Below are positions 1 through 64,000 of a stretch of DNA of 64,000 bases, one piece after another; position 1 is the stretch's first letter, and every line of letters starts with the position of its first letter. A model generated the notes under the pieces. That model saw only the letters and a list, made by a program, of their open reading frames with translations, did not search any database and had not been told where the DNA came from. This DNA comes from Psammoneis japonica (Eukaryota), in the NCBI GenBank assembly GCA_008632985.1, contig QPGO01000128.1, forward strand, positions 62,001 to 126,000, written 5' to 3'. The translations under genes were made by a program, and so were the position numbers.

Positions 1-350
1 TGCCGTTGAAAGAATGGGACAATGTGGGACATCATCTAGAGCAGCTAGCACTCTTTGCATTTACGGTAGGAGGAGTCTTTGTTCTAATCGGCAACTCCCT
101 CTTTCTCCAGGAATGGCGCTCTACTAGTTGCTATGACGACCTCTACAGGATACTGTAGCTCACACAAAACTTATGTACCGGTAGATAGGCTAGACAATGA
201 TAGAGTTGCTACTCTAGGGCCTACGGTAACCCCTATTGAACAAAATCATCCCATTTTAAAATACATCATATAAAGAGTTGTTGTTGATACAAGAGTTAAA
301 AACAAATTACTCGATATTACATAGAAACTAAAACAACAGCCATCATATGT

Positions 351-1563
351 TTAGGCCATGGCACCACCTTGCTTGGAAAGATCCGCCTTGCTTCCCTTGG
401 TAAGCTTGGCATGAAGCATGGCGGCATAGACGGCAAGCAAAACGGTTCCAATAATGAAAAAGGCCAAGGCAAACTTTTGTCCACCCGTCGTCTTTCCGCC
501 GCCACCAAACGTGCCACTGGAACCACTGACCTGAATCTCTCCATTTTCATTGTAGGTACCCGACTCGAGCGCGGAAATAAAGCTGCAGACAATGTCTTCC
601 TGAGCAAGCTGGTTCTCGTATCCATAGTAGTTGGAGTAGCCATCATCAAATCCGTGAACCTTCTCGCACTTGCCGGCAAGCTCGTAAAGCTGTTGGCACA
701 TGTCGACAACCTCGGGTTCTTCGTATCCATTGTTGTTTCCGTCGTTTTCGGGAGGAACCAAGCAAGAGACACACGATTCGTCGCCGTAGGTCTTTTTCAT
801 GAGAGCATAGGAAAGCTGAAAGTATCCTCCATTGTCATTGACAAGGTAGTCCTGAACATCGGCATTCTCCTTGACCAAGTTGCACTCCTCATCGGTAAAG
901 ACACCAATCTTGATCTTGTATCCATTGTTGGTGCAAATGGGACCGGCGTAAAGAGCTTGGGCGCGGTCGTCTTCGGGGTCGTAAATCATTTGGCACTCGA
1001 TAAATTCCGAAGCCTCAATGTATCCATTGTCCTCCATGTTTTCCATCATCTGGCACTCATCATAACAGGACGAGCAAAAGTCTTCCGAAAGCTTGTTGCC
1101 CTGATCATCATAGGCATATCCGTTCTGCCTGTCTGCAATTGTCACACGCCTGGCAGTACTCCTCATCCTGTTCTTGTTGGTACTGAATCGCCGCTTCCAA
1201 GTACTCTTCAAGCGAAATCACATACTCGCCGTATCCATAGTTGCATTGTCCGCAGTCCGAATCGGGACAGAGACGGAAAATAACAAAGCGTTGCGTCCCG
1301 AGAACGGTTCCCGCCTCTTCGTTTTCGGCAAGCTCATCGTCGTAGGCCTTGACAAATTGGCACTGCTCAAACTTGACCGAGTACTTGGAAATGTCCGGCA
1401 TGTACTCTTGGTCGAGCTTACGCATCTGCGAGTTGGCAGTCTCCGTGGCGCCGCGTACCAACTTGTTCACGTAAGACGACTTGGCCGAGTTGGTCGACTT
1501 GGCCGCAAAGGGATTGGCCGACGCCGAAGCGGCAAGGAGGGCAAAGACGCACGCAAACTTCAT
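351..1563 (-). CDS. Silicanin-family (Sin1-related) silica deposition vesicle membrane protein; one apparent frameshift near 1135
   Basis: Signal peptide MKFACVFALLAASASA, RKL (RXL) motif, YSVKFEQCQFV..RFVIFRLCP..C..CNYGYGEYV, Cys/Asn/acidic lumenal domain, C-terminal TM (KFALAFFIIGTVLLAVYAAML) and short tail. N-terminal half lies in ORF 1108..1941, C-terminal half in ORF 351..1211. Confidence 0.8.
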
Positions 1564-3194
1564 TTTTATCTGCAAAAGAAAAAAATGACACGAAAATTGT
1601 GTGAGGCACGATTTGAAAAGTGATTTATGGTGACGAAGAAAATATATCATTGATGGATATACAGCTGCGAAGACATCATTCACAGGATACTTGGCGATGT
1701 CGAAAAAATGATGCGTTTCGAAACTTGCATGACGATGGTTGCTGCTGTACTGCTCCCGACGCCGCTTATATAAATAATCGCCAGTCATATGATGATACCG
1801 TGATAAGACTGAAAGCGAGAGATACACGACGACGACAACACACAGAGAGCGTGACGCCGAACGACGACGAAAAAAACAGGCTCTTCTTTGACCATGACAA
1901 CGACGCAACGGCACCGTCACGATCACGCCGTCCACTAACAATTACAACGCTACTCCCATAGAGCACATTAGCCAAGACATCACCGCCGCCGCCATGTTGT
2001 ATACAACAACAACAACTCACCTGTTTTACAAACGCGCGAGTTGAAGATTTGTGTGTTGCTTGTGGAGTGCTTTTGTTCGGGCGAAAAGTTAGACGTTGGA
2101 GTAGCGCGTCACGTACAATTACGTACAAGCCGTCATCGCTAAATTTTTGAACGCATCTGAACATATGCAATGAAGATTTCTATAATTATGATGTATACCT
2201 TTCGTATATGCTGATGAATGCGTTTTGAATGAGCACTATCGCCAATCTGTCGCCCAAAACGGAAGCGTAACCGAAGGTTACTATAAGCAATCGACGTCAT
2301 TCACATAATTAAAAAAATTTGCGATCATTTTCGTTGGAATGATGTTCATCACTGAAGATGTGGATATTTCAGAAAAAGTCATATTTCTTTCAGAATATCA
2401 CTTTTGAACCAATGACTGGCTTGGCGAGCGTGGACAAATTCAGCGACCCCTAATTGTTCAACGCATTGAAATTTGGTAAAACTTAGTTTTGTAGAATTTC
2501 ATAAAGTTTTGAACGGCCATTGGATAGAGGTTCAAAATTTTCGTCCAGCCTGCCCGATTGGATAAAAATCTACAAAAATGTAGGCATTTATAATTTGAAA
2601 CCCATTTCAGCGATGCGTGTGACTAACGGCTCCTGGTAGAAATTGTACGACAAAATTTGAGTGACAATGCTGGCGGGCATACTCGCACGTAGCCAGTACC
2701 AAACATACCAATCCTTCTGGCGAGCCTCATTCGCCCGTGGATTGTCGTCCCGAGTCCTCTCTCTCATCCTTTTGCACTTGTCACACAACTTGTTTTTGCG
2801 AGCCAAGTACAACAAGGTGCGTGAGGACGAAGACTACTTGAAGATGATGATATGACTTGGCATTGGGCTTTGGAGACAATGACTTGGTTTGATGGAGCGA
2901 GCAGCGGCGGTGCGGTTTGCGACAGCGTCTCGCATGTCGGATCATCTCGCCATGGCGCATTGTTCCATACAGTACGCGCTCTACGTACATCCTGCGCGTC
3001 TCCGATCCATCACCCAACTCCGTTGAATCATTAGCTTATTTTCTATTGTCTGATGCATGGATTGACTTGCGTGTTGTTCCTGCTTGATGTGTTTCTGTAC
3101 ATCAGACTCGTTTGCTATGGATCTATTCTTTCAGAATCTTTTTACTCACGGCATACGCTTATCGCTACTTTTCTATTTACACAGAATAAAGATC

Positions 3195-4380
3195 ATGAAG
3201 TTTCTTCTTTCTGCTCTCTTGGCGACCGTCGCCATGGCTCGTCCTAGCCAAGTCAAGATGGATCGTGGCATTTCCGTCGAATCCAAGGTGGGCCAAAACC
3301 TCATGTCGCACGCCCGTCGTGTCGAGGAGAACAACCAAAACAATGCCCAATACGCCGACGAGGAAGTGGACTTTACGTGGGTTGCCAATTACTCCATCAA
3401 GTTTCAGGGATGTCACCACATTTCGCAGTGGAACGAAGAAGCCAATGGCGAGGAGGATGTTCGTGTCATGACGAAGCGTCTTGTACGATTCCGTCTTTGT
3501 CCCACCGAGATTTGTACCGCGGAAAGGCGGTGGATGCGATGAGGGATATGGAGAGTACATTGTCGATATGAACATTTTCCTTGCTGCCTACATGGAATCC
3601 GTTCAAGATTACTACGAGTGGTTGCCAGAACTTGGAAGAGGGCGAGTGTGCGTGTAACAACGCCAACAACCAAGAGGGATGCCAGTACAAGTGCTTTGAG
3701 GAACACGGTGTCGAGGACTGGTGTGCCGACGGAGATCCCTATGACTACAATGAGGAAAATGTTCGCTTTGAACTCGAAGAGTACATGGAGTGCGCTCAGT
3801 GGAACCCCCAAGGCCGCCGTCGTCTCGACCAAACGAGATTGAGTACTTTGTCGGACCCTACTGCTCGGACCAGGGCGGTGTCATTCACCTCGGTGTCTTT
3901 ACCGACGAGACGTGCTCTTCGTTTGCCGACGATTACGCCGGACTCGAAACGTGGAAAAAGTACTCGGGCGGAGAGGAACTTCCCTACAGCAAAAACTCGG
4001 AAAAGAGCATTATCGACATGGACTGCATCTCGTGCAAGGAGCCCGATGAAAACGATGGATACAACAACGGCGGAAACGACTACCAAGACGAGGATGAGGT
4101 TCGCAATGTCTGTGAAGAGATTTACAGGAGTGCCGGCAAGTGCGAGTCGTACGGACTCTCCAACATTGTCCGTTACCCCAATGACAATGCTTGCTCCTAC
4201 ATGGAGGGCATTCAGGTGGTTCGTCTCGACGGAACTTTGGATGAGAGCAAGGCGGGTGGTGCCAACAAGACTGCTTCCATCTTTATTGGTATTTTTGTCG
4301 TTGCCTTTGTTCTTTTGGGTGCCTACGTGTACTACCTCAAGACCAAGCTTGACCGTGCCTCTATCAATTTGGCCGAGTAA
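3195..4380 (+). CDS. Sin1: Silicanin-1-like protein; three apparent frameshifts near 3524, 3621 and 3832
   Basis: Signal peptide, VDFTWVANYSIKFQGCHHISQWNEEA..KRLVRFRLCP, GYGEYIVDMN, RRRLD motif, EYFVGPYCSDQGG, TM (IFIGIFVVAFVLLGAYVYYL) and tail KTKLDRASINLAE; stitched across frames. Family assignment from recalled motif pattern. Confidence 0.8.
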
Positions 4381-5317
4381 AGCGCGTCGTTGTGTATGGC
4401 ATTCTCAAATAATGAGAGTTGTTTTTATTCTCAAGGCAGTGTAATCATCTTTATGTAATTCTTTTAGTACCATTTTTAAAACAGAACAAGAGTGTGCAAT
4501 GAATTACTATTGTTGTTAGTTTTTCGTGGTTGCTCCATGCTCTCCCTTCTTGGCTTTACCGTTGTCCCGTGTTTATGCTCTCTTCTTCCGCAACCAAGAA
4601 TCGACTCAGCCCAAAATACCGTACATACCTGGTACATCTATTTATTCTCGGAGTAAAAGGTGCAAACGGGCATACCTACCTATGGTAGCCCAACAGTATT
4701 CATTCTTGACTGTACCCTAGAGGCCTACTTACTACACTAGCTAGAGTCGCAGGGCATACGTAAAAGAGACGTACCGTACTTTCACTTCTTCGATAACTCT
4801 AGTACCTAGTAGTCTAGAGGGTATGCAACAAGGCACAGAGTGAGAGTAGTCTAGGAGTTTGTATCCGTTCTTATCTACTCATCCCAAGCATACATCATAC
4901 ATAACAGATATTTGTAGAGGAGTTGAAAGTAGCCCTCTTTCGTTGTTGAACGTGCAGTCCATGACATACTGTACTACGCTGGAGTTGTCGTAGCTGTGAA
5001 AAAAGTACTTGCAACCCTTTAATCAGTATAGTAGTTTAGGGTGTGCAACAAGGCACAGTTACAGCGAGAGCTAGTATCCGTTCTTGACTTGCATAGGTGT
5101 TCAAGCTCTCTCAAGGGCTCCTTCATGGGCCAACATATTATGATTGCGCACGGCAGTGCAGATACTCGAAAGCCTCACTAGAGCTAGTAGAGAGTAGTAA
5201 CAACAAGCCGTCGTGATGGGCGATTCGAAACAACGTCATTTGATTAACCTAAAATTACAATCCTTTAAAATCGTCGTATCCTAAATTGTGCCCATTAAAG
5301 GTGCTCCCACAACGCCT

Positions 5318-6561
5318 TTATTGATATTCGGCGGCAAAGAACGACTTGGGTTTGCAAGGGTCCTTTCCCCACGTGGAGAGCAGATTTAAAAAGTGCTGCT
5401 TGTCCCCACCAACATGGACATCAGGACTGGCCAAAAAGTCGTTACGAATCCATTTCTGCGTGGCGGCACCCTGCCGAACCAGCAAGGCACGCAATTCTTG
5501 TATCGATCGTGACAAATGTCAATGGTTTTTGCCAAAGACTTGGATCCGACAAAGTGATTGAGATTCTCGTGTCCAAACGGAGGAATGGGAGTTTGTAATC
5601 CTAAAAAGTCTTGCATGTCGGTACGGAACCGGGACGCACGGGCTTCATTGTCGTCCTCGAGTTGCTCCAAGGAATATACAAAGACGGAGAAGGGATTGGG
5701 CTTGACTCCCATATTGGTCCGACCGACAAGAGAGTCCATGGTGGACGTCGTCAGGTTGGTCTTGCCCATTTGCATCAAAAACAACTCAAAGCGAGCATTG
5801 TCCGTCGATACGCCCTTCCATTCGCGGTGTACGAGATATTCAATCGGAGGGATCTTGTCCTTGAGTTTGCGATTGTGAATCTCCGTGACGCGGTAGTTGT
5901 AGTAACTCTGAAAGTACCAAACCGGATGACGCACACCAATCACAATTCGAGCATCGGGAGAATGGCTTGAGAGGCGTTCCAATGCGCGTGGGTTCTTGAT
6001 TCCAGACGGGCACTTGATTCCGCGCTTGACAGCCGGCGACGAGTCGAGATCCTTAATGTCTTCGTCCAACTTGGCAATTGCGGCATTGTCGATAAGGCTG
6101 TTGCTACTAACAGAACACTTTTCGCGGTCGCTAATGGAGGTCTCGTTGTGAGCGCCAAACGCGTACAAGAGAGTGGTGGTACCGCACTTGGGAAAGCCGG
6201 CAATGAAGAAATCCAAACGAGGAGATTGAGGCTTGTCGGCGTTCTTCTTGAAAGGCTTGGGACGACGGAGACCACCGTGAATGTCTTTGATTTCCACTAG
6301 CTCGCGACGAGCAATCACGAGCGAGTCTTCTTGCTCAATCAAGCGCGTCGTGACGGCTCGAAAGTTAAGCTGAAAGGTACACATGGTCGATACGAGAAAG
6401 CAGACTCCAAATAGCCAAGCGTATCCAGAACGGGCAAGAGATTTCTTGGAAGAAGAAGCTTGGGTGTGCGGCCGATTCGAGGCGTGACCACTAGTCGTTG
6501 ACGACGACGACGACATGACTACGGCTGCACGACGTTCCTGTTTCATGGCTGGATGATCCAT
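5318..6561 (-). CDS. Type II membrane sulfotransferase (P-loop sulfotransferase family); apparent 1-nt deletion near 5499
   Basis: N-terminal TM, 5'-PSB motif FFIAGFPKCGTTTL, 3'-PB motif VRHPVWYFQSYYNY; C-terminus (ELRALLV..WGKDPC) continues in ORF 5318..5515. Confidence 0.85.
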
Positions 6562-6977
6562 TGCGTTTTGATTGTGTGATAGAGGTCAATGCACTGCTCA
6601 AAAGAGATTTTATGGCTTGAGTGACTTTGAAACAAGGTGATTTTCAAAATTGTGACATGATGTGCGAGAGAGATTTCGAAAATGTTTCGCAATTGTGTGG
6701 GCCGAATTTCAAAATTTCATTGACGTCATCATTGTGTATCGCATCAGTTCCCTCCAACACAATTCCAGATTATTTTGAAAATTTGCAACGTATGAGAATG
6801 AAATAATCTTATTGTCGTCTTGGGTCAGTTTTTGCTGTGTCAGTATTGACTTTCAAAGGTTTACTCGACGCGACCAAGCTCAGCGACAGTGCTCGACTCT
6901 TGTTTTCTCCGACAACAGCTTTTTGAATGTCGTTGCTGTTCCTTCTTCTCTTCTTTTTTGTATGCTCTCGTTGATGA

Positions 6978-7428
6978 ACTCATCCAAAACAATATTTGTT
7001 AGGAACAGAATCTCTGTCTGCTCGATGTAGATTCATCACGTAAATCGACAGCTAGCTGGTGTCATTCAAACCCTCGACCCCGCCGCGTGATGGAGTTGAA
7101 ACACACGGCATCCGTTTGACTGTCCGACAACTCGTGTGCGGTGTGACTGTAAGGACAGAAACCCATGAAACTTTGACTCATATTGCTTGAGGCATGGAGT
7201 GAGAAGACACTCGTTGACGACAGAAGCAGAGGGAGATCACGCACAGTAAACGCCATGGTGTGCGCGGTGCAGAGTCACTTGTACACCGGCGGAGCGGAGG
7301 GAGTTGTTTAATTGTGCTGTGTAAGATTCCGTGCAAGTGTTGTTTTCTTCTAAATGAAAAGGAGTCACCAAATATGGAATCCAGGAATTCGCATCTTGCG
7401 AACAGCAACCTTGCGAGGTCCCGAACTA
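6978..7428 (+). repeat. ~450-bp diverged direct repeat, copy 1 (upstream of gene at 7518)
   Basis: Collinear blocks ACTCATCCAAAACAATATTTGT, GGAGTTGAAACACAC, GGAGTGAGAAGACACTC, GCGAACAGCAACCTTG shared with 12722-13159. Confidence 0.85.
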
Positions 7429-7517
7429 CGGTAAAACAGATATCTAATGCCGGGTACAAAGATACCGGTACAGAAGCGTCGGCCATGGCGCTCTAAACAA
7501 CAAAACTTGCAGCAACC

Positions 7518-10500
7518 ATGACGAGTCGCCCGGAAGAGAATGAAACAGCTGCCAAGAAGCGCAAAGAATTGCGTGTCACGGAGAATGATCGCAGCAGCGA
7601 TAGGAGCCAGAAGAGGAGCAAGAAGCACTGTGCAACGCCTGCTGCTGGTGATTCTTCCAAGACGCACTTTGTAGCACTGTTGAGAGACAATGTGAGCGAA
7701 AAACAGCTCAAGTCCCTAACAAAAGAAAAACTTGACATTGAACAGGCTGCCGCATTCTTGTCGGAAGCCTATTCTCATACGATGTTTTGCATTCTTCAGA
7801 AACACGTTGAAGACAAGTCGCCAGGGAGCCTTGTTGTAATTGAAGGCGTGGGGTTGTTTCATCCCGACCCTTCGACTTTTACCTTTCTTGTTTTTGAAGC
7901 CCGAAGACAGAGTGACGGTCGGTTGTTGCTTCCAACGCTTAGAGCGTCTTTCGATAGAGACGGGAAAGAAATAGTATGCTCTGAAAGAAAGAAATTGGGC
8001 TTGTGGACAGAAGCGGAGGTTGCAATTCTCTTTCTAGCGCTGAAGGACATGATGGCCGATACGAAAGCCACTGAACAAAAAGGGTATGAGACTGCTGAAG
8101 ATATTCGCCAACTCATTGTGCAAAAGCTCTTGGTGTTCAAGAACCAGCGACAATCGCACATGAAACATCCGTCCCCTGAATTCATGTCATTGCCCGCTAC
8201 GTCGATACTGAAGCGGCTTTTGGAGTGGAAGAGCGCTAGGGAGATTTGTCCTCCCAATGTGCGCCCTTCCTTTTATACGCAAGGTTCAATCGACACCCAT
8301 GTATGCCAAGAAGAGGGCGAAGAGAAGTCCAAGCATGATCGTGAGAAGGAAAAATTGCGAGGGAGAGTGAAATCGTACCGCCGCAAGCAAACTGACGAGT
8401 ACACAAAGCTTGTCAAAGCTCACTTCCAGCGATGGAAGACTTCTTTGAGGCAGATCGATGCGGCGCAAGTAACAACGTTGGAATGTGCAAAATCAATGTT
8501 TGACCTGGGACGTTCGTTTGTGATCGCGGAATGGGAGCTTGATCAAATTCAACGCCGCGACATTAAAAGATGGGTACATGACTTAATGGAGGAAGGGATA
8601 GGAGAGATATGGAAGTGTCATGACATCGATTTGGACGACTTGTATCCTTTCAAAATCGAGGATTCGTCACCATCACCTGATGCTGAAAAATACGTCTCTA
8701 AGAACCCCGACGGTATAGGCGATTCCGTGGAGACACTTCTTTGTGGTTGGGTAGTGGACGACATTGGCCTTCGCCGAATTGTTGCCGAAACTGGTAGCAG
8801 TATTAGTAACAGTCGTTCTTTTGATGATGCTGTGTCTCTTATTGACACCGCGGAAAAACGGGTAGATGAATGGGTTTGTTCCCAAGCATCCCTCACGGAA
8901 TCGAGAGTGCGGGCTTATGCTGAATTCTGCTATGAAGACCACAATGCATCAGATACAGAAGAAAAACAGACCATTGGAAAAAGCAAACCCCGTCTTGTCA
9001 CAAAGCTTTGGAACGAGGAGGAAGCAGAGGCTCATTTTCTTTTGAGTGGAGTGGAAGTAGGAAGTAATTGCGTGCAAGGTGGAATAGAAATGTTGGTAGA
9101 CCATGTGGGCATGCGACGTAGTCTGAAGAAGATTTTGGAGGAGAATCGCCACGTGTCATACTCGATAGAGCGGGAGCTTCGTGCTTGTCTTAATACAGCC
9201 AAACGTTTCTTGCGCAAAAAGGACAGAAACAACGCTCGCCTTTGTGTTTACAGCGCCGTTGGCTTCCTTTGTTCCAAGGTCACCGGACAACGCATATTTT
9301 CTTGCGATTCTGATACTGCAGCCACAATTTGTTTTCTTCGACAAAAGAAGGCTGCATTTGATGAAGCCGCAGCCACAATTGCACTTCTCTATTTTGAACT
9401 AGAACAGGTAGAGGGGGGCGTTAAGGAAATGCCGGCTGATGCATGGTGGCATTTCACTGCGCTACAAAGTGGAGAAATGTCTCTACCGTTCGAGCATTGC
9501 GATCATGAGCTTGATGACGATATGGATATAGATCTGCGACTGCATGAGCATATCGCAGCTGCATATTTAACAAGAACGGTTGGCGTGACCCAATTTTGCA
9601 GGGAGTCCTGATTGGTGACGAGTCCTCTATCGAGAAGTGGGCAGGTCAAGAGCACTCTATCGTATCAAAGGCCAGGTTTGATATACTCAAGGAACAGAAC
9701 GCAGCCAAGGAAGCCTTGTCGTTCGCTCGAACAATGGGAGGCGATCCGACAGCACTCCACTATCTGGTCTCCAGTGGACGCGTAGATATGGCGATACACC
9801 AAGCTAGTGATTGATTTAATTGATACAGACCCATGTATGAGCTTTCTATGTGCCCAGGCGCAGCTACTTCATGTGGTTGGCACTCCAGACGAAGCATATG
9901 ATCAGTTCGCCTATTACGGAGACCACAAATTTATGAATCGCAAAGTCCAAGACGCCGTTGTATTCCTTGTGGATCACTTTCTTTCTGCCTATGTGTACCC
10001 TGACGCCGCAGCAGTGGCGCAGGACGTTGGAGACAGGACAAGCAATGTACTGACTCTGGCGAACTTGAGCAAGTTCGCAACTATTCAAACGTTCCTTGGT
10101 GTTGCGGCCAGCAGCACTGTCAAAATGCAGTCCTTGCTTGGAAGTAATCTGCAACTGTTCCTCGACGATCGTTCACTACTTGGCATTGCCGCTCTGGCTG
10201 TTATTGCTCATATCACAAAGTCAATGGGCGTTTCACTTTGCGCCGAAATCACGGGCTTGATAGATTTCCAAGCGGGAAAATACGACTGCAGATTTTGCGG
10301 CCGCTTACAGCGTTTCGTGGACGAATCCAATAACAGTCTCCAAGAATCCACGGAACTTATTAGCAGAGCTTTTTTTGCGTGCTATAATGGCATGCTTGGA
10401 GAATGTGGCGGCCAATCAGTTGACAGTTGCATTTTCCCAGCTATTGTATCGGCTTTTCACCTTGCAGCTCGTTTCCGTGATATCTCAGCCTTGACTCAAC

Positions 10501-12480
10501 TTTCTCGAATAGCAAGTGGATGGAAGGGCACACGCCCTGTTTTGGACAATGCGATGCGCCTTGTATTGCATTATTGGAAACGAGGCGGATTCGAACTGGC
10601 ATCTCAAGAAGCGATCGCGCTGTTGCTTGAAATTGTTATCAATCTAAGGAGCCATGAAACAAACCACTCGTTTTGCGGCTTATACAAACATGCTACACCA
10701 TGGCTGCTTCTTGCTTATGGAGCGCGGAAAGGACCGGAGAAAGCTTCTTCCTTGGCAATTTGGAATCGTTCCTTATGCGAGCTGGAATCCACGCTTAGAT
10801 CTCTGACGCGTGGCGATACTGATATGACTCTTGAGGAGCATGTAAGAGACAGCATCATGGACGACTTCGTTAGCATGAGCTTGCAGTCATGTTTCGATGA
10901 AACGCGACGAGAGCTATGTAAGGAAATCGCCATGGAACTGATTTCAAGGTCGAGCGAGGAGTTTGTGAAGGTTGAGTTTCTTAAAGAGTGCGTCGACGCA
11001 GCGGGTGCAGCCAACACTTCGATTTGGAACCTTGTTTTCAATGGCACGCAGTCGCCGCTTCTGCCATGCGTCGCTGCTGACGTTTTCCAAAGGCAGTCGC
11101 CAGTTTGCGCTCTTGAGGTTCTGCGCCGAATAGATTTTCACCTTCAAAACGAAGGAGAGCATTTCAGCTCACCCGAATTTGTTGTTACTTGTGGTTTGAC
11201 TTGGCTACGTGGGGTGGCTGAACTCGATACTGTGTTCAAAGTTGCTGAGATTGGATTTGGGCAAGACAAGGGTATATGGCTTGGAATTGATGCTGACTGG
11301 AGGTTGGCACTCGACACGAGGCGAGAAAGGAATATGGGCACAACACGATCCTTTCCGGAAGGATCCATATTCAGCGGCATTTGGACTGACAACCTTGATC
11401 GAGCATTATGCACTTCATTACAAAAGAACTCAAATCGTGAATACAGGCACCTTGCATCGGAGGCCGTCGCCCTTTGTGTAGCGTTGCACTTTCGATTAAG
11501 GCCAACCGTTCGTCGATACGAGCGCTTACGACAAGTATGGCGAGGGATTTCCTCTCTACGGTTGCCCCGGAACTTCGAACCCCGCAATCTTCTCGAATTT
11601 GTACTTGATACAGATTGGGGACTTCAGAGCATTAGCACAACTAGCGTTGAAGATTGCGCTGTGACCGACGCCGGAAGCGAAGAAAGCGGCAAATGCAAAT
11701 TCGAAACTGTTCCGTTTGTGCAGCATCGAGTTTGTCTGGCTATCGTGGAAAAGATGCAACCTGCCGCCTTTCGACTTTGCATAAAGGCAAGCAAAGCAAC
11801 GCATGTCTGGGATCCACCGGTTTCCCGATACAGTGGCAAGAAGGAGCTTTCTTTTTCTCTACACGACCTGTGCGAAGGTTGCCTTCTCGCTTTTCGTGAC
11901 GCGACGACAACTACTTCCCCACATGTCGCCGACCTTGCATCAGCTACCATATGGCCTCCTTTCAATAAATTGGCTTCGGGTGTGCCCCAAATGTTGGGAC
12001 AACGCTCGAGAGATCCATCTGAAGAGCTTACATCGAATCCCCTGTTCTGAGGAGGTCGAAATGCTACATGCTTGTGCGGTAGCTTGGTCTGACGCGCCAT
12101 GCGATTGCGAAGTTGTTTCATCTTGCGCATCCTTGATTCGCTGCGTAAGCGAGTGCATCAAGGGTTGGGTGCAATTTCCACAGGTCCAAAACCGAAGAGA
12201 TTGTCAGCACTGCCGTGATTACGAAGGCCGAGACGACGACGAACATCGGCGCAGACGCGCGTACAGGAGTGAGGGGCGAGATGGATGGGGAGAAGGTCGA
12301 CAATTTAGGCTACCACCCCCATCCCAGTCGAATTACAAGCTTCCTGACTTCCCCTTATCTAAGGAAGAAATTCTTGTTCGTTTATCGGAGCTACAGTTGA
12401 TCGCTGCAGACAGCCACTTGCCTTCTGACACATACGAATGGTATGAAGTGGCAAGGCAAAGACTCGCAGATTTAGAATGA
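7518..12480 (+). CDS. Large hypothetical protein, probably one gene split by frame changes (7518..9611, 9596..9814, 9807..12050, ending 12480)
   Basis: Consecutive overlapping long ORFs (697 aa and 747 aa) on the same strand with normal amino-acid composition; no recognisable motif; junctions could be indels or introns. Confidence 0.55.
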
Positions 12481-12721
12481 ACTGTTAAGGAGACGAGGGG
12501 GGTGGCATTGTAGAATCATACTCCAAACACTGTGGGACCTATTCACAGATGATGACCCTGTCTTTTTGTAGTAGGTGGTACTCTAAGATTGTGGTAGCAT
12601 CTTGACCTGCGGTCCTCGACTGTTTCCAACAATCGAAAACACAAATCGACGCTTCGTATGAAACACTGCAGACTGCAAAAGAAATGCATGAATGTTCACA
12701 AACAAAATGCAATCTTGATAC

Positions 12722-13159
12722 ACTCATCCAAAACAATATTTGTAAGGGACAGAATCTCTGTGTCGTTCAAATCCTCGACCCCAGCCGAGTGGAGTTGAAA
12801 CACACAGCATCCGTTTTTAGTTGTCCGGCAACTCGTATGTGCATGACTATGACAGGGACCCATGAAACCGTGCTGTCAGTACAAGGAGGAGAAATGGTCT
12901 GACTCCATATTGCTTGAAGCAAGGAGTGAGAAGACACTCATTGACGACAAAAACAGGGAGATCAACGCAGTAACGGCATTGGCGCGTGTCTCTACTACTA
13001 GCTACAGTAGCTCTATCGGAGGGAGTTTTGGATCTGTGTTTCATCATGGAAGATTCCGTAAAAGTGTTGATTTGTTACAAGTAAGAGGAATCTCACAATG
13101 TGGATTCCGGGAGTTCGAAAGAAGCGAACAGCAACCTTGTGGGGTTCGACCGAACATGC
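12722..13159 (+). repeat. ~450-bp diverged direct repeat, copy 2 (interrupted by nested transposons)
   Basis: See copy 1; weak similarity resumes after 15535 (AACAGA..CAACAACTTGCAG). Confidence 0.85.
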
Positions 13160-13877
13160 TAAGGCGGTTTCTTTTGTACTACAAATTGCCAAACACTTGG
13201 CAAAAACGCGCGTAAAGCTCCTTCGTTCGCCTCTGAAGGGAAAATTTCTCTTCGTTGCTCGATTGCACCAGCCTGCGTAGAAAAGCACACAATCTTCCCG
13301 TGCGTGATTTTTTGGAAACAACACAGATGACACCGCTCGCACTCTTCAACCATGGCAAACAAACGCCACACACAACCGTGTCCGTGCACGGGAATCAAAC
13401 GCCGAAACTCCACATGATGCTGTCGAGTGTGACGATGCAGATGGTCCCACGAGGGACAAAATGCTCGACGAGCTGTGGTGCGGTGTGCCGAAGAGCGCGA
13501 CAGGAAGTTTCTGGTCGGCGGACACCTGCCGGATGACGAGGCGCACCGTCAATGCATTGGATGTGGGCATTTTTCTGTGGATGAGCCATGCCAAATTCAA
13601 AGTGTTGTGCAGAGGAATGAGAAAAAGCTCGATGAGTGGCAAACTTCGGTCGAGGAGTTTGAAAATTGCAAGAGGAGTGGCGCGCCATGTTGTGCACCCG
13701 GAGGAAAGCCCCAGTCTCGTAGACCGACCAAGCCCAAAGAGGAGACGGCATTTGCACTCTGCCATTGTGTGCGGATCTTCATTGGGATGGATGCCAGTGG
13801 CATGGAAAAAAAAACAGACAACCCAGAATCAACAATGCCGCTGTGTGATCCGATTGCATTGATGCCGAAGCAGTGTC

Positions 13878-14052
13878 GAATCTAGAGTGGTGCTGAACAA
13901 AGAACCTGGATGAGTGTCGAATCCAGAGCAGCATTGAACAAAGAACCTAGAGCGGTGTTTCATCTGGAGCAGCATTGAACAAACAACCTCTAGAGAGCAG
14001 TGTTGAATCTAGAGCAGTGTTGAACAAACAACCTGGAGCAGCATGGAATCCA
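13878..14052 (+). repeat. Degenerate minisatellite inside the TIR element
   Basis: Irregular repeats of AGAGCAG(C/T)(A/G)TTGAACAAA(G/C)AACCT and GAATC(C/T)AGAG. Confidence 0.7.
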
Positions 14053-14210
14053 ATCCAGGGTTGGCTGCAATCAAGTCACTCCCTCCGCCGACAGAGAGAA
14101 GTTGATGTTTGCCCTCCTGTGCACCACAAAATTCAACCTCTTCATCAAGCAACATGACGCATTGTGCGCTCTTGCACGTTGCGCGAGCCATTTCTTGCCC
14201 TCCCGTTGCC

Positions 14211-14600
14211 GACGCGTTCCAGGTCCAGGTGGGACCTCGTGCTGCTGAACTGTGACATCGACAGTTTTTTGAGTCTCGTCGCATGTCGCGCACGCAGATT
14301 TCTGCGTGATTTTTTCGACATTTTGTGTCATTTTACGGTGCACTCATTGAGCGATCCGTCCAACAACTTTTGACATTTTTTGTTGCAGCGCGATTCTACA
14401 ATGTCTTAAGAATCGCGCAGGGCAGGCGAAGTTGCAAAAACGTCGAGTGGCAAGAGGCACAATTGCACCACAAACTTGGCCGTTTATTTGATGTTGAAGA
14501 TGAACACATCCATTGATTAAATTCTCGCACTACGGAGCTCGCACGCAGAATTCTACGGGCCCAATGTCACACGGAGTCCCACCTGGGGCTGGAACGCGTC
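14211..14600 (+). mobile_element. 390-bp MITE with 25-bp TIRs and 4-bp TSD, copy 1
   Basis: Starts GACGCGTTCCAGGTCCAGGTGGGAC, ends GTCCCACCTGGGGCTGGAACGCGTC; TGCC on both flanks; inverted homologue at 35761-36147. Confidence 0.9.
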
Positions 14601-15715
14601 TGCCTCAAATGTGTGCACAGCAACACCAGGCATTCAACAATCGAACGAATTTCACCAGTGTTGGTTGATGAACGACAACTTGAGCCGCAATGCTCCTGAA
14701 CAGAAGCAAAAACTACGCATCACGCTGGCTGGAATGTCAAAATGGTGCAGACGGAGAACAAACAACAAATGTGAGTGAAGCCGCCAACGGAAAAAATGCA
14801 AAGCACCAAAGCTCTCTTTCGTTGCCATTTGGAGTTAAGTGAAACACGGGAGAGTGTGAAAATTGGCAGAATCGATGACAATGGGCACCGCCATTGTTGG
14901 GTGCATCCTCGTGCTTCACCGTGTCTTCGTCGGAGGTCGGAGGCGGGAGTCGGAAAGCAGCAAGACGCAGCGCTGTAAATTTCTACGTGGCTCTGGTACA
15001 AAATCGCAACGAATGGAAAATTTCCCTTCAGAGGCGAACGAAGGAGCTTTACGCGCGTTTTTGCCAAGTGTTTGGCAATTTGTAGTAAAATTCGACAAAC
15101 AAATAAACGACAAACATTTTGAGTCTAATTAGTCAAAATGTGTTTATCAATGTGTCGCTTTCCGACCCCTTCTAATGTAAATGAAAGATAAACATCGGCC
15201 GGCAGCAGTTTGAATTGCTTAATACATTATTGTGTATGAATGATAATATAAATTTTTGAATATTTTTATATTTATTCGTGTCATATGCTCAAGACATAAC
15301 GAACATTTATATTGGCATTAATGATTATATGCATCATAAATGTCATTTCGGCTGGCGGGCGGTTTGTTTATCCATTTTGTTTATCTCTCGAGTTGTGGCA
15401 GCGATTCGATTTTGGTGCCACAGTGGCATCGATAAAGATGAACAAATAAACACTTCATAACCCAAATGACTAACAAGACTCAAAATGTTTATCGTTTATC
15501 GTTTGTGTCGAAAATTTACAAAAGAAACCGCCTAACAGACAAGCCCGAACAGAGAAGAGCGCCGCAGCGCCGCGGCGGTGCGTGCATCAACGCAAGCAAC
15601 AACTTGCAGAGTTTGTTCGAAGTTCCGAGTTTGAAGTTCCGACATTCAGGTATCGTGCACGAATCGTCAGTCGAAACTGTGCAGCAGATAGAAAGTCCAG
15701 TTGAATGTTGGCACC

Positions 15716-17326
15716 ATGACGGACATCTTTGCTTCAGTTGCCTTGGGTGTGGCAGGTTTCTTTCTACCAGGAATATTCAAGAGTATTGTGACGCGAAAAC
15801 GCACCATGACAATTGGGTCGACGGAAGCCAGGGATGCATTCGTGTACGAATCTGTCTTTGACCCCCTTTCAATGGCTCGATGGTTCAGTCAACCCAAGGA
15901 GATGCATGACAATGGAGAGGGCAGTGATGATGATGATGAAGGCGGAGCTCAAAATCAAAAAGGAGCGAATCGGTTTGCTGCATCATTCAGAGTACTTTGC
16001 TTTCCAGTGTTTCTTGCTCTTCTCACACAGGTATCACTTGTGCTCCTCCAGCTTGCCTCGACTCAAGAGATTGTTAGTAAGACAGGGACCCAAGGACCTG
16101 GAATCACTCTTTCCGTATCATCGACTTCACCATCACTTGAGGAAAAAGCTAATCGTCGCGTATCACGATGCCTGCCGACTCCTACCGGAAAAGATTCGCT
16201 TAGCTCCATCACTACTTGTTATGATACCTTCTTCCTTCTTTCAGGGTATCCAAGTCTAAGCAATGATCGGTATCGTATGCGTATTAGCCGTACTTTTGCA
16301 TCTCCCGCTGAAGAAGACCTCGTCGCTTTTGGGTTGGAATTAGGGAGTGAAGTATTTATCCGACTGGTGTCGGTGTCTCCTAGGATCCTTTCACGATCTG
16401 GACGAGAAGCATTTGTGACTGTCAATGAAGAGAACATAACTGTCAACAACGAGGCTCTTCTGGATTTAGCAGAAAACGTTTTGTTTCCCAACCAAGGATG
16501 CCAGCGTTCCCCTACAACTTCATACCGCAATACTGAATATGAAACACAGTGGGAGGTCCTTTTCAACTGCTTTGGGCCTCCTTTTGCGCTTGGTAATAAC
16601 GGCGAGACCTCAAGCAAATTCAATACATTTTCAAGCCTACTTGCAGACAGCTTCCAGACGCTTGAGGGGACCAGCACTTATTATGAAGACTCTAGTGATG
16701 CCGCCTTTGCTGTCGGTGCCTTGAATGCGACAGCAATTGAATATTCCACATCGGTGGAGCGAGTTCTCAGCGATGAGGCGATTGTGGCGATTCTTGTGGC
16801 TGTTCTTGTGCTCAAACTTTTAACGGACCTTATTTTTGGTGAAGATGTGCTCTACAAGACTGCCGTTTTGGTTCAACAAATTTCTGCCGACCAAATCGAC
16901 GAAATACCACCTTTTACCAGCTTGCTCCGCGCAACGGGGAAGCTCAAGTACAAGAACAGACGGTTCATTGTACCTGAGTCCGTCTCCACATGCTCTTCTG
17001 TTGATGCAGCATCAAGTGACTCAAACGGCGCATCAGGTGATGAAGAAGATGACTCAATGCGGACACAAGAAGGAAGCGCTGATGAACCGCCATCTACTTT
17101 GGCTCAAACAGTTGATGGAAGTGCGACAATATCAGACACGTCCGCGGGATGGTTGGTCAAGGAGAGAAGAGCAACCAGCAACCGATCTGAACAAGAGCCT
17201 GTCGTCAAGATCGGCCTACACAAACACGTGAACAAAGACATGGCTTCCTCCTCAGGTGGGGTTACTGAGACTGCAGTGGAATCCCCGCCAAAGTTGCTCG
17301 GTCAGTGGTCCACCTTCAATCCTTAA
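15716..17326 (+). CDS. Hypothetical membrane protein (~536 aa, 2-3 hydrophobic segments, acidic low-complexity tail)
   Basis: Uninterrupted ORF; hydrophobic stretches VLCFPVFLALLTQVSLVLL and AIVAILVAVLVLKLL; first ATG at 15716. Confidence 0.75.
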   Translation: MTDIFASVALGVAGFFLPGIFKSIVTRKRTMTIGSTEARDAFVYESVFDPLSMARWFSQPKEMHDNGEGSDDDDEGGAQNQKGANRFAASFRVLCFPVFLALLTQVSLVLLQLASTQEIVSKTGTQGPGITLSVSSTSPSLEEKANRRVSRCLPTPTGKDSLSSITTCYDTFFLLSGYPSLSNDRYRMRISRTFASPAEEDLVAFGLELGSEVFIRLVSVSPRILSRSGREAFVTVNEENITVNNEALLDLAENVLFPNQGCQRSPTTSYRNTEYETQWEVLFNCFGPPFALGNNGETSSKFNTFSSLLADSFQTLEGTSTYYEDSSDAAFAVGALNATAIEYSTSVERVLSDEAIVAILVAVLVLKLLTDLIFGEDVLYKTAVLVQQISADQIDEIPPFTSLLRATGKLKYKNRRFIVPESVSTCSSVDAASSDSNGASGDEEDDSMRTQEGSADEPPSTLAQTVDGSATISDTSAGWLVKERRATSNRSEQEPVVKIGLHKHVNKDMASSSGGVTETAVESPPKLLGQWSTFNP

Positions 17327-19029
17327 AATAATTTGACAAATGCAATGGTGAGAGCGCTGAGCACAAGGAAAAAAGGCCTGACAATTGCTTGGTTCAAAAT
17401 AGCATGAGAGCTTCCCTGCACCCAACCCGCACAGTAGCACTAACAATTGCTATATGGCTTTTTGTTGAAACTTTCACCACCTATTAGCGCCGCCATTACC
17501 GACTTCTCGTACATGCAATGTTGCGATAGAGACGGGACACGGCCACACCTTGTCTGGCTTCAATCCGGCCGCGACCGCGTATCCTAAAGATCTCTGAAAG
17601 ATACAGACATTATGTTGAACCATGAGCGTGCTGCTGCGTTTAACATGTCCATCAGCAAAGCAAGAGTAGCACGGAAATGAATTTTTTGTCGATTCCTCGC
17701 CTTCTATCGGTGGTGGTGTTCTTCCAATGTCCTGTCACCGTCGTGAGAGCAACGGCCAACACTGAATCATCATCCGTTTCGTCGCACTGTGTTCGGTCCC
17801 CAACGGGGGTCAAGAAAGCCTTCTATGTGTGATGCAGCAGACCATGCATGTGGGAGCAAAACAGCAACCATCCACCAAGCTCCAAGTGGTGAATGTTGCA
17901 ACCAGAGGGACAGGTGCCATGTCCTTCGTTGCCACCCTCAGGGAGTTGAGCTGCACACCCATTCATGATGACATGTTGGCAGATCAGAAGTGGCTGATTT
18001 GTTTGGATCAACATTTGGTGCAAACCAAACTGCTGCCATGACTCCTGTTGAGTGGGCTTTCAAGCTGGTGCTCACAGGTTTGATGTCATGGAATCGGGCA
18101 TCATGATGCCCTGTTAATTTGTCGAACAAGCCGCCCAACAAAGTGACACAAAAATCATCGTTTTGTGCTTTGTGACGAGATCCGCAAAAATGGGTTGAAA
18201 GTTTTTTGAGTGTCTGGCATGCTGTTGAGATCTTTGAAAGGAGAAATGCCCAGCACTTTGCTGCGACACAAAGCCATCATCAAATTGTGGCCAAAGAGGA
18301 CAAAAATGGCCAAGCAAGCAAAGAGGAGGAGGAGGAGGAGGAGAAAAAGAACAAAAGAACAACAAGAAGAAGAAGGGCATGTCTTGCAACCCTCAGCTGC
18401 TCAGCCCAAGGGAGGTTGTTGCATTGTGAAATGTTTGACCAAAGCTTGTTTGGTGCTCGTCCTTGATGGGAGTGCGTGGTGAAGAGGGCGGGCGCAAACG
18501 CCGTGAGAACTTGTTGCATCCTCGCCTGATGGACAGGCAGACCATCTGATTTCCAAAAACAAAAAAGGATTGCACAGTGACCACGATGATGTCCAATGTG
18601 TGGGAATGTGGCAGATTGCACCGCAGAGATGGAAATGGCAAAACAGACAACTCAGGAGGTGCGGAACAACCAGTCGCTAAATTGCGAGAACAAAAACTGC
18701 TCTGCTCAACAACCAACAAGAAGAGTTTGCAGAGAACAAGAAGTGACTTGCATTTGTGCCAAACTCAACACAGATGAATGTGGTGTGAAGACTTGTCCAG
18801 AACAAAAAGTTCTTGATTGCATGAAAGAAGAACAGAAGTGAGGCTTTGTTCTCAATTTGAACCCCAGACCTCCGATCTCATTCGTTTCTTGATCTGTGAT
18901 TGGGCGAGTCTTTGACGGTGGTTGATGGCGGTTTCTGAGCGGTCATTGCAACACGCACAGTTTGATGGTGCAATCACATGGGACACACACATCTCACAAA
19001 TGAAGAACAATGTTGAAATTGCAGTGCCT

Positions 19030-20871
19030 CTGAAAATGTTGCAGAGCAGATGGCAAACAAAGTTGAGGAACTGGTTCTTTCACAGCATGACATTTTTGCC
19101 ACCAGGTTCAACGTCAAACAAAAAGAATGCTCTCTGACACTGGAGGAGAAAAAGGCAGGAAAAGACTGGAACCAAGCCCGCAGAGAATTTGTTGGGAAAT
19201 GCAATGAAGTTTTTGTGCCACATGTGCGTGCACTCCAATGTCACAATCAAGAAGAGATCGCATCATCGACCATCTCACCACCAATGCACAATGCTGGCAG
19301 CATGACAACAAGTCAATGAAGCAAGTTCAATGAACAATGAAGCAAGCAATGCCATCCATCTGCCATTGAAAAGTGGGAAGCTTTTGCAAATCTTTTAAAA
19401 GAGAAGTTTGACATGACCAGGCTTCCACTGCCGATGACTGTGCCATTGTGGGCAACCGTGGTCAGCAAGAGATGACAACAATGAATGAAATCATGGAGCA
19501 AAGCTTCCTCAACATGTTTGTGTTTGCACCATTTTGTGAAGCTGGTCTTGTGTGTCTGCCCTTCCAAGTGGATTCTGAAGAACGGGGCTGTTGTCCAACA
19601 ATTGGAATTCCCAACAAAGCCTGTTGCATGGAACTGACAGGAAATGACCCTGTCCAAGCTCAGAAAACAGCAGCTTTTGAAGCAAAGGCATTGCACAATG
19701 TGTCACTTCCAAATGACTTTGACAAGTTGAAGGAGTGTCATGAGGAGGCGGTCAAGAAGCAAGTGACAGTGAGGAAAAAAGAGCGATTCAAGAGCTGGTC
19801 TCAAATCTGCCACCAGCTCACCTGGGAATTTGCGTGCATGGTTGACAATGGTGTTTGATGTGGAGCTCTGTTTTGTGCTTCGAAAGCACACTTCATCCAC
19901 CTTGATGGATCAGGTGGGGAAGTTCACAGGGTTGAAATCACTGATGCACACATTGCTTGTCAGAAAGACTTTCTTCAGGCTTGGGCGTGTGTGATTTGTC
20001 TCGCCAATGAAAGTCCAGCACCGGCTGATGGAAACCACAGTCTTGAAACATCTCCAGGCACTGGCATCAGTTGGCTCAAAGAGACCCCAATTTGTGAAGC
20101 TGAAGCATCGGAATCAGTGATTGAAGGGCAAGAGCAAACTGGACATCGTCCCAGCAACAATGATTCTTCTGGTGGCGCTGAAAGCAGTGACGAACTTTCT
20201 GGAGGAAGCCAAAGTGACAAGGGCAGCAGAACTTGCCCCACGTCCAAGAAGCCAAGACATGAATCTCCTCAGCGCAGCATGAAGAACGGAACCAGGCAGG
20301 TGACTTTGACGTCATCACCGCCTCGGTTGGCTCAGTCGAGGTCTGATGAGGATGAGGAAGGGACCACTACTTCACTCCCACTCACCCCGCCAGACCACTC
20401 CTTCTTTGATTCGTTTCCTTTTGAAAACGAATTTGTAGATTCAGTCGATTTTCAAAGTTTGATGATCGGCCGGTTGTTGGGGATCGGAAGGAACGGAGAC
20501 GTCTGTGAGAGCGTCTATGGTGGAGAAAAGGTTGTGGTAAAGCAGTTTGATCTATCGAAGAATTTTGAAAGTTACGAGAATGAGGTCAAGGCGCACGTGC
20601 GCCTGAAAAAGGCATGGGGTGAGCTTGTTCCTACCCCAAAGTTTATTGCGCAGTCACCATCTGGCATGGTCAGGTTCCTTGGTCTACAGAAAGGGAGGTG
20701 TTTGATGGGCAGTTTTGCACCGTGATTGACAAGCTACGGAGTGACTATAACTTCCAACCTCTTGATTATTCTCATGGTCGCAACTGTATTGTTGTAGATG
20801 TAGACAATGGAACAAAGAAGTTGCTCATTATCGATCTAGAATTTTGGAAAGACGCTGTGACGATTGAGTAG
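19030..20871 (+). pseudogene. Pseudogene of a protein with a C-terminal protein-kinase-like domain (start approximate)
   Basis: LLGIGRNGDV..VVVKQFDLSK..YENEV..WGELVPTP..GRNCIVV..LLIIDLE-stop; upstream part has stops and Tyr-to-Cys/His-type residues (FACMVDNGV, KAHFIHLDG, QAWACV); frameshift near 20700. Confidence 0.7.
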
Positions 20872-21122
20872 ACTGATTTTGGTTATAGACGATTAGCTCT
20901 ATCGTTATCCTGTTAGAACAAGAGCGTCGATGTTGTAAGAAGACTGATTCAGCATACCCTATATCTCACTTTTCTAATTTAGTCGCAGTTTCGGTAGCGC
21001 ATAGCGTATCTTACAAAATGCCGTAAGACACTCTGTCGAAATATGACTTCTTCGTTCATAATCCTGCACAGAATTATGATTCGGCAACCGTCATCGCATT
21101 CTTCCTGTTTCCCTTTCCTTTT

Positions 21123-22610
21123 TCATAGATAGACTGCAAGCGTGAGAAACAGAAGACATAACAAGACGTGTTGTATGTACTGAGTAAAGCCGTTCTTGAT
21201 GGTAGAAGGTATCACATAGGCGCAAAACGCCATGACCCAATAGTTAACCATGTACTTTGGAAACACCAGCATGACNNNNNNNNNNNNNNNNNNNNNNNNN
21301 NNNNNNNNNNNNNNNNNNNNNNNNNNNNNNNNNNNNNNNNNNNNNNNNNNNNNNNNNNNNNNNNNNNNNNNNNNNNNNNNNNNNNNNNNNNNNNNNNNNN
21401 NNNNNNNNNNNNNNNNNNNNNNNNNNNNNNNNNNNNNNNNNNNNNNNNNNNNNNNNNGAAAGCCTTCGTAGACTTCAATGCAATAATCCATGGTCAGCAA
21501 GGTCCAAAGCGCCACGACAAACCATATATTACCAGAAACCGATGCTGACAAACACGCCAACACAGACGTGACAGTGGCGTGTCCACTAACCACCAAGTCA
21601 TTGCATCCCCCATTGGCTTGTGGTCGCAGGCCTACCAAAATCCAATTGGCCCAGTCGCTCGGCGGTGGATTGGGAAAGCGTTGGCCATAACACCGCGGTA
21701 CTTGAGAAGGCAAGACGGTGACCAAGAAGGAAATGACACGCACGACTCGTGCCGTGGATAAGACAATAAGCGCTCGCATCGACACGGCCCACAGGGTCCG
21801 TCTCGGGACCAATCCCAAATCACAGCAAAACATGGACGTGACGCACGCTGCCACCAGTGCCCATTGAATGTTGAAGAGTGCGCGCAAGTGCTGTAAATCT
21901 CGTCGTTGGAGTTGTAAAATGGTTTCGTACAGCCATTCTTGTACCAGTCGACCATTGTCTTGGAGGGGTGGTGGTGTCGTTGCCAAGCTATGACTATCAT
22001 GGTTGGTAGCCGCCACGACCCATACGAAAAAGTTATCCACCAACAGCACCACAACCAAGAGCAAGGCGGAACTAATGGCACGAATTTCTCCAGGCCATGT
22101 CAGCGGATTCAATGACATTTTGGTTTTTTCATTTGTGTTGTTATTTTGTTTCTGGGCTGTAGCTTCGTTGTTTTCGTGTTGAGGTCTCGTGGCAATTCCA
22201 AAGAAAAAGAGCGCCGTCAGCGCGATACCAGCACTTGCATAGGATGGTAATTGATTGCATGCAATGGCAAGCACAAACGCAAGTGCAATTAGTCGTTGAT
22301 GCGTAGCATTTTTGGCCGATGCAACCACCCAAGCAGCCATGATTACGGGTACAGACGCAATCCAAACGAGCATCCACCAATTTCGGTTGGGCCTCGTGGC
22401 TGTGGAGAGTACCAAAAGGATCAACACGAGACCCACCAGCCCAATAGCAAGAATCATTCCCTTGTTGGATTTGCATGCTGTTGTACTCGCAGCAGATGCA
22501 GCGCTATGATCCTTGTCGTTTCTCTCCACGTCTGTGCCTGATGCAGCGCTCATTTTCTTGTTCTTGTTTGGAGGAGGAGACGAAGCCTTTTTCCGAGAAG
22601 GTCTATACAT
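21123..22610 (-). CDS. Sphingomyelin synthase / inositol phosphorylceramide synthase family membrane protein (PAP2_C-like), partly masked by Ns
   Basis: PPPLQDNG, RVISFLVTVLPS..C, GGCNDLVVSGH motif; EVYEGF immediately before the gap where the HYxxD motif is expected; many TM segments. Confidence 0.85.
   Translation of the reverse strand: MYRPSRKKASSPPPNKNKKMSAASGTDVERNDKDHSAASAASTTACKSNKGMILAIGLVGLVLILLVLSTATRPNRNWWMLVWIASVPVIMAAWVVASAKNATHQRLIALAFVLAIACNQLPSYASAGIALTALFFFGIATRPQHENNEATAQKQNNNTNEKTKMSLNPLTWPGEIRAISSALLLVVVLLVDNFFVWVVAATNHDSHSLATTPPPLQDNGRLVQEWLYETILQLQRRDLQHLRALFNIQWALVAACVTSMFCCDLGLVPRRTLWAVSMRALIVLSTARVVRVISFLVTVLPSQVPRCYGQRFPNPPPSDWANWILVGLRPQANGGCNDLVVSGHATVTSVLACLSASVSGNIWFVVALWTLLTMDYCIEVYEGFXXXXXXXXXXXXXXXXXXXXXXXXXXXXXXXXXXXXXXXXXXXXXXXXXXXXXXXXXXXXXVMLVFPKYMVNYWVMAFCAYVIPSTIKNGFTQYIQHVLLCLLFLTLAVYL
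21276..21457. other. N-run (182 nt)
   Basis: Seen directly; second N-run at 24525-24924. Confidence 1.
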
Positions 22611-22806
22611 AATTTTATGGAAGATGGGATAGAATAGACAATCACCAACTACCGGTAGAAGCGAATGGCGATTGAAGAAATGCTTTCGCGCCGTTGCAAC
22701 CTGCAGCAACAGGCGTTGCTGCTCGTGCAGAATAGATCTGTGTCATCATGGTGTTGAATACGCAGTAAATAACGCGTTGTCGGTTGACCTGGATGGAAGG
22801 ACAGAC

Positions 22807-23000
22807 TGAAGCACGCACACCTGAATCATAAACATCTGGGTGAAAAGCTTGTTGTTCCTCGTCTTGGGTTTGCCCCCTCTGCTCTTATCTTGTTCAAGCC
22901 TCGATCTCACTTGCAGATTCAACTAAGAAACATCCAAAAATGGCTGTGAGAACCACGCTGAAGCTCCAAGCACTTTGTCCTTTGCACAGGTGCAAGCAAA
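22807..23000 (+). repeat. ~200-bp dispersed repeat; also at 25982-26175 (via duplication) and, diverged, at 30864-31070
   Basis: TGAAGCACGCACACC..AATCATAAA..TCTGGGT..TTTGCCCCTCTGCTCTT..CCTCGA..TGCAG..TCAACTA..CTGAAGCTCCA shared. Confidence 0.8.
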
Positions 23001-24297
23001 TGGGTGGACACACGTGTGTCTCTGCGGCGCTTTCTCACCGCGCTTCACCCGCCTCTTGCTGCTGCTGTTGTTGTCTGTCACATGGCTGGCATTGCAGCAC
23101 TGCACTCACTGTTGCATGTGTGTTTTGTGGTGGGGGCAGCATGCAAGAGCAAAACTTTGAAGTGCACATGACGATGATGACGATGCCGTTGCTTGTGAGA
23201 GCTGCGCCCTTCCCTCGGAGTTTGATTTTTTGTGGCCAGTGGGGAGTCAAAATGTGTGGGTTGATGTGTTGCAAGATGCAAGGGGTTGTTTTGCTCAAAA
23301 CTCCACAGCTTGGCTTCACCCCAGGTGGACAGTTGCCATGACACACAAAATGGATGTGGGGTTGTCGCTCTGCGCGCATCATGTGCACCTGTCTCTGCTC
23401 TCTGCCTTGTCAGCCGGGCTTGCTTCTTGGTCAGCCGCATCAAGCCATTCTCCTGCCTTGCTTGCTGTGGCAGCTCACTCTCACTCAAAAACCCTCCAAG
23501 TGCCATCATTTTGGAGTGCAAAAATCCAAGCATTGTGGCACACTCACAGGAGCCAGTCACATCTTCTTGTGCACGGAAATTCTGCATTTGGTCTGTCAGA
23601 TGCCAGAACAGGCACACACCCTCAACTCTTGGACATTGTGAAAACACTGCACTGCAGGAAGCTCAGGCCTGCCCATCTCCCCTCACAGTCTGAGTGAGTG
23701 CACAAACAGCCACTGACTGGACTGTGCAACAATCTGGCATGCTCAACAGAGTCAATCTCTTCCCACACAGCAAACTCACACCTCCCCAGCATCCTCAAAG
23801 TTCTGTGCACTTGCTGTGCCTGACAAATGACACCTGGGTTTTTTGCCATTTTGTTGCCCATGCATTGTCCTGTCATCACTTCAACAAGCAACATCATTTG
23901 ATGCCAAGCTGCGGAGTGACTGTGACTTCCAACCTCTTGATTGTTCTCATGGTCGCAACTGCATTGTTGTAGATGTAGACAATGGAACAAAGAAGTTGCT
24001 CATTGTCGATCTAGAATTTTGGAAAGACGCTGTGACGATTGAGTAGACTGATTTTGGTTGTGGACGATTGGCTCTGTCATTGTCCTGTTAGAACAAGAGC
24101 GTCGATGTTGTAAGAAGACTGATTCAGCATGCCCTGTGTCTCACTTTTCTAATTTAGTCGCAGTTTCGGTGGCGCATGGCGCATCTTACAAAATGCCGTA
24201 AGACACTCTGTCGAAATGTGACTTCTTCATTCACAATCCTGCACAGAATTATAATTCAGCAACCGTCATCGCATTCTTCCTGTTTCCCTTTCCTTTT

Positions 24298-25785
24298 TCA
24301 TAGATGGACTGCAAGCGTGAGAAACAGAAGACACAACAAGACGTGTTGCATGCACTGAGCAAAGCCATTCTTGATGGTAGAAGGCATCACACAGGCGCAA
24401 AACGCCATGACCCAACAGTTAACCATGTACTTTGGAAACACCAGCATGACGCAAAACGCCAAGACGGCAGACAATGGAAGTGAGCCGGTGCCAACAATTG
24501 CAGATGGCTCACTCGGAGGAACCANNNNNNNNNNNNNNNNNNNNNNNNNNNNNNNNNNNNNNNNNNNNNNNNNNNNNNNNNNNNNNNNNNNNNNNNNNNN
24601 NNNNNNNNNNNNNNNNNNNNNNNNNNNNNNNNNNNNNNNNNNNNNNNNNNNNNNNNNNNNNNNNNNNNNNNNNNNNNNNNNNNNNNNNNNNNNNNNNNNN
24701 NNNNNNNNNNNNNNNNNNNNNNNNNNNNNNNNNNNNNNNNNNNNNNNNNNNNNNNNNNNNNNNNNNNNNNNNNNNNNNNNNNNNNNNNNNNNNNNNNNNN
24801 NNNNNNNNNNNNNNNNNNNNNNNNNNNNNNNNNNNNNNNNNNNNNNNNNNNNNNNNNNNNNNNNNNNNNNNNNNNNNNNNNNNNNNNNNNNNNNNNNNNN
24901 NNNNNNNNNNNNNNNNNNNNNNNNTGCCGTGGATAAGACAACAAGCGCTCGCATCGACACGGCCCACAGGGTCCGTCTCGGGACCAATCCCAAGTCACAG
25001 CAAAACATGGACGTGACACACGCTGCCACCAGTGCCCATTGAATGTTGAAGAGTGCGCGCAAGTGCTGTAAATCTCGTCGTTGGAGTTGCAAAATGGTTT
25101 CGTACAGCCATTCTTGCACCAGTCAACCATTGTCTTGAAGGGGTGGTGGAGTCGTTGCCAAGCTATGACTGTCATGGTTGGCAGCCGCCACGACCCATGC
25201 GAAAAAGTTATCCACCAACAGCACCACAACGAAGAGCAAGGCGGAACTGGTGGCACGAATTTCTCAAGGCCATGTCAGCGGATTCAATGACATTTTGGTT
25301 TTTTCATTTGTGTTGTTATTTTGTTTCTGGGCTGTAGCTTCGTTGTTTTCGTGTTGAGGTCTCGTGGCAATTCCAAAGAAAAAGAGCGCCGTCAGCGCGA
25401 TGCCAGCACTTGCACAGGATGGCAATTGATTGCATGCAATGGCAAGCACAAACGCAAGTGCAATTGGTCGTTGATGCGCAGCATTTTTGGCCGATGCAAC
25501 CACCCAAGCAGCCATGATTGCGGGTGCAGACGCAATCCAAACGAGCATCCACCAATTTCGGTTGGGCCTCGTGGCTGTGGAGAGCACCAAAAGGATCAAC
25601 ACGAGACCCGCCAGCCCAATGGCAAGAATCATTCCCTTGTTGGATTTGCATGCTGTTGCACTCGCAGCAGATGCAGCGCCATGATCCTTGTCGTTTCTCT
25701 CCACGTCTGTGCCTGATGCAGCACTCATTTTCTTGTTCTTGTTTGGAGGAGGAGACGAAGCCTTTTTCCGAGAAGGTCCACACAC
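24298..25785 (-). pseudogene. Hypermutated duplicate of the SMS/IPCS-family gene
   Basis: ATG changed to GTG, in-frame TGA at ~25264, many Tyr>Cys/His, Val>Ala, Leu>Pro, Ile>Met changes relative to 21123..22610. Confidence 0.9.
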
Positions 25786-28196
25786 AACTTTGTGGAAGAT
25801 GGGGCAGAACAGACAATCACCAACTGCCGGCAGAAGCGAATGGCGATTGAAGAAATGCTTTCACGCCATTGCAACCTGCAGCAACAGGCGTTGCTGCTCG
25901 TGCAGAATGGATCTGTGTCATCATGGTGTTGAATGCGCAGCAAATAACGCGTTGTCGGTTGACCTGGATGGAAGGACAGACTGAAGCACGCACACCTGAA
26001 TCACAAACATCTGGGTGAAAAGCTTGTTGTTCCTCGTCTTGGGTTTGCCCCCTCTGCTCTTATCTTGTTCAAGCCTCGATCTCACTTGCAGATTCAACTG
26101 AGAAACATCCAAAAATGGCTGTGAGAACCACGCTGAAGCTCCAAGCACTTTGTCCTTTGCACAGGTGCAAGCAAATGGGTGGACACACGTGTGTCTCTGC
26201 GGCGCTTTCTCACCGCGCTTCACCCGCCTCTTGCTGCTGCTGTTGTTGTCTGTCACATGGCTGGCATTGCAGCACTGCACTCACTGTTGCATGTGTGTTT
26301 TGTGGTGGGGGCAGCATGCAAGAGCAAAACTTTGAAGTGCACATGACGATGATGACGATGCCGTTGCTTGTGAGAGCTGCGCCCTTCCCTCGGAGTTTGA
26401 TTTTTTGTGGCCAGTGGGGAGTCAAAATGTGTGGGTTGATGTGTTGCAAGATGCAAGGGGTTGTTTTGCTCAAAACTCCACAGCTTGGCTTCACCCCAGG
26501 TGGACAGTTGCCATGACACACAAAATGGATGTGGGGTTGTCGCTCTGCGCGCATCATGTGCGCCTGTCTCTGCTCTCTGCCTTGTCAGCCGGGCTTGCTT
26601 CTTGGTCAGCCGCATCAAGCCATTCTCCTGCCTTGCTTGCTGTGGCAGCTCACTCTCACTCAAAAACCCTCCAAGTGCCATCGTTTTGGAGTGCAAAAAT
26701 CCAAGCATTGTGGCACACTCACAGGAGCCAGTCACATCTTCTTGTGCACGGAAATTCTGCATTTGGTCTGTCAGATGCCAGAACAGGCACACACCCTCAA
26801 CTCTTGGACATTGTGAAAACACTGCACTGCAGGAAGCTCAGGCCTGCCCATCTCCCCTCACAGTCTGAGTGAGTGCACAAACAACCACTGACTGGACTGT
26901 GCAACAATCTGGCATGCTCAACAGAGTCAATCTCTTCCCACACAGCAAACTCACACCTCCCCAGCATCCTCAAAGTTCTGTGCACTTGCTGTGCCTGACA
27001 AATGACAACTGGGTTTTTTGCCATTTTGTTGCCCATGCATTGTCCTGTCATCACTTCAACAAGCAACATCATTTGATGCCATGTGTCATGGTCAGCTTTT
27101 TTCACCCCATGTTGTGGCACACTCTTTGGACTGCCAAGACACAAATTTGCCATGATTGGGCTCCCGTTTCACCATGTCATGCCCCACATTTCTCACATTG
27201 TGGTCCACTTCATACAAACCCAGCTTGCCACATTTTGCTGTGGTGGCACCAGCACCAGCTTGACTGAAGACATGTTGTTTGTTGCTGTCTGCCTGCGCAT
27301 GTTTCCATCCAGCGAGTTTCCTTGACTTCGCTGATGCTGCTGTGCTGCACAGCTTTTGCCTCTGGTGACATTCATTGCAGCCATGCTTGGCACACAACTG
27401 CTTGCTTTGTTGCTGCTGCTGTTGGTGCTTTTCCCACTCTCGTGTCATCTTTTGAAGCTTCCTGTCCCTTTTTGTTGCATTGTCAGATGCTTTCTTCTTG
27501 TTCTCTTCTGTGCTTTTCTTGTTTCCAGCCAAGCACAACATTTCTTCTTTTTTGGCACTCATCACCAAAGGATTTGTGCTTGGTCTGCCATCCTCTTTGC
27601 ACAGCTGAACAAAGCATTGCACTGTTTGATGCTCCCTTCAGACATGAGCCTGCTTGTCTCTTTCTTGCAGTCTGTCTGGCAACCAAAATGCGTGCAAAAT
27701 CACACACAGAGCAGATCAATTTGTGGCCCAACCAATGCACATTCACATGAAAACAGCCACACGATGCAGCAGTTCATGGCAAGAGATGTGGAAGAATTGG
27801 ACAGTGCGGGCTTGTGTCCATCCACAAACAGGAGTTGGCGGACAGAAGATAACCAAAGACAAATTCGCCTGACATTGTCACCCTGAACTATGTCACAGCA
27901 ATCGACATGTCTACGCAAGTGGAGTAATGTAAATGTAGAAATAAACGCATTCGCGACCAAGTAATTAGAATGGCAGTGATGCGATAACAATTTCAAAGAA
28001 GTTTGAGTGTTCCTCCACATTAACTTGTGCCAAGCAACTCGACACCCAAGCTTCCCTTTTTGAGGCTTTCTTTTGGCAGACATGGAGCCAAACAGGACAG
28101 GGCAGTGGCCAAACGTGGCGATTTTCTCGTCGTGATTCGTCAGTTTTCAACCGAGGTTACGACGAGGGTTCTCCATACGCCCACATAGATCGGTTT

Positions 28197-30716
28197 TCAT
28201 GAGCTGTTGGACATTAGTTGCCAACGACGCAGGCTCGACCATGCAGCTCCGCCATCCTTTTGGCATTCAGCTTGTGCATAAGCAGCGTTCCCCAACACGA
28301 ACTTGTTTCTAATGAGTTCTTTTTCATCAAAGTGTTGCCTGTCGAGAGCATACAAGAGATATTTGTCAAAGTTTAGAACAAACTTTTCACGATCCGCGCG
28401 AGGAAGCCTTTGCATCAAGCGATCCGTGACGGGTTGTGTGCAGCCCCCGACGAGTCCCACAGCCAGAGCCATACAGACAGAAAGGCGGCCGCTTTGCACA
28501 TGGTTGGCGAGTGTATTGACAAAAACAGATAGAAATGAGGTTAGCGCGATGGACGTGACATCTTTGGCAAGATATTGCTCCAACGAAATGAGAAGCACAA
28601 TCTCAGCCGCCTGCAGAGTCACTGCAAGCCGATGCGTCACCGTCAAGAGTGATTCCTTTTTGCGTCCTACTCTCATGTAGGTTTTCCCACAAGATGCGTC
28701 AGCCAACACCTGTAGCAACCGGCGATATGACTCCTGAAGGACTTGGCTGCACCGCATCACAATGTCTCGTACAATCCATAGTTTATTCAATTCGGTCTCT
28801 GCTGTCGTTCGTCGAGGTGGATCAGAACCCAACAAGGAGAAAACATCATGTTGCGTAGCCAGGCCATTCAGTTTCGAGTCCGCCGCAATGACCTTCTTCC
28901 GAGCAGACGTCAGTTCAGAGGCTAAAACAACTTCGTCAGTTTCGACTACGTCCTTTTCAGAAGACTTAGACAAGAGCCGATCAAAGGTTTTCTGAGATAG
29001 AAGCAAAATCGCCGATAAAGACGTCGACTCTGCTAAACCATACCGGTGCTCGAGACATTCCACGGCAGTTGACACAAAGCAACAGTACTCTGGTGGAAGC
29101 GAACATACAGGGCAGTATTCAACTCGAATTGGGTTTGCAGTTGGGACCGTTTTTGTTGAGGCGGTTCCTGCAATTGTTGGACGCGCGGCAATGGGTATCA
29201 GATCATCCACAATCATACACCGACTTTGACCGTCTCCTCGAGTCACAGCTCGCATCTGTCTCCATACCTGACATGCTGGGTGTCTGACAGATTTGTACGT
29301 TATGAGCCACTCGAGGCATCTACGCGTACGAGAATCAAATGACACGTTGCCATCTTCACGCATTGCAGTGTACGCCATCAAACCGACCGTAAGCTTCAAA
29401 ACACGAATTACAACTTTGTGTGACACCTCCTCGAGTGCAAGCACACCATGTACCAGCTCGTTACGGCACGGGAGCGGTTCGTTATTGCCATGGTCAAATG
29501 TGTCGGGCAGACCCATCCATACAAACTCGTCGTAGAGTGCATCGACGGCTCCTTGTCCCAAGTATCCAAGCAGCCCATTCGGGAAATGTTGCAACAAATC
29601 TGTGTCTGCTGGAGTGCTCCTGGACTCACTACCCTCTTCATTGTTTTGGTCACCGCACACAGTTGACCGAAGGATGGTTGCAAGTGTCACGTGAAGCCTA
29701 TCTGTCCGGGCGAGCAATGCGTCATGGCAAAGCACGGATCTATTCTCTCTTGCGTAGAGTCCTCGGAGACCTCGCTCCAACACTACGTACATGAGTGCCA
29801 AGGCACGCCACAACGCCGCAGGTTCCTTGTTGCATTGCTGCAAAAGGCGACACGATTCAAGAAATGCGGCACGCATGTTGGGTGGTACAAAGGCCCCCGA
29901 AACGGAGACAAGAGCATGGACAGCACTTTTTTCCGGGATGAAGGAAGATTCCAACACTATGTCTTGTTGGACAAATTGACTGCTTCTGGGATCCATGAAA
30001 AGGAGGGTGGCACGTCGGTGCGGTTCCAGGCCGAGTGCAACGACAAGCCACAAGAGGCACGTCCACTGCTGAACTTCAGCTGGTCCGACGTAACCATGCC
30101 AGACAAGGTTACGCAAACAAACCCCATTGAGTGGTCCCACCAATACATGCAAAACGAGCGAGAGAGGTAACCCCAGCCGTGTCCGCAAAGCTTTTAGCAA
30201 GTCACGTATTCTCCAATTCGCATCCGAGTCGTTATTTCGGGCAGGTGCAATGGACTCGAGTGTCGCATCGAGCTCTGCCAGTAGCAGCTGTGTGGCACTG
30301 AAATAACAACACGTATTGCTTGATTCAGTTTCCTCGTGATCAAGCAGCATTTGTAACGCAAGCTCCACTCGTTCAGGGAGGCATATTTTGTTCTTGATAA
30401 CGTCGTGCCGTAACTGCTGCTGCACATCCACATTTGCTTGGATCGCAGCTACAAAGAGTTGCCGAGAAGCACAAAACATGATTTCATCGGGCTTTTGATC
30501 CAAAGCATGGAGAATGTCCTTGTCAGTGCAGTCCGGTAAACAAAGCAGCGAAGAAGGAGACAGAGGACCGTAATCGAGCTTCAATCTCGGCAAACATCTT
30601 TCCTGATTATCCTCGTACAGCAAAAGTGACTCCAGGTTAAGATCATTCAGAGTCGGAACGACTGGCTCTTCGCCAAAGACTGCCACCACGGCCGCTGATA
30701 ATGACTCGTATGGCAT
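28197..30716 (-). CDS. ERMARD-like (DUF4209) protein with an internal DENR/Tma22-type zinc-binding motif
   Basis: IRDLL..L..LVGPLNGVCLRNLVWHGY and LERGLRGLY..LLA....LHVTL..IL resemble ERMARD; second RN.L.HG motif (CRNELVHG); VEYCPVCSLPPEYC resembles the DENR N-terminus. Intact 839-aa ORF. Confidence 0.7.
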   Translation of the reverse strand: MPYESLSAAVVAVFGEEPVVPTLNDLNLESLLLYEDNQERCLPRLKLDYGPLSPSSLLCLPDCTDKDILHALDQKPDEIMFCASRQLFVAAIQANVDVQQQLRHDVIKNKICLPERVELALQMLLDHEETESSNTCCYFSATQLLLAELDATLESIAPARNNDSDANWRIRDLLKALRTRLGLPLSLVLHVLVGPLNGVCLRNLVWHGYVGPAEVQQWTCLLWLVVALGLEPHRRATLLFMDPRSSQFVQQDIVLESSFIPEKSAVHALVSVSGAFVPPNMRAAFLESCRLLQQCNKEPAALWRALALMYVVLERGLRGLYARENRSVLCHDALLARTDRLHVTLATILRSTVCGDQNNEEGSESRSTPADTDLLQHFPNGLLGYLGQGAVDALYDEFVWMGLPDTFDHGNNEPLPCRNELVHGVLALEEVSHKVVIRVLKLTVGLMAYTAMREDGNVSFDSRTRRCLEWLITYKSVRHPACQVWRQMRAVTRGDGQSRCMIVDDLIPIAARPTIAGTASTKTVPTANPIRVEYCPVCSLPPEYCCFVSTAVECLEHRYGLAESTSLSAILLLSQKTFDRLLSKSSEKDVVETDEVVLASELTSARKKVIAADSKLNGLATQHDVFSLLGSDPPRRTTAETELNKLWIVRDIVMRCSQVLQESYRRLLQVLADASCGKTYMRVGRKKESLLTVTHRLAVTLQAAEIVLLISLEQYLAKDVTSIALTSFLSVFVNTLANHVQSGRLSVCMALAVGLVGGCTQPVTDRLMQRLPRADREKFVLNFDKYLLYALDRQHFDEKELIRNKFVLGNAAYAQAECQKDGGAAWSSLRRWQLMSNSS

Positions 30717-31129
30717 GAGGCTGGATCTCTCGTGTTACCATTGATGCCCATTATCCTGCGGTGCCATCGTAAGCCTCATCTTATTTTGACACACCATCAC
30801 CGCATACAATACGCACTCCTACTATCAAAAAATCTATCTCTCTAGCTAAGATTTTTCATCATATGAAGCACGCACACCCAAATCATAAATGTCTGGGTTA
30901 AAAGAGCTTGTTTCACATTCCTCTCTTGTGGGGGTTTATTTGCCCCTCTGCTCTTTGTTCAATCCTCGACTTCACCTGCAGTTTCAACTAGCATGAATCA
31001 AAAGATGACCACAAGAACTACACTGAAGCTCCACGCGTTTAGTCTTTTGCACAGAGGCAGCAGCACAAGCAAACACAGACACATCTGCTGCACTTTTTGT
31101 GTGCTTGTCAAAAGGAGAACACCCAGATG

Positions 31130-32540
31130 ATGGAGCCAATCAACCAACACTGTGCCATTTGTCACTTCAAAGGCAGAAGCAGCTAAACAACAAAATGAAC
31201 AACTTTTCCATCAGCTGTGACACCATGATGGAATGCTTGTTTCCTGTTCATGATGCGCCAGCTGAAATTCAAACAAACGCGGCAGAAAATCAAAGTGTGG
31301 GCAAAAGAAGAATTTGCAGTTTCTCCATGTGTTCAGGGTGACCCAAAGCATTTTCTATCAGTGACATTTCTTCATTGGTCCATGCAATGTCACATCCTGT
31401 CTCAAGATCACCAGTGCAGGCTCAAATGAAGCATGTGTGTGCAGCACATTTGGGGGGCTCTCACCTGCTTGACAGAGGAACAACAACACTTGTTCATTCT
31501 TGATTGATGGATTCACTCAAAAGACATCTTCAAGCAGGCTCGCATGGTCTGTCCTTGCTCTCAGTGATCAGAGTCACTTGGTTCATCATTGTAAAAACAT
31601 CCGCAATTTGCTTGACAAAACTCTCGCCCATGACACAACTTCCTTCAAAGTTGGGCTCACAGCTCCCGCCATGGTCTTTCTTTCTGCCACAATTTCTGCT
31701 GAAGGCAAAAGGCTGATCTCTCCAATTGAGTCTCAACTTTTGGCAAGTTAGCCAAGACAGAATTGAGTCTTCTTGGGGCAGTTTGGCACTCTGAAACATG
31801 GCTTTGCTCTTCTTGCAGTTTGCAGTGAGGAAGGCGGGTGTGTGGGCGGTGGCAGCACAAAACAAGGCACAGCCAACAAGAAGGAAAGAAGTCAAGAATG
31901 CCAAGCACAAAATTCTTCATGGTGTTCTTGTCAACATGTTGGTCATGGATTTTGGAAGTTTTTTGAGAATCCCAATGAAAAAGGGCTGGACCAATGCTGT
32001 CAAAACAACTGTGAACAAATCATGGCTGCACAACAAGGTTTTTTCACTTCGTGTGATGTGGATTTTCTGGCCACTCTCATTGGTCTGCAGTGATGGTGTC
32101 ACATCTTTTGGCTTTTTGAATTGTGTGGACATGCTTTCATGCTCATCTAAAAAGAATGAGCAGGCTTGGACAGACAGTGCACTTGAGAGCTTGGGGATCT
32201 AGCTCCTCCTGCTCTTTGTGTCTTCTCTCTGGGTTCATGATGTCATGATGGCATTTTGATCTGCACCTGCAATGCTGACCTTTGTGACAAAGAACAAATG
32301 TGTGAAAAACCCATTGAGCTTGTTTTGTGCAAAGCAGAGATGCCAGGCTCTGAAGTGCAAAAATCAGCAAAGCATGCACAATCCAACCACAAAGGAGAGG
32401 CCCAAAATGATTGATGTGCTCCCAGATGAATTTGTCGTCAACCCAAGAGAACAGTGTCTCACTCATCACCACGGGGCATGAACAGGCACAGCAGTGGGAA
32501 CAGATTTCCTCTTTTGGCAAGAATGTGTTGATGCATCAGC
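31130..32540 (+). repeat. Decayed ~1.4-kb duplicate of 40820-42220
   Basis: Collinear blocks GATGGAATGCTTGTTTCCTGT, GTGTTCAGGGT.ACCCAAAGCATTT, AAAACATCCGCAA, GATGGCATTTTGATCTGCACCTGCAATGCTGACC. Confidence 0.9.
31572..31920 (-). pseudogene. Frameshifted pseudogene copy of the one-helix LHC-like gene at 41296..41619
   Basis: Fragments MKNF, LTSFLLVG, AMFQSA..QEDSI, LPKVETQLERSA, GESFVKQIADVF in different frames. Confidence 0.85.
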
Positions 32541-34859
32541 CATGGTCATTGCCCACAGTGGCTGGACAGTCATGGGGCTGAAAGCACACACAAAACTGAC
32601 GACAATTGCTGCACACCACTGCGCTTCACTTGTTTTTGTTCTGCTCCCCTGGCTGAGCCCTTCAGCTGTTTCTTCCTAAGAAGTTGTCCTAATTTCCAGG
32701 GTTTTCCTCAAAAGGACAAGGCAGCTCCCCCTCAACCTGGCCATTTTGGGGAGTGTCCAAATGGGCGAAACCAAACCAAGCTTTTGGAATGGATGCAAAG
32801 CACACACCGCAACAGCAAAGGACAATCGCAATCAGAAAAAGATGCAGAAAAGCCTTGCTTCCAAGGATGCATCTTGTCTTCACCAAGTGCTTGCCTGGTT
32901 TGCACGCAGCAGGCACACTGGGATGAAAGCAAACAAGTGGAACACAATGGATGTTCAGGAGTTGAGAAGGATTTCGAAAGAAACATTTTTCTCATGCAGA
33001 GTTGACTTGATGTGTTTTGCAGATCTAGTTTGGCCACCTTGGGCATTGACTTTGCGTGGCGCAACAGACCCTTTGAATGCAACAGGTCCATTCAAGCAAC
33101 AAGTGCACAATGTTTTGCCAATTCCTTGGCAAAACATGTCATTCCTGCTCCACATTGTCGATTGGTGCTAACTTCACAGTGCTTGAGGGGACTGCTGTTT
33201 TTGCTCAAATTTGATCAAACAGCTTGTGATTTGCATGATTTTTCCTGAATTTCACCATGCTTCGCTGTGGTGAAAACATCAAGCCACACAAGTCTGTGAC
33301 GGAGGTGGTCTGTCTGTGTCAACTCCCACCTGTTTTGTGATTGTTGTGCATCAAAGGTCACACACACACACATCAAACATTTGAGGATGGACCACTGCAT
33401 TTTGGAGCTGTGTCAACATTGCCATCATCATCATGCTTTGATCGCGGTGCCTGATGTTCTTGTTTTTTGTGCAGTTGGGGGTGAGTGCAAATTGTTTTTG
33501 TGTTCAAAAACAAGACACCACAAATGTCCTTGCTTTCAAATGCCACTGCAACTCCCATTGTGATTTGCAGAAAAAAACACATCTCATCCCACACAAAATT
33601 CTGTGACTGGCTCAGCACATCTCAGCCTCAAGCCCCACATCTGTGGAGTGAGTGTCGCTTGTTGTCATCATTTGAAAGCATCACTCTTTGTGTGATGCCC
33701 AAAAACACACTGTCAAATTTGTTGATGATTGTGATGAAAATTGACACATGTCATTAAATGGCTGAACAAGCACAATGAAATGGTGCTTGCAAAAATTGCT
33801 GGTTGCATTGCGATGTGCTTTCAACTCAGTGAAAATGGAAGATCATGAGAAATGAACAGTTTGGATGCACTGCGGCAGGTTTTGTCACTGCACCAAAACA
33901 TGCACAAATGAGAGAGACATTGCTCCAGCTTTGCAAGTTGGTTCCCAAGTTGGTCACTGCACAAAATCAGTGCTTGCACACTGAAATGTTCATTTTTTGC
34001 ATTTTCTCTTTGCTGGCGGCTGGCGTGCATCTGAACAATCATCATCTGGTTTTTGCACCTTGCTTGTGCATGAATTGCATTTTGTTTGGCATCAGCGGGC
34101 ATGTGCCACACCACAAGATTGAAGTTTGTTGAGAACTTCCAGGCAAACCACAGCCACCACAGCCACCAGGACAAGTGCAACAAGTGGTGCAGAAAACCTT
34201 GGGGGGCTGGATTTTGGCGACATTGACTGGTTGGTTCAACAACACAAACAGCACACACAAACCATGAGGGCACCGGTCGCTTTCCACTGAAAATTGTTGC
34301 ACATCATGGGGAAAACCCTCAACGGCCTGCTTGGAGGAATTGAACAATCAAAATTGCAAGCTCGCGAAAAATCAAGCCTCGGCTTGACGATCCATCTTTG
34401 AGGTTGCACGGGTGCAAAAGTGGGCCAGATTTCATGTTGTGTGGAACTTGGTGTGTTTTCTGCACAAATCGTCAAAGTCACCTCACCTGCTGAAACCCTC
34501 TCCTGGATGATGGAAACTTGAACATTTCTCATGACAAAGTGTTTGGAGCACTTGTTTGCACTCCCCTCGACTTGTTCACAGGGAGAAACTGCAAGTTTCC
34601 ATGCATTCCTTGTTTGGCATTGCCATTTGAATCTCGAACATCATGATTTTGGCACCTTTCTGTTTAGATTCATCATGCATCTTCAAAAACACATGGAAAC
34701 TTGCAGTTTCTTTGACTGCCCAAGTTGATTGGATGGAAGAGAAGGAGCCTGTGGGGTTGGAATCGTTAAACAGGGCACGTGCAAGTGTCGTTCAGTTGCA
34801 CTCTGCAGCGATTTGGTGATGGCGGACAACAAGTGAGCGATCGCAAAAATGGAGTCAAG

Positions 34860-36630
34860 CTTCCAATGACACACTCTCTCATCACAATGCTCGTGGTTGT
34901 CGAGATGATGCTCGATGATGGCATTGCTTGCCCTCTTGAATTCTTCAAATGACTTGTTGCAGCTCTGCTTCACCCAGCTTCCAAAGTTGCACTTGAGTTG
35001 TTCGGCATCATTTTTGTCCACTCCCGATGGATTGGATTTCTTGGGCCCACGTGCAAGTGCAAACAATTCTTTGGCAAACTCTTGGTTTTGGCAAGTCTTG
35101 TCCTTTGCCACCCACTTTACCTCTGCACAAGAAAGGGGCAACTGTCCGTGGTCAGGCAATTTCCGTGTCTCACCATTTGCCATTGTCTTTCTCGGCCAGT
35201 CCTTCTCGGCAAAGTTGATGTTCGGATCTTCAACTTTGGCTTTGCAGGAGGGCTTTGTGTTGGCAACGGTGGTGGAGTCATTGTCAATTGCAAGAGTGTG
35301 TGCAGACTGTGCCCCCTTCTGTTCAGTGAAACAAGCGCGTTGACTGCGTGCTTTGGCTCCATCGACTTTGACGACCCGCTGTGGTTGCTCATGCATTCGT
35401 GCTCTTCAGGTGTTTCTCCTTTCCCAAATGCTCATTGACATGTTGAGTGGAGCTCACTCTGCAAGCTCTTTGCAACAATTTTGCTGCAGAGGCCGCCGGC
35501 GGTGAATGCGTGGCCACTGTTGGAGCCATGTGAGTTGCCTGACCCATGTGCCTGCCATCCTGTGTCCATTCTGCCAGCCAATCCGGGGAGCCGTTGTGTC
35601 TGGGTGGCTTCCCACTCTTTCTTCAGATTGTGGTCCATGCACTTGTTTGCAATTTCTTCCATGATTGGGTGCAACTTGTTCTTCTCAACAGTGGGCCAAG
35701 GCTTTTGGCAGAAACAGCACAGGCCCAAGATGCCGCATGTTGTTTGGAGGTCTGCATGGTGACGGGTTCCAGTCCTGGGTGGGACTTTTTGTGACATTTG
35801 CCCCGCAGAATTCTGCGTGCGAGCTCTGCAGTTTGCACTGTGGTTGATGGATGTGTTCATCTTCGACATGTAAAAAAGGCCAAGTTTGTAGCACATCTAT
35901 CCCTGTTTGCACTCGAAGTTTTGGACAGTGCGCCTGCCCCACGCCATTCTTAAGACACTCGAGAATGGCGTAGAAGAAAAAAATGTCAAAAGTGTTCAAT
36001 GGACAGCCTGATGAATGTGCTATAAAATCATACAAAATTTCGCCAAAATCACGTAGAAATGTGCGTGCGCGACATACGACGCGATTCAAAAAACTGTCGA
36101 TGTCACAGTTCAGCAGTGCGAGGTCCCACCTAGACCTGGAACGCGTCTGGCCCAAGTCAGTCAAGCAGCACGCAAGCACCGACTTGATGTTGATGGTGTG
36201 TGTGACAGTGTTGTTCTGGTGTCCAGTGGGAAGAGGCTCGGGCTCCAATGTTGTGACGTGTCCTTTGTCACATCTGCATGAGACGGCACACAACAAACCG
36301 ACTTCATCAGCAGCAACGGACTTGCGCGGCATTTGCAAGCCATGTTTTCTTCAATCGTCTCAGCCAGTTCTTTCAATGGAAGTGACACATGATGGTCTCT
36401 GTCATCTTTCAGTTTATCCTCTTCCTCTTCATCTTCAGATTCTTTGTCTTCTGATTCAGGATGGCATTCGTCTTCAGCAGATTCATCATCAGTCCACTGC
36501 AGTGTGTGGCTGTCCTTGCCATCGTCGTTCTCAGAGCTGTTGCTGCTGTCATCATCAGCAACACTTGTTCCAGGTGAGTCCAAAGGAGATGGCTGGCAAC
36601 ATTGTTCTGCCTGCACCCGGCTTGCCATGA
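34860..36630 (-). mobile_element. Decayed Mutator-like/Kolobok-like DDE transposase gene, interrupted by a MITE (limits approximate)
   Basis: MDTGWQAHGSGNSHGSNSGHAF..GG..KIV, NHSGSSKSMEP, IDNDSTT, LKCNFGSWVKQ, IIEHHLDNHEHC; reading L-G-H-A-D-L-Q is restored on removing 35761-36147 plus one TSD. Confidence 0.75.
35761..36147 (-). mobile_element. 390-bp MITE family, copy 2 (inverted)
   Basis: Same TIRs as 14211-14600; flanks TGGT/TGGC (4-bp TSD with one CpG-type transition). Confidence 0.9.
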
Positions 36631-36952
36631 GGCAGCCTTGAGGTTCTCAACCTCACGTCAAGACATGATCCACTGCACTGGACATTGATGCAAATTTGAC
36701 AATCTGCCTGCTCTGCTGATTCCACTGCTGGCATTGCTGCTTGTTGCAAATTCATTTCCACCCACAGCCCCCTTCACCAACTGGTGCACAGTTTGCGCAC
36801 AGATTCGTCTGACAAGAACTGCCGTTTTGAATCCTGGAGTTTTTCACAGAATGTCCAATTTCGCATTTGGCAGAATCCAAGTTCGTTTGCTGAACTGCTG
36901 GAAGCTGGAACCAATCCGTGCACAACATGCTCTCACTCTTGCACAATCAACA

Positions 36953-37390
36953 ATGAGCACAGTGGATGACATCCCAGAGCTGTGGGCCCCTTGTGAAGGC
37001 TGCAAGGAAATTCACGAAAAGAAACAGGGGGAGCTGGAGGAGTGCCAGGAGGGTGAGCTGGTTGACTTTTGCGAGAAGTGTGATTTCAAGTGTGATGCCT
37101 GCAAGTGCCGTTTTGACTTGCTGGAGGACACGTTCCAAGGGACCATTGAAAGTCAATGGGGAAACATCATTGACCACCCGGATGGCCGGAACAATGAAAA
37201 CGGTGGTCACGCCCCCACAAGCGATGTGAGAAAGTCCATGCACAGGATGCACGCAAGGATCTCCTGTGGACGTCTTGGCAAAGGTGTTCGATGCAAACCT
37301 TCGACGTGCATCACATTGGGTCTCCGTCGCATGCTGCCAAATCCAGAAGGCAAAAAACACGTCGGGTGCCACTCGAAAAGTTCACAGTGA
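36953..37390 (+). pseudogene. Decayed small Cys-rich ORF resembling the P2X7 C-terminal (P2RX7_C) domain; probable transposon accessory gene
   Basis: RKSMHRMHARISCGRLGKGVRCKPSTCITLGLRRMLPNPEGKKHVGC fits R..YR.Y....G.LG...R...P.C.....R..FP...G.Y.G when His/Cys are restored to Tyr. Confidence 0.55.
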
Positions 37391-39532
37391 GGATGATGTG
37401 TTGCTGCAACGGCGTGGTGTTCACACGAAGTGCGAAGATGGCAGCACGTCACAGCAAAAGCAGCATCAATTTTTGAGAGACATTTTTTGCGGGAAAATGA
37501 ATGTGCTCACACTTCACACGTCCACAAAACAACATTTTCAAATCAACAATCTTGACGACGAAATTCCTGATTCCCAGAAATGTTTGAGATTTCTGTCCAT
37601 CCAGTGCCACGGCCCACTTTTCTGCACCCGCACCACCTTGACATTGCGAAGTCTTCACGACGTGCGCCGCATGCCGGCACCACCACGGTTCAACTTCTAC
37701 GTGCGGTGGCATTGGCATCGAATCACATGACTGAAAACATTTTGTGTCAATTGCAGATGACATTGTGGGAATTAGGAATTCTCAGAACAAACACATGTCT
37801 TGCTGAGCACGTAGATTCTACGAGTGCCACACCAGAAACAAAGATCGCAGCGCAAAACATTTGTTTTTTTTTCTTCGATGATGAGCGAAAGCCGTTGCGC
37901 AATGTCGGGTAAAGGCATGAAGGCCCTTGGTTTGATGGCTCCATGTGCCAACCTTGATGCATGCCGAGCACACATGGGAAGCCTGCACCGAGGGTTTGAA
38001 GCGGGAATGTTGCGAATGTCGCCGACACATTTTTGGAATCCTGTTTCGCCATTTTCATCTGCCAGCCAACGCGCCTTCTTTGTCGACTGTTTTGGCAAAG
38101 ACTTGGTCAGCAGCAAAAAGCACAAGCCACACTTACATTCTAACACATCCAAACTGCAGCATGAGAGCTTTGCACCGCATAAAACCAAAAGCTGTTGAGC
38201 CTTCTCACTGCTTTCCTCGGCACCGGATGGTTTGGATCGGAGCAATGTCTTGTGTCGAATGCAGGAAGCAACAAACGAGCGGGGATGAACATGGTGGCAC
38301 ATGATGCACCCCACATTCTCATTTGTGAATGTCCACTTGACAATGTGAGAGCTCACCACTGCAATGGAAGCCAATGTCAAACAAGTGCTTGCTTCTTTTT
38401 CTTCGGAGTCCACAGAGAGAAGATGTTGAAAGTGAGAATGTGCAACAAAAGGCAAAGCAAGATTTGGTCAATGCCAAGCACTTCAAACCACACATTCGCA
38501 TTCTCACACATAATGACGACAACATAAGAGCTTTGTGCCACAATGAAATGAAAAGGAAAAGGCCTTCTCACTTTCTTTCCTCGGCGCAGCGGGTGGAATC
38601 GACAGGTGCAACGACTGGTGTCGAACGGAGCAAAAAACAAACCAGCGGGGCTAAATGTGGCAGTTGATCCACCACATTCGCATTCTTGCGTTCTCATATG
38701 ACAATGTTAGACCTTGATACTTCAACAGAAGCGTTAATCAATCGAGTGCTCTTGCTTCTTCTTCAGGGTGCACAAGAGAGAAGAAATTGAAAGTGAGAAA
38801 ATTGAAAAGCACATTTCGATATTTTGGGATTGTTTTGAATTGTAATGTTCACATTTAACTCACCTTGAATATTCGAAAGAGACAATGTTCCAGCTGTCGG
38901 TTCAATAAGATGAACAGACACGAAACCCCGCCGTGTTACCACTTGTCGGCACCCTCAGAATGCTGCAACATTTCTTCCTGATTGTTGGCAACTGAATTTC
39001 TTTAGTTTCCGCGCAATTTCAAGCAAACAAGCATTGTGGGATATTCCTTCGAAGGTTAATGATACAATAAGCTGATTGTCAGTACATGATACACTTACGA
39101 TGGCCGTCGAAACACTTCCAGCGTCATGGTGAAGGTTTCGGGTTGAGAAAAAAAATGTGCAATCTTCCGTTGCGGTCTTGCCGTCACAAGTCTACACAAG
39201 ATCTTGGTATTATTTCTACGCTGGTACTAAAAATTTCGCTCTACAGACGCAAATGTTATGGATGAACCGTGGTGGTACATAGGGCCTATGCTCTGCGCTA
39301 TCTACTGTACCACATACATACCACAGCATACGGTTACTTCAACTGGATAGAACATTGCTATTTTTCGATAGTCCGTCGGTTGAACGGAAAAAAAGGCGCC
39401 AAGGTAACCGTTTTTCTGTTTTTTCCCTGACGAATATTGAATAGAAAGATATCTGAAAAAGATCCTGGCGAATGATCGATGTTTGCTCTGATGCTTCGCT
39501 GATGTTCTGATGTTCAGTGTGCGTACCAAAAG

Positions 39533-40315
39533 ATGGCAATGAAGTTCCTCAGGGTAATTGCACTCCTTGTTTCTTTTGCTCCATCGGCGGTGGTTGCCGT
39601 AGACGAACCATCATGTGCTTCGGATGATTCTTCGCCTAGTGGGTTGAAAGTCTACGAAAACTTCATGTCGCAAGCTGACATTTTGACCATTTATGAGAAT
39701 CAGAAGTCGTCTCCCAAAACGATCTCTTGGGAATACATTGATGGCAGTCTTTACGGCGCAAGTTTCCTAACAAAGGAACACGTCAAGAGGTTGAATCAGG
39801 TTGTTCATGGAAAGAGCGGTGACGTCCACAAGGCTCGGTACATCTTGACAAAAACCATTTCAGAGACCACCTTGCCCCATCATGATTCGGACCTAAGGGA
39901 AGATGGGGCCATCCAAGACAGCAATGCGGACGTGGCATTCGTCTTCATGAACACCAACCCCGACGCTTCTTTTGTCTTTGGACCGGAAGATGAGCACGTT
40001 CCTGTAAAGGCTGGAGATCTTGTTACATTTCCGGGCGGGAAATTCACTCATTACACGGTTGTGAACAAGGGTTTCGTCCAGCTTGCAGGTCCCTTCTCAA
40101 CGCCATACCCTCATCTTCCAGTGGTTGGTAGGAGCAGCGAATGTCCTAATACGGTTTGGGGATGGATCGAATATGCAATTCATCGTTGCTTTGGCAAGAT
40201 TCCCCCCTGTGGTCTTGAAGGAAGGAGACGCATGAGCAGGCGTTGGCTCCGTGATGGTTTATATGAAGACGTCGATGTTGCTGAAAACGATGAAGGTGCT
40301 GCAGCGGAAGAATAA
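39533..40315 (+). CDS. Secreted/ER-targeted protein with probable 2OG-Fe(II) oxygenase/cupin-like fold
   Basis: Signal peptide; HHDSD (HxD) ..VAFVFMN..VPVKAGDLVTFPGG..THYT (distal His). Confidence 0.6.
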   Translation: MAMKFLRVIALLVSFAPSAVVAVDEPSCASDDSSPSGLKVYENFMSQADILTIYENQKSSPKTISWEYIDGSLYGASFLTKEHVKRLNQVVHGKSGDVHKARYILTKTISETTLPHHDSDLREDGAIQDSNADVAFVFMNTNPDASFVFGPEDEHVPVKAGDLVTFPGGKFTHYTVVNKGFVQLAGPFSTPYPHLPVVGRSSECPNTVWGWIEYAIHRCFGKIPPCGLEGRRRMSRRWLRDGLYEDVDVAENDEGAAAEE

Positions 40316-41295
40316 ACAAGGATACTGACACGGGGATCTTGCGTCAGTTTAGCAGCCTGTACGACTACGCTTCTCTCCAGAAGATTTTGTTCTGCTGATT
40401 GAGAACGTCACGCCGTATAGCTTAAGATTTAGGTAAATTAAAGACCCTGGAAAGACGTTTTTTATCGCGGCACCAGCAATATTGTGGCCCAAGTAATAAG
40501 GAGTCTGCCACCATTCCATTGTTGCTGCTCCACAGCACAATAACGTGCTCAGTTTTGGTTGTGCGTGCCGTTCGATTCTACCACGTATCGATTTGTGACG
40601 GTACTGTCTTGTCGCTACCGCAGCTTGTGTGTTTTTGGGACTTTCTGCCGCAACCATTGCAGAGATTAGCTTTGCGACGCAGCTCACTCTCATGTTGTAT
40701 GAGTTGGGTGTAGGTGACGGCCATGTTAACGACGCGGGCTCTGTCGTTTCTTATCAATCCTGCCTTGACTCTGGCACAAGCTTTTTGCAGGTACGGTGTG
40801 ATTACATGGGATCATTTGATGAGGGAGCCGGTCAACTACTGCGCCATCTACTGTCGCGTCGAAGGTAGCAGAACTTAAAGACAAAACGATAGACTTTTCC
40901 GTCAGCTATGATACCGTGATGGAATGCTTGTTTCCTGTACGCGACAAGCCATCTAAACTTAGAATAAATTGTGAAGATGAATCGGTCGAAGATCAAGTGT
41001 GCATAAAAGTATTTCATAAAAGTATTTACAGTTTCGCTTCGTGTTCAGGGTAACCCAAAGCATTTCATACAAATTAAAAATCAATCAGTGCGATTCTTCA
41101 TTAGTCCGTGCAACGTTGCATCCCGTCTCCAGATCACCAGTGTAGGCTCGGATGACACATATATGTACAGCATATTTGGGATGACCTGCTGAAAAGGAAC
41201 AACGGCACTTGTTCGTTCTTGGTTGATGATTCTCTCCACAGACGTGTTCAAGAAGGCTCGAACAATCCGTCCTCGCACTCGTTGATCAGAGTCGG

Positions 41296-41619
41296 TTAGT
41301 TGATCATTTTGAAAACATCCGCAAATTGCTCGACAAAACTTTCGCCTGTGACAACTTCCTTCAAAATTAGACTCACAGCTCCCACCATGGCGATTCTTCC
41401 TACCGCAATTTCTGCTGAAGGCAAGGCTGATCTCTCTAATCGAGTTTCGACTTTTGGCAGGTCAACCCAAGATGGAATTGAGTCTTCTTGGAGTGGTTCA
41501 GCACTCTGAAACATGGCTGTGCTTCTTGCAGTAAAGGCGGGCATGGACGGCGGTGCAAAAGACAAGGCGGTGCCAACAAGGAGGAAAGAAGTCAAGATCG
41601 TGAAGCAGAAATTCTTCAT
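41296..41619 (-). CDS. Plastid-targeted one-helix LHC-like protein (OHP/HLIP family)
   Basis: Bipartite presequence with LS-FAP cleavage motif; AEIAVGRIAMVG matches the LHC chlorophyll-binding helix; E..TGES..EQ tail. Confidence 0.85.
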   Translation of the reverse strand: MKNFCFTILTSFLLVGTALSFAPPSMPAFTARSTAMFQSAEPLQEDSIPSWVDLPKVETRLERSALPSAEIAVGRIAMVGAVSLILKEVVTGESFVEQFADVFKMIN

Positions 41620-42239
41620 GGTGTTCTTGTCAATGATTCAGTCTATTCTGGGAGCTTTGTGATCAGTGTGAGGAAAAAGTTCTTGAGCAATGCCATCAAA
41701 ACCGTGAGCAAATCATGGCCACGCAAGGTTTTTAACTTCGTTGGTCGCGCCTGCGTCATCATGGCGGGCAAATTCTATTCTTGTGATCCCGTGACGTGGA
41801 TTTTCTGGTTGTTCTCATTGGTCCGTAATGACGTCACGTATTATTTGCAGTTTGGCGCGCGTGCTTTTCATATTTCTTAGCTCGTGGATCCAGTTCCTCC
41901 TCTTTGTGTCCTCTCGAAAGTCGTCATGTCACGATGGCATTTTGATCTGCACCTGCAATGCTGACCATTGCGAAAAAGAACAAATGCTGGAAAAACCATT
42001 GTTGTTGCTTGTTGTGGTGCAGTGCATGGACGAGAGAGGACAGGCTGAAAAGTGCCAGCAGCGAGAAGCGATCCAGCCACAAAGGGTGCCCAAGTGATCC
42101 ATGGGTGGCTCCCTGACGAATCTCTGGCAAACCCAAGAGAACAGTCATGTCCACCACAGGGCATGAATGGGCACAGCAATGGCTGCAGCTTTTGTCCTTT
42201 GTGACCCTCATTGGGGGCAGCTGCAGCACAGAGTCGCCA

Positions 42240-42610
42240 CCCTCCATTGTGTGAGCTGAGAATCATCTCAGTGTCGCTGTCGATTTTGCCATGCTCCGGA
42301 ACATTTGCTTGGTCTTTGTGAGCTCACCCATGACATGCCATTCCAAACAAGGAAGCATTTCAACCATGACAAATGTTGCTTTTGTGTTCTTGATGCAAAA
42401 TGCGTTTGCGCATTCAACGCAGCTTGAAGCTTGGCCAACAAATCACAGCAGTCAACCCAGGGATCATTTGTTGTCAATGAGGACCATAAAGCCAATGCCT
42501 TAAAAACAAATTTCCAATTTCCAGGCATTGAAAAAAGAGTTGCACATTGTGCAGCCAGACAAATCAACAGACAGCATTTTGGGGCTCTCCTTTGCAGCTG
42601 CAGCACTGCA
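42240..42610 (-). pseudogene. Decayed, deleted fragment paralogous to the STAND ATPase gene (~50045-50600)
   Basis: CCGGAACA..GCTTGGTCTTTGT(G/A)AGCTCAC and GTCAACCCAGGGATC shared; KALALWSSLTTNDPWVDCCDL vs KALASWSSLTQKDPWVDHYDL. Confidence 0.8.
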
Positions 42611-44511
42611 CATTTTTTTGTCAGTTGTCAACGTGGAGAGCAGCAATGAGCTGACCACCATTCTCTCCCACACACTCTGCCATGCAACCCCAACTGAGAA
42701 TTCTCAATTTTTGAAAAGCACACCATGGCTTGTTTGCAGTTTGGGAAGTTTGCGCAACTGCCATGATGCCAAAAGTGGCTGACATGCGACAAAGCTCATG
42801 CAGTTGCCGAATGAGTGAAGTGCATTTTTTCACTTTTGCCATTGTGCTTCATGCTGTGCAAAATCAAGCATGGCAAATTTCACTCTGCGTTTGTGGCAAA
42901 GCTGGGGTCTTGCTGCCAAGTGTGCCAATCAGCTGTGTGCACTTTGCCGCAAAAACTGCCCACTCTGCTGCATTTGGAATTCTCCATCACCCATGGACCA
43001 ACACTCCAATTTGTTGAATCTTGCATCATTGGGCCAAGCTCTGACTTAGCATCGCTCTTGTCAGCAGCATCTGTTGCTGCTCTTTGTCAAGACAGTCATG
43101 GGTGACTGTGTGGGCACATCAAATGAAAGTCAGGAGTTTGTCACAGAGAGCTTGATTTTCTCTTCTTTGTTCTCCCCCCCCCCCCCCCCCCCGCTTGGCT
43201 TCAAAGTGCAGAGTTGATTGCCCCCAAGTTGAAACTCACAGAAATTTGAGCAGGTTGAGGACAGAGCCAAGAAGAGATGCCAGCGCAGCAAGCTGAGACC
43301 AGACCAAGTGAACATCCAATCACCTTCTGGTGCTCTTTCTGAGTGTCCCAACCAAGCACCAAGAAGGAGGTCCCAAGGTAGTCAGATGCACTCCAGCCCT
43401 GGCAGGTGGGAGCTCGTGAGGTGGCACTGCAGTGTGACACAATTGTTTTTTGTCATCCATCACATGTTTCACGCACACATTTCCACATGTGATCTTCCAA
43501 AAAATTGTTCCACACCCCCAATTTCGCAAAGCCCCAGACATTTTATTTGATGCATTCTTTGTGAGAACAACAATGTGCCCAGCACATTTGTCAATGTCTG
43601 AAGAATGTGCCAGGCCACACAAAAAAAAATGATGCACTTCAATCATGCACAAATTTGCACCCTCGCAAAATTGCCTCGATCATTGATGGATTCATCACCT
43701 GACAATTTCAGTGCAGAGCTTGCACACGGAATTTTGTGGGCCTTGTGTCACACAGATTCCCACCTGCATCTGGAATGCATCGTTGGAAGGGTCAGCAAGT
43801 GCACGCCTCGCCCCATTGGCACACATCGCAGCAGGACAGCAAAAACAGGTGGCACTTGAAAACTTGGCCAGGAGCTGCAATGCACTCCTTCTTGCTGTGT
43901 TGTCTTCTGGGAGGCAGCAGTGTCAAGTCTCTCAGACTGTTGCCAAGGGTTGCAAGTGTCCCCAAGGATCCATCACATGATCACAGAGCATGGTCAAAAA
44001 ACAACATTCTGTGATTGTGAGCCAACACTGAGCCCCCTCAGAAACAAATGGCAAGAGTGCCTCAAGTCCATTGACATCTTGCAACATTTTCCACCAAAGC
44101 TTGTGGAGTGGGAGCAAGTGAAAAGGCACCTCAAGGGGGGTGACACAAACATGCTGACAAGGAGTCGACCATTTGAGATGAACAACCCACCTGCTTTGAA
44201 GCTGTGACAAAAGACAGCAATAATCTTCAGCAAGCAGCCAACTGTTCACAGCGTGTGTCGCAGCCCCCCAGGAAACCAAACCAATGTGTCAACCTCTTCA
44301 AAAACAAAACGATAGAAAAACACCCCCCCATGAAACATGCGTCGTCATCACGATGTGTGTGCCGTCCAGTCGAGTTTTGTTAGCCTCTCGCGATATCGTG
44401 CTTCACCGCGAAAAATTGCAGTCACGGACCCGCGAGGCGCGGAACAGCGGCAGCGCCATGACAGATCCAGATGACAGGTGAAATTAAGTCAGGAAACTGA
44501 TTCGAGAAATA

Positions 44512-47059
44512 ATGTGGTGCCACACTCGGCTTTCGCTGTTGCTGACATTTTTCCTGCGAAAGCTGGAAGGAACAACGTGTTTGATTGAGAGCAACGGACT
44601 GTGTGCCATTTACGCCTTCGTCCCGTTCACGGTAAAGTAAGGAAGAGCTGTGTTCTGCTAATTTCAGCTGTGTGCTTTCCTGAGATGATGACAACGAAGC
44701 TTTGATCTAACGATGCATCTTCTCCTTTCTTTTGCTGATCTGTATTCTCTCTCTATCCAGTGGCACCACTGCACTGCCCCTGTTGGAATCAGCAGCGAGT
44801 CTCGGATTCTCGCACATGTCAGCGGCTCTCATGGCCATGGATCATTTCAATGACCGAAACCCCGCCGTCGTGCCAAACTTGGCAGAACTTACGGCGAATT
44901 GCGACATTCAATTTGATGTTAATCAATCCCTCGTGTTTGATACCGGCACTCTTACTCATTTGGCGAGTCAATCTCTGGCTGCGCAAGAACGAGATCCATG
45001 TGCTATTGCGGGACCTTTTAACGATGTACCAGCTCTGGAGCTGTCAACAAGGGCTCAAGCTGCCCAATTTCCACTTGTTGCACATCGGGCGAATAATCTC
45101 CGTGTGGTGTCACCAAAGTGGAGTCCGTTTAGCTTGCAGACGTATCCTGATTCGGTCGCCTTATCCAAGAAAACGGTAGAGTTCCTACAATACAAGGGAC
45201 GGAAGGATTTTATCGCATTTTTGTACTCATTGACAGACACTGGTTCTCAACATCGTGAGTCTTTTGGTCTTGTACTGGACGACTTTGGCATAAATTGGAT
45301 TTCAGCTTCTTACACGCTACGAGAGAGTGACGATGTTCCGGAGAAGCGAACTCCTTTGGGCGCTCTGCGAGCAATCCAGGACAGTGGATACCGCACCATA
45401 ATCCTTGCCATGGATTCCCCTTTTGATGAGCTTCCGCGTATTGCAGACGCTGCAGAAAACCTGGAAATGAACAATGGCGACTATCTCTGGGCGTGGTTTG
45501 GAAACATTGATGCTGCACCTTTTGCAGACTACACTGCAAACCTGGAGAAGCTTGTCGCCGGGTCGGCTTGGATTGTTCCTTTTGCTCAATCAGACTCGGA
45601 TAGGGCTGAATCGCATCCCTTTGTGATTTCTTGGCGCAACCCGGGGAAGGACTTTATTGCCCGAGCGAACGACGCGAATCCCATTGACCGTGGAGAGCCG
45701 GGGTACTTTTTTGCAGACGAGGAGTTTTTCGAGTACTACGACCCTGATTTTGGTGCAAGTTTTCTATATGACGCGGTTATGAGTATTGGAATTGGAGCTT
45801 GTGCAGCTGTTCAAGAAAACGACATTGTAAACGGAGAAGCTCATTACAATGGCATTCAGTCATCCGAATTTATGGGTGCCAGCGACTGGGTGAAATATGG
45901 GGAAGATGATAGGAGAGGCACTCGAGTCTCATCAACCGTAGGATATGCCGCCATGAATCTTTTCCCACCAGGGGCGAACGAATCTGTACTTTTACGAATA
46001 ACAGACGAATTTGTGCCTTATGGTAAGGAATGGCAAAACATTCGAGAATTCGTTTATCGAGATGGTAGGACTGTACCTCCAGATCTGCTGCGCGCAACAC
46101 CTGAACAGAATTATCTCAGCCCTGGTTTAAGAGCTTTTGGCTTGTCTTTGATGGGTATTGCCTGGTTTTGTTCACTGGGAAGCGCGGTGTGGGTGTACAT
46201 TCATCGAAGGCACCGGGTACTCCTCGCAGCTCAGCCTCCTTTGCTCTATCTTTTGATTCTCGGTGCGGCAGTAGAGACCGCATCCATATTCTCGGTATCG
46301 TTTGATGAGAGCTACGGATTGGACGCGTCTGAACTTAGCCGATTGTGTGTTTCAGCTCCGTGGCTGCTTGCTTTGGGCCATGTAATCACATACAGTGCAT
46401 TATTCACCAAGCTGTGGCGCGTGAACAAGGTGCTGCAATTTACTCGCAAGAGCATTAAAGTTCGGAATGTCGCTTGGCCAATGGCAGCATTTCTCGTTTT
46501 GACTCTTGTCATACTGAGTCTGTGGACAGCTTTGGATCCCCTCCAGTGGAATCGTAAATTCATTAATACTGACACAGGAGAAAGTATTGGGGAGTGCGCG
46601 TCAGAGAATTTCGTGGCGTTCGCTGTACCTCTTATTGTCGTTTCTCTGGCTCCATCTCTTTTGACGGCAGCAATGGCATGGAAAACAAAAGACGTGGACG
46701 ACGCTTATGCTGAGAGTTGGTGGATCTTTGCTTTGATAATCTTGCAACTTGAAGTCGTCTTTGTTGGCACTCCGATCGTTATCATTTTAAGGGACGTTTC
46801 ATCCGACGGTCGATACATTGGGTTTGCCTTCATGCAGTGGACGTTCCCCATGTCTACATTATGTTTGATTATTCTTCCCAAGGTCCTTGCCTACCACAAT
46901 GCGATAAGAGGTACTAACGCGAGTCGGAAACGTGGCGAACGACCGGCAACGGGGGTGCAAGTCTCGGGCTTGACCGGCAACGTGGTCAAAAACCATGGAA
47001 TGGACACAGCTGAGCGAGAGATAGGTGGAACTGGTCTCATTGAACCGATTCCAGAGTGA
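44512..47059 (+). CDS. Class C GPCR, GABA-B receptor-like; exons 44512-44636 and 44761-47059
   Basis: Phase-compatible GTAAGG..CCAG intron 44637-44760 joins a signal-peptide exon; Venus-flytrap region (AMDHFNDR, YDAVMSIG) then 7TM with AAQPPLL, YSALFTKLWRVNKVL, DPLQWNR, LIILPKV. Confidence 0.9.
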
Positions 47060-47370
47060 TAGGTCTAGTGTTGCTGGAGTACGTGCTCATTTCAAGCATT
47101 TTGGGCAATTTTGATACGTGGGCATTGCATAGCCTCGTCTGTAAAAGAGTTAGGTTCTGAAGTCTGATGATGACCACGTGGCACATCACTCCTACTTGTT
47201 ATGAATATGGCCGTACTGCTCCTCGTGTCTCAGAAGAAGGCTCTGGTGAGGCGCACATCGGCAAAACCAGGAAAGGAAACGATCAACACTATTCGGTGTT
47301 GTACCTGCGCAGGTTACTTTACGTTGCTAGTAGCAAAAAAAAACTCGACATTTTCAAGTCCCCGAAGCTC

Positions 47371-48190
47371 CTACAGCTCTTTACTGCATACCTTGTGTCT
47401 TTGCATAACAAACACGTGGTCATACGACGATGCACTCGAAGCCAAGTCGTTTCTTCCTGTCAAGCCTTCCAACTCGTCCACGAGTGGATCATTCAGATTG
47501 GGGTGCGTCACGTGTGCCCGGCACTTTTTGGGCTTGTAGCTGACACGGCATACCGATACCTTTTGCATGGTGGCATGCTTCTTGATTTGGTCCATTGCTA
47601 GCTTGGAGGGGCGGGCATGCATAGAAGTCATGGAACTCGAGAGGATGGGCCACGATAGATTCGGATCGGAACCAGTCAAGTAATGTGGATCGATGGGAAT
47701 GCAGTGGCCACCGACACCAATCCACATAAGAAATGCGCTAAAGTGAGAAGGTTTGGTGCTGACAGCGTCAACCACATCGTTGACCTGTAGATCGGAGGTC
47801 ACAAAAGTCGGCAAGCTCATTGATGAATGAGATGATGCTGATAGCGCGGTAGGAGTTTTCCAAAAGCTTGACGGCTTCGGCGTGATCCGAGTTGCGAACA
47901 GGCACGACACTTGTAAAGACCGTGCTGCAAAAGCGGAAACCGGTCAAGGTGGACTCAGGATTAACACCGCCAACAACCTTTGGGATATCGTGAAGGGTTG
48001 GGACCATGCGAGCGGGATCGATACGTTCGGGGCTGTTTGCAACATGGCAGCCACTGGCGCACATTTCCATGAACACACGTCATGTGTCACCAACACCGAC
48101 GGTGCTTTCTAGGATTATGAGAGCACCGGGTTTGGCACGAGAAATGAGAGTTTCCTTGACGGACTCAACGTACTTGACAACATGCATCTT
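47371..48190 (-). pseudogene. Nucleotide-sugar (UDP-glucose/GDP-mannose family) dehydrogenase pseudogene fragment
   Basis: ILESTVGVG, SPERIDP, PKVVGG, AEAVKLLENSYRA..FINEL, GVGGHCIPIDPHYL across frames; in-frame stop and frameshift; N-terminal Rossmann motif not seen. Confidence 0.85.
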
Positions 48191-48624
48191 GCTGTCCTTG
48201 ACTGTACCCAAATTTCAGAAGGTGTGACTTTTCTCAAGATTGTTTGAAACTTAGACAAAGACTGTTGCATCTTCGCTCTGTCAAACACACGATCATTGAC
48301 GAGCTGTCAAACGAATGACCTCTTTGTGACTCACAGAGTACGTGTAGGGTGCGGTGGGGCACTGAAAGATGCTAAAGAGCGATTGCTCGTTAGCAGATGA
48401 TCCATTGTATGCTGGATACGTGAGTGCCTGCTCTATATCTTTGTAACGCAATCCTGATAGGAAGCGAACAGCAGAACGACAACCAATAGCTTCTCGCAAT
48501 AGCTCAGTCTTGTCTATTGCAGACTGATCTTCGAGCTCCCAGCTTGGCGTTGCATATCTTCCACTCTTCATTGGCTTTTGCAAATCATAGCACATTGAGA
48601 AACGGACGACTCACGGCAGCACCA

Positions 48625-51600
48625 CTACAAAGGCGCAGCTTCAAGCTCCTCTGACATGGCCAATTTTAGACTGCTCCTTCCAAGAACATCTACCATCAGC
48701 CCCTTGTGCCTTAATGAGGCCGACCTGCTGTACCGTTTCCTTCCCTTTACATATGATGAGTATGAATCACCATTCGTTGGCGAAAAGATGGAATGATAAG
48801 TGCTTGACAAGTGGTCACATTTAGCATTTGCTCCCCACTCCCGATACAGACGATGTGCTTCTGTTATGTATGATGACGCCCAGTAATCATCTGCATTTCT
48901 GTGCCAGAAAACGCCTGCTCGTTCATTCGCCAGTGCGGCATCTTGAAGGAAGCCCGCTCTCTTCGCCGTCGTGATCGCAAGGTCGTAAGCTCCTTTTACC
49001 TTGTCACTATCTTCTTTGCTACCAAGGGCCTTGTATTCCGCATCCAAGAGTTGAAGCTTGTGCAGGCAGTTACCAACACCGTGTTTAACCCATTTACGCA
49101 TCGTCTTGATTGTTTTCTTCGCACGAGCTTTGAATTTTCGCTTCCTTGTTCTTTGCGCCAAGTCAAGATATACCAAACCCTCAAAGAATGTAAATATGAA
49201 GTAAACATATTGAGATTTCATGTTTCTACACTGCATTCGGAATTCGTTTGCCATTTCCACGGCCAACTCCAAATCTCCAAAATAATAGGCTAGCTGGAGG
49301 CGTTGAAGCCAAACACCTTGTACAGATGGGCCGTTGCCACCGTTTTCCACGATGTACTCCTCCTGGTTCATCACTTCACCAGTCAAAACAACAGGATCCT
49401 CATTTTGTCCCATAAGGTTCAATATGGACTGCCAATATGGAAGACGCCACTGCAGCGTTGTCACTAGTCCAAGGTCACGGGCTTCGGTTGCGAATGAACG
49501 AAAATCGCTCTCACCAGGCTAGCGGAAGAAGAGAAGTAAAAAGGCAGCGCTTCAGACTTTTATGATCAAAGGCAAGAGAAATAAAATTCGCGAAAAACTA
49601 CGCACCTTGAGTGGAAGGCCAGAGAAGAAATACGCTTGGCAATACAATCCGGCACCAGTTGCAGCCGACTCAATGTCACCAGATTGCATGCCAATGAAGT
49701 GAGTTGTCAAAAGTGGGTCAAGAGAATCCTGAAGCGGCGCTTGCCACGGATTAGGAAAGGAATGCACTAGCAAAAGAACTCGTGCCTTGCATTCCGTTGC
49801 ATGAAGCCTCTCGACCAGCTTTACGGCAAAGCTACCGAACCTATAAGCCTCCTTGAAATGGCCCAAGGAACACAAGAAGGACCCGTAGTTTGCAAAGGCA
49901 AAAGTCGATGCGTTCGTAACACCATACTGGAGCGTAAGCTGCATACTCCGACAGACACAGAGAACAAACAGGTTCGAAGTTTCCGTCCAAAACGTACAGA
50001 CTACCATAAAGTTCAAAATCTTTAACGCCGCAATTTTGTCGCCGTTCTCCATTGCCCTAAGATTCTCAATATCACTGTCGCTTCTATTCCGGAACAATCG
50101 CTTGGTCTTTGTAAGCTCACTCACGACACGCAATGTGGAACAATTCTTGGGAAACGGCTCGCCCAACTCAATCAACACAGCAAACCCAATATCCATTGCT
50201 TGTTGAAACTTCCGTTCTAAGTAAGGAAGCATTTCAACCAAGACAAATATTGCAGGAAGTTTGTCCTTAAGAGAGCGTGCATTTGCCATGACCTTTTCGG
50301 TTGCAGCTTTGCACTCTTCCGTATTCCCGATGCAGAATTGCATTTGCGCGGATGCAACATGGAGCTTGATCGACAAATCGTAGTGGTCAACCCAGGGATC
50401 TTTTTGCGTCAACGAGGACCACGAAGCCAAAGCCTTGATTCCAAAAGAAACATGCTCAGAAGCAGGGACAAAAGCCGATAAGGATATGGCTTTGAGGCCC
50501 ACCTCTAAATTAAAAGCGGCAATCTCAATCATTGTCTCAGGTTGCGAAATACAAGATGAACCTCGGTTCAACTGTTGTGCTGCCATAAACACAAGGCTTT
50601 CTTCTGTGTCACTATCATTTATTAGCATGGACACCGCTTTTCCGATTCGAAAATGCGTTTGATCTCTTTCGGCTAGAGGAATAAGTGAGTATGCCGCCTG
50701 CTGAACACGATCGTGGACGAAGCGATATCGATCTTGTGGCAATTCCTCAATTAGTCCCTCTTCCGTTGCAATGGTGAGGATTTGTGAAACGTCCTTATCG
50801 CTGTCGACCATAATGTCGTCGTCGTTAAGGCCTTGTAGTACGGGAACCAGAAGTGGAATGTTGAATGTGTTGGACCACAAGCTTGCTGCAATCGAAAGGC
50901 AGAATTGAACCTTCTCGCTTAATCTCCCGAGCTTTTTCGCCACAATCTGCAACGCGTTATCACTGATGCTAGTCTTCTCTTGTATTTCTTGTAAATTCCA
51001 TGTCCACTGGAACTGGACCAGCGAATACTGCAATAGCTCCTCCTTCACCAGGAGCTCAACGAATTGCAAAACGAAAAAGACGTTTCCCAGGGTTCTGCGA
51101 TGCACCAATTCAGCGAGTAGAAAAGTATCATCCGATCTAAGGAGACGAGAAAGAATATCATCGACCGTTTTGGCATTCAAATTTTCAATTTCAATGATCA
51201 CGCCCTTCTTATCATCGATCAGCTCCTTAATGTTGACTGTATCATCGTCGTCCCGAAACGCACAAATCAGCATTATTCCGCATTCCGTCATCGCTATGGT
51301 CTTGATCAGTTCCAAAGAAGATTGATTGGCCCATTGGATATCATCCATAAATATTATCAGTGGATGAACATGAGCAGTGATAGCACGAAGGAAGGCTCCA
51401 AACAAGTACTTTAGCTTGTGAAAGACCTTCGAAAGGTCATGCGCGATATGAGCACTATCGATGGTTTGTTCTCCAAGCACCTCACCCAGTCTAGGAATCA
51501 AGCTTGCCAAAATGTGTGCTTCTGATCCTACCGCTTCCCTAATGCAGGTTCGAATTTCTTCTATATCGTGTACCAGACCAACCAAAGCATTCATCGCGGC

Positions 51601-51927
51601 TGCCAACGCGGCAAAGGGCTTGCCTTCCCGGAATTGATTGAATTTTCCAGTCACAAAGAATCGTTTGGAAGTGTTACAGAAGTGGTGCACAAGAGCCGAT
51701 TTTCCCGTTCCCGAAGCGCCCCGAACCCACACTGTGCAACTCTGGCTTTCAACGTCTTTAAAAATCTCGTGCAACTGATTCAATTCATGGGAGCGTCCAA
51801 CAAGTGGCAATTGCTTCGTCTCGAGTTTTGACAGTTCAGCTCCAAGGGATCCACTGTTTTCTTCGGGAGGAGAAACGGGGGAGGGCGATTTAAAAGTAAA
51901 TCTTTTTTCAGTTCTTTTTTCCTTCAT
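48625..51927 (-). CDS. STAND-class AAA ATPase (AAA_16-type) with helical-repeat C-terminus; exons 51927-49606 and 49518-48625
   Basis: LVGR..EL, Walker A GASGTGKS, Walker B IIFMDDIQWA, GNVFF, FVHDRVQQAAYSL, DAALANERAG, WGANAK; in-frame 87-nt GTGCGT..CTAG intron 49519-49605. Confidence 0.9.
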
Positions 51928-53499
51928 TTTTACGGGTCTATTGTTGCTGTTGTCGTCGCTCAATGTGATGTGCTTTGCATCGCTTGTGCACATGCAGTCA
52001 AAAACGACAAGGCAACAAAATGCGATGCTGCTGTTTTGGGTTGTGCGGGCCCAAATGAGAACTGTTGTGTCAGCGGGTCATGTATCGTGATGAGTGCGCG
52101 GCATTCTGCAAACATGGAGGCCCATGTGCGGTGTGACAACTCTCCAGTCAGTCTGGCACAATGCAACAGGCTTTTCTTCGCGGGTGTTCATGACACTCAG
52201 CTTTGTTCATCATTCTTCTTTTGCAATTCTGACAAAGAAGGTTGTTTGTTCTTCCACTCCATTGTGGGCTTCATTGTTGAGCTTGGGAGACAATGGAGTG
52301 TGTGTGAGAACCAACATGGGGCAGAATTTGCTGTTGCTTTGGCAGAGAGCTGTGCTGAGGCAAAGACGCCCTCTCTTTTGATGACATGGACACACAAAAA
52401 GTGCACAGCTGGGGAAGAAAATGCAAGCATGAGGTCACATGATGCAGAAATTCAAAGGATCATGGACTTGCAGCAGGGCCTCCAACAGACTGCTGCAGCG
52501 GTGTTTTTTGCTTCCCTGCTGGGTCCTTTTCATTGCCCAACTGTGGCATGTCAATGAGTCAGCCACAACTGACAGCCTCCATTTGAACTTTTGTTTTGTG
52601 AAAATGGTGGGAATGGTTGCAGGTGAAAAAGCAGTTTTGTGTGCATTGTTTGCACTTTTCACGTGTGTCATTGGCCACTCATTGTTGCTTGTCACTCCTC
52701 AGCCATTCTTGGAGCTCATCCCTGTTTGTGGCTCAGATCTCTGCTTGGTTGTTTCAAGAAGGTTGTCAGCATGCCACACTGTCATGGTGGACATTGTTGA
52801 CATTGCAAGAACTTGACATGCCAGCATTGTGAGTGGTGCCTTGTCTCTGGCATTTTCTTGTCTCCAGCTGGTTTGGCGCATGTGTGCTGCACACTTTGCC
52901 TGTCTTTTGCACACTGCATCTTGACTTGCATCATTTCTTCATTGTGCTGGAGAGACATTCCAAATGCTGCACTGGCATGGCAGGCATTGCAGCTGTTGTG
53001 AAAAACAGTTTTGCTCACCTTGCTTGACCCTGCCATTTTTGAGCTGATGTTGCTTTTCAAATCCTTGCGGCTCTCTGGTGCAATTGTGGCTGGAGGCAAA
53101 GGGGATCCTGGTTGTGACAAAAGGAAGGGCAAATGGGCAACCAAAGCAACAGCAAAAACCAACAGAGCTGTTCATTTGTGAAGACTGTGGCAACTGGCTT
53201 GAGCGCTGCGTGGCACTTGAGATGCTTTGCAGCTGCAGGTTTGTCAACCAGCTTCCTTGGTGGCAGACATTTGAAAGCATTTTTGTGACAATGTTTGATC
53301 TTGATTGCAGCCAAGCAGGTTAACCTGCTGCTTCTTAGATGAAAGAGAAGGTGTCCCATGGTGGCACACATGTGCTTTCTCCAAGGCCAGCTCACATGAT
53401 GCCTGAAAAGCCTGGATGTTGCTGAGCTCTTGGCCTCTGGCCTCCTGAAAGTCAGCTGCTGGGAAATCATTCATGCCCCCACTGCAAGTCCCTCATTGG

Positions 53500-54350
53500 A
53501 GCTTTTGCCATTGATGATGTGAGTGGAGACAAGCACAGTGACCAGGAACTCTGACATGGTGAAAGAGACATTTTTCAGCGGAGAGTCCCCCATGTTGTCA
53601 TGAGCATGTGAAGCCAGCAGTGATCACCAAATGGCTGCTTTAGAAATGGACTGGCTGCTGCACCTCCAACTCTTGAAACAACAGCAGCAGGGCCCAGCTC
53701 AAGGATGTGCTTGTCAAAGCAATGGTTGCTTTAAGTCTGTGGATGGGACAGGCGTGCCACCCTTTGCCACATCTTTGAAGTGTGCTTCTCTTCCAAAAAG
53801 GGCAAGAGACCAGTTGCGCCACCAAACAAACCACCAGTGGATTTTCTGCCAACACAAAAACACAAGGCAGACGTGACTCATGTGGCAATGTTCTGAATGA
53901 GCCCTGATGGTGCTGCTCACACAGCCACAAAGCTTTTGCCATTGAGAATGTGAGTGGAGACAACTGTGGCAATCAGGAGCTCCAACGTGGTGAAAGAGAT
54001 TTTTTGCCAGCAGAGAGTCACAAGACATCATGCTGACCTGTCTTGTGAGCATGTCAGGGGACTGACTGCTGCACCCCCAACTCTTGAAATGACAGCAGCT
54101 GAGTCCAATTTCAAGGCTGTGCCTGTCAAATCACCAGTTGTTCCAAGTTTGTGGGTGGCACACACCCTCCACCACATTTTGAAAAGTGTGCTTCTTCCAA
54201 AAAGGGGGCAAGACATCAGGTGTGCCACCAAACAAGCCACCAGCAGATTCTCTGCCAGCACAAAAACACGAGGCAGACATGACTGGTTTGTCTTTTCCAT
54301 CAAGTGGATGCCTCGTGTGTCACTCTCCTGGATGAGCCCTGCTGTGGCCC
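53500..54350 (+). repeat. Diverged tandem duplication, ~430-bp unit; further short repeats 54660-54800/56010-56150 and 52170-52270/57540-57620
   Basis: GCTTTTGCCATTGA..ATGTGAGTGGAGACAA..GGTGAAAGAGA and CCAACTCTTGAAA..CTTCCAAAA occur twice ~430 bp apart. Confidence 0.8.
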
Positions 54351-56399
54351 CCACTCCACTCTGAGACTGATCTTGGCAATGAAACAATCAGTCAACAACA
54401 ATGGCCACAATGACAAATGTGCAGCTGCAAGCTGAATCACACCTGGTGACAGTTCTCAATGCCAGTTCCGCCAATTTTCACAAACAAAGGTCCTGATGGA
54501 AGCTGTCAATTGTGGGCAACAAAGGCCTGATGGAGAAGCCGAAGAAAGTTTGGCAAAAATGCAGCAGTGTGCACTGTGCTGAGGAAAGAAACCATGGTCA
54601 TGGACAGACTTGCAATGGTTGCAAATGAGCCAAATTCTGCAAATGGGAGAAGCCATGCTGGTGCAGCTGCAACCTGCTGCAGGCTTTTGCTGCTGTCAGT
54701 CAACAGTGATGTGGAAACTTTTTCTCCCTGTCCTCTCTTGAAACGTCTGTGTGCAGGGCCAGTGTTTTCTTTGCTTCACAGACAAGTGACAAGAGAGAAG
54801 GGTGGTGTGTCATTGTGTGTCATCTTCAGGGCGTGTGCATCTATTTTTGAGTGCATCACATTTTCAAACAATTGCCATCACTCCCAAATGGGAGAATTGC
54901 AATGAGTGGAAACAAGGTCCTGGTGAAGGTTCACTCCATGTGCAATTTCTGACACTCTCACTCTTTCTTTTTGTCTTCAATGATGCTGTCAGGTTGGCCA
55001 TTGATTGGCCAACAATTTCTGGACTGACAAACTCAGTTGGTCAGTGGAAAACAGCAGGGGAAAGAAGCCGCCCCCAGCCAGCACCACTTGATCCTTTGCA
55101 CAGAAAACAGCCTGTGGAGCAAGCCACTGGAGCACAAGCCAGCCACTGCAGCAGACCTCACACACAGCTCTTGCACTTGCATCAATGGCTGTTTGAAAAT
55201 GACTTCTGGTTGCGCAAGAGTGGCACACATGCCCTCGAGAACTGCCAGCTGAACACACTCACAGCTTGAGGCAGCACTGCCAAGCCAGAGACCACCCAAA
55301 ACAGTGCTGTCATCAATGGAGGCAACAAAAAGAGGTGTCACTGGTCATGGTTGCTTTGCTGTCTGATGGCATGGTCTGATGCCCATCAGGAGTTGGGCTG
55401 GGAAAAAGGAAGAGAGGCTGGGTGTGGCCATTGTCTTTGCACTGCCAGTGGTTGCTGGAAGTTGTGTGTGTGTGTGAACAAAGATGGCTGAGGCTGAAGA
55501 AACATGAAAGGCATCAACCTGTTGCCAACATGGTGTGCACATGGGGACAGCCCTGATGAGAAACACAGGGGGGGGCTTGTCTTGTCAGCGTTTGTCCAAA
55601 AAGATTGCCCCTCACTCCCAAACTTGGCCCCCAGACAAAGACCTGCCCTGTTGGTCAAGTTGGGTGTGTGCAACAACAACACTTTGCAGCTGCAAAAAAT
55701 TTCTACATCATTTAAGGAGACAAGGCCCAAGGCATCACCACACTCTCAAACTTGGGTCAAGAAGTGCCACTTGACAACCACATCAGTGATTGCTGCTTGG
55801 AAATGAGTGAGCCCCGAATGATGACACAGGCTGCGCTTTCAACTCTCATCTCATTGCAACCACAAACACAAAGGGTGCTTGTGTTGGGAGTTGTGTCTCA
55901 CACACAAACAAACCTGCAAATGCATGATGTCATTTCCATGGTGTGTGGGGGTGGAACAGAGGAGTCAGGGTGGTTTTTGTTTGTTGGTGCACAGAGAACA
56001 ATTCTCTGCAAATCCAGCTGCAACATGTGGCAGACTTTTGTGGCTGTCAGTCAACAGTGACACACGGAAACTTTTTGTCCCTGTCCCTCTTGAAACATCC
56101 GTGTGTGGGGGCAGTGTTGTCTTTTCTTCAGAGACAAGTGACAAGAGAGAACAGGCATTTCGAGTCAACTGCATGCATGAGGTTGCACAGCAAATGCTCA
56201 TCACTTGAAGCACAAAATTGGAGCCACAGAGCTGGATCAAGTGGGTGGTGCATTTGCCAGAAGACTGCATGGAATTCCCATTCAAAGCTTGGCATCAGTG
56301 CAGTCAATTGTGTTGAATCCTTCATGGCCCAATGTGCCCATCAACCTGAATGGTCAAACCTGTCACATGCTTTGATGTTGGCAAAAACAGGATTGCATG

Positions 56400-57040
56400 T
56401 CCCATGTCATCAGATTCACCACTTGTCACATTGTTCGGGGGCATTGATCCCAACATCTGTGTTGGCAAGACCTGGTGACAAGACATTCTTCACCCAAATC
56501 CCATGATCACTGCCCAAGTTGTTGGCCAAGCCCCCAGTGGCAGTTTTGAGTCCTGCGTCAGCTGTTGCCAGTTGATGCTTTCCCAGGATGTTGTGCCAAC
56601 ACTCCCAAAGTGAATGTGATCAAACCTCCATTGGACAGTTTTGATGCACCAAACAATGCAATTGACAACTGCAGCAACAATTTGAGATTGATTTGCTTCA
56701 CAAGACCAGTGCAGCCATCGGAACCTTTGATGGATGAAGTTCCATTTGACAGTCTGGCCATGACAACCAAATGATCAATCGATCCTTTTTTGCAGCCATT
56801 GAAGCAAGCTTTCATGGCATTGGTGTCAGTCATGTCAAGGAGTTTTGTCATCACTGCACTGCCATCAATCGGCTTGGAACACATGACATTGAGTTTGGTT
56901 TCAGCTTGGGTTGACACAATGATTTCTTCTGACCAACCAGTGCAACTCTTGCTCTGGATGCACAAGCTGCCACTGCCCTGGCCTTGCCCATCCCAGATGA
57001 ACCACCAAAAAACACAACAGTTGATCCTTCCATCAACAAC
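56400..57040 (-). pseudogene. Decayed short-chain dehydrogenase/reductase gene (limits approximate)
   Basis: EGSTVVFFGGSSGMGKA..ARVALVG, LLDMTD..GSIDHLVV.A, GGLITFT.G.L..HPG in different frames. Confidence 0.65.
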
Positions 57041-60000
57041 AACTCCAATGGAGAAGAAGATGCCATGGCAACAAAGCAGCCTGGCTTGGTTTTGCAAAGT
57101 TTTTGTTTCACATTTTTGAGCAAACATCTCATTGGCAGATGCCGGCAACCTCACCAGTGTGACTTCAGGGTTGTTTGGAGACTTTCAAAGTTTTTCAAAA
57201 AACACAGCAAGACGTCACATGTTCAGACTGGAAATGGGTTGTGAGCTCCAGTTGCCATCTCAAATTTGGCAGTGTGCATGTTTGCAAGAGAGAAATCATG
57301 ATGTGCACTGACAACATGTCACTGTTCAACAATGACATTGCTGCCCAGAACAAAACCAAGGATCCTGTGCATGCATGGGATTGAGTCAATCTGGGTCAAT
57401 TTTTGTCATCAAGGTTGTGCTTAGAAATCATCATGCACCCTCCTTCTTGCCTGCCCACATGCCCCCAGCATGGGTGGGGGTGTCTGTGGGGGTGTCACTG
57501 CAGCCAGACTCCTTTCAGCAGGTGGCAGCACTGCAGGCTGTTCTTCATGGGTGTTCTTCATGACACTCAGCTTTGGTCAGAGAAGGTTGCCTCTTGCTCT
57601 TTTCACTCCATTGCAGCTGTCAGAGAGCTCTCACCATTGGGCACTGAGTGGTGACTCTCACCTTGTTTGGAGTGCCCAAACCCACACTCTGCCCCTTCCC
57701 TGTTGGACAACAAAGTGTTCCCAGATGCAGAAATGGGCTTTGTTCAGTGGTGCCCCATTGCAGATGCTCTGGCTCCAGGCTGGGGTGCTTTGCATGAGAC
57801 ATCTGCACCCATTGCCATGCTGGTGCTTTCCATGGTCTGGATCGGTGCTTTGCATGAGACACTCTGCACCCATTTTGGCAAACACTGCTGAGTGCTGTTC
57901 TGCCATGGGTCAGTTGGGCACACTTCTGTTGATCTGCATTGGGCAAAGGGCTGCCAGGACAAGCAGCACTGTGTGACTGACTTTCTCTCCCAGCCAATTG
58001 AGCATGAGAGAGCTGACAAACGGTTGGGTTGACACCAAGGTTTCTGCTCTGCAACACTCCATTGGTGCCCGGTGTGCCCTCGCTGCTTGAAAGCTGGGCT
58101 GTTCAGGGTTCTTCTGTTTCACTTCATTTGAGAGCTCCTGTGCTGAGGCAGAGACATGTCCCATTGACACCTTTCAGGGGTTGCTGGGGTTGGCAAGCAT
58201 GGCAGTTTTGCTGGCACTGTTGGCACCATGAGGGATGTGTGATGGAATGCATGGTGCCACACACTGGCTGTGGGTGCAGCTTGTGTTGGCTGGCAATCCA
58301 CAGTCTGCCACAACAGAGAAAAGCCCATGTGTGAATGGTTGTGGGTGAGGCTGCCCTCATCTCTGCAAGTTGTGGGTGACTGCTGAGGTTGCTGAGGCTG
58401 TTGACAAGAGCCAGGGGTGGCTCCTGACAAGACTGACATCATGGGGTGCCTCTAAGGCACAGGGTGGGGGTGCCACCTCTTGATGTGTGATGACTCAAAT
58501 TCACAGCTTGACAGGGCTCACCGGCCTTCCAAAGGTGGTGGTTGGGGCCATTTGCCCCAGCTGTGGACACCACTCTTTTTTTGGCATTGTGGTTGCAGGC
58601 ATTGTGGTTGGCAGCATTGTTGTGGTGCAAGCAGTGTTTCAATTGGAGGCACTGGCATTTTGGAGCAGCGTGGGCAGCACCAGCAATGATGCTGTCTTCT
58701 GCTTCAGCTGCAATGAAGCAAAAATGTTGACAGCAACAGCACAGGCTTCTGAGGCTGCAGTGGGTTCATTGTTTTGTCATCACCAAGTTCAAGAAATCTG
58801 CAGTCACCAAGTTGAAACTCAGCTTGGGCATCATGGGTTGGTGTGCACACATCATGAGTCAGTGTGCCAGCCTGGGTGCATCATGCACACATTGCCCTGA
58901 GGGAACTGTGCATCATTGGGGTGTCCATGAAGCACAGGAGTGGCCCCAATGTCCCCTGAAACATTTTGCTGTTGCAGCAGTGCTCAGAGAAGGACACAGA
59001 TTTGGTTGATGAGAGCAGAGTGGTGCCAGACTTCATGATCCCATGCAAGTCAGGGGAGTCCACAGAGTGGGTGAGGTGGTCCACACAACAGCAACAAATG
59101 CTGAGGCAGCATGCTCTGACACAGAGTGGGGCTGAGTGGGTCCACAGCAGTCATCAGGCCAGATGGTGTGAATGGCAGTTGTGGAGCCAAGGCACAGTGT
59201 GGGAGGGTGACTTGTGTTCCTCATGGCAGGCCAAAGCTCCTTGGTGATGCCTGAAACAGCCCACCTGGCAGCCTTGAAAACATCATGAGTTGACCTCAGA
59301 TGAGCATCAAGACCCTGCCAGTTTTGCCACTCACAATGGGTGGAGCGGCGATGCTGCTGAACTGCTCACAAAGGGTTTCTGCCAACACATCTTTGGCCAC
59401 ACAACAAGACACAAGTGGGCCAGATGGGGGTGCAAATGAAGTCAAGAGGAAGCGGGGATGTCCTCACAATCACCCATGATCCTTTTCATTGCATCTGTGA
59501 CAGCTGGCTCACTCTGACTTGTCTGCTCAGTGGCAGCCTTGGCAGAGAGATGAGGCAAGCAAGGAGAGCATCATCAAGTTTGTTGGCACAGTTGTTGGCC
59601 ACCTTTTGAGTGAATGCAGCCTTAAACATTTTACAGGTGGACCCCACCAGGGATGACCCCCATTGCCTCAGAAGCAGCTGACTCCCCATGAGTGCAAGCT
59701 GGGTTGTTGATGCCAGCTTTTCTGGAGCAGCTTGTTTGCTGGAAGAACACCTCTGCAGGTGCTGCAAGAAGGCAGCTTTGCGGCAGCCTGAAAAGCTTGT
59801 GCAGTCTGTTTGTTCAGGGCAGGAATGACCTTCTGGTCAAGTGCAGTGCAGCTGCCATGTTGGCGCCATCTGTGACCTCCATTTAGAGTTGACATGAGTC
59901 CAAAAAGTCTCTGACAAGTTCTTGCCTCTTTGTCAATGTTGGAGCAGCTGTTGATCCACATGGGTGACCAGCTGGTCTTGGCCAATCTGGCCAAGCTGCC

Positions 60001-60798
60001 TCAACTGGCCTTGACAATGCATCTCAGGCTTGGGCATTCTTGCAGTTGGCTGAGCACGCTGGTGGCAGCATCCTGCCTGTGACCAGTGCCACCGCTGTCG
60101 ACAGAGCACAGCAGAGCTCGTGCGCCAAGCGCTCTGTCGGCATCTCAACAGTGCTGGGAAAGACCAACTGTGCTGTGTCTCATTGGTCAGCATGGGGGCC
60201 TCCCTTGTGGTTGCACATGAGCATTGCTGACTTGCTGACAGGTCCCTGCATCTGCGCAGGATCGGCACACCCACCAAGAAGCTCATTGGCTGGTGCTCTC
60301 CAGCAACTCCAAATGTCGCAGAGAAGAAGTCTGCAAGAACATTTCCTCAAGTTTCACTTTTCTGCACAACCCTTGTGAAATTTTGATCAGGTGTCTTGGC
60401 AGACAACTGACAACAAGCAATTGCTCTAAAATCGAACGCCAGGTGCATTCATTTTCTGCCATTCTTTTTTCTCACCCAAAGCAAGCCTCTGTCACCAATG
60501 GATTTTTCATTTTACAGCATGTCATTTTCTGAAGGATGCCCCCATCGAGCGTGCGATAGTCGTGTGGCGCAACAGCGGAGGGAAAGTGTGAAATTTTGCG
60601 TGTATTCCTGAAATGACATCTACGTGGCATCAGAAGTTCATGTCACGCAGTATGTACTTCAATTTTATTCCTTCTGCACTTTTTACTTTTTCTTACAAGA
60701 TTCACAAAAAATGAATCAATCATCGCATGAACCATACGCAGTGCAACGACGGATCACAATCTCGCTGTTGACACCACACCTGTCAATCTATCTGCAGT

Positions 60799-61848
60799 AT
60801 GAACAAGATTCTCGGATTAGAAAGAAAGACCTGGAGGGCGGCAGTTGCCGAATTCGTGGCCATGACGCTGTTTGTTTTCGTTGGATGCGGCACCGCAGTC
60901 TCTGTTCAGACGCAGCAAATTGCAAATAGTCCGCCCGAATCTAACGACTTCATCACGGCGGTAGCGATGGCTTTTGGGTTTGCAATTGCCGTCCTTGTCT
61001 ACTGCATTGCTTCCTACAGTGGTGGGCACATCAACCCTGCTGTGACATTTGCTTTTCTGCTCTTGAGAGAGTTGAGCATTGTCGAAACGGTCTGCTACTG
61101 GATCGCGCAGATGCTGGGTAGTATGCTGGGTGCAGCCATTCTCTGGGGCTGTGTTGCAGGTCAACAGTAAGTCTACAACTGAAACAGTACATGATGCTTC
61201 CATGGTGTTATCTCTAACGCACTTGTTGTGTGTTGCGCCCTATGCTCTATGTCATGTAGAATGGAAGAGATTGGTGGACAACCCCCTTTCACCTTGGCTT
61301 CCAATCAAGTATCGGAATTCGAAACAACCGCTGCGGCCTTTCTCATTGAATGTATGGGCACCTTTCTGTTGGTCTTTACCGTCATGATGACAGCCGTCTC
61401 CCCCAAGAGTCATGCGGGCAACCTTGCGCCAATTGCCATTGGTTGGTCTGTCATGTTGGCCCACTTTGTGTTGATCCCCTATACAGGATGCGGAATCAAC
61501 CCGGGCAGGTCGTTTGGCCCGCACGTGGTGAGCTCCATGGCGGGTGTTGACTCAAGTAAGAGGGGTACTTGGATCTTCTATGTCGCTCCCTTTGTTGGTT
61601 CGGCCTTTGCTACTGGATTTGGAAAGTTCTTTATGAATGAATCGAGGGCCATGGATGAAGAGCAGGCTGAAGAGAATGAAGAAAAGATGATAAGCAGAGG
61701 ACTCATTTCTAACCGTCCACCAGCCTACAGCAAAAAGATATCTGCAGCAAAAGATCTTGTCACCAAAGCTTTACCGGTATTAGAAAAGGTCGAGGAGGAG
61801 GAGAAGGCAGAAGAAACTCCGGAAGTAGGCCAGGAAGAGGAGAAGTAG
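60799..61848 (+). CDS. Aquaporin (MIP family); exons 60799-61166 and 61260-61848
   Basis: AEFVAM, SGGHINPAVT, E..GTFLLVFTV, YTGCGINPGRSFGP, WIFYVAPFVG; phase-compatible GTAAGT..TAG intron 61167-61259. Confidence 0.95.
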
Positions 61849-62519
61849 TACCTTGTGTCGGTCGCCGGGGACATGATCGATTGCCACCACTTGTTCTTGC
61901 ATGCATAAGTATTTATGTAAAACAAACCTTTTAGTGCTTAAGTTATCATGAAACTACGAAGCACTTCTCCTGAGTCAAACATGTGGCTTCTAATGCTATG
62001 GAACATGGGACGAGGCACAATCAAGACTATTAATTCGTCCTATACATACGAGGAAAACGATGGCCATTGAACCAGTCCATTGAATTCTGTCCCCTTCTTC
62101 GGCCTTTTTGACGGGACGTACACAGAATTATCCCAAGCCTTGCTGAGGTCTTTCTCCACTATACCGCCCCTACATACAAATTAAGGCTTGATACTCCTTC
62201 TACTTCATACCTGAGAGCCAATGTCGCCCATTACAGTGCACTTTAAGCTTGACTAGCAGTTCGATTAAGTCGTAGAGCATGCCATTGAGACTCTTCGAGA
62301 TCAATTCTCTATATATTGGTGGGATCCTCTCAAAAACGAGACTCATAATTCTAGTCAGAATTGGAAATCACACGCGGGTAAGGAAGGTCGTCATAAAGCC
62401 CCCCGAGGCCAAATATGCTGAATCAGTTTCTTCATCCGCATCGTTTTCACTGTTGCCAGATTTCGAATTCTCTCATTCCAAATCCAGGATTGTGATTATG
62501 TGACATTGGCTGCCGGGTT

Positions 62520-64000
62520 GGGAAATTTAGTGCGTTTGAAACTTGCAAGTTTGGAGGATCCTGAAACATGGAACCAGGAAGTTAGACACAAGACGTTGTC
62601 GATGTTTGGAACTCCTGTTGTGCAAAAGAACAATCGAGCATCAAGTCGATCCGAGTGGCGCCAATGAGCGTCTCTGCATCGAAGAAAAAAAAAGACTTCG
62701 GTGCACGCATCGTTGGGGCTCGAGACTTGGCCTGTTTTGGAATTGAACACTGAGAAAAGCTTGCAGCAGTCGTTAGAGTTGCTGTGAGTCACAACAACCG
62801 CCAACAGATGTGGACAAATGGACTTCCTTTTGTCTCGCCCTTTGCCGGCATCGAATTGATTGAGATGTGTCGTCCTTTGCGGGTGCGCGGTGCAGTGCCG
62901 CGTGCCGCCGCGACACTGCACATGGCGCAGACAGCAGCAAGTGGGCCGCTCCGAAAAAGCACAGAGCTCCGAAGGGCGAATGGAATCCTGTGTTTCATCC
63001 CAAACCACCATGACGTTCAGCGCCCATGATGGCTCAATTGTTGCCACCTTTTGGTGACAAGAACAACCTTTGTGGAAGAGAAGCAATTGATTTGGTCTCA
63101 CGCAGGTGTCACCTCGGCAACATGAAACATGCTCAGGGTCTGTGTCCCCATCTCCTTGCCAGCTTTTCCTTGTTGGATTGGCTTGCTTTTGCAGCCACTC
63201 TTCATTGCCACATGATCAGCATGCTGGCACTTGCCACCACTGTCTTTTGTTGCCAAGCAGCTGCAGCCTGCAGCTTGCCTCCATTTTCTTTCACAGTCTT
63301 TGGTGCTGCGACTTCCAAGCACATGGCTTGACATTGTTTGATCTGGGGTGCTTGTTTTGACAAAGTGACTTGACACATGCAACCCCAAAGCCACAAACTT
63401 CCATTTGATGCAAGCTTGGCATGATCAGCACTGTGCAGGTTGAGTGACTCTATCATGCTTGAAGGGGTGCCAGCTTGACAGAGGATGCTTGCACAGAGCA
63501 CGCTCCTCACTTTGTTCTTTTTTGCAACTTCAAACCACGCTCCAACTCATCTTGAGCTGCACGTCCAAAGTGATTGGCTGAGTGCAAAGTCCTGCTTGCC
63601 AGGTGCACTTTCAAGTGCCAACTTGTTGTGCCAAAAAGGAAGAGTGAGCTTGTGCACTTACAGCACTGCTTGACAATTTGCAGCTTTCAATGCTTTGGCA
63701 CTCTTGCTGCCCATCTGCCACAAAAGAAAGTTCTTGACATTCTTGTGAAACTCAGTTTTTTGTCATGGCAGTGAATGCCCAGCCAACATGCTGTTTAGTG
63801 GTGGGTCAGATGAGGCAAAAGTTCTTGTCTTGTCTCTCATCCTGCACTGCTTCTGCACACACCTTCTTGCACTGACCAAGTGCTGCAACAACAAGACCAG
63901 CTCCGCTGTGCTTGGGACCAGCTGTTCCTTGCAGTGGTTGAGCAAACCAAGGCTCACAACCTTGTTTTGGCTGCTTGCAAAGCTCAATGCTGGCATTGAC
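62520..64000. other. TpA-depleted block running off the window end
   Basis: TpA nearly absent; CpG retained to ~63020 and rare after. Confidence 0.9.

Follow-up and report, generated by a model that had tools for sequence, protein, structure and literature searches.

TpA-poor blocks beside intact genes in the diatom Psammoneis japonica and their probable origin by hypermutation of DNA in place

Introduction

How does DNA come to lose almost all of its TpA dinucleotides over kilobases, whilst genes only tens of base pairs away retain theirs? The question is raised by a 64-kb stretch of the Psammoneis japonica genome (the window, which is the scope of all the results given here). An earlier note on this DNA listed nine TpA-free blocks with abrupt edges and took them for a fossil record of heterochromatin domains limited by active promoters or by selection. 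Here we ask how the blocks were made, what they contain and what sets their borders.

Detection and composition of the blocks

A two-state HMM on P(A given T), whose states converged on 0.149 and 0.009, assigns a total of 27.1 of the 64 kb (~40% of the window) to blocks. The window holds 1475 TpA at a median spacing of 18 bp, and 45 of the gaps from one TpA to the next are at least 150 bp long; the longest, 1709 bp (55713–57422), has a probability of ~1e-29 under the normal-state rate. The two-state mosaic proposed earlier is borne out in this window, where 126 non-overlapping 500-bp windows give a bimodal rather than unimodal distribution of the observed/expected ratio (O/E) for TA (44 below 0.1, 15 at 0.1–0.3 and 67 at 0.3 or above), with few intermediate segments such as 23970–25209 (TA O/E 0.36). 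Eight of the nine listed blocks were recovered by the HMM; the ninth, 47860–48110, has TpA at 47914, 47962, 47986 and 48022. One of the eight, 31030–38500, is TpA-poor as described but is not one block, being interrupted by a 261-bp island with TpA.

TA O/E is 0.04 in the blocks and 0.56 in the rest, so that TpA is mildly under-represented even in the normal state. The corresponding values are 0.34 and 0.97 for CG, 1.80 and 1.22 for CA, and 1.75 and 1.21 for TG. The gain in CA and TG matches the drop in TA and CG, and YpR steps are equally frequent overall, at 8836/36188 outside and 6642/27131 inside the blocks (24.4% vs 24.5%; hand-summed). The GC content of the blocks (0.47–0.51) is the same as elsewhere and ApA shows no depletion in them.

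The blocks are also seen in contigs of a DNA run (X1), a single-sample data set that may itself have gone into the assembly. Blocks and genes both stand at 62–65x in X1 and the borders are reproduced, one 5225-bp contig crossing from block through gene to block (27052–32276) with 4 differences. The runs of N at 21276–21457 and 24525–24924 lie away from block edges; a coincidence of blocks with contig or polishing boundaries is what the earlier note had held would speak against its reading. For the tandem duplication described below, X1 depth is 112 over the identical part and 58 and 56 for two variant forms; copies A and B are therefore paralogues, not alleles. At seven listed sites in copy B the X1 contigs carry the copy-A letter alone, but contig building pops bubbles, so they are uninformative there.

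Paralogous pairs

Two duplicated loci show what has changed. The first is a 3175-bp tandem duplication, of which copy A (20727–23906, minus strand) keeps its TpA apart from a final ~970 bp (22933–23906) that is already TpA-free, whereas copy B (23902–27081, minus strand) is mid-conversion. Copy A carries an intact PAP2_C-domain ORF (21123–22742, minus strand) and retains 42 non-coding TpA within 20727–21275; an RNA-like run has the PAP2_C gene in its TpA-bearing form. The copies align over 2706 bp with no indels and 82 differences, 58 of them A>G or T>C at TpA. Read in copy B, the 82 TpA of copy A appear as TG (30), CA (28), TA (24) and CG (0), a conversion of 71%, and copy B has a TpA where copy A has none at one position only. 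The other 24 differences lie off TpA, nine of them being CG>CA, and the background is low, with 8 of 1309 non-YpR sites differing (0.6%, both lineages together). The copy B ORF has lost its start Met, acquired two premature stops and had seven Tyr codons changed to Cys or His. Copy B is an in-place tandem duplicate at the DNA level that includes promoter and intergenic DNA. Within the duplicated unit, 22933–23968 is an old block with no TpA (CG O/E 0.29), and the block at 25211–27836 (TA O/E 0.03, CG O/E 0.42) consists of the converted portion of copy B together with older TpA-free DNA.

The second pair involves a one-helix-protein (OHP) locus. Copy C (31126–32516) lies inside the block 31043–35869, whilst copy D (40818–42201, minus strand), with a one-helix LHC-like ORF at 41296–41637 (minus strand), is normal to 41878 and TpA-free past 41882, an edge that falls within the repeat common to C and D. 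Eight non-coding TpA are retained upstream of OHP, at 41640–41880. The 36 aligned TpA of copy D (up to 41878) read in copy C as 12 TG, 9 CA, 2 TA and 13 other, and its 60 aligned CpG as 22 CA, 19 TG, 4 CG and 15 other (41/60 to CA or TG). Background divergence is 97/601, making this an older pair than A/B. In both pairs the changes read as A:T>G:C transitions at TpA, in just one member of each pair. The idea of a fossil record thus survives in part: with changes in the block copy only, the blocks record a regional process rather than native composition, but the 3.2-kb copy B is still mid-conversion.

Target, rate and timing

Sorted by 3' neighbour, the edited A of the A/B pair number 23/43 before C, 22/48 before T, 10/38 before G and 3/35 before A. 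The favoured target is the A of 5'-TAY-3' or, equivalently, the T of 5'-RTA-3' on the opposite strand, and the same rule accounts for which TpA persist in the old blocks: CTAA/TTAG, TTAA and CTAG survive at 0.18–0.22 of normal density, ATAC/GTAT at 0.013, and ATAT and GTAC at 0. The half-converted copy B also contains strand-coherent patches, the split between TG and CA being 15:1 up to 21002 and 15:27 thereafter (change-point test over all split points, P=0.0006). An overall runs test for strand clustering was not significant (P=0.116), and the dispersion of CA versus TG in the old blocks shows no excess. TpA yields no CpG, because each site can be hit just once.

Setting 71% converted against the 0.6% background, we estimate that TpA conversion proceeds at ~200–400x background per site, and it is ~13-fold faster per site than CpG decay. 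Across the blocks TA O/E is 0.10 or less throughout, whilst CG O/E runs from 0.93 down to 0.13. The youngest-looking block, 13219–14395 (TA O/E 0.10, CG O/E 0.93), lies within an element bounded by terminal inverted repeats (TIRs). Others are 36137–38504 (0.06 and 0.64), whose end is 34 bp away from that of a spliced transcript-like contig; 17707–20514, with six TpA (0.03 and 0.46); 62596–63997, which reaches the window end (0.05 and 0.44); 31043–35869, which holds OHP copy C and transposase remnants (0.04 and 0.31); and 41882–44205, situated between the promoter side of OHP and a GPCR gene (0.03 and 0.26). The largest and oldest-looking, 51941–60512 (8.6 kb), contains 14 TpA (0.026 and 0.13). 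TpA loss saturates ahead of CpG decay and the blocks form an age series; the two losses are separate processes.

Content of the blocks

What can be recognised in the blocks agrees with the earlier description of transposable elements (TEs), duplicates and pseudogenes: a Mutator-like transposase remnant, the TIR-bounded element, the dead PAP2_C copy and the dead copy of the OHP locus. The Mutator-like remnants (35120–35896, minus strand) lie in or at the block 31043–35869. The TIR-bounded element (13174–15090, 1917 bp) has 98-nt inverted repeats at both ends that are 91% complementary and is probably a DNA transposon, containing the block 13219–14395. Internal degenerate repeats are also present in blocks. 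Apart from the remnants and copies named, the blocks are devoid of long ORFs and recognisable protein families, and no family was recognised in 51941–60512. Viral families were found neither among 236 ORFs nor in the 18 frames read through three of the blocks, and the ORFs and read-through frames of the blocks gave no reverse transcriptase.

A MITE-like element of ~390 bp whose inverted ends measure 34 nt (35761–36147, minus strand) retains TpA, as the island 35871–36131, amid block sequence. A second copy lies at 14208–14603, and words of the element occur at very high depth in the DNA run. The presence of a TpA-bearing, high-copy MITE inside a block counts against the explanation that we prefer below.

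Interpretation

The blocks very probably arose in place, through hypermutation of DNA directed at TpA. Beyond this, we suggest that they are dispensable DNA, probably silenced, made up of transposon remnants and redundant host gene copies, in which local hypermutation at the DNA level has converted nearly all TpA to CpA or TpG. Targeting may be aimed at silent chromatin rather than at sequence homology, the agent could be a single-strand-specific adenine deaminase acting in bursts, and the CpG loss would be ordinary 5-methylcytosine (5mC) decay in the silenced DNA. Taken whole, as silenced dispensable DNA hypermutated at TpA by a targeted single-strand adenine deaminase, this account is one that we think probable, albeit with appreciable reserve.

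Several other origins can be considered. An adenine deaminase on one strand and a thymine-modifying route on the other give an identical sequence outcome: TpA is self-complementary, so every change is equally a T>C at RTA, as would be expected if a putative enzyme modified the T of RTA in silent DNA (to 5-hydroxymethyl- or 5-formyl-uracil, for example) and the product mispaired with G. Dinoflagellate 5hmU prefers TpA. A transposon-silencing thymine hydroxylase is reported from dinoflagellates, another SAR lineage (PMC11572971), but the strand-coherent patches are equally compatible with an adenine deaminase, and we regard a thymine-side origin as rather unlikely. Mutation triggered by homology, like RIP but with A:T>G:C chemistry, would sense duplicates regardless of chromatin state. 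The two clearest cases, copies B and C, are duplicates, the blocks contain transposon remnants and internal degenerate repeats, and dinucleotide-specific transitions on both strands with strand-coherent patches resemble RIP as it is generally understood. Against this, one copy per pair is converted (A keeps all its scorable TpA and D its 36 up to 41878), the repeat that C and D share is itself crossed by the edge at 41882, the high-copy MITE is unconverted and the main target in the alga Bigelowiella natans is reported to be single-copy (10.64898/2026.01.13.699255). We consider a homology trigger doubtful.

The neighbour rule of ADAR is U or A on the 5' side and G on the 3' side. The preprint on B. 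natans, in its discussion, cites for ADAR a preference for A>G next to a 5' U/T (10.64898/2026.01.13.699255), and the blocks might in principle derive from retroelement transcripts hyper-edited by an ADAR-like enzyme and reinserted as edited cDNA. This is very unlikely: copy B is an indel-free, in-place tandem duplicate complete with promoter and intergenic DNA, the blocks extend over elements unrelated to one another, their ORFs and read-through frames gave no reverse transcriptase, a 3' pyrimidine is favoured and ApA is undepleted. Error in base-calling, polishing or assembly of modified or repetitive DNA might be suspected from the two N runs in the scaffold, and because the single-sample DNA run may itself be what the assembly was built from. 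It is hardly credible, however, when independently built X1 contigs give the same blocks and borders at an even 62–65x, the duplication variants stand at ~57x each, the RNA-like run has the TpA-bearing PAP2_C form, block edges lie apart from the N runs, and the changes are complete at consensus level and follow a tetranucleotide rule. Just as implausible is native composition, with TpA avoided owing to encoded content or so as to evade a TA-targeting nuclease or transposon; a mild TpA deficit is general (O/E 0.56 even in normal-state DNA), but in both pairs the functional paralogue is TpA-bearing and the dead one converted, and the blocks are without long ORFs.

Comparison with known systems

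The only previous description of TpA-erasing hypermutation so far appears to be a 2026 preprint on the unrelated alga B. natans, in which local TpA>TpG/CpA hypermutation of viral inserts arises de novo (Mettrop et al., bioRxiv 10.64898/2026.01.13.699255). A>G and T>C changes made up 230 of the 231 mutations that its mutation-accumulation lines showed in two hypermutable regions; all GC-biased changes are stated to fall on TpA, and the rate is ~1000x background (10.64898/2026.01.13.699255). Both systems show nearly only A:T>G:C transitions at TpA, in discrete regions and at rates orders of magnitude above background, and in both TpA is depleted and CpA/TpG enriched in clusters with much unannotatable and TE-like sequence; the bursts seen in some B. 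natans lines only are compatible with the strand-coherent patches found here. By analogy, the process behind the blocks would be of the same kind. The two differ in host (a diatom, Stramenopila, versus a chlorarachniophyte, Rhizaria), in saturation (TA O/E 0.03–0.1 versus a Rho of 0.45 in a B. natans NCLDV insert) and in recognisable targets, which are viral inserts in B. natans but transposon remnants and copies of host genes in the present window, where the frames searched gave no viral gene. Trinucleotide context, CpG and diatoms are each unmentioned (0 occurrences) in the text of the preprint, whose supplements may hold context data.

In ascomycete fungi, repeat-induced point mutation (RIP) acts before meiosis and requires a RID-type methyltransferase. 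Like ascomycete RIP as commonly portrayed (PMC2621366, PMC7296669), the process is defence-like, in that duplicated genes and transposons are killed via dinucleotide-specific transitions, and next to intact genes it leaves sharply bounded blocks of distinct composition. Unlike RIP, which makes C:G>T:A changes at CpA, creates TpA and lowers GC, it destroys TpA and leaves GC unchanged; and whereas RIP mutates both copies, here one of each pair is spared, namely copy A and the genic portion of copy D. CpG decay of 5mC-methylated transposons is known for diatom TEs (PMC9998398), and the CpG O/E of 0.13–0.93 in the blocks and the CG>CA/TG changes in the paralogue pairs resemble it. Such decay covers the slower second component only and cannot remove TpA.

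TadA and ADAT2-ADAT3 offer a likeness in chemistry, converting A to I, which is read as G, and a single-strand substrate would give strand-coherent patches. The natural tRNA substrate of ADAT has a 5' U/T neighbour (U33-A34). Amphioxus ADAT2 is reported to edit DNA, with the motifs GAA for adenine and TCG for cytosine, as against TAY here (PMC10354150). ADAR/APOBEC editing of retroelements was also considered and is ruled against by the indel-free DNA duplicate B, the 3' pyrimidine preference and the blocks' lack of any detected reverse transcriptase.

Borders and adjoining genes

The abruptness of the edges was described correctly: TpA recurs at 10–40-bp intervals up to 31040, 41878 and 51939 and again from 27850 onward, and on the far side of each of these positions it is absent for hundreds of bp. 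Edges were also said to lie close to genes, which holds more loosely, at 14–748 bp from measured gene ends, the edges themselves being sharp to tens of bp. The closest is, as claimed, that at the start of an AAA_16 (STAND-type) ATPase ORF (49552–52077, minus strand), whose 5' end adjoins the 8.6-kb block: this begins at 51941, 14 bp from the probable ATG at 51927. Here a selection-limited edge fits better than a promoter-limited one. Between two blocks, the normal island 27850–31040 holds a live DUF4209 gene (28197–30734, minus strand), spanned by one transcript-like contig (27978–30790). A live class-C GPCR gene (7tm_3 and ANF_receptor; 44711–47059, plus strand), whose closest atlas clusters are mostly from Bacillariophyta, occupies another.

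Of the earlier proposal that promoters or selection set the borders, selection on coding sequence by itself drops out, since the non-coding flanks of live genes retain their TpA. A repeat at 22805–23040 (plus strand) recurs at 30864–31090, and in both copies the last TpA is homologous in position, ~25 bp ahead of an ATG (22950 and 31055), with the ~150 bp upstream of it retaining TpA.

Extent and composition of the TpA-depleted blocks

The 1475 TpA dinucleotides of the window (64,000 bp, including 582 N in two runs) have a median spacing of 18 bp, and the longest stretch free of them measures 1709 bp, for which the chance at the normal-state rate is ~1e-29. The two-state mosaic described in the earlier note is borne out: when TpA observed/expected (O/E) was calculated for 126 non-overlapping 500-bp windows the distribution was bimodal, not unimodal, with 44 windows below 0.1, 15 at 0.1–0.3 and 67 at 0.3 or above. 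A two-state HMM on the probability of A after T settled at 0.149 and 0.009 and called nine depleted segments, together ~27.1 kb, at 13219–14395, 17707–20514, 22933–23968, 25211–27836, 31043–35869, 36137–38504, 41882–44205, 51941–60512 and 62596–63997. Eight of the nine blocks listed in that note were recovered in this way; the other, 47860–48110, has four TpA inside it and was rejected. Block edges are abrupt and none coincides with either of the N runs. The TpA-depleted blocks are a real and striking finding.

TpA O/E is 0.04 in the blocks and 0.56 in the remaining DNA, with CpG also reduced (0.34 vs 0.97) and CpA (1.80 vs 1.22) and TpG (1.75 vs 1.21) both raised. G+C content is the same inside and outside, and the four pyrimidine–purine steps sum to 24.4% of dinucleotides outside the blocks and 24.5% within them. 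A constant total is what would be expected from the transitions TA>TG/CA and CG>TG/CA.

Contigs built independently from a DNA sequencing run (X1, possibly the assembly's own reads) span blocks and genes at 62–65x, one of them extending from one block through a gene into the next block and differing from the window at 4 positions. Contigs were also built from a second run (X2), listed as ‘DNA?’ but RNA-like in having GT..AG-type joints. X2 contig cover is absent over most block bins of 24925–44924, with some at a few edge bins and at 34263–34929, a pattern not taken as evidence on expression.

Directional change between paralogues

Comparison of the window with itself identified an indel-free tandem duplication, its two units being offset by 3175 bp. 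Copy A (20727–23906) carries an intact PAP2_C-domain ORF, whilst copy B (23902–27081) is the second unit. The two differ at 82 positions over 2706 aligned bp. Copy A has 82 TpA, of which 30 are TG in copy B, 28 are CA and 24 are still TA; just one copy-B TpA has no TpA at the aligned copy-A site. Away from TpA there are 24 differences, nine of them CG>CA, and at sites outside any YpR step only 8 of 1309 positions differ. In copy B the start codon of the ORF is gone, two premature stops follow farther along and seven tyrosines have changed to cysteine or histidine; the PAP2_C gene found in X2 is the TpA-bearing form. Differences between the copies end at 22925. Farther on, both are TpA-free, implying that the duplicated unit carried an older block at the time of duplication. 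X1 depth is 112 over the identical part of the duplication and 58 and 56 for the variant forms, indicating that each copy is there at full dose and that the pair is not allelic. The contigs carried just the A-type letter at seven listed sites of copy B, which, as contig building pops bubbles, says little either way. Over 23902–26100, the nine CpG changes in copy B relative to copy A are all CG>CA on the + strand, with none CG>TG (binomial P=0.004), a strand bias in CpG decay on the dead gene's coding-strand side.

A second, older pair shows the same pattern of change. Copy D (40818–42201) contains a live one-helix LHC-like (OHP) gene, with an ORF at 41296–41637 (-) and a weak Chloroa_b-bind match, and copy C (31126–32516) lies within a block. 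The 36 aligned TpA of copy D have become TG (12), CA (9) or other dinucleotides (13) in copy C, with 2 remaining as TA, and its 60 CpG are represented there by 22 CA, 19 TG, 4 CG and 15 others, against a background divergence of 97/601. Taken together, the two comparisons show that the hypermutation is directional, that it acts in place on DNA and that one member of each pair is left alone.

Target context, strand and rate

The edited A in copy B has a marked preference for a 3' pyrimidine: conversion was seen at 23/43 sites followed by C, 22/48 by T, 10/38 by G and 3/35 by A. From this preference, TpA with 3' purines on both strands would be expected to survive. The context of the TpA remaining in the old blocks constitutes a data set independent of the A/B comparison, and here CTAA/TTAG, TTAA and CTAG are found at 0.18–0.22 of normal density, ATAC/GTAT at 0.013 and ATAT and GTAC not at all.

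Changes in copy B are also ordered along the sequence, the first 16 events comprising 15 TG and 1 CA and the remainder 15 TG and 27 CA. A Fisher test at the end of the ORF gave P=0.0006, but as that boundary was picked post hoc we relied instead on a change-point permutation test over all split points (P=0.0006). A plain runs test for TG/CA clustering over copy B was not significant (P=0.116), and lasting strand patches were not seen in the old blocks, where the CA-versus-TG variance in 200-bp windows was 1.12 compared with 1.14 in normal DNA. This suggests bursts on a single strand at a time that even out later.

In copy B, 71% of TpA has been converted, compared with 9% of CpG and 0.6% of background sites; for this copy we estimate a per-site TpA rate ~13x that of CpG and roughly 200–400x background. 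Blocks with TpA O/E at or below 0.10 range in CpG O/E from 0.93 down to 0.13 and, since TpA loss is faster than CpG loss, this spread amounts to an age series. The rapid loss of TpA and the slow loss of CpG can be combined into a two-speed clock for dating silencing events. Half-converted segments lie at 23902–26100 (copy B) and 14397–14950. When X1 contigs were compared with the window across the blocks in 24925–44924 outside copy B, 10 of the 13 differences listed were CpG<>CpA or TpA<>TpG/CpA (31357, 38123 and 42552, for example); such single-letter differences may be allelic or strain variants from the same ongoing processes.

Block borders and neighbouring genes

Block borders come closest to a gene feature at the AAA_16 gene, whose probable ATG is 14 bp away. 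A spliced transcript-like contig ends 34 bp from its border, and the DUF4209 transcript-like contig is separated by 142 and 253 bp at its two ends; for the start of the PAP2_C ORF the figure is ~190 bp, for that of the GPCR contig ~226 bp and for the OHP ATG ~260 bp. At the remaining edges the distance to the nearest ORF end is up to 381, 609 and 748 bp. The block starts at 22933 and 31043 are homologous positions of a common repeat, each ~25 bp before an ATG and with ~150 bp upstream spared, and the edge at 41882 falls inside the C/D repeat. The AAA_16 border, at 14 bp, does fit with selection. However, non-coding TpA next to live genes is retained, and purifying selection on coding sequence alone does not therefore account for the borders. 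The earlier note had read the blocks as fossil heterochromatin domains, and the blocks may reasonably be linked to chromatin in this way.

The genes of the window are long and contain few introns, the latter being about 100–125 nt in size. The AAA_16 reading frame extends without a stop for 45 codons inside the TpA-free block (51941–52077) with an in-frame upstream Met at 51993, making 51927 and 51993 candidate starts and a promoter position within the block likewise a candidate. Intron-like joints in X2 at 38760/38864 and 38999/39099 (CT..AC) define a small spliced gene at 38538–39155 (-) beside a block edge, whilst a joint at 44636/44761 (GT..AG) in 44431–44924 (+) gives the GPCR gene a 5' exon. 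The GPCR was the one gene to give a taxon lead: its three nearest atlas clusters (0.98–0.99) are mostly Bacillariophyta, and metagenome scans for it gave 20 pattern matches with none confirmed. The DUF4209 ORF has 4 homologues, all unnamed, among 5.8 billion proteins, the best at 51% identity, so the species is not one that has been sampled well. The predicted N-termini at 39503–40315 (+) and 41296–41637 (-) each have a hydrophobic stretch with an SFAP motif at its end, which we take to resemble the heterokont plastid-targeting cleavage motif. Taken together, these features make a diatom the most probable host.

Relation to other hypermutation systems

To our knowledge, the first known case of a eukaryote hypermutating its own genome at TpA came with a preprint that appeared in 2026. 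In mutation-accumulation lines of the chlorarachniophyte Bigelowiella natans, two viral inserts are reported to mutate ~1000x faster than the remaining genome, with nearly all changes A>G/T>C and all placed by the authors on TpA; 124 TpA-depleted, CpA/TpG-enriched clusters are described and an ADAT2-like deaminase is proposed (Mettrop et al., bioRxiv 10.64898/2026.01.13.699255). That report is based on one chlorarachniophyte and its viral inserts. The Psammoneis japonica window has the defining features of the B. natans process, as there reported, that were tested here, but in a different host lineage, with conversion at saturation and with duplicated host genes and transposons among the targets. 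The TAY rule (the A in 5'-TAY-3' being the target), the strand patches and the link to CpG decay were found here and are terms absent from the main text of the preprint. Full-text literature searches did not turn up any description of diatoms with TpA hypermutation or TpA-free blocks. The mechanism class has been known since 2026; what is new is its occurrence in an ecologically important lineage, together with mechanistic detail.

Fungal RIP is alike in purpose but has the opposite chemistry and mutates both copies, whereas here one copy is spared, and membership in RIP was rejected on these two grounds. ADAR or APOBEC editing of retro-intermediates fits neither the structure of copy B nor the sequence context. 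A deaminase is a plausible agent, although the sole ADAT2 known to edit DNA is described as preferring GAA and TCG (PMC10354150), so the ADAT2-like proposal gains no support from the motif. An alternative chemistry, in which thymine is oxidised, is reported to serve TE silencing in dinoflagellates (PMC11572971); we consider this route unlikely here.

We tentatively propose, as a possibility that we consider less likely than not, that the diatom has a dedicated DNA-editing genome defence, in which an adenine deaminase that is strand-specific and directed at TAY (or a thymine-side equivalent) would be recruited to every silenced segment, erasing TpA whilst ordinary sites barely change and halting within tens of bp of live-gene units. 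If so, its occurrence in a stramenopile and a rhizarian would point to an old, SAR-wide counterpart of RIP with opposite chemistry, and to a natural A-to-G DNA editor working in a double-strand context; one specific for TA would be of interest to genome engineers. With the B. natans signature at saturation in a probable diatom, a member of a leading group of marine primary producers, the process would be neither lineage- nor virus-specific, opening the way to a comparative search for the enzyme among genes common to carriers and missing from non-carriers. TAY and strand-coherent patches are the target rule that any candidate has to reproduce.

Repeats and other content of the blocks

The blocks blind homology-based annotation of TEs and pseudogenes. 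A Pfam scan of 236 ORFs (70 aa or longer) gave two Mutator fragments (one barely over the cut-off), three chance-level zinc-finger matches and no other families; Mutator-like transposase pieces lie at 35120–35896. Other block content is unrecognisable. No families were found in 18 read-through frames (X at stops) of three of the nine blocks, nor any Rfam match in the window at gathering thresholds.

A 1917-bp element whose inverted ends measure 98 nt encloses the youngest block. Inside this element is a 41-bp tandem repeat (13869–14041; 4.1 copies, 75% matches), and several of the few TpA remaining in the block are in the TCTAGA word of that repeat. A MITE-like element of ~390 bp with 34-nt inverted ends has copies at 35761–36147 and 14208–14603 (79.6% identity over 387 aligned bp). 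X1 word depth in the bin 35597–36263 reaches 44750, compared with ~62 for unique DNA, indicating that part of this element is extremely abundant; a 23-nt word from it gave no matches in metagenome scans. The element keeps its TpA though inside a converted block. A direct repeat (7059–7419 and 12760–13145, 69% identical) is in the normal TpA state in both copies, showing that a sequence can be repeated and yet stay unconverted.

Follow-up and report, generated by a model that had tools for sequence, protein, structure and literature searches.

The window, by which we mean the whole 64-kb stretch of DNA analysed here, carries a tandem repeat with a period of 3175 bp, of which the first copy encodes an intact sphingomyelin-synthase-like protein and the second its pseudogene counterpart. 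It also contains seven sharply bounded domains, together about 25 kb or about 40% of its length, that are nearly or wholly free of the dinucleotide TpA (Table 1).

Table 1. Positions of the duplicated unit, its genes, the TpA-free domains and the transposase relic within the window
Feature	Position	Strand	Remarks
TpA-free domain	18116..20367		2 TpA in 2.25 kb
Copy 1 of the 3175-bp tandem duplication	20727..23901		gene part 20727-22924 with normal TpA; tail 22925-23901 TpA-free
Sphingomyelin-synthase-like (PAP2_C) gene, intact, in copy 1	21123..22553	-	frame stays open through the N run
N run, 182 bases	21276..21457		not comparable
TpA-free domain	22925..23969		0 TpA; predates the duplication as TpA-free; spans the copy junction
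Copy 2 of the tandem duplication	23902..27083		TpA converted at 58/82 comparable sites; 9 CpG to CpA
Pseudogene counterpart in copy 2	24298..25728	-	2 premature stops and 20 missense changes
N run, 400 bases	24525..24924		not comparable
TpA-free domain	25340..27850		3 TpA; right part of copy 2 and unique flank
TpA-free domain	31000..38500		36 TpA, 10 of them in island 35871-36131; holds an old copy and the transposase relic
Mutator-like transposase relic (PF20700)	35120..35896	-	two consecutive fragments, E 6e-5 and 2e-6
TpA-free domain	41880..44220		5 TpA; at 42266-42501 a decayed copy of an AAA_16 gene segment (50064-50436)
TpA-free domain, largest and most CpG-poor	52084..60420		12 TpA in 8.3 kb; CpG rho mostly 0.03-0.16
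TpA-free domain	62590..64000		continues past the window end

Two real copies, one intact and one decayed

We compared the two copies at 2706 positions, excluding the N runs, and found no indels in the compared parts. In public sequencing runs from a single sample, possibly the assembly's own source data, k-mers specific to either copy had a depth of 56-65 and those of the unique flank 65, while k-mers common to both copies reached 112. Since each copy is found at single-copy depth and the shared part at double depth, the genome holds two real copies of the unit, not two alleles. Contigs from these runs contain the copy-1 and the copy-2 versions alike; one contig end crosses the junction between the copies, and a single contig spans the border of the TpA-free domain at 27850.

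The two stops in copy 2 arose differently, the one at 25264-25266 (Gly155) by a transversion and the one at 25123-25125 (Arg202) by a CpG>CpA change on the plus strand, and the missense changes include Tyr>Cys/His, Val>Ala and Ile>Met/Thr/Val. An earlier note on this DNA, made from the letters alone, had fixed the direction of change by the intact reading frame of copy 1. Comparison with 60 homologous proteins agrees with it: of the 22 residues that differ, copy 1 has the more frequent variant at 20 (for example Thr183 in 60/60, Tyr438 in 51/60 and Tyr475 in 44/60). Judged by these homologs, copy 1 represents the ancestral state and copy 2 the mutated one, so that the change is TpA>TpG/CpA and not that of repeat-induced point mutation (RIP). 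Among 37 metagenome loci encoding relatives of this gene none had a TpA-free stretch, and the trait is thus not visibly widespread.

Conversion of TpA in copy 2

The copies differ at 82 sites, and 58 of these differences fall at TpA, although TpA bases make up only 6.1% of positions (binomial P 2e-51). Every changed TpA site became either TG (30) or CA (28), so both strands are equally affected; 24 sites were kept and none went to any other state. We rejected an ADAR-edited retrocopy as the source on account of this strand balance and because the duplication is a tandem one of DNA that includes non-genic sequence.

The counts in the earlier note were reproduced. It had reported 32 differences between 20730-21275 and 23905-24450 (27 of 42 TpA sites, 4 at CpG and 1 in reverse); a further transversion lies just outside at 20729, so that segment 20727-21275 has 33, namely 27 TpA to TpG/CpA, 4 CpG>CpA among 24 CpG, 1 reverse TpG/TpA difference and the transversion. 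Segment 21750-22930 has, as had been claimed, 31 of 40 TpA converted and 14 other differences, 45 altogether. The part described there as already TpA-free, with about 4-5 differences, has 4 in 976 bp (22931-23906), with TpA absent from both copies.

Conversion within copy 2 is uneven, with 27/42 sites changed at the left end but 21/22 within 22227-22826 (copy-1 coordinates), and copy 1 has been edited little, with at most 1 reverse TpA difference against the 58 conversions in copy 2. Partly converted segments of the window include 23970-25340 and 13280-14980. In this young duplicate 71% of TpA has been converted at a background divergence of 0.4%, and the conversion rate is about 280-300 times background. 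CpG loss affects 9 of 86 sites compared with that 71% (C>T at CpG 9/208 versus 3/1090 elsewhere), and three of the five remaining transitions adjoin a converted TpA.

The change requires a 5' T. A>G was found at 58/164 of A in TpA and at 7/1240 of all other A (ApA 3/408, CpA 3/508, GpA 1/324), which bears out the strongly targeted A:T>G:C process at TpA that the earlier note had proposed. On the 3' side the order of preference is TAY > TAG > TAA (TAC 23/43, TAT 22/48, TAG 10/38, TAA 3/35; chi-square P 1e-4). The 64 TpA surviving in old domains are enriched for CTAA/TTAG (19) and TTAA (10), and no ATAT or GTAC is left there, compared with 88 and 102 in normal DNA. A processive single-strand deaminase would be expected to leave strand-coordinated runs, but the signal for these is weak (P 0.015 in one segment and 0.12 overall). 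Since TpA is palindromic, an A>G change on one strand looks identical to a T>C change on the opposite strand.

TpA-free domains across the window

In the seven domains symmetrised rho for TA is 0.04, compared with 0.57 in normal DNA, while CA/TG is raised (1.79 versus 1.19; Spearman between the two -0.87) and CG lowered (0.30 versus 0.98). ApA is not depleted (1.24 versus 1.16), nor is G+C lowered (49% versus 47.5%). TpA rho is below 0.1 in 44 of 127 500-bp windows, and the longest TpA-free gaps reach 1709 bp. Loss of TpA and loss of CpG share segments (Spearman +0.71, 127 windows). The largest domain begins right beside the AAA_16 open frame (upper end 52077). Because TGA is the only stop in TpA-free DNA, long spurious open reading frames arise in all six frames, and annotation of such DNA calls for caution.

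An older pair displays the same direction of change: 31126-32516, inside a domain, is an old copy of 40818-42201 with indels and about 19% divergence. The 26 TpA of 40818-41741 correspond to 11 TG, 8 CA, 7 other and 0 TA in 31126-32052, and 30 of 41 CpG are now CA/TG. Most domain DNA has no partner elsewhere in the window, and the TpA-free stretch 27125-27924 is at single-copy k-mer depth. When we scanned 119 domain ORFs for viral or foreign protein domains, the Mutator relic was the sole match.

Discussion

We consider it probable, at roughly three chances in four, that a real, locally targeted process in a diatom-like nuclear genome turns 5'-TA-3' into TG/CA in discrete silenced segments. 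The data show the signature with its polarity, context and rate ratio, the domain structure and the existence of both copies; the enzyme of the process, its chromatin mark, its trigger (a repeat or silent chromatin) and its function in defence we infer from these patterns. Chemically the change would be A>G on either strand. The targets would be transposon relics, redundant host-gene copies and other gene-free DNA, with neighbouring active genes spared, and the process would run to completion, leaving multi-kb TpA-free domains. The slower CpG loss in the same segments would have its simplest source in 5mC deamination in methylated heterochromatin, and the CpG decay suggests that the domains are methylated. 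As for the duplication, the tail of the unit was probably TpA-free already when the unit duplicated, apparently by microhomology, and the surplus gene copy would then have been drawn into the edited state and become a pseudogene.

Of the two mechanisms offered by the earlier note, DNA adenine deamination is the likeliest, and the data are a poor match for error-prone patch repair of the Pol-eta WA type. We tentatively propose a TadA/ADAT2-like deaminase that acts at silent chromatin and turns adenine into hypoxanthine in DNA, a proposal to which we would give somewhat less than an even chance. With similar reserve, diatoms, or this diatom-like lineage, might possess a heritable genome defence in which a natural DNA adenine editor of silent chromatin erases every TpA from transposons, foreign DNA and surplus host copies.

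The observation in the earlier note thus stands, and its interpretation does so in part. The label 'undescribed' has been overtaken by a report of the same signature in Bigelowiella natans (bioRxiv 10.64898/2026.01.13.699255), and 'repeat-associated' is unproven, since one copy alone was hit, TpA-free domains fill about 40% of the window and 27125-27924 is single-copy. The last point bears on a homology-triggered, RIP-like system, in which duplication itself would be sensed and would steer a TpA editor to repeats. We regard such a trigger as unlikely. The freshest target is indeed one copy of a tandem duplication, two older TpA-free stretches copy nearby normal sequence and a domain contains a transposon relic; against this, copy 2 alone was edited (copy 1 having at most that one reverse difference), the flank at 27125-27924 and most domain DNA lack a partner by depth and within the window, respectively, and the preprint describes the main hypermutated region in B. 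natans as single copy (bioRxiv 10.64898/2026.01.13.699255). Patch repair, in which T:G mismatches from 5mC deamination in methylated domains would bring in non-canonical mismatch repair, with A>G errors made on resynthesis by a Pol-eta-like polymerase, seems very doubtful to us, even though TpA and CpG are lost in the same segments and converted TpA adjoin three of the five other transitions. The Pol-eta hotspot is WA, ApA included; we rejected a WA-type process as A>G at ApA (3/408) is not above CpA (3/508) and far below TpA (58/164), and ApA is undepleted in domains. TpA loss in the young copy also far exceeds CpG loss, the opposite of what a CpG trigger predicts.

Thymine-directed chemistry would fit the palindromic site equally well, as 'T before A, preferred after purine' instead of 'A after T': the T in TpA would be modified, as when a TET/JBP enzyme oxidises it to 5-hydroxymethyluracil (hmU) or a J-like base, and would mispair with G or be mis-repaired to give T>C. 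In some protists hmU replaces T, preferentially in TpA; however, hmU opposite A is weakly mutagenic, and we think this route quite improbable. That the pattern is a sequencing or assembly artefact, with modified bases miscalled or two alleles assembled in tandem by mistake, is more improbable still. The two N runs inside the repeat and the single sample behind the supporting runs, maybe the assembly's own data, would allow for it, but the k-mer depths show two copies per genome, both versions and both junctions are recovered in clean de Bruijn contigs with high exact-word depth, copy 2 has transversions and stops too, and the old TpA-free copy is about 19% divergent and differs by indels as well. 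Miscalls at a palindromic site should moreover leave a mixed TA/TG/CA/CG consensus, not a clean purge. Reverse polarity, in which copy 1 would have undergone ordinary RIP-like C>T change (CpA>TpA), draws on the symmetry of any pairwise difference and is refuted by the 60-homolog comparison and the domains: the intact gene with the family's commoner residues is copy 1, creating TpA cannot yield multi-kb domains that lack it, and G+C is not lowered. We return to locally targeted TpA conversion in silenced segments as the preferred reading.

The one report so far of localised TpA>TpG/CpA hypermutation is a 2026 preprint about an unrelated rhizarian alga (Mettrop et al., bioRxiv 10.64898/2026.01.13.699255). 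The same signature appears to be present in a diatom-like stramenopile, which adds a new lineage and extends the targets to host-gene copies and a DNA transposon. Both a dated intermediate, the young duplicate with 71% conversion, and the end state, large domains fully purged of TpA, are visible, and the preference TAY > TAG > TAA must be matched by any enzyme put forward. If the process is confirmed, RIP and CpG methylation would be joined by a second type of genome defence through mutation, which could point to natural DNA adenine deaminases. Should the adenine-editor reading be true, TpA-free heterochromatin would be without TAA/TAG stops, TATA elements and TA/TTAA integration sites, the lineage would offer enzymes for adenine deamination in double-stranded DNA, and, together with the chlorarachniophyte case, an 'adenine RIP' would be ancient or repeatedly evolved among marine algae.

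Comparison with known systems

Fungal RIP makes C>T changes, creates TpA and lowers G+C. The process seen here resembles it in its dense transitions in one dinucleotide context, its destruction of duplicated and transposon DNA and its sharp compositional domains, but the chemistry and direction are opposite, TpA being destroyed with G+C unchanged; the host is not a fungus, and one copy only was mutated, whereas RIP mutates both. Deamination of 5mC at CpG covers the slower CpG>TpG/CpA loss in the domains (rho 0.30) but is unable to remove TpA, which was lost faster. The earlier note was therefore right that neither RIP nor plain 5mC decay explains the loss of TpA. ADAR/ADAT enzymes and TadA-derived adenine base editors likewise turn A to I, read as G, and prefer a 5' U/T (A34, the natural TadA/ADAT target, comes after U33). 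They act on RNA, or on ssDNA after engineering, whereas the change here is heritable, in genomic DNA, on both strands and in a tandem copy that was not retrotransposed.

The closest counterpart is B. natans, in which integrated giant-virus and virophage DNA undergoes TpA>TpG/CpA hypermutation and an ADAT2-like DNA adenine deaminase has been proposed (Mettrop et al., bioRxiv 10.64898/2026.01.13.699255). According to the preprint the change was seen de novo there in Illumina-sequenced mutation-accumulation lines (230/231 mutations in two viral inserts), whereas we deduce it by sequence comparison. There, nearly every change is A>G/T>C and all lie at TpA, as do 58 of the 82 differences here; in both cases the mutations keep to discrete regions, with rates of about 1000 times background there and about 280 times here; and the long-term trace reported is the same, clustered windows poor in TpA and rich in CpA+TpG. 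The TpA-poor genes described for B. natans show an excess of transposase and reverse-transcriptase domains, and here there is one Mutator transposase relic. The active targets in B. natans are viral inserts; here a host gene copy was clearly hit, and 119 domain ORFs yielded 1 Mutator relic and no viral domain. B. natans is a chlorarachniophyte (Rhizaria), while the homologs here are diatom-like and point to another supergroup. Co-located CpG loss and the order TAY>TAG>TAA are seen here and go unmentioned in the main text of the preprint, where 'CpG' has 0 occurrences. Active targets in B. natans are reported to keep many TpA (rho 0.45), whereas here about 40% of the window is fully purged (rho 0.04) and, in addition, a duplicated host gene has been caught part-way.

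Differences between the two copies of the tandem duplication

A repeat search and local alignment revealed a tandem direct repeat whose period is 3175 bp, free of indels in the parts compared (Table). Runs of N at 21276-21457 and 24525-24924 cost the comparison 474 bp, leaving 2706 positions. Each of the 33 differences between 20727-21275 and copy 2 was classified: 27 place a TpA of copy 1 opposite a TpG or CpA of copy 2, and the rest are four CpG>CpA changes, one TpG/TpA difference in the opposite direction and one transversion. The segment 21750-22930 holds 45 differences, 31 at TpA, together with five CpG>CpA changes, one CpG difference the opposite way, five other transitions and three transversions. 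The last 976 bp (22931-23906) lack TpA in both copies and differ at four sites. This site-by-site classification agreed almost to the base with the hand counts of an earlier note. Overall, copy 1 has 82 comparable TpA sites; in copy 2, 58 of these are converted (30 to TG and 28 to CA), 24 are unchanged and no site has changed in another way. TpA bases make up 6.1% of the positions yet account for 58 of the 82 differences (P = 2e-51).

The repeat search found no inverted repeats flanking the duplicated unit. Its borders at 20727, 23902 and 27077 share an imperfect 5-bp microhomology, TGNCA, which suggests that the duplication arose by slippage or a microhomology-mediated event. On the plus strand, a 288-aa ORF at 19859-20871, kinase-like by impression only and with no Pfam match, runs from TpA-free into normal DNA across the border near 20400. 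It stops at the unit's left edge, and copy 2 contains a second copy of its final part.

Coordinates of the duplicated copies, the TpA-free domains and two annotated features
Feature	Position	Strand	Remark
Copy 1	20727-23901		Tandem unit
Copy 2	23902-27083		Tandem unit
TpA-free domain	18116-20367
TpA-free domain	22925-23969
TpA-free domain	25340-27850
TpA-free domain	31000-38500
TpA-free domain	41880-44220
TpA-free domain	52084-60420
TpA-free domain	62590-64000
Mutator-like transposase relic	35120-35896	minus	Pfam; inside TpA-free domain
AAA_16 open frame	49555-52077	minus

Both copies are real and copy 1 is ancestral

Public sequencing runs from one sample cover 24925-30900; we aligned their contigs, to which run X3 contributed none, and took word depth from one run, X1. 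Depth was 65 over the unique flank (27125-30900) and 112 over 25832-27081, where the copies are near-identical. Where they differ, the run gave paired alternative contigs with depths of 56 vs 58 and 62 vs 65, one of each pair matching copy 2 exactly and the other carrying 8 or 10 copy-1 letters. This pattern indicates two copies per genome and not alleles of one locus. The tandem junction was confirmed by a contig end that continues past 27081 with the opening bases of copy 2, and a single contig (27052-30900) runs from TpA-free into normal DNA. The runs possibly come from the assembly's own sample. Mis-assembly is well excluded; a chemistry-specific miscall is excluded less completely.

The duplicated unit encodes a PAP2_C/sphingomyelin-synthase-like gene on the minus strand. 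The frame is open in copy 1 through the N run, and in copy 2 it is broken by two stops, at Gly155 (a transversion) and Arg202 (a CpG change). We aligned both copies with 60 homologs of the gene product as a test of polarity. The homologs favour the copy-1 residue at 20 of the 22 differing positions (Thr183 in 60/60 homologs, Tyr438 in 51/60, Tyr475 in 44/60, Tyr459 in 40/60 and Val177 in 36/60); the copy-2 residue prevails at two positions only, both N-terminal and poorly conserved. Copy 1 is therefore ancestral, as had been claimed, and the change ran from TpA to TpG/CpA in copy 2. Fungal repeat-induced point mutation (RIP) works in the opposite direction and is excluded by this homolog-based polarity.

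Protein matches with a named organism were all from diatoms (Nitzschia, Cylindrotheca, Odontella, Skeletonema, Pseudo-nitzschia, Fistulifera and Helicotheca), apart from a single transcriptome entry labelled with an organism name beginning 'Tiarin', and protein searches gave no match near 100%. Genes in the window are long ORFs without interruption, the longest of 845 aa; the genome of the chlorarachniophyte Bigelowiella natans is annotated and intron-rich. The window therefore probably derives from a diatom or a near relative of diatoms, and not from B. natans.

Sequence context and rate of conversion

With strands pooled, A>G changes from copy 1 to copy 2 occurred at 58/164 adenines preceded by T, and at 3/408, 3/508 and 1/324 of those preceded by A, C and G. 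Conversion also varied with the 3' neighbour (TAC 23/43, TAT 22/48, TAG 10/38, TAA 3/35; chi-square P = 1e-4). The old domains provide an independent check of this context: their 64 surviving TpA are enriched for CTAA/TTAG (19) and TTAA (10), and ATAT and GTAC, found 88 and 102 times in normal DNA, have disappeared from them. Conversion of 71% corresponds to ~0.61 events per target base which, set against a background of 0.0043 differences per base summed over both lineages, gives a ratio of ~280. CpG decayed more slowly than TpA, with C>T at 9/208 CpG cytosines versus 3/1090 other cytosines. Conversion was uneven along copy 2, from 27/42 at the left end to 21/22 at 22227-22826 (Fisher P = 0.006). 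Runs converted on the same strand (TG vs CA) were weakly supported, with P = 0.015 in one segment and a non-significant P = 0.12 overall.

Between the copies, CpG differs at 12 sites over 20904-23508; all 12 are G/A on the plus strand and none is C/T (binomial P = 5e-4), so deamination seems to have struck only minus-strand cytosines. CpG was lost at nine of these sites in copy 2 and at three in copy 1. The minus strand is the coding strand of the unit's gene, and some of the 12 sites lie outside the gene. Three of the five transitions at neither TpA nor CpG (22075, 22613 and 22629) are A>G or T>C changes abutting a converted TpA, which hints at occasional spill-over onto the neighbouring adenine.

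TpA-free domains

We scanned the stretch in 500-bp windows for the TpA observed/expected measure, rho, which fell below 0.1 in 44 of 127 scan windows; the longest TpA-free gaps reach 1709 bp. The TpA-poor DNA forms seven domains totalling ~25 kb (Table). Compared with 27.9 kb of gene-bearing DNA, their symmetrised rho is 0.04 vs 0.57 for TA, 0.30 vs 0.98 for CG and 1.79 vs 1.19 for CA/TG, at a G+C content of 49% vs 47.5%. Borders are switch-like: a TpA at 41878 is followed by the next only at 42487, and at another border TpA at 27213 and at 27850 precede dense TpA from 27889 on. TG and CA are balanced within every domain. The recognisable genes (7tm_3 receptor, AAA_16, MIP, DUF4209 and a sulfotransferase-like ORF) all lie outside.

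A Pfam scan of 13 long domain ORFs, and then of 119 ORFs of 95 aa or more, recognised only two adjacent Mutator-like transposase fragments, plus a sub-threshold zinc-finger match. Viral, reverse-transcriptase and integrase domains were not found in these ORFs, where heavy mutation may mask them. Beside the Mutator relic, 35761-36147 has a 79%-identical reverse-strand partner at 14211-14600, within a zone (13280-14980) partly depleted of TpA. The 31000-38500 domain has at its centre an island of 10 TpA within 260 bp (35871-36131), which may have been inserted later or been protected. The 8.3-kb domain starting at 52084 begins a few bases from the upstream end of the AAA_16 frame (52077), which would place any AAA_16 promoter within TpA-free DNA. 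In all six frames, the TpA-free domains, this one included, hold many ORFs (100-240 aa) without a family match, because TAA and TAG are gone and TGA is the sole remaining stop. Such ORFs are a trap for gene predictors.

Self-BLAST of the window uncovered older repeats, one partner of each pair lying inside a domain. In one pair, the normal member at 40818-41741 has 26 aligned TpA, which appear in its TpA-free partner (31126-32052) as 11 TG, eight CA, seven other and no TA; 30 of the normal member's 41 CpG are CA or TG there. Part of the AAA_16 gene is likewise present as a decayed copy at 42266-42501. Within the duplicated unit, the tail is TpA-free in both copies with four differing sites and was thus converted before duplication; conversion of copy 2's gene part came later. 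The tandem duplication is only the youngest example in the window.

Possible mechanisms

The process consists of TpA-specific, two-strand, context-biased transitions. It is limited to sharply bounded segments and runs to completion, with slower CpG decay alongside. We propose that the targeted segments would be silenced, CpG-methylated chromatin; diatom transposons carry CpG methylation. The chemistry may be DNA adenine deamination by an enzyme of the TadA/ADAT2 type, whose RNA substrate in nature likewise lies 3' of a U. A thymine-directed modification at TpA, which we consider improbable, is inseparable from a change of the adenine, since TpA is palindromic. Patch repair by a Pol-eta-like polymerase acting at WA motifs, which would also put mutations at TpA, fits poorly, as ApA is unaffected and TpA is lost faster than CpG.

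The earlier note had read the pattern as a genome defence directed at repeated or silenced DNA. Its observation of hypermutation is confirmed, and its interpretation is supported in part. A homology trigger, set off by the duplication itself, is possible and is not needed: only one copy was edited, and run depth shows a TpA-free flank to be single copy.

Comparison with known systems

Among 37 metagenome loci (~0.22 Mb) encoding relatives of the duplicated gene, none has a TpA-free stretch, which is weak evidence of absence as these contigs are gene-rich; the lone scan window with low TpA lies in a contig of 61% G+C. Several loci (L026-L029 and L032) are CpG-poor (rho 0.52-0.66) with normal TpA.

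The signature had been taken as undescribed, but TpA hypermutation is already on record in a chlorarachniophyte. In Illumina-sequenced mutation-accumulation lines of B. natans, the main text of the report places 231 of 302 new nuclear mutations within one giant-virus and one virophage insert, at ~1000x the normal rate; 230 of the 231 are A>G or T>C, all 230 at TpA (Mettrop and colleagues, April 2026, bioRxiv 10.64898/2026.01.13.699255). The main hypermutated region is single copy, TpA-poor genes are enriched for transposase and reverse-transcriptase domains, and an ADAT2-like protein is put forward as the DNA adenine deaminase. Neither "CpG" nor "diatom" appears in that main text, and our literature search found no diatom report of TpA hypermutation. 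The hypermutation in the window is best placed in the same class as that of the chlorarachniophyte, which it extends to another lineage and to further kinds of target.
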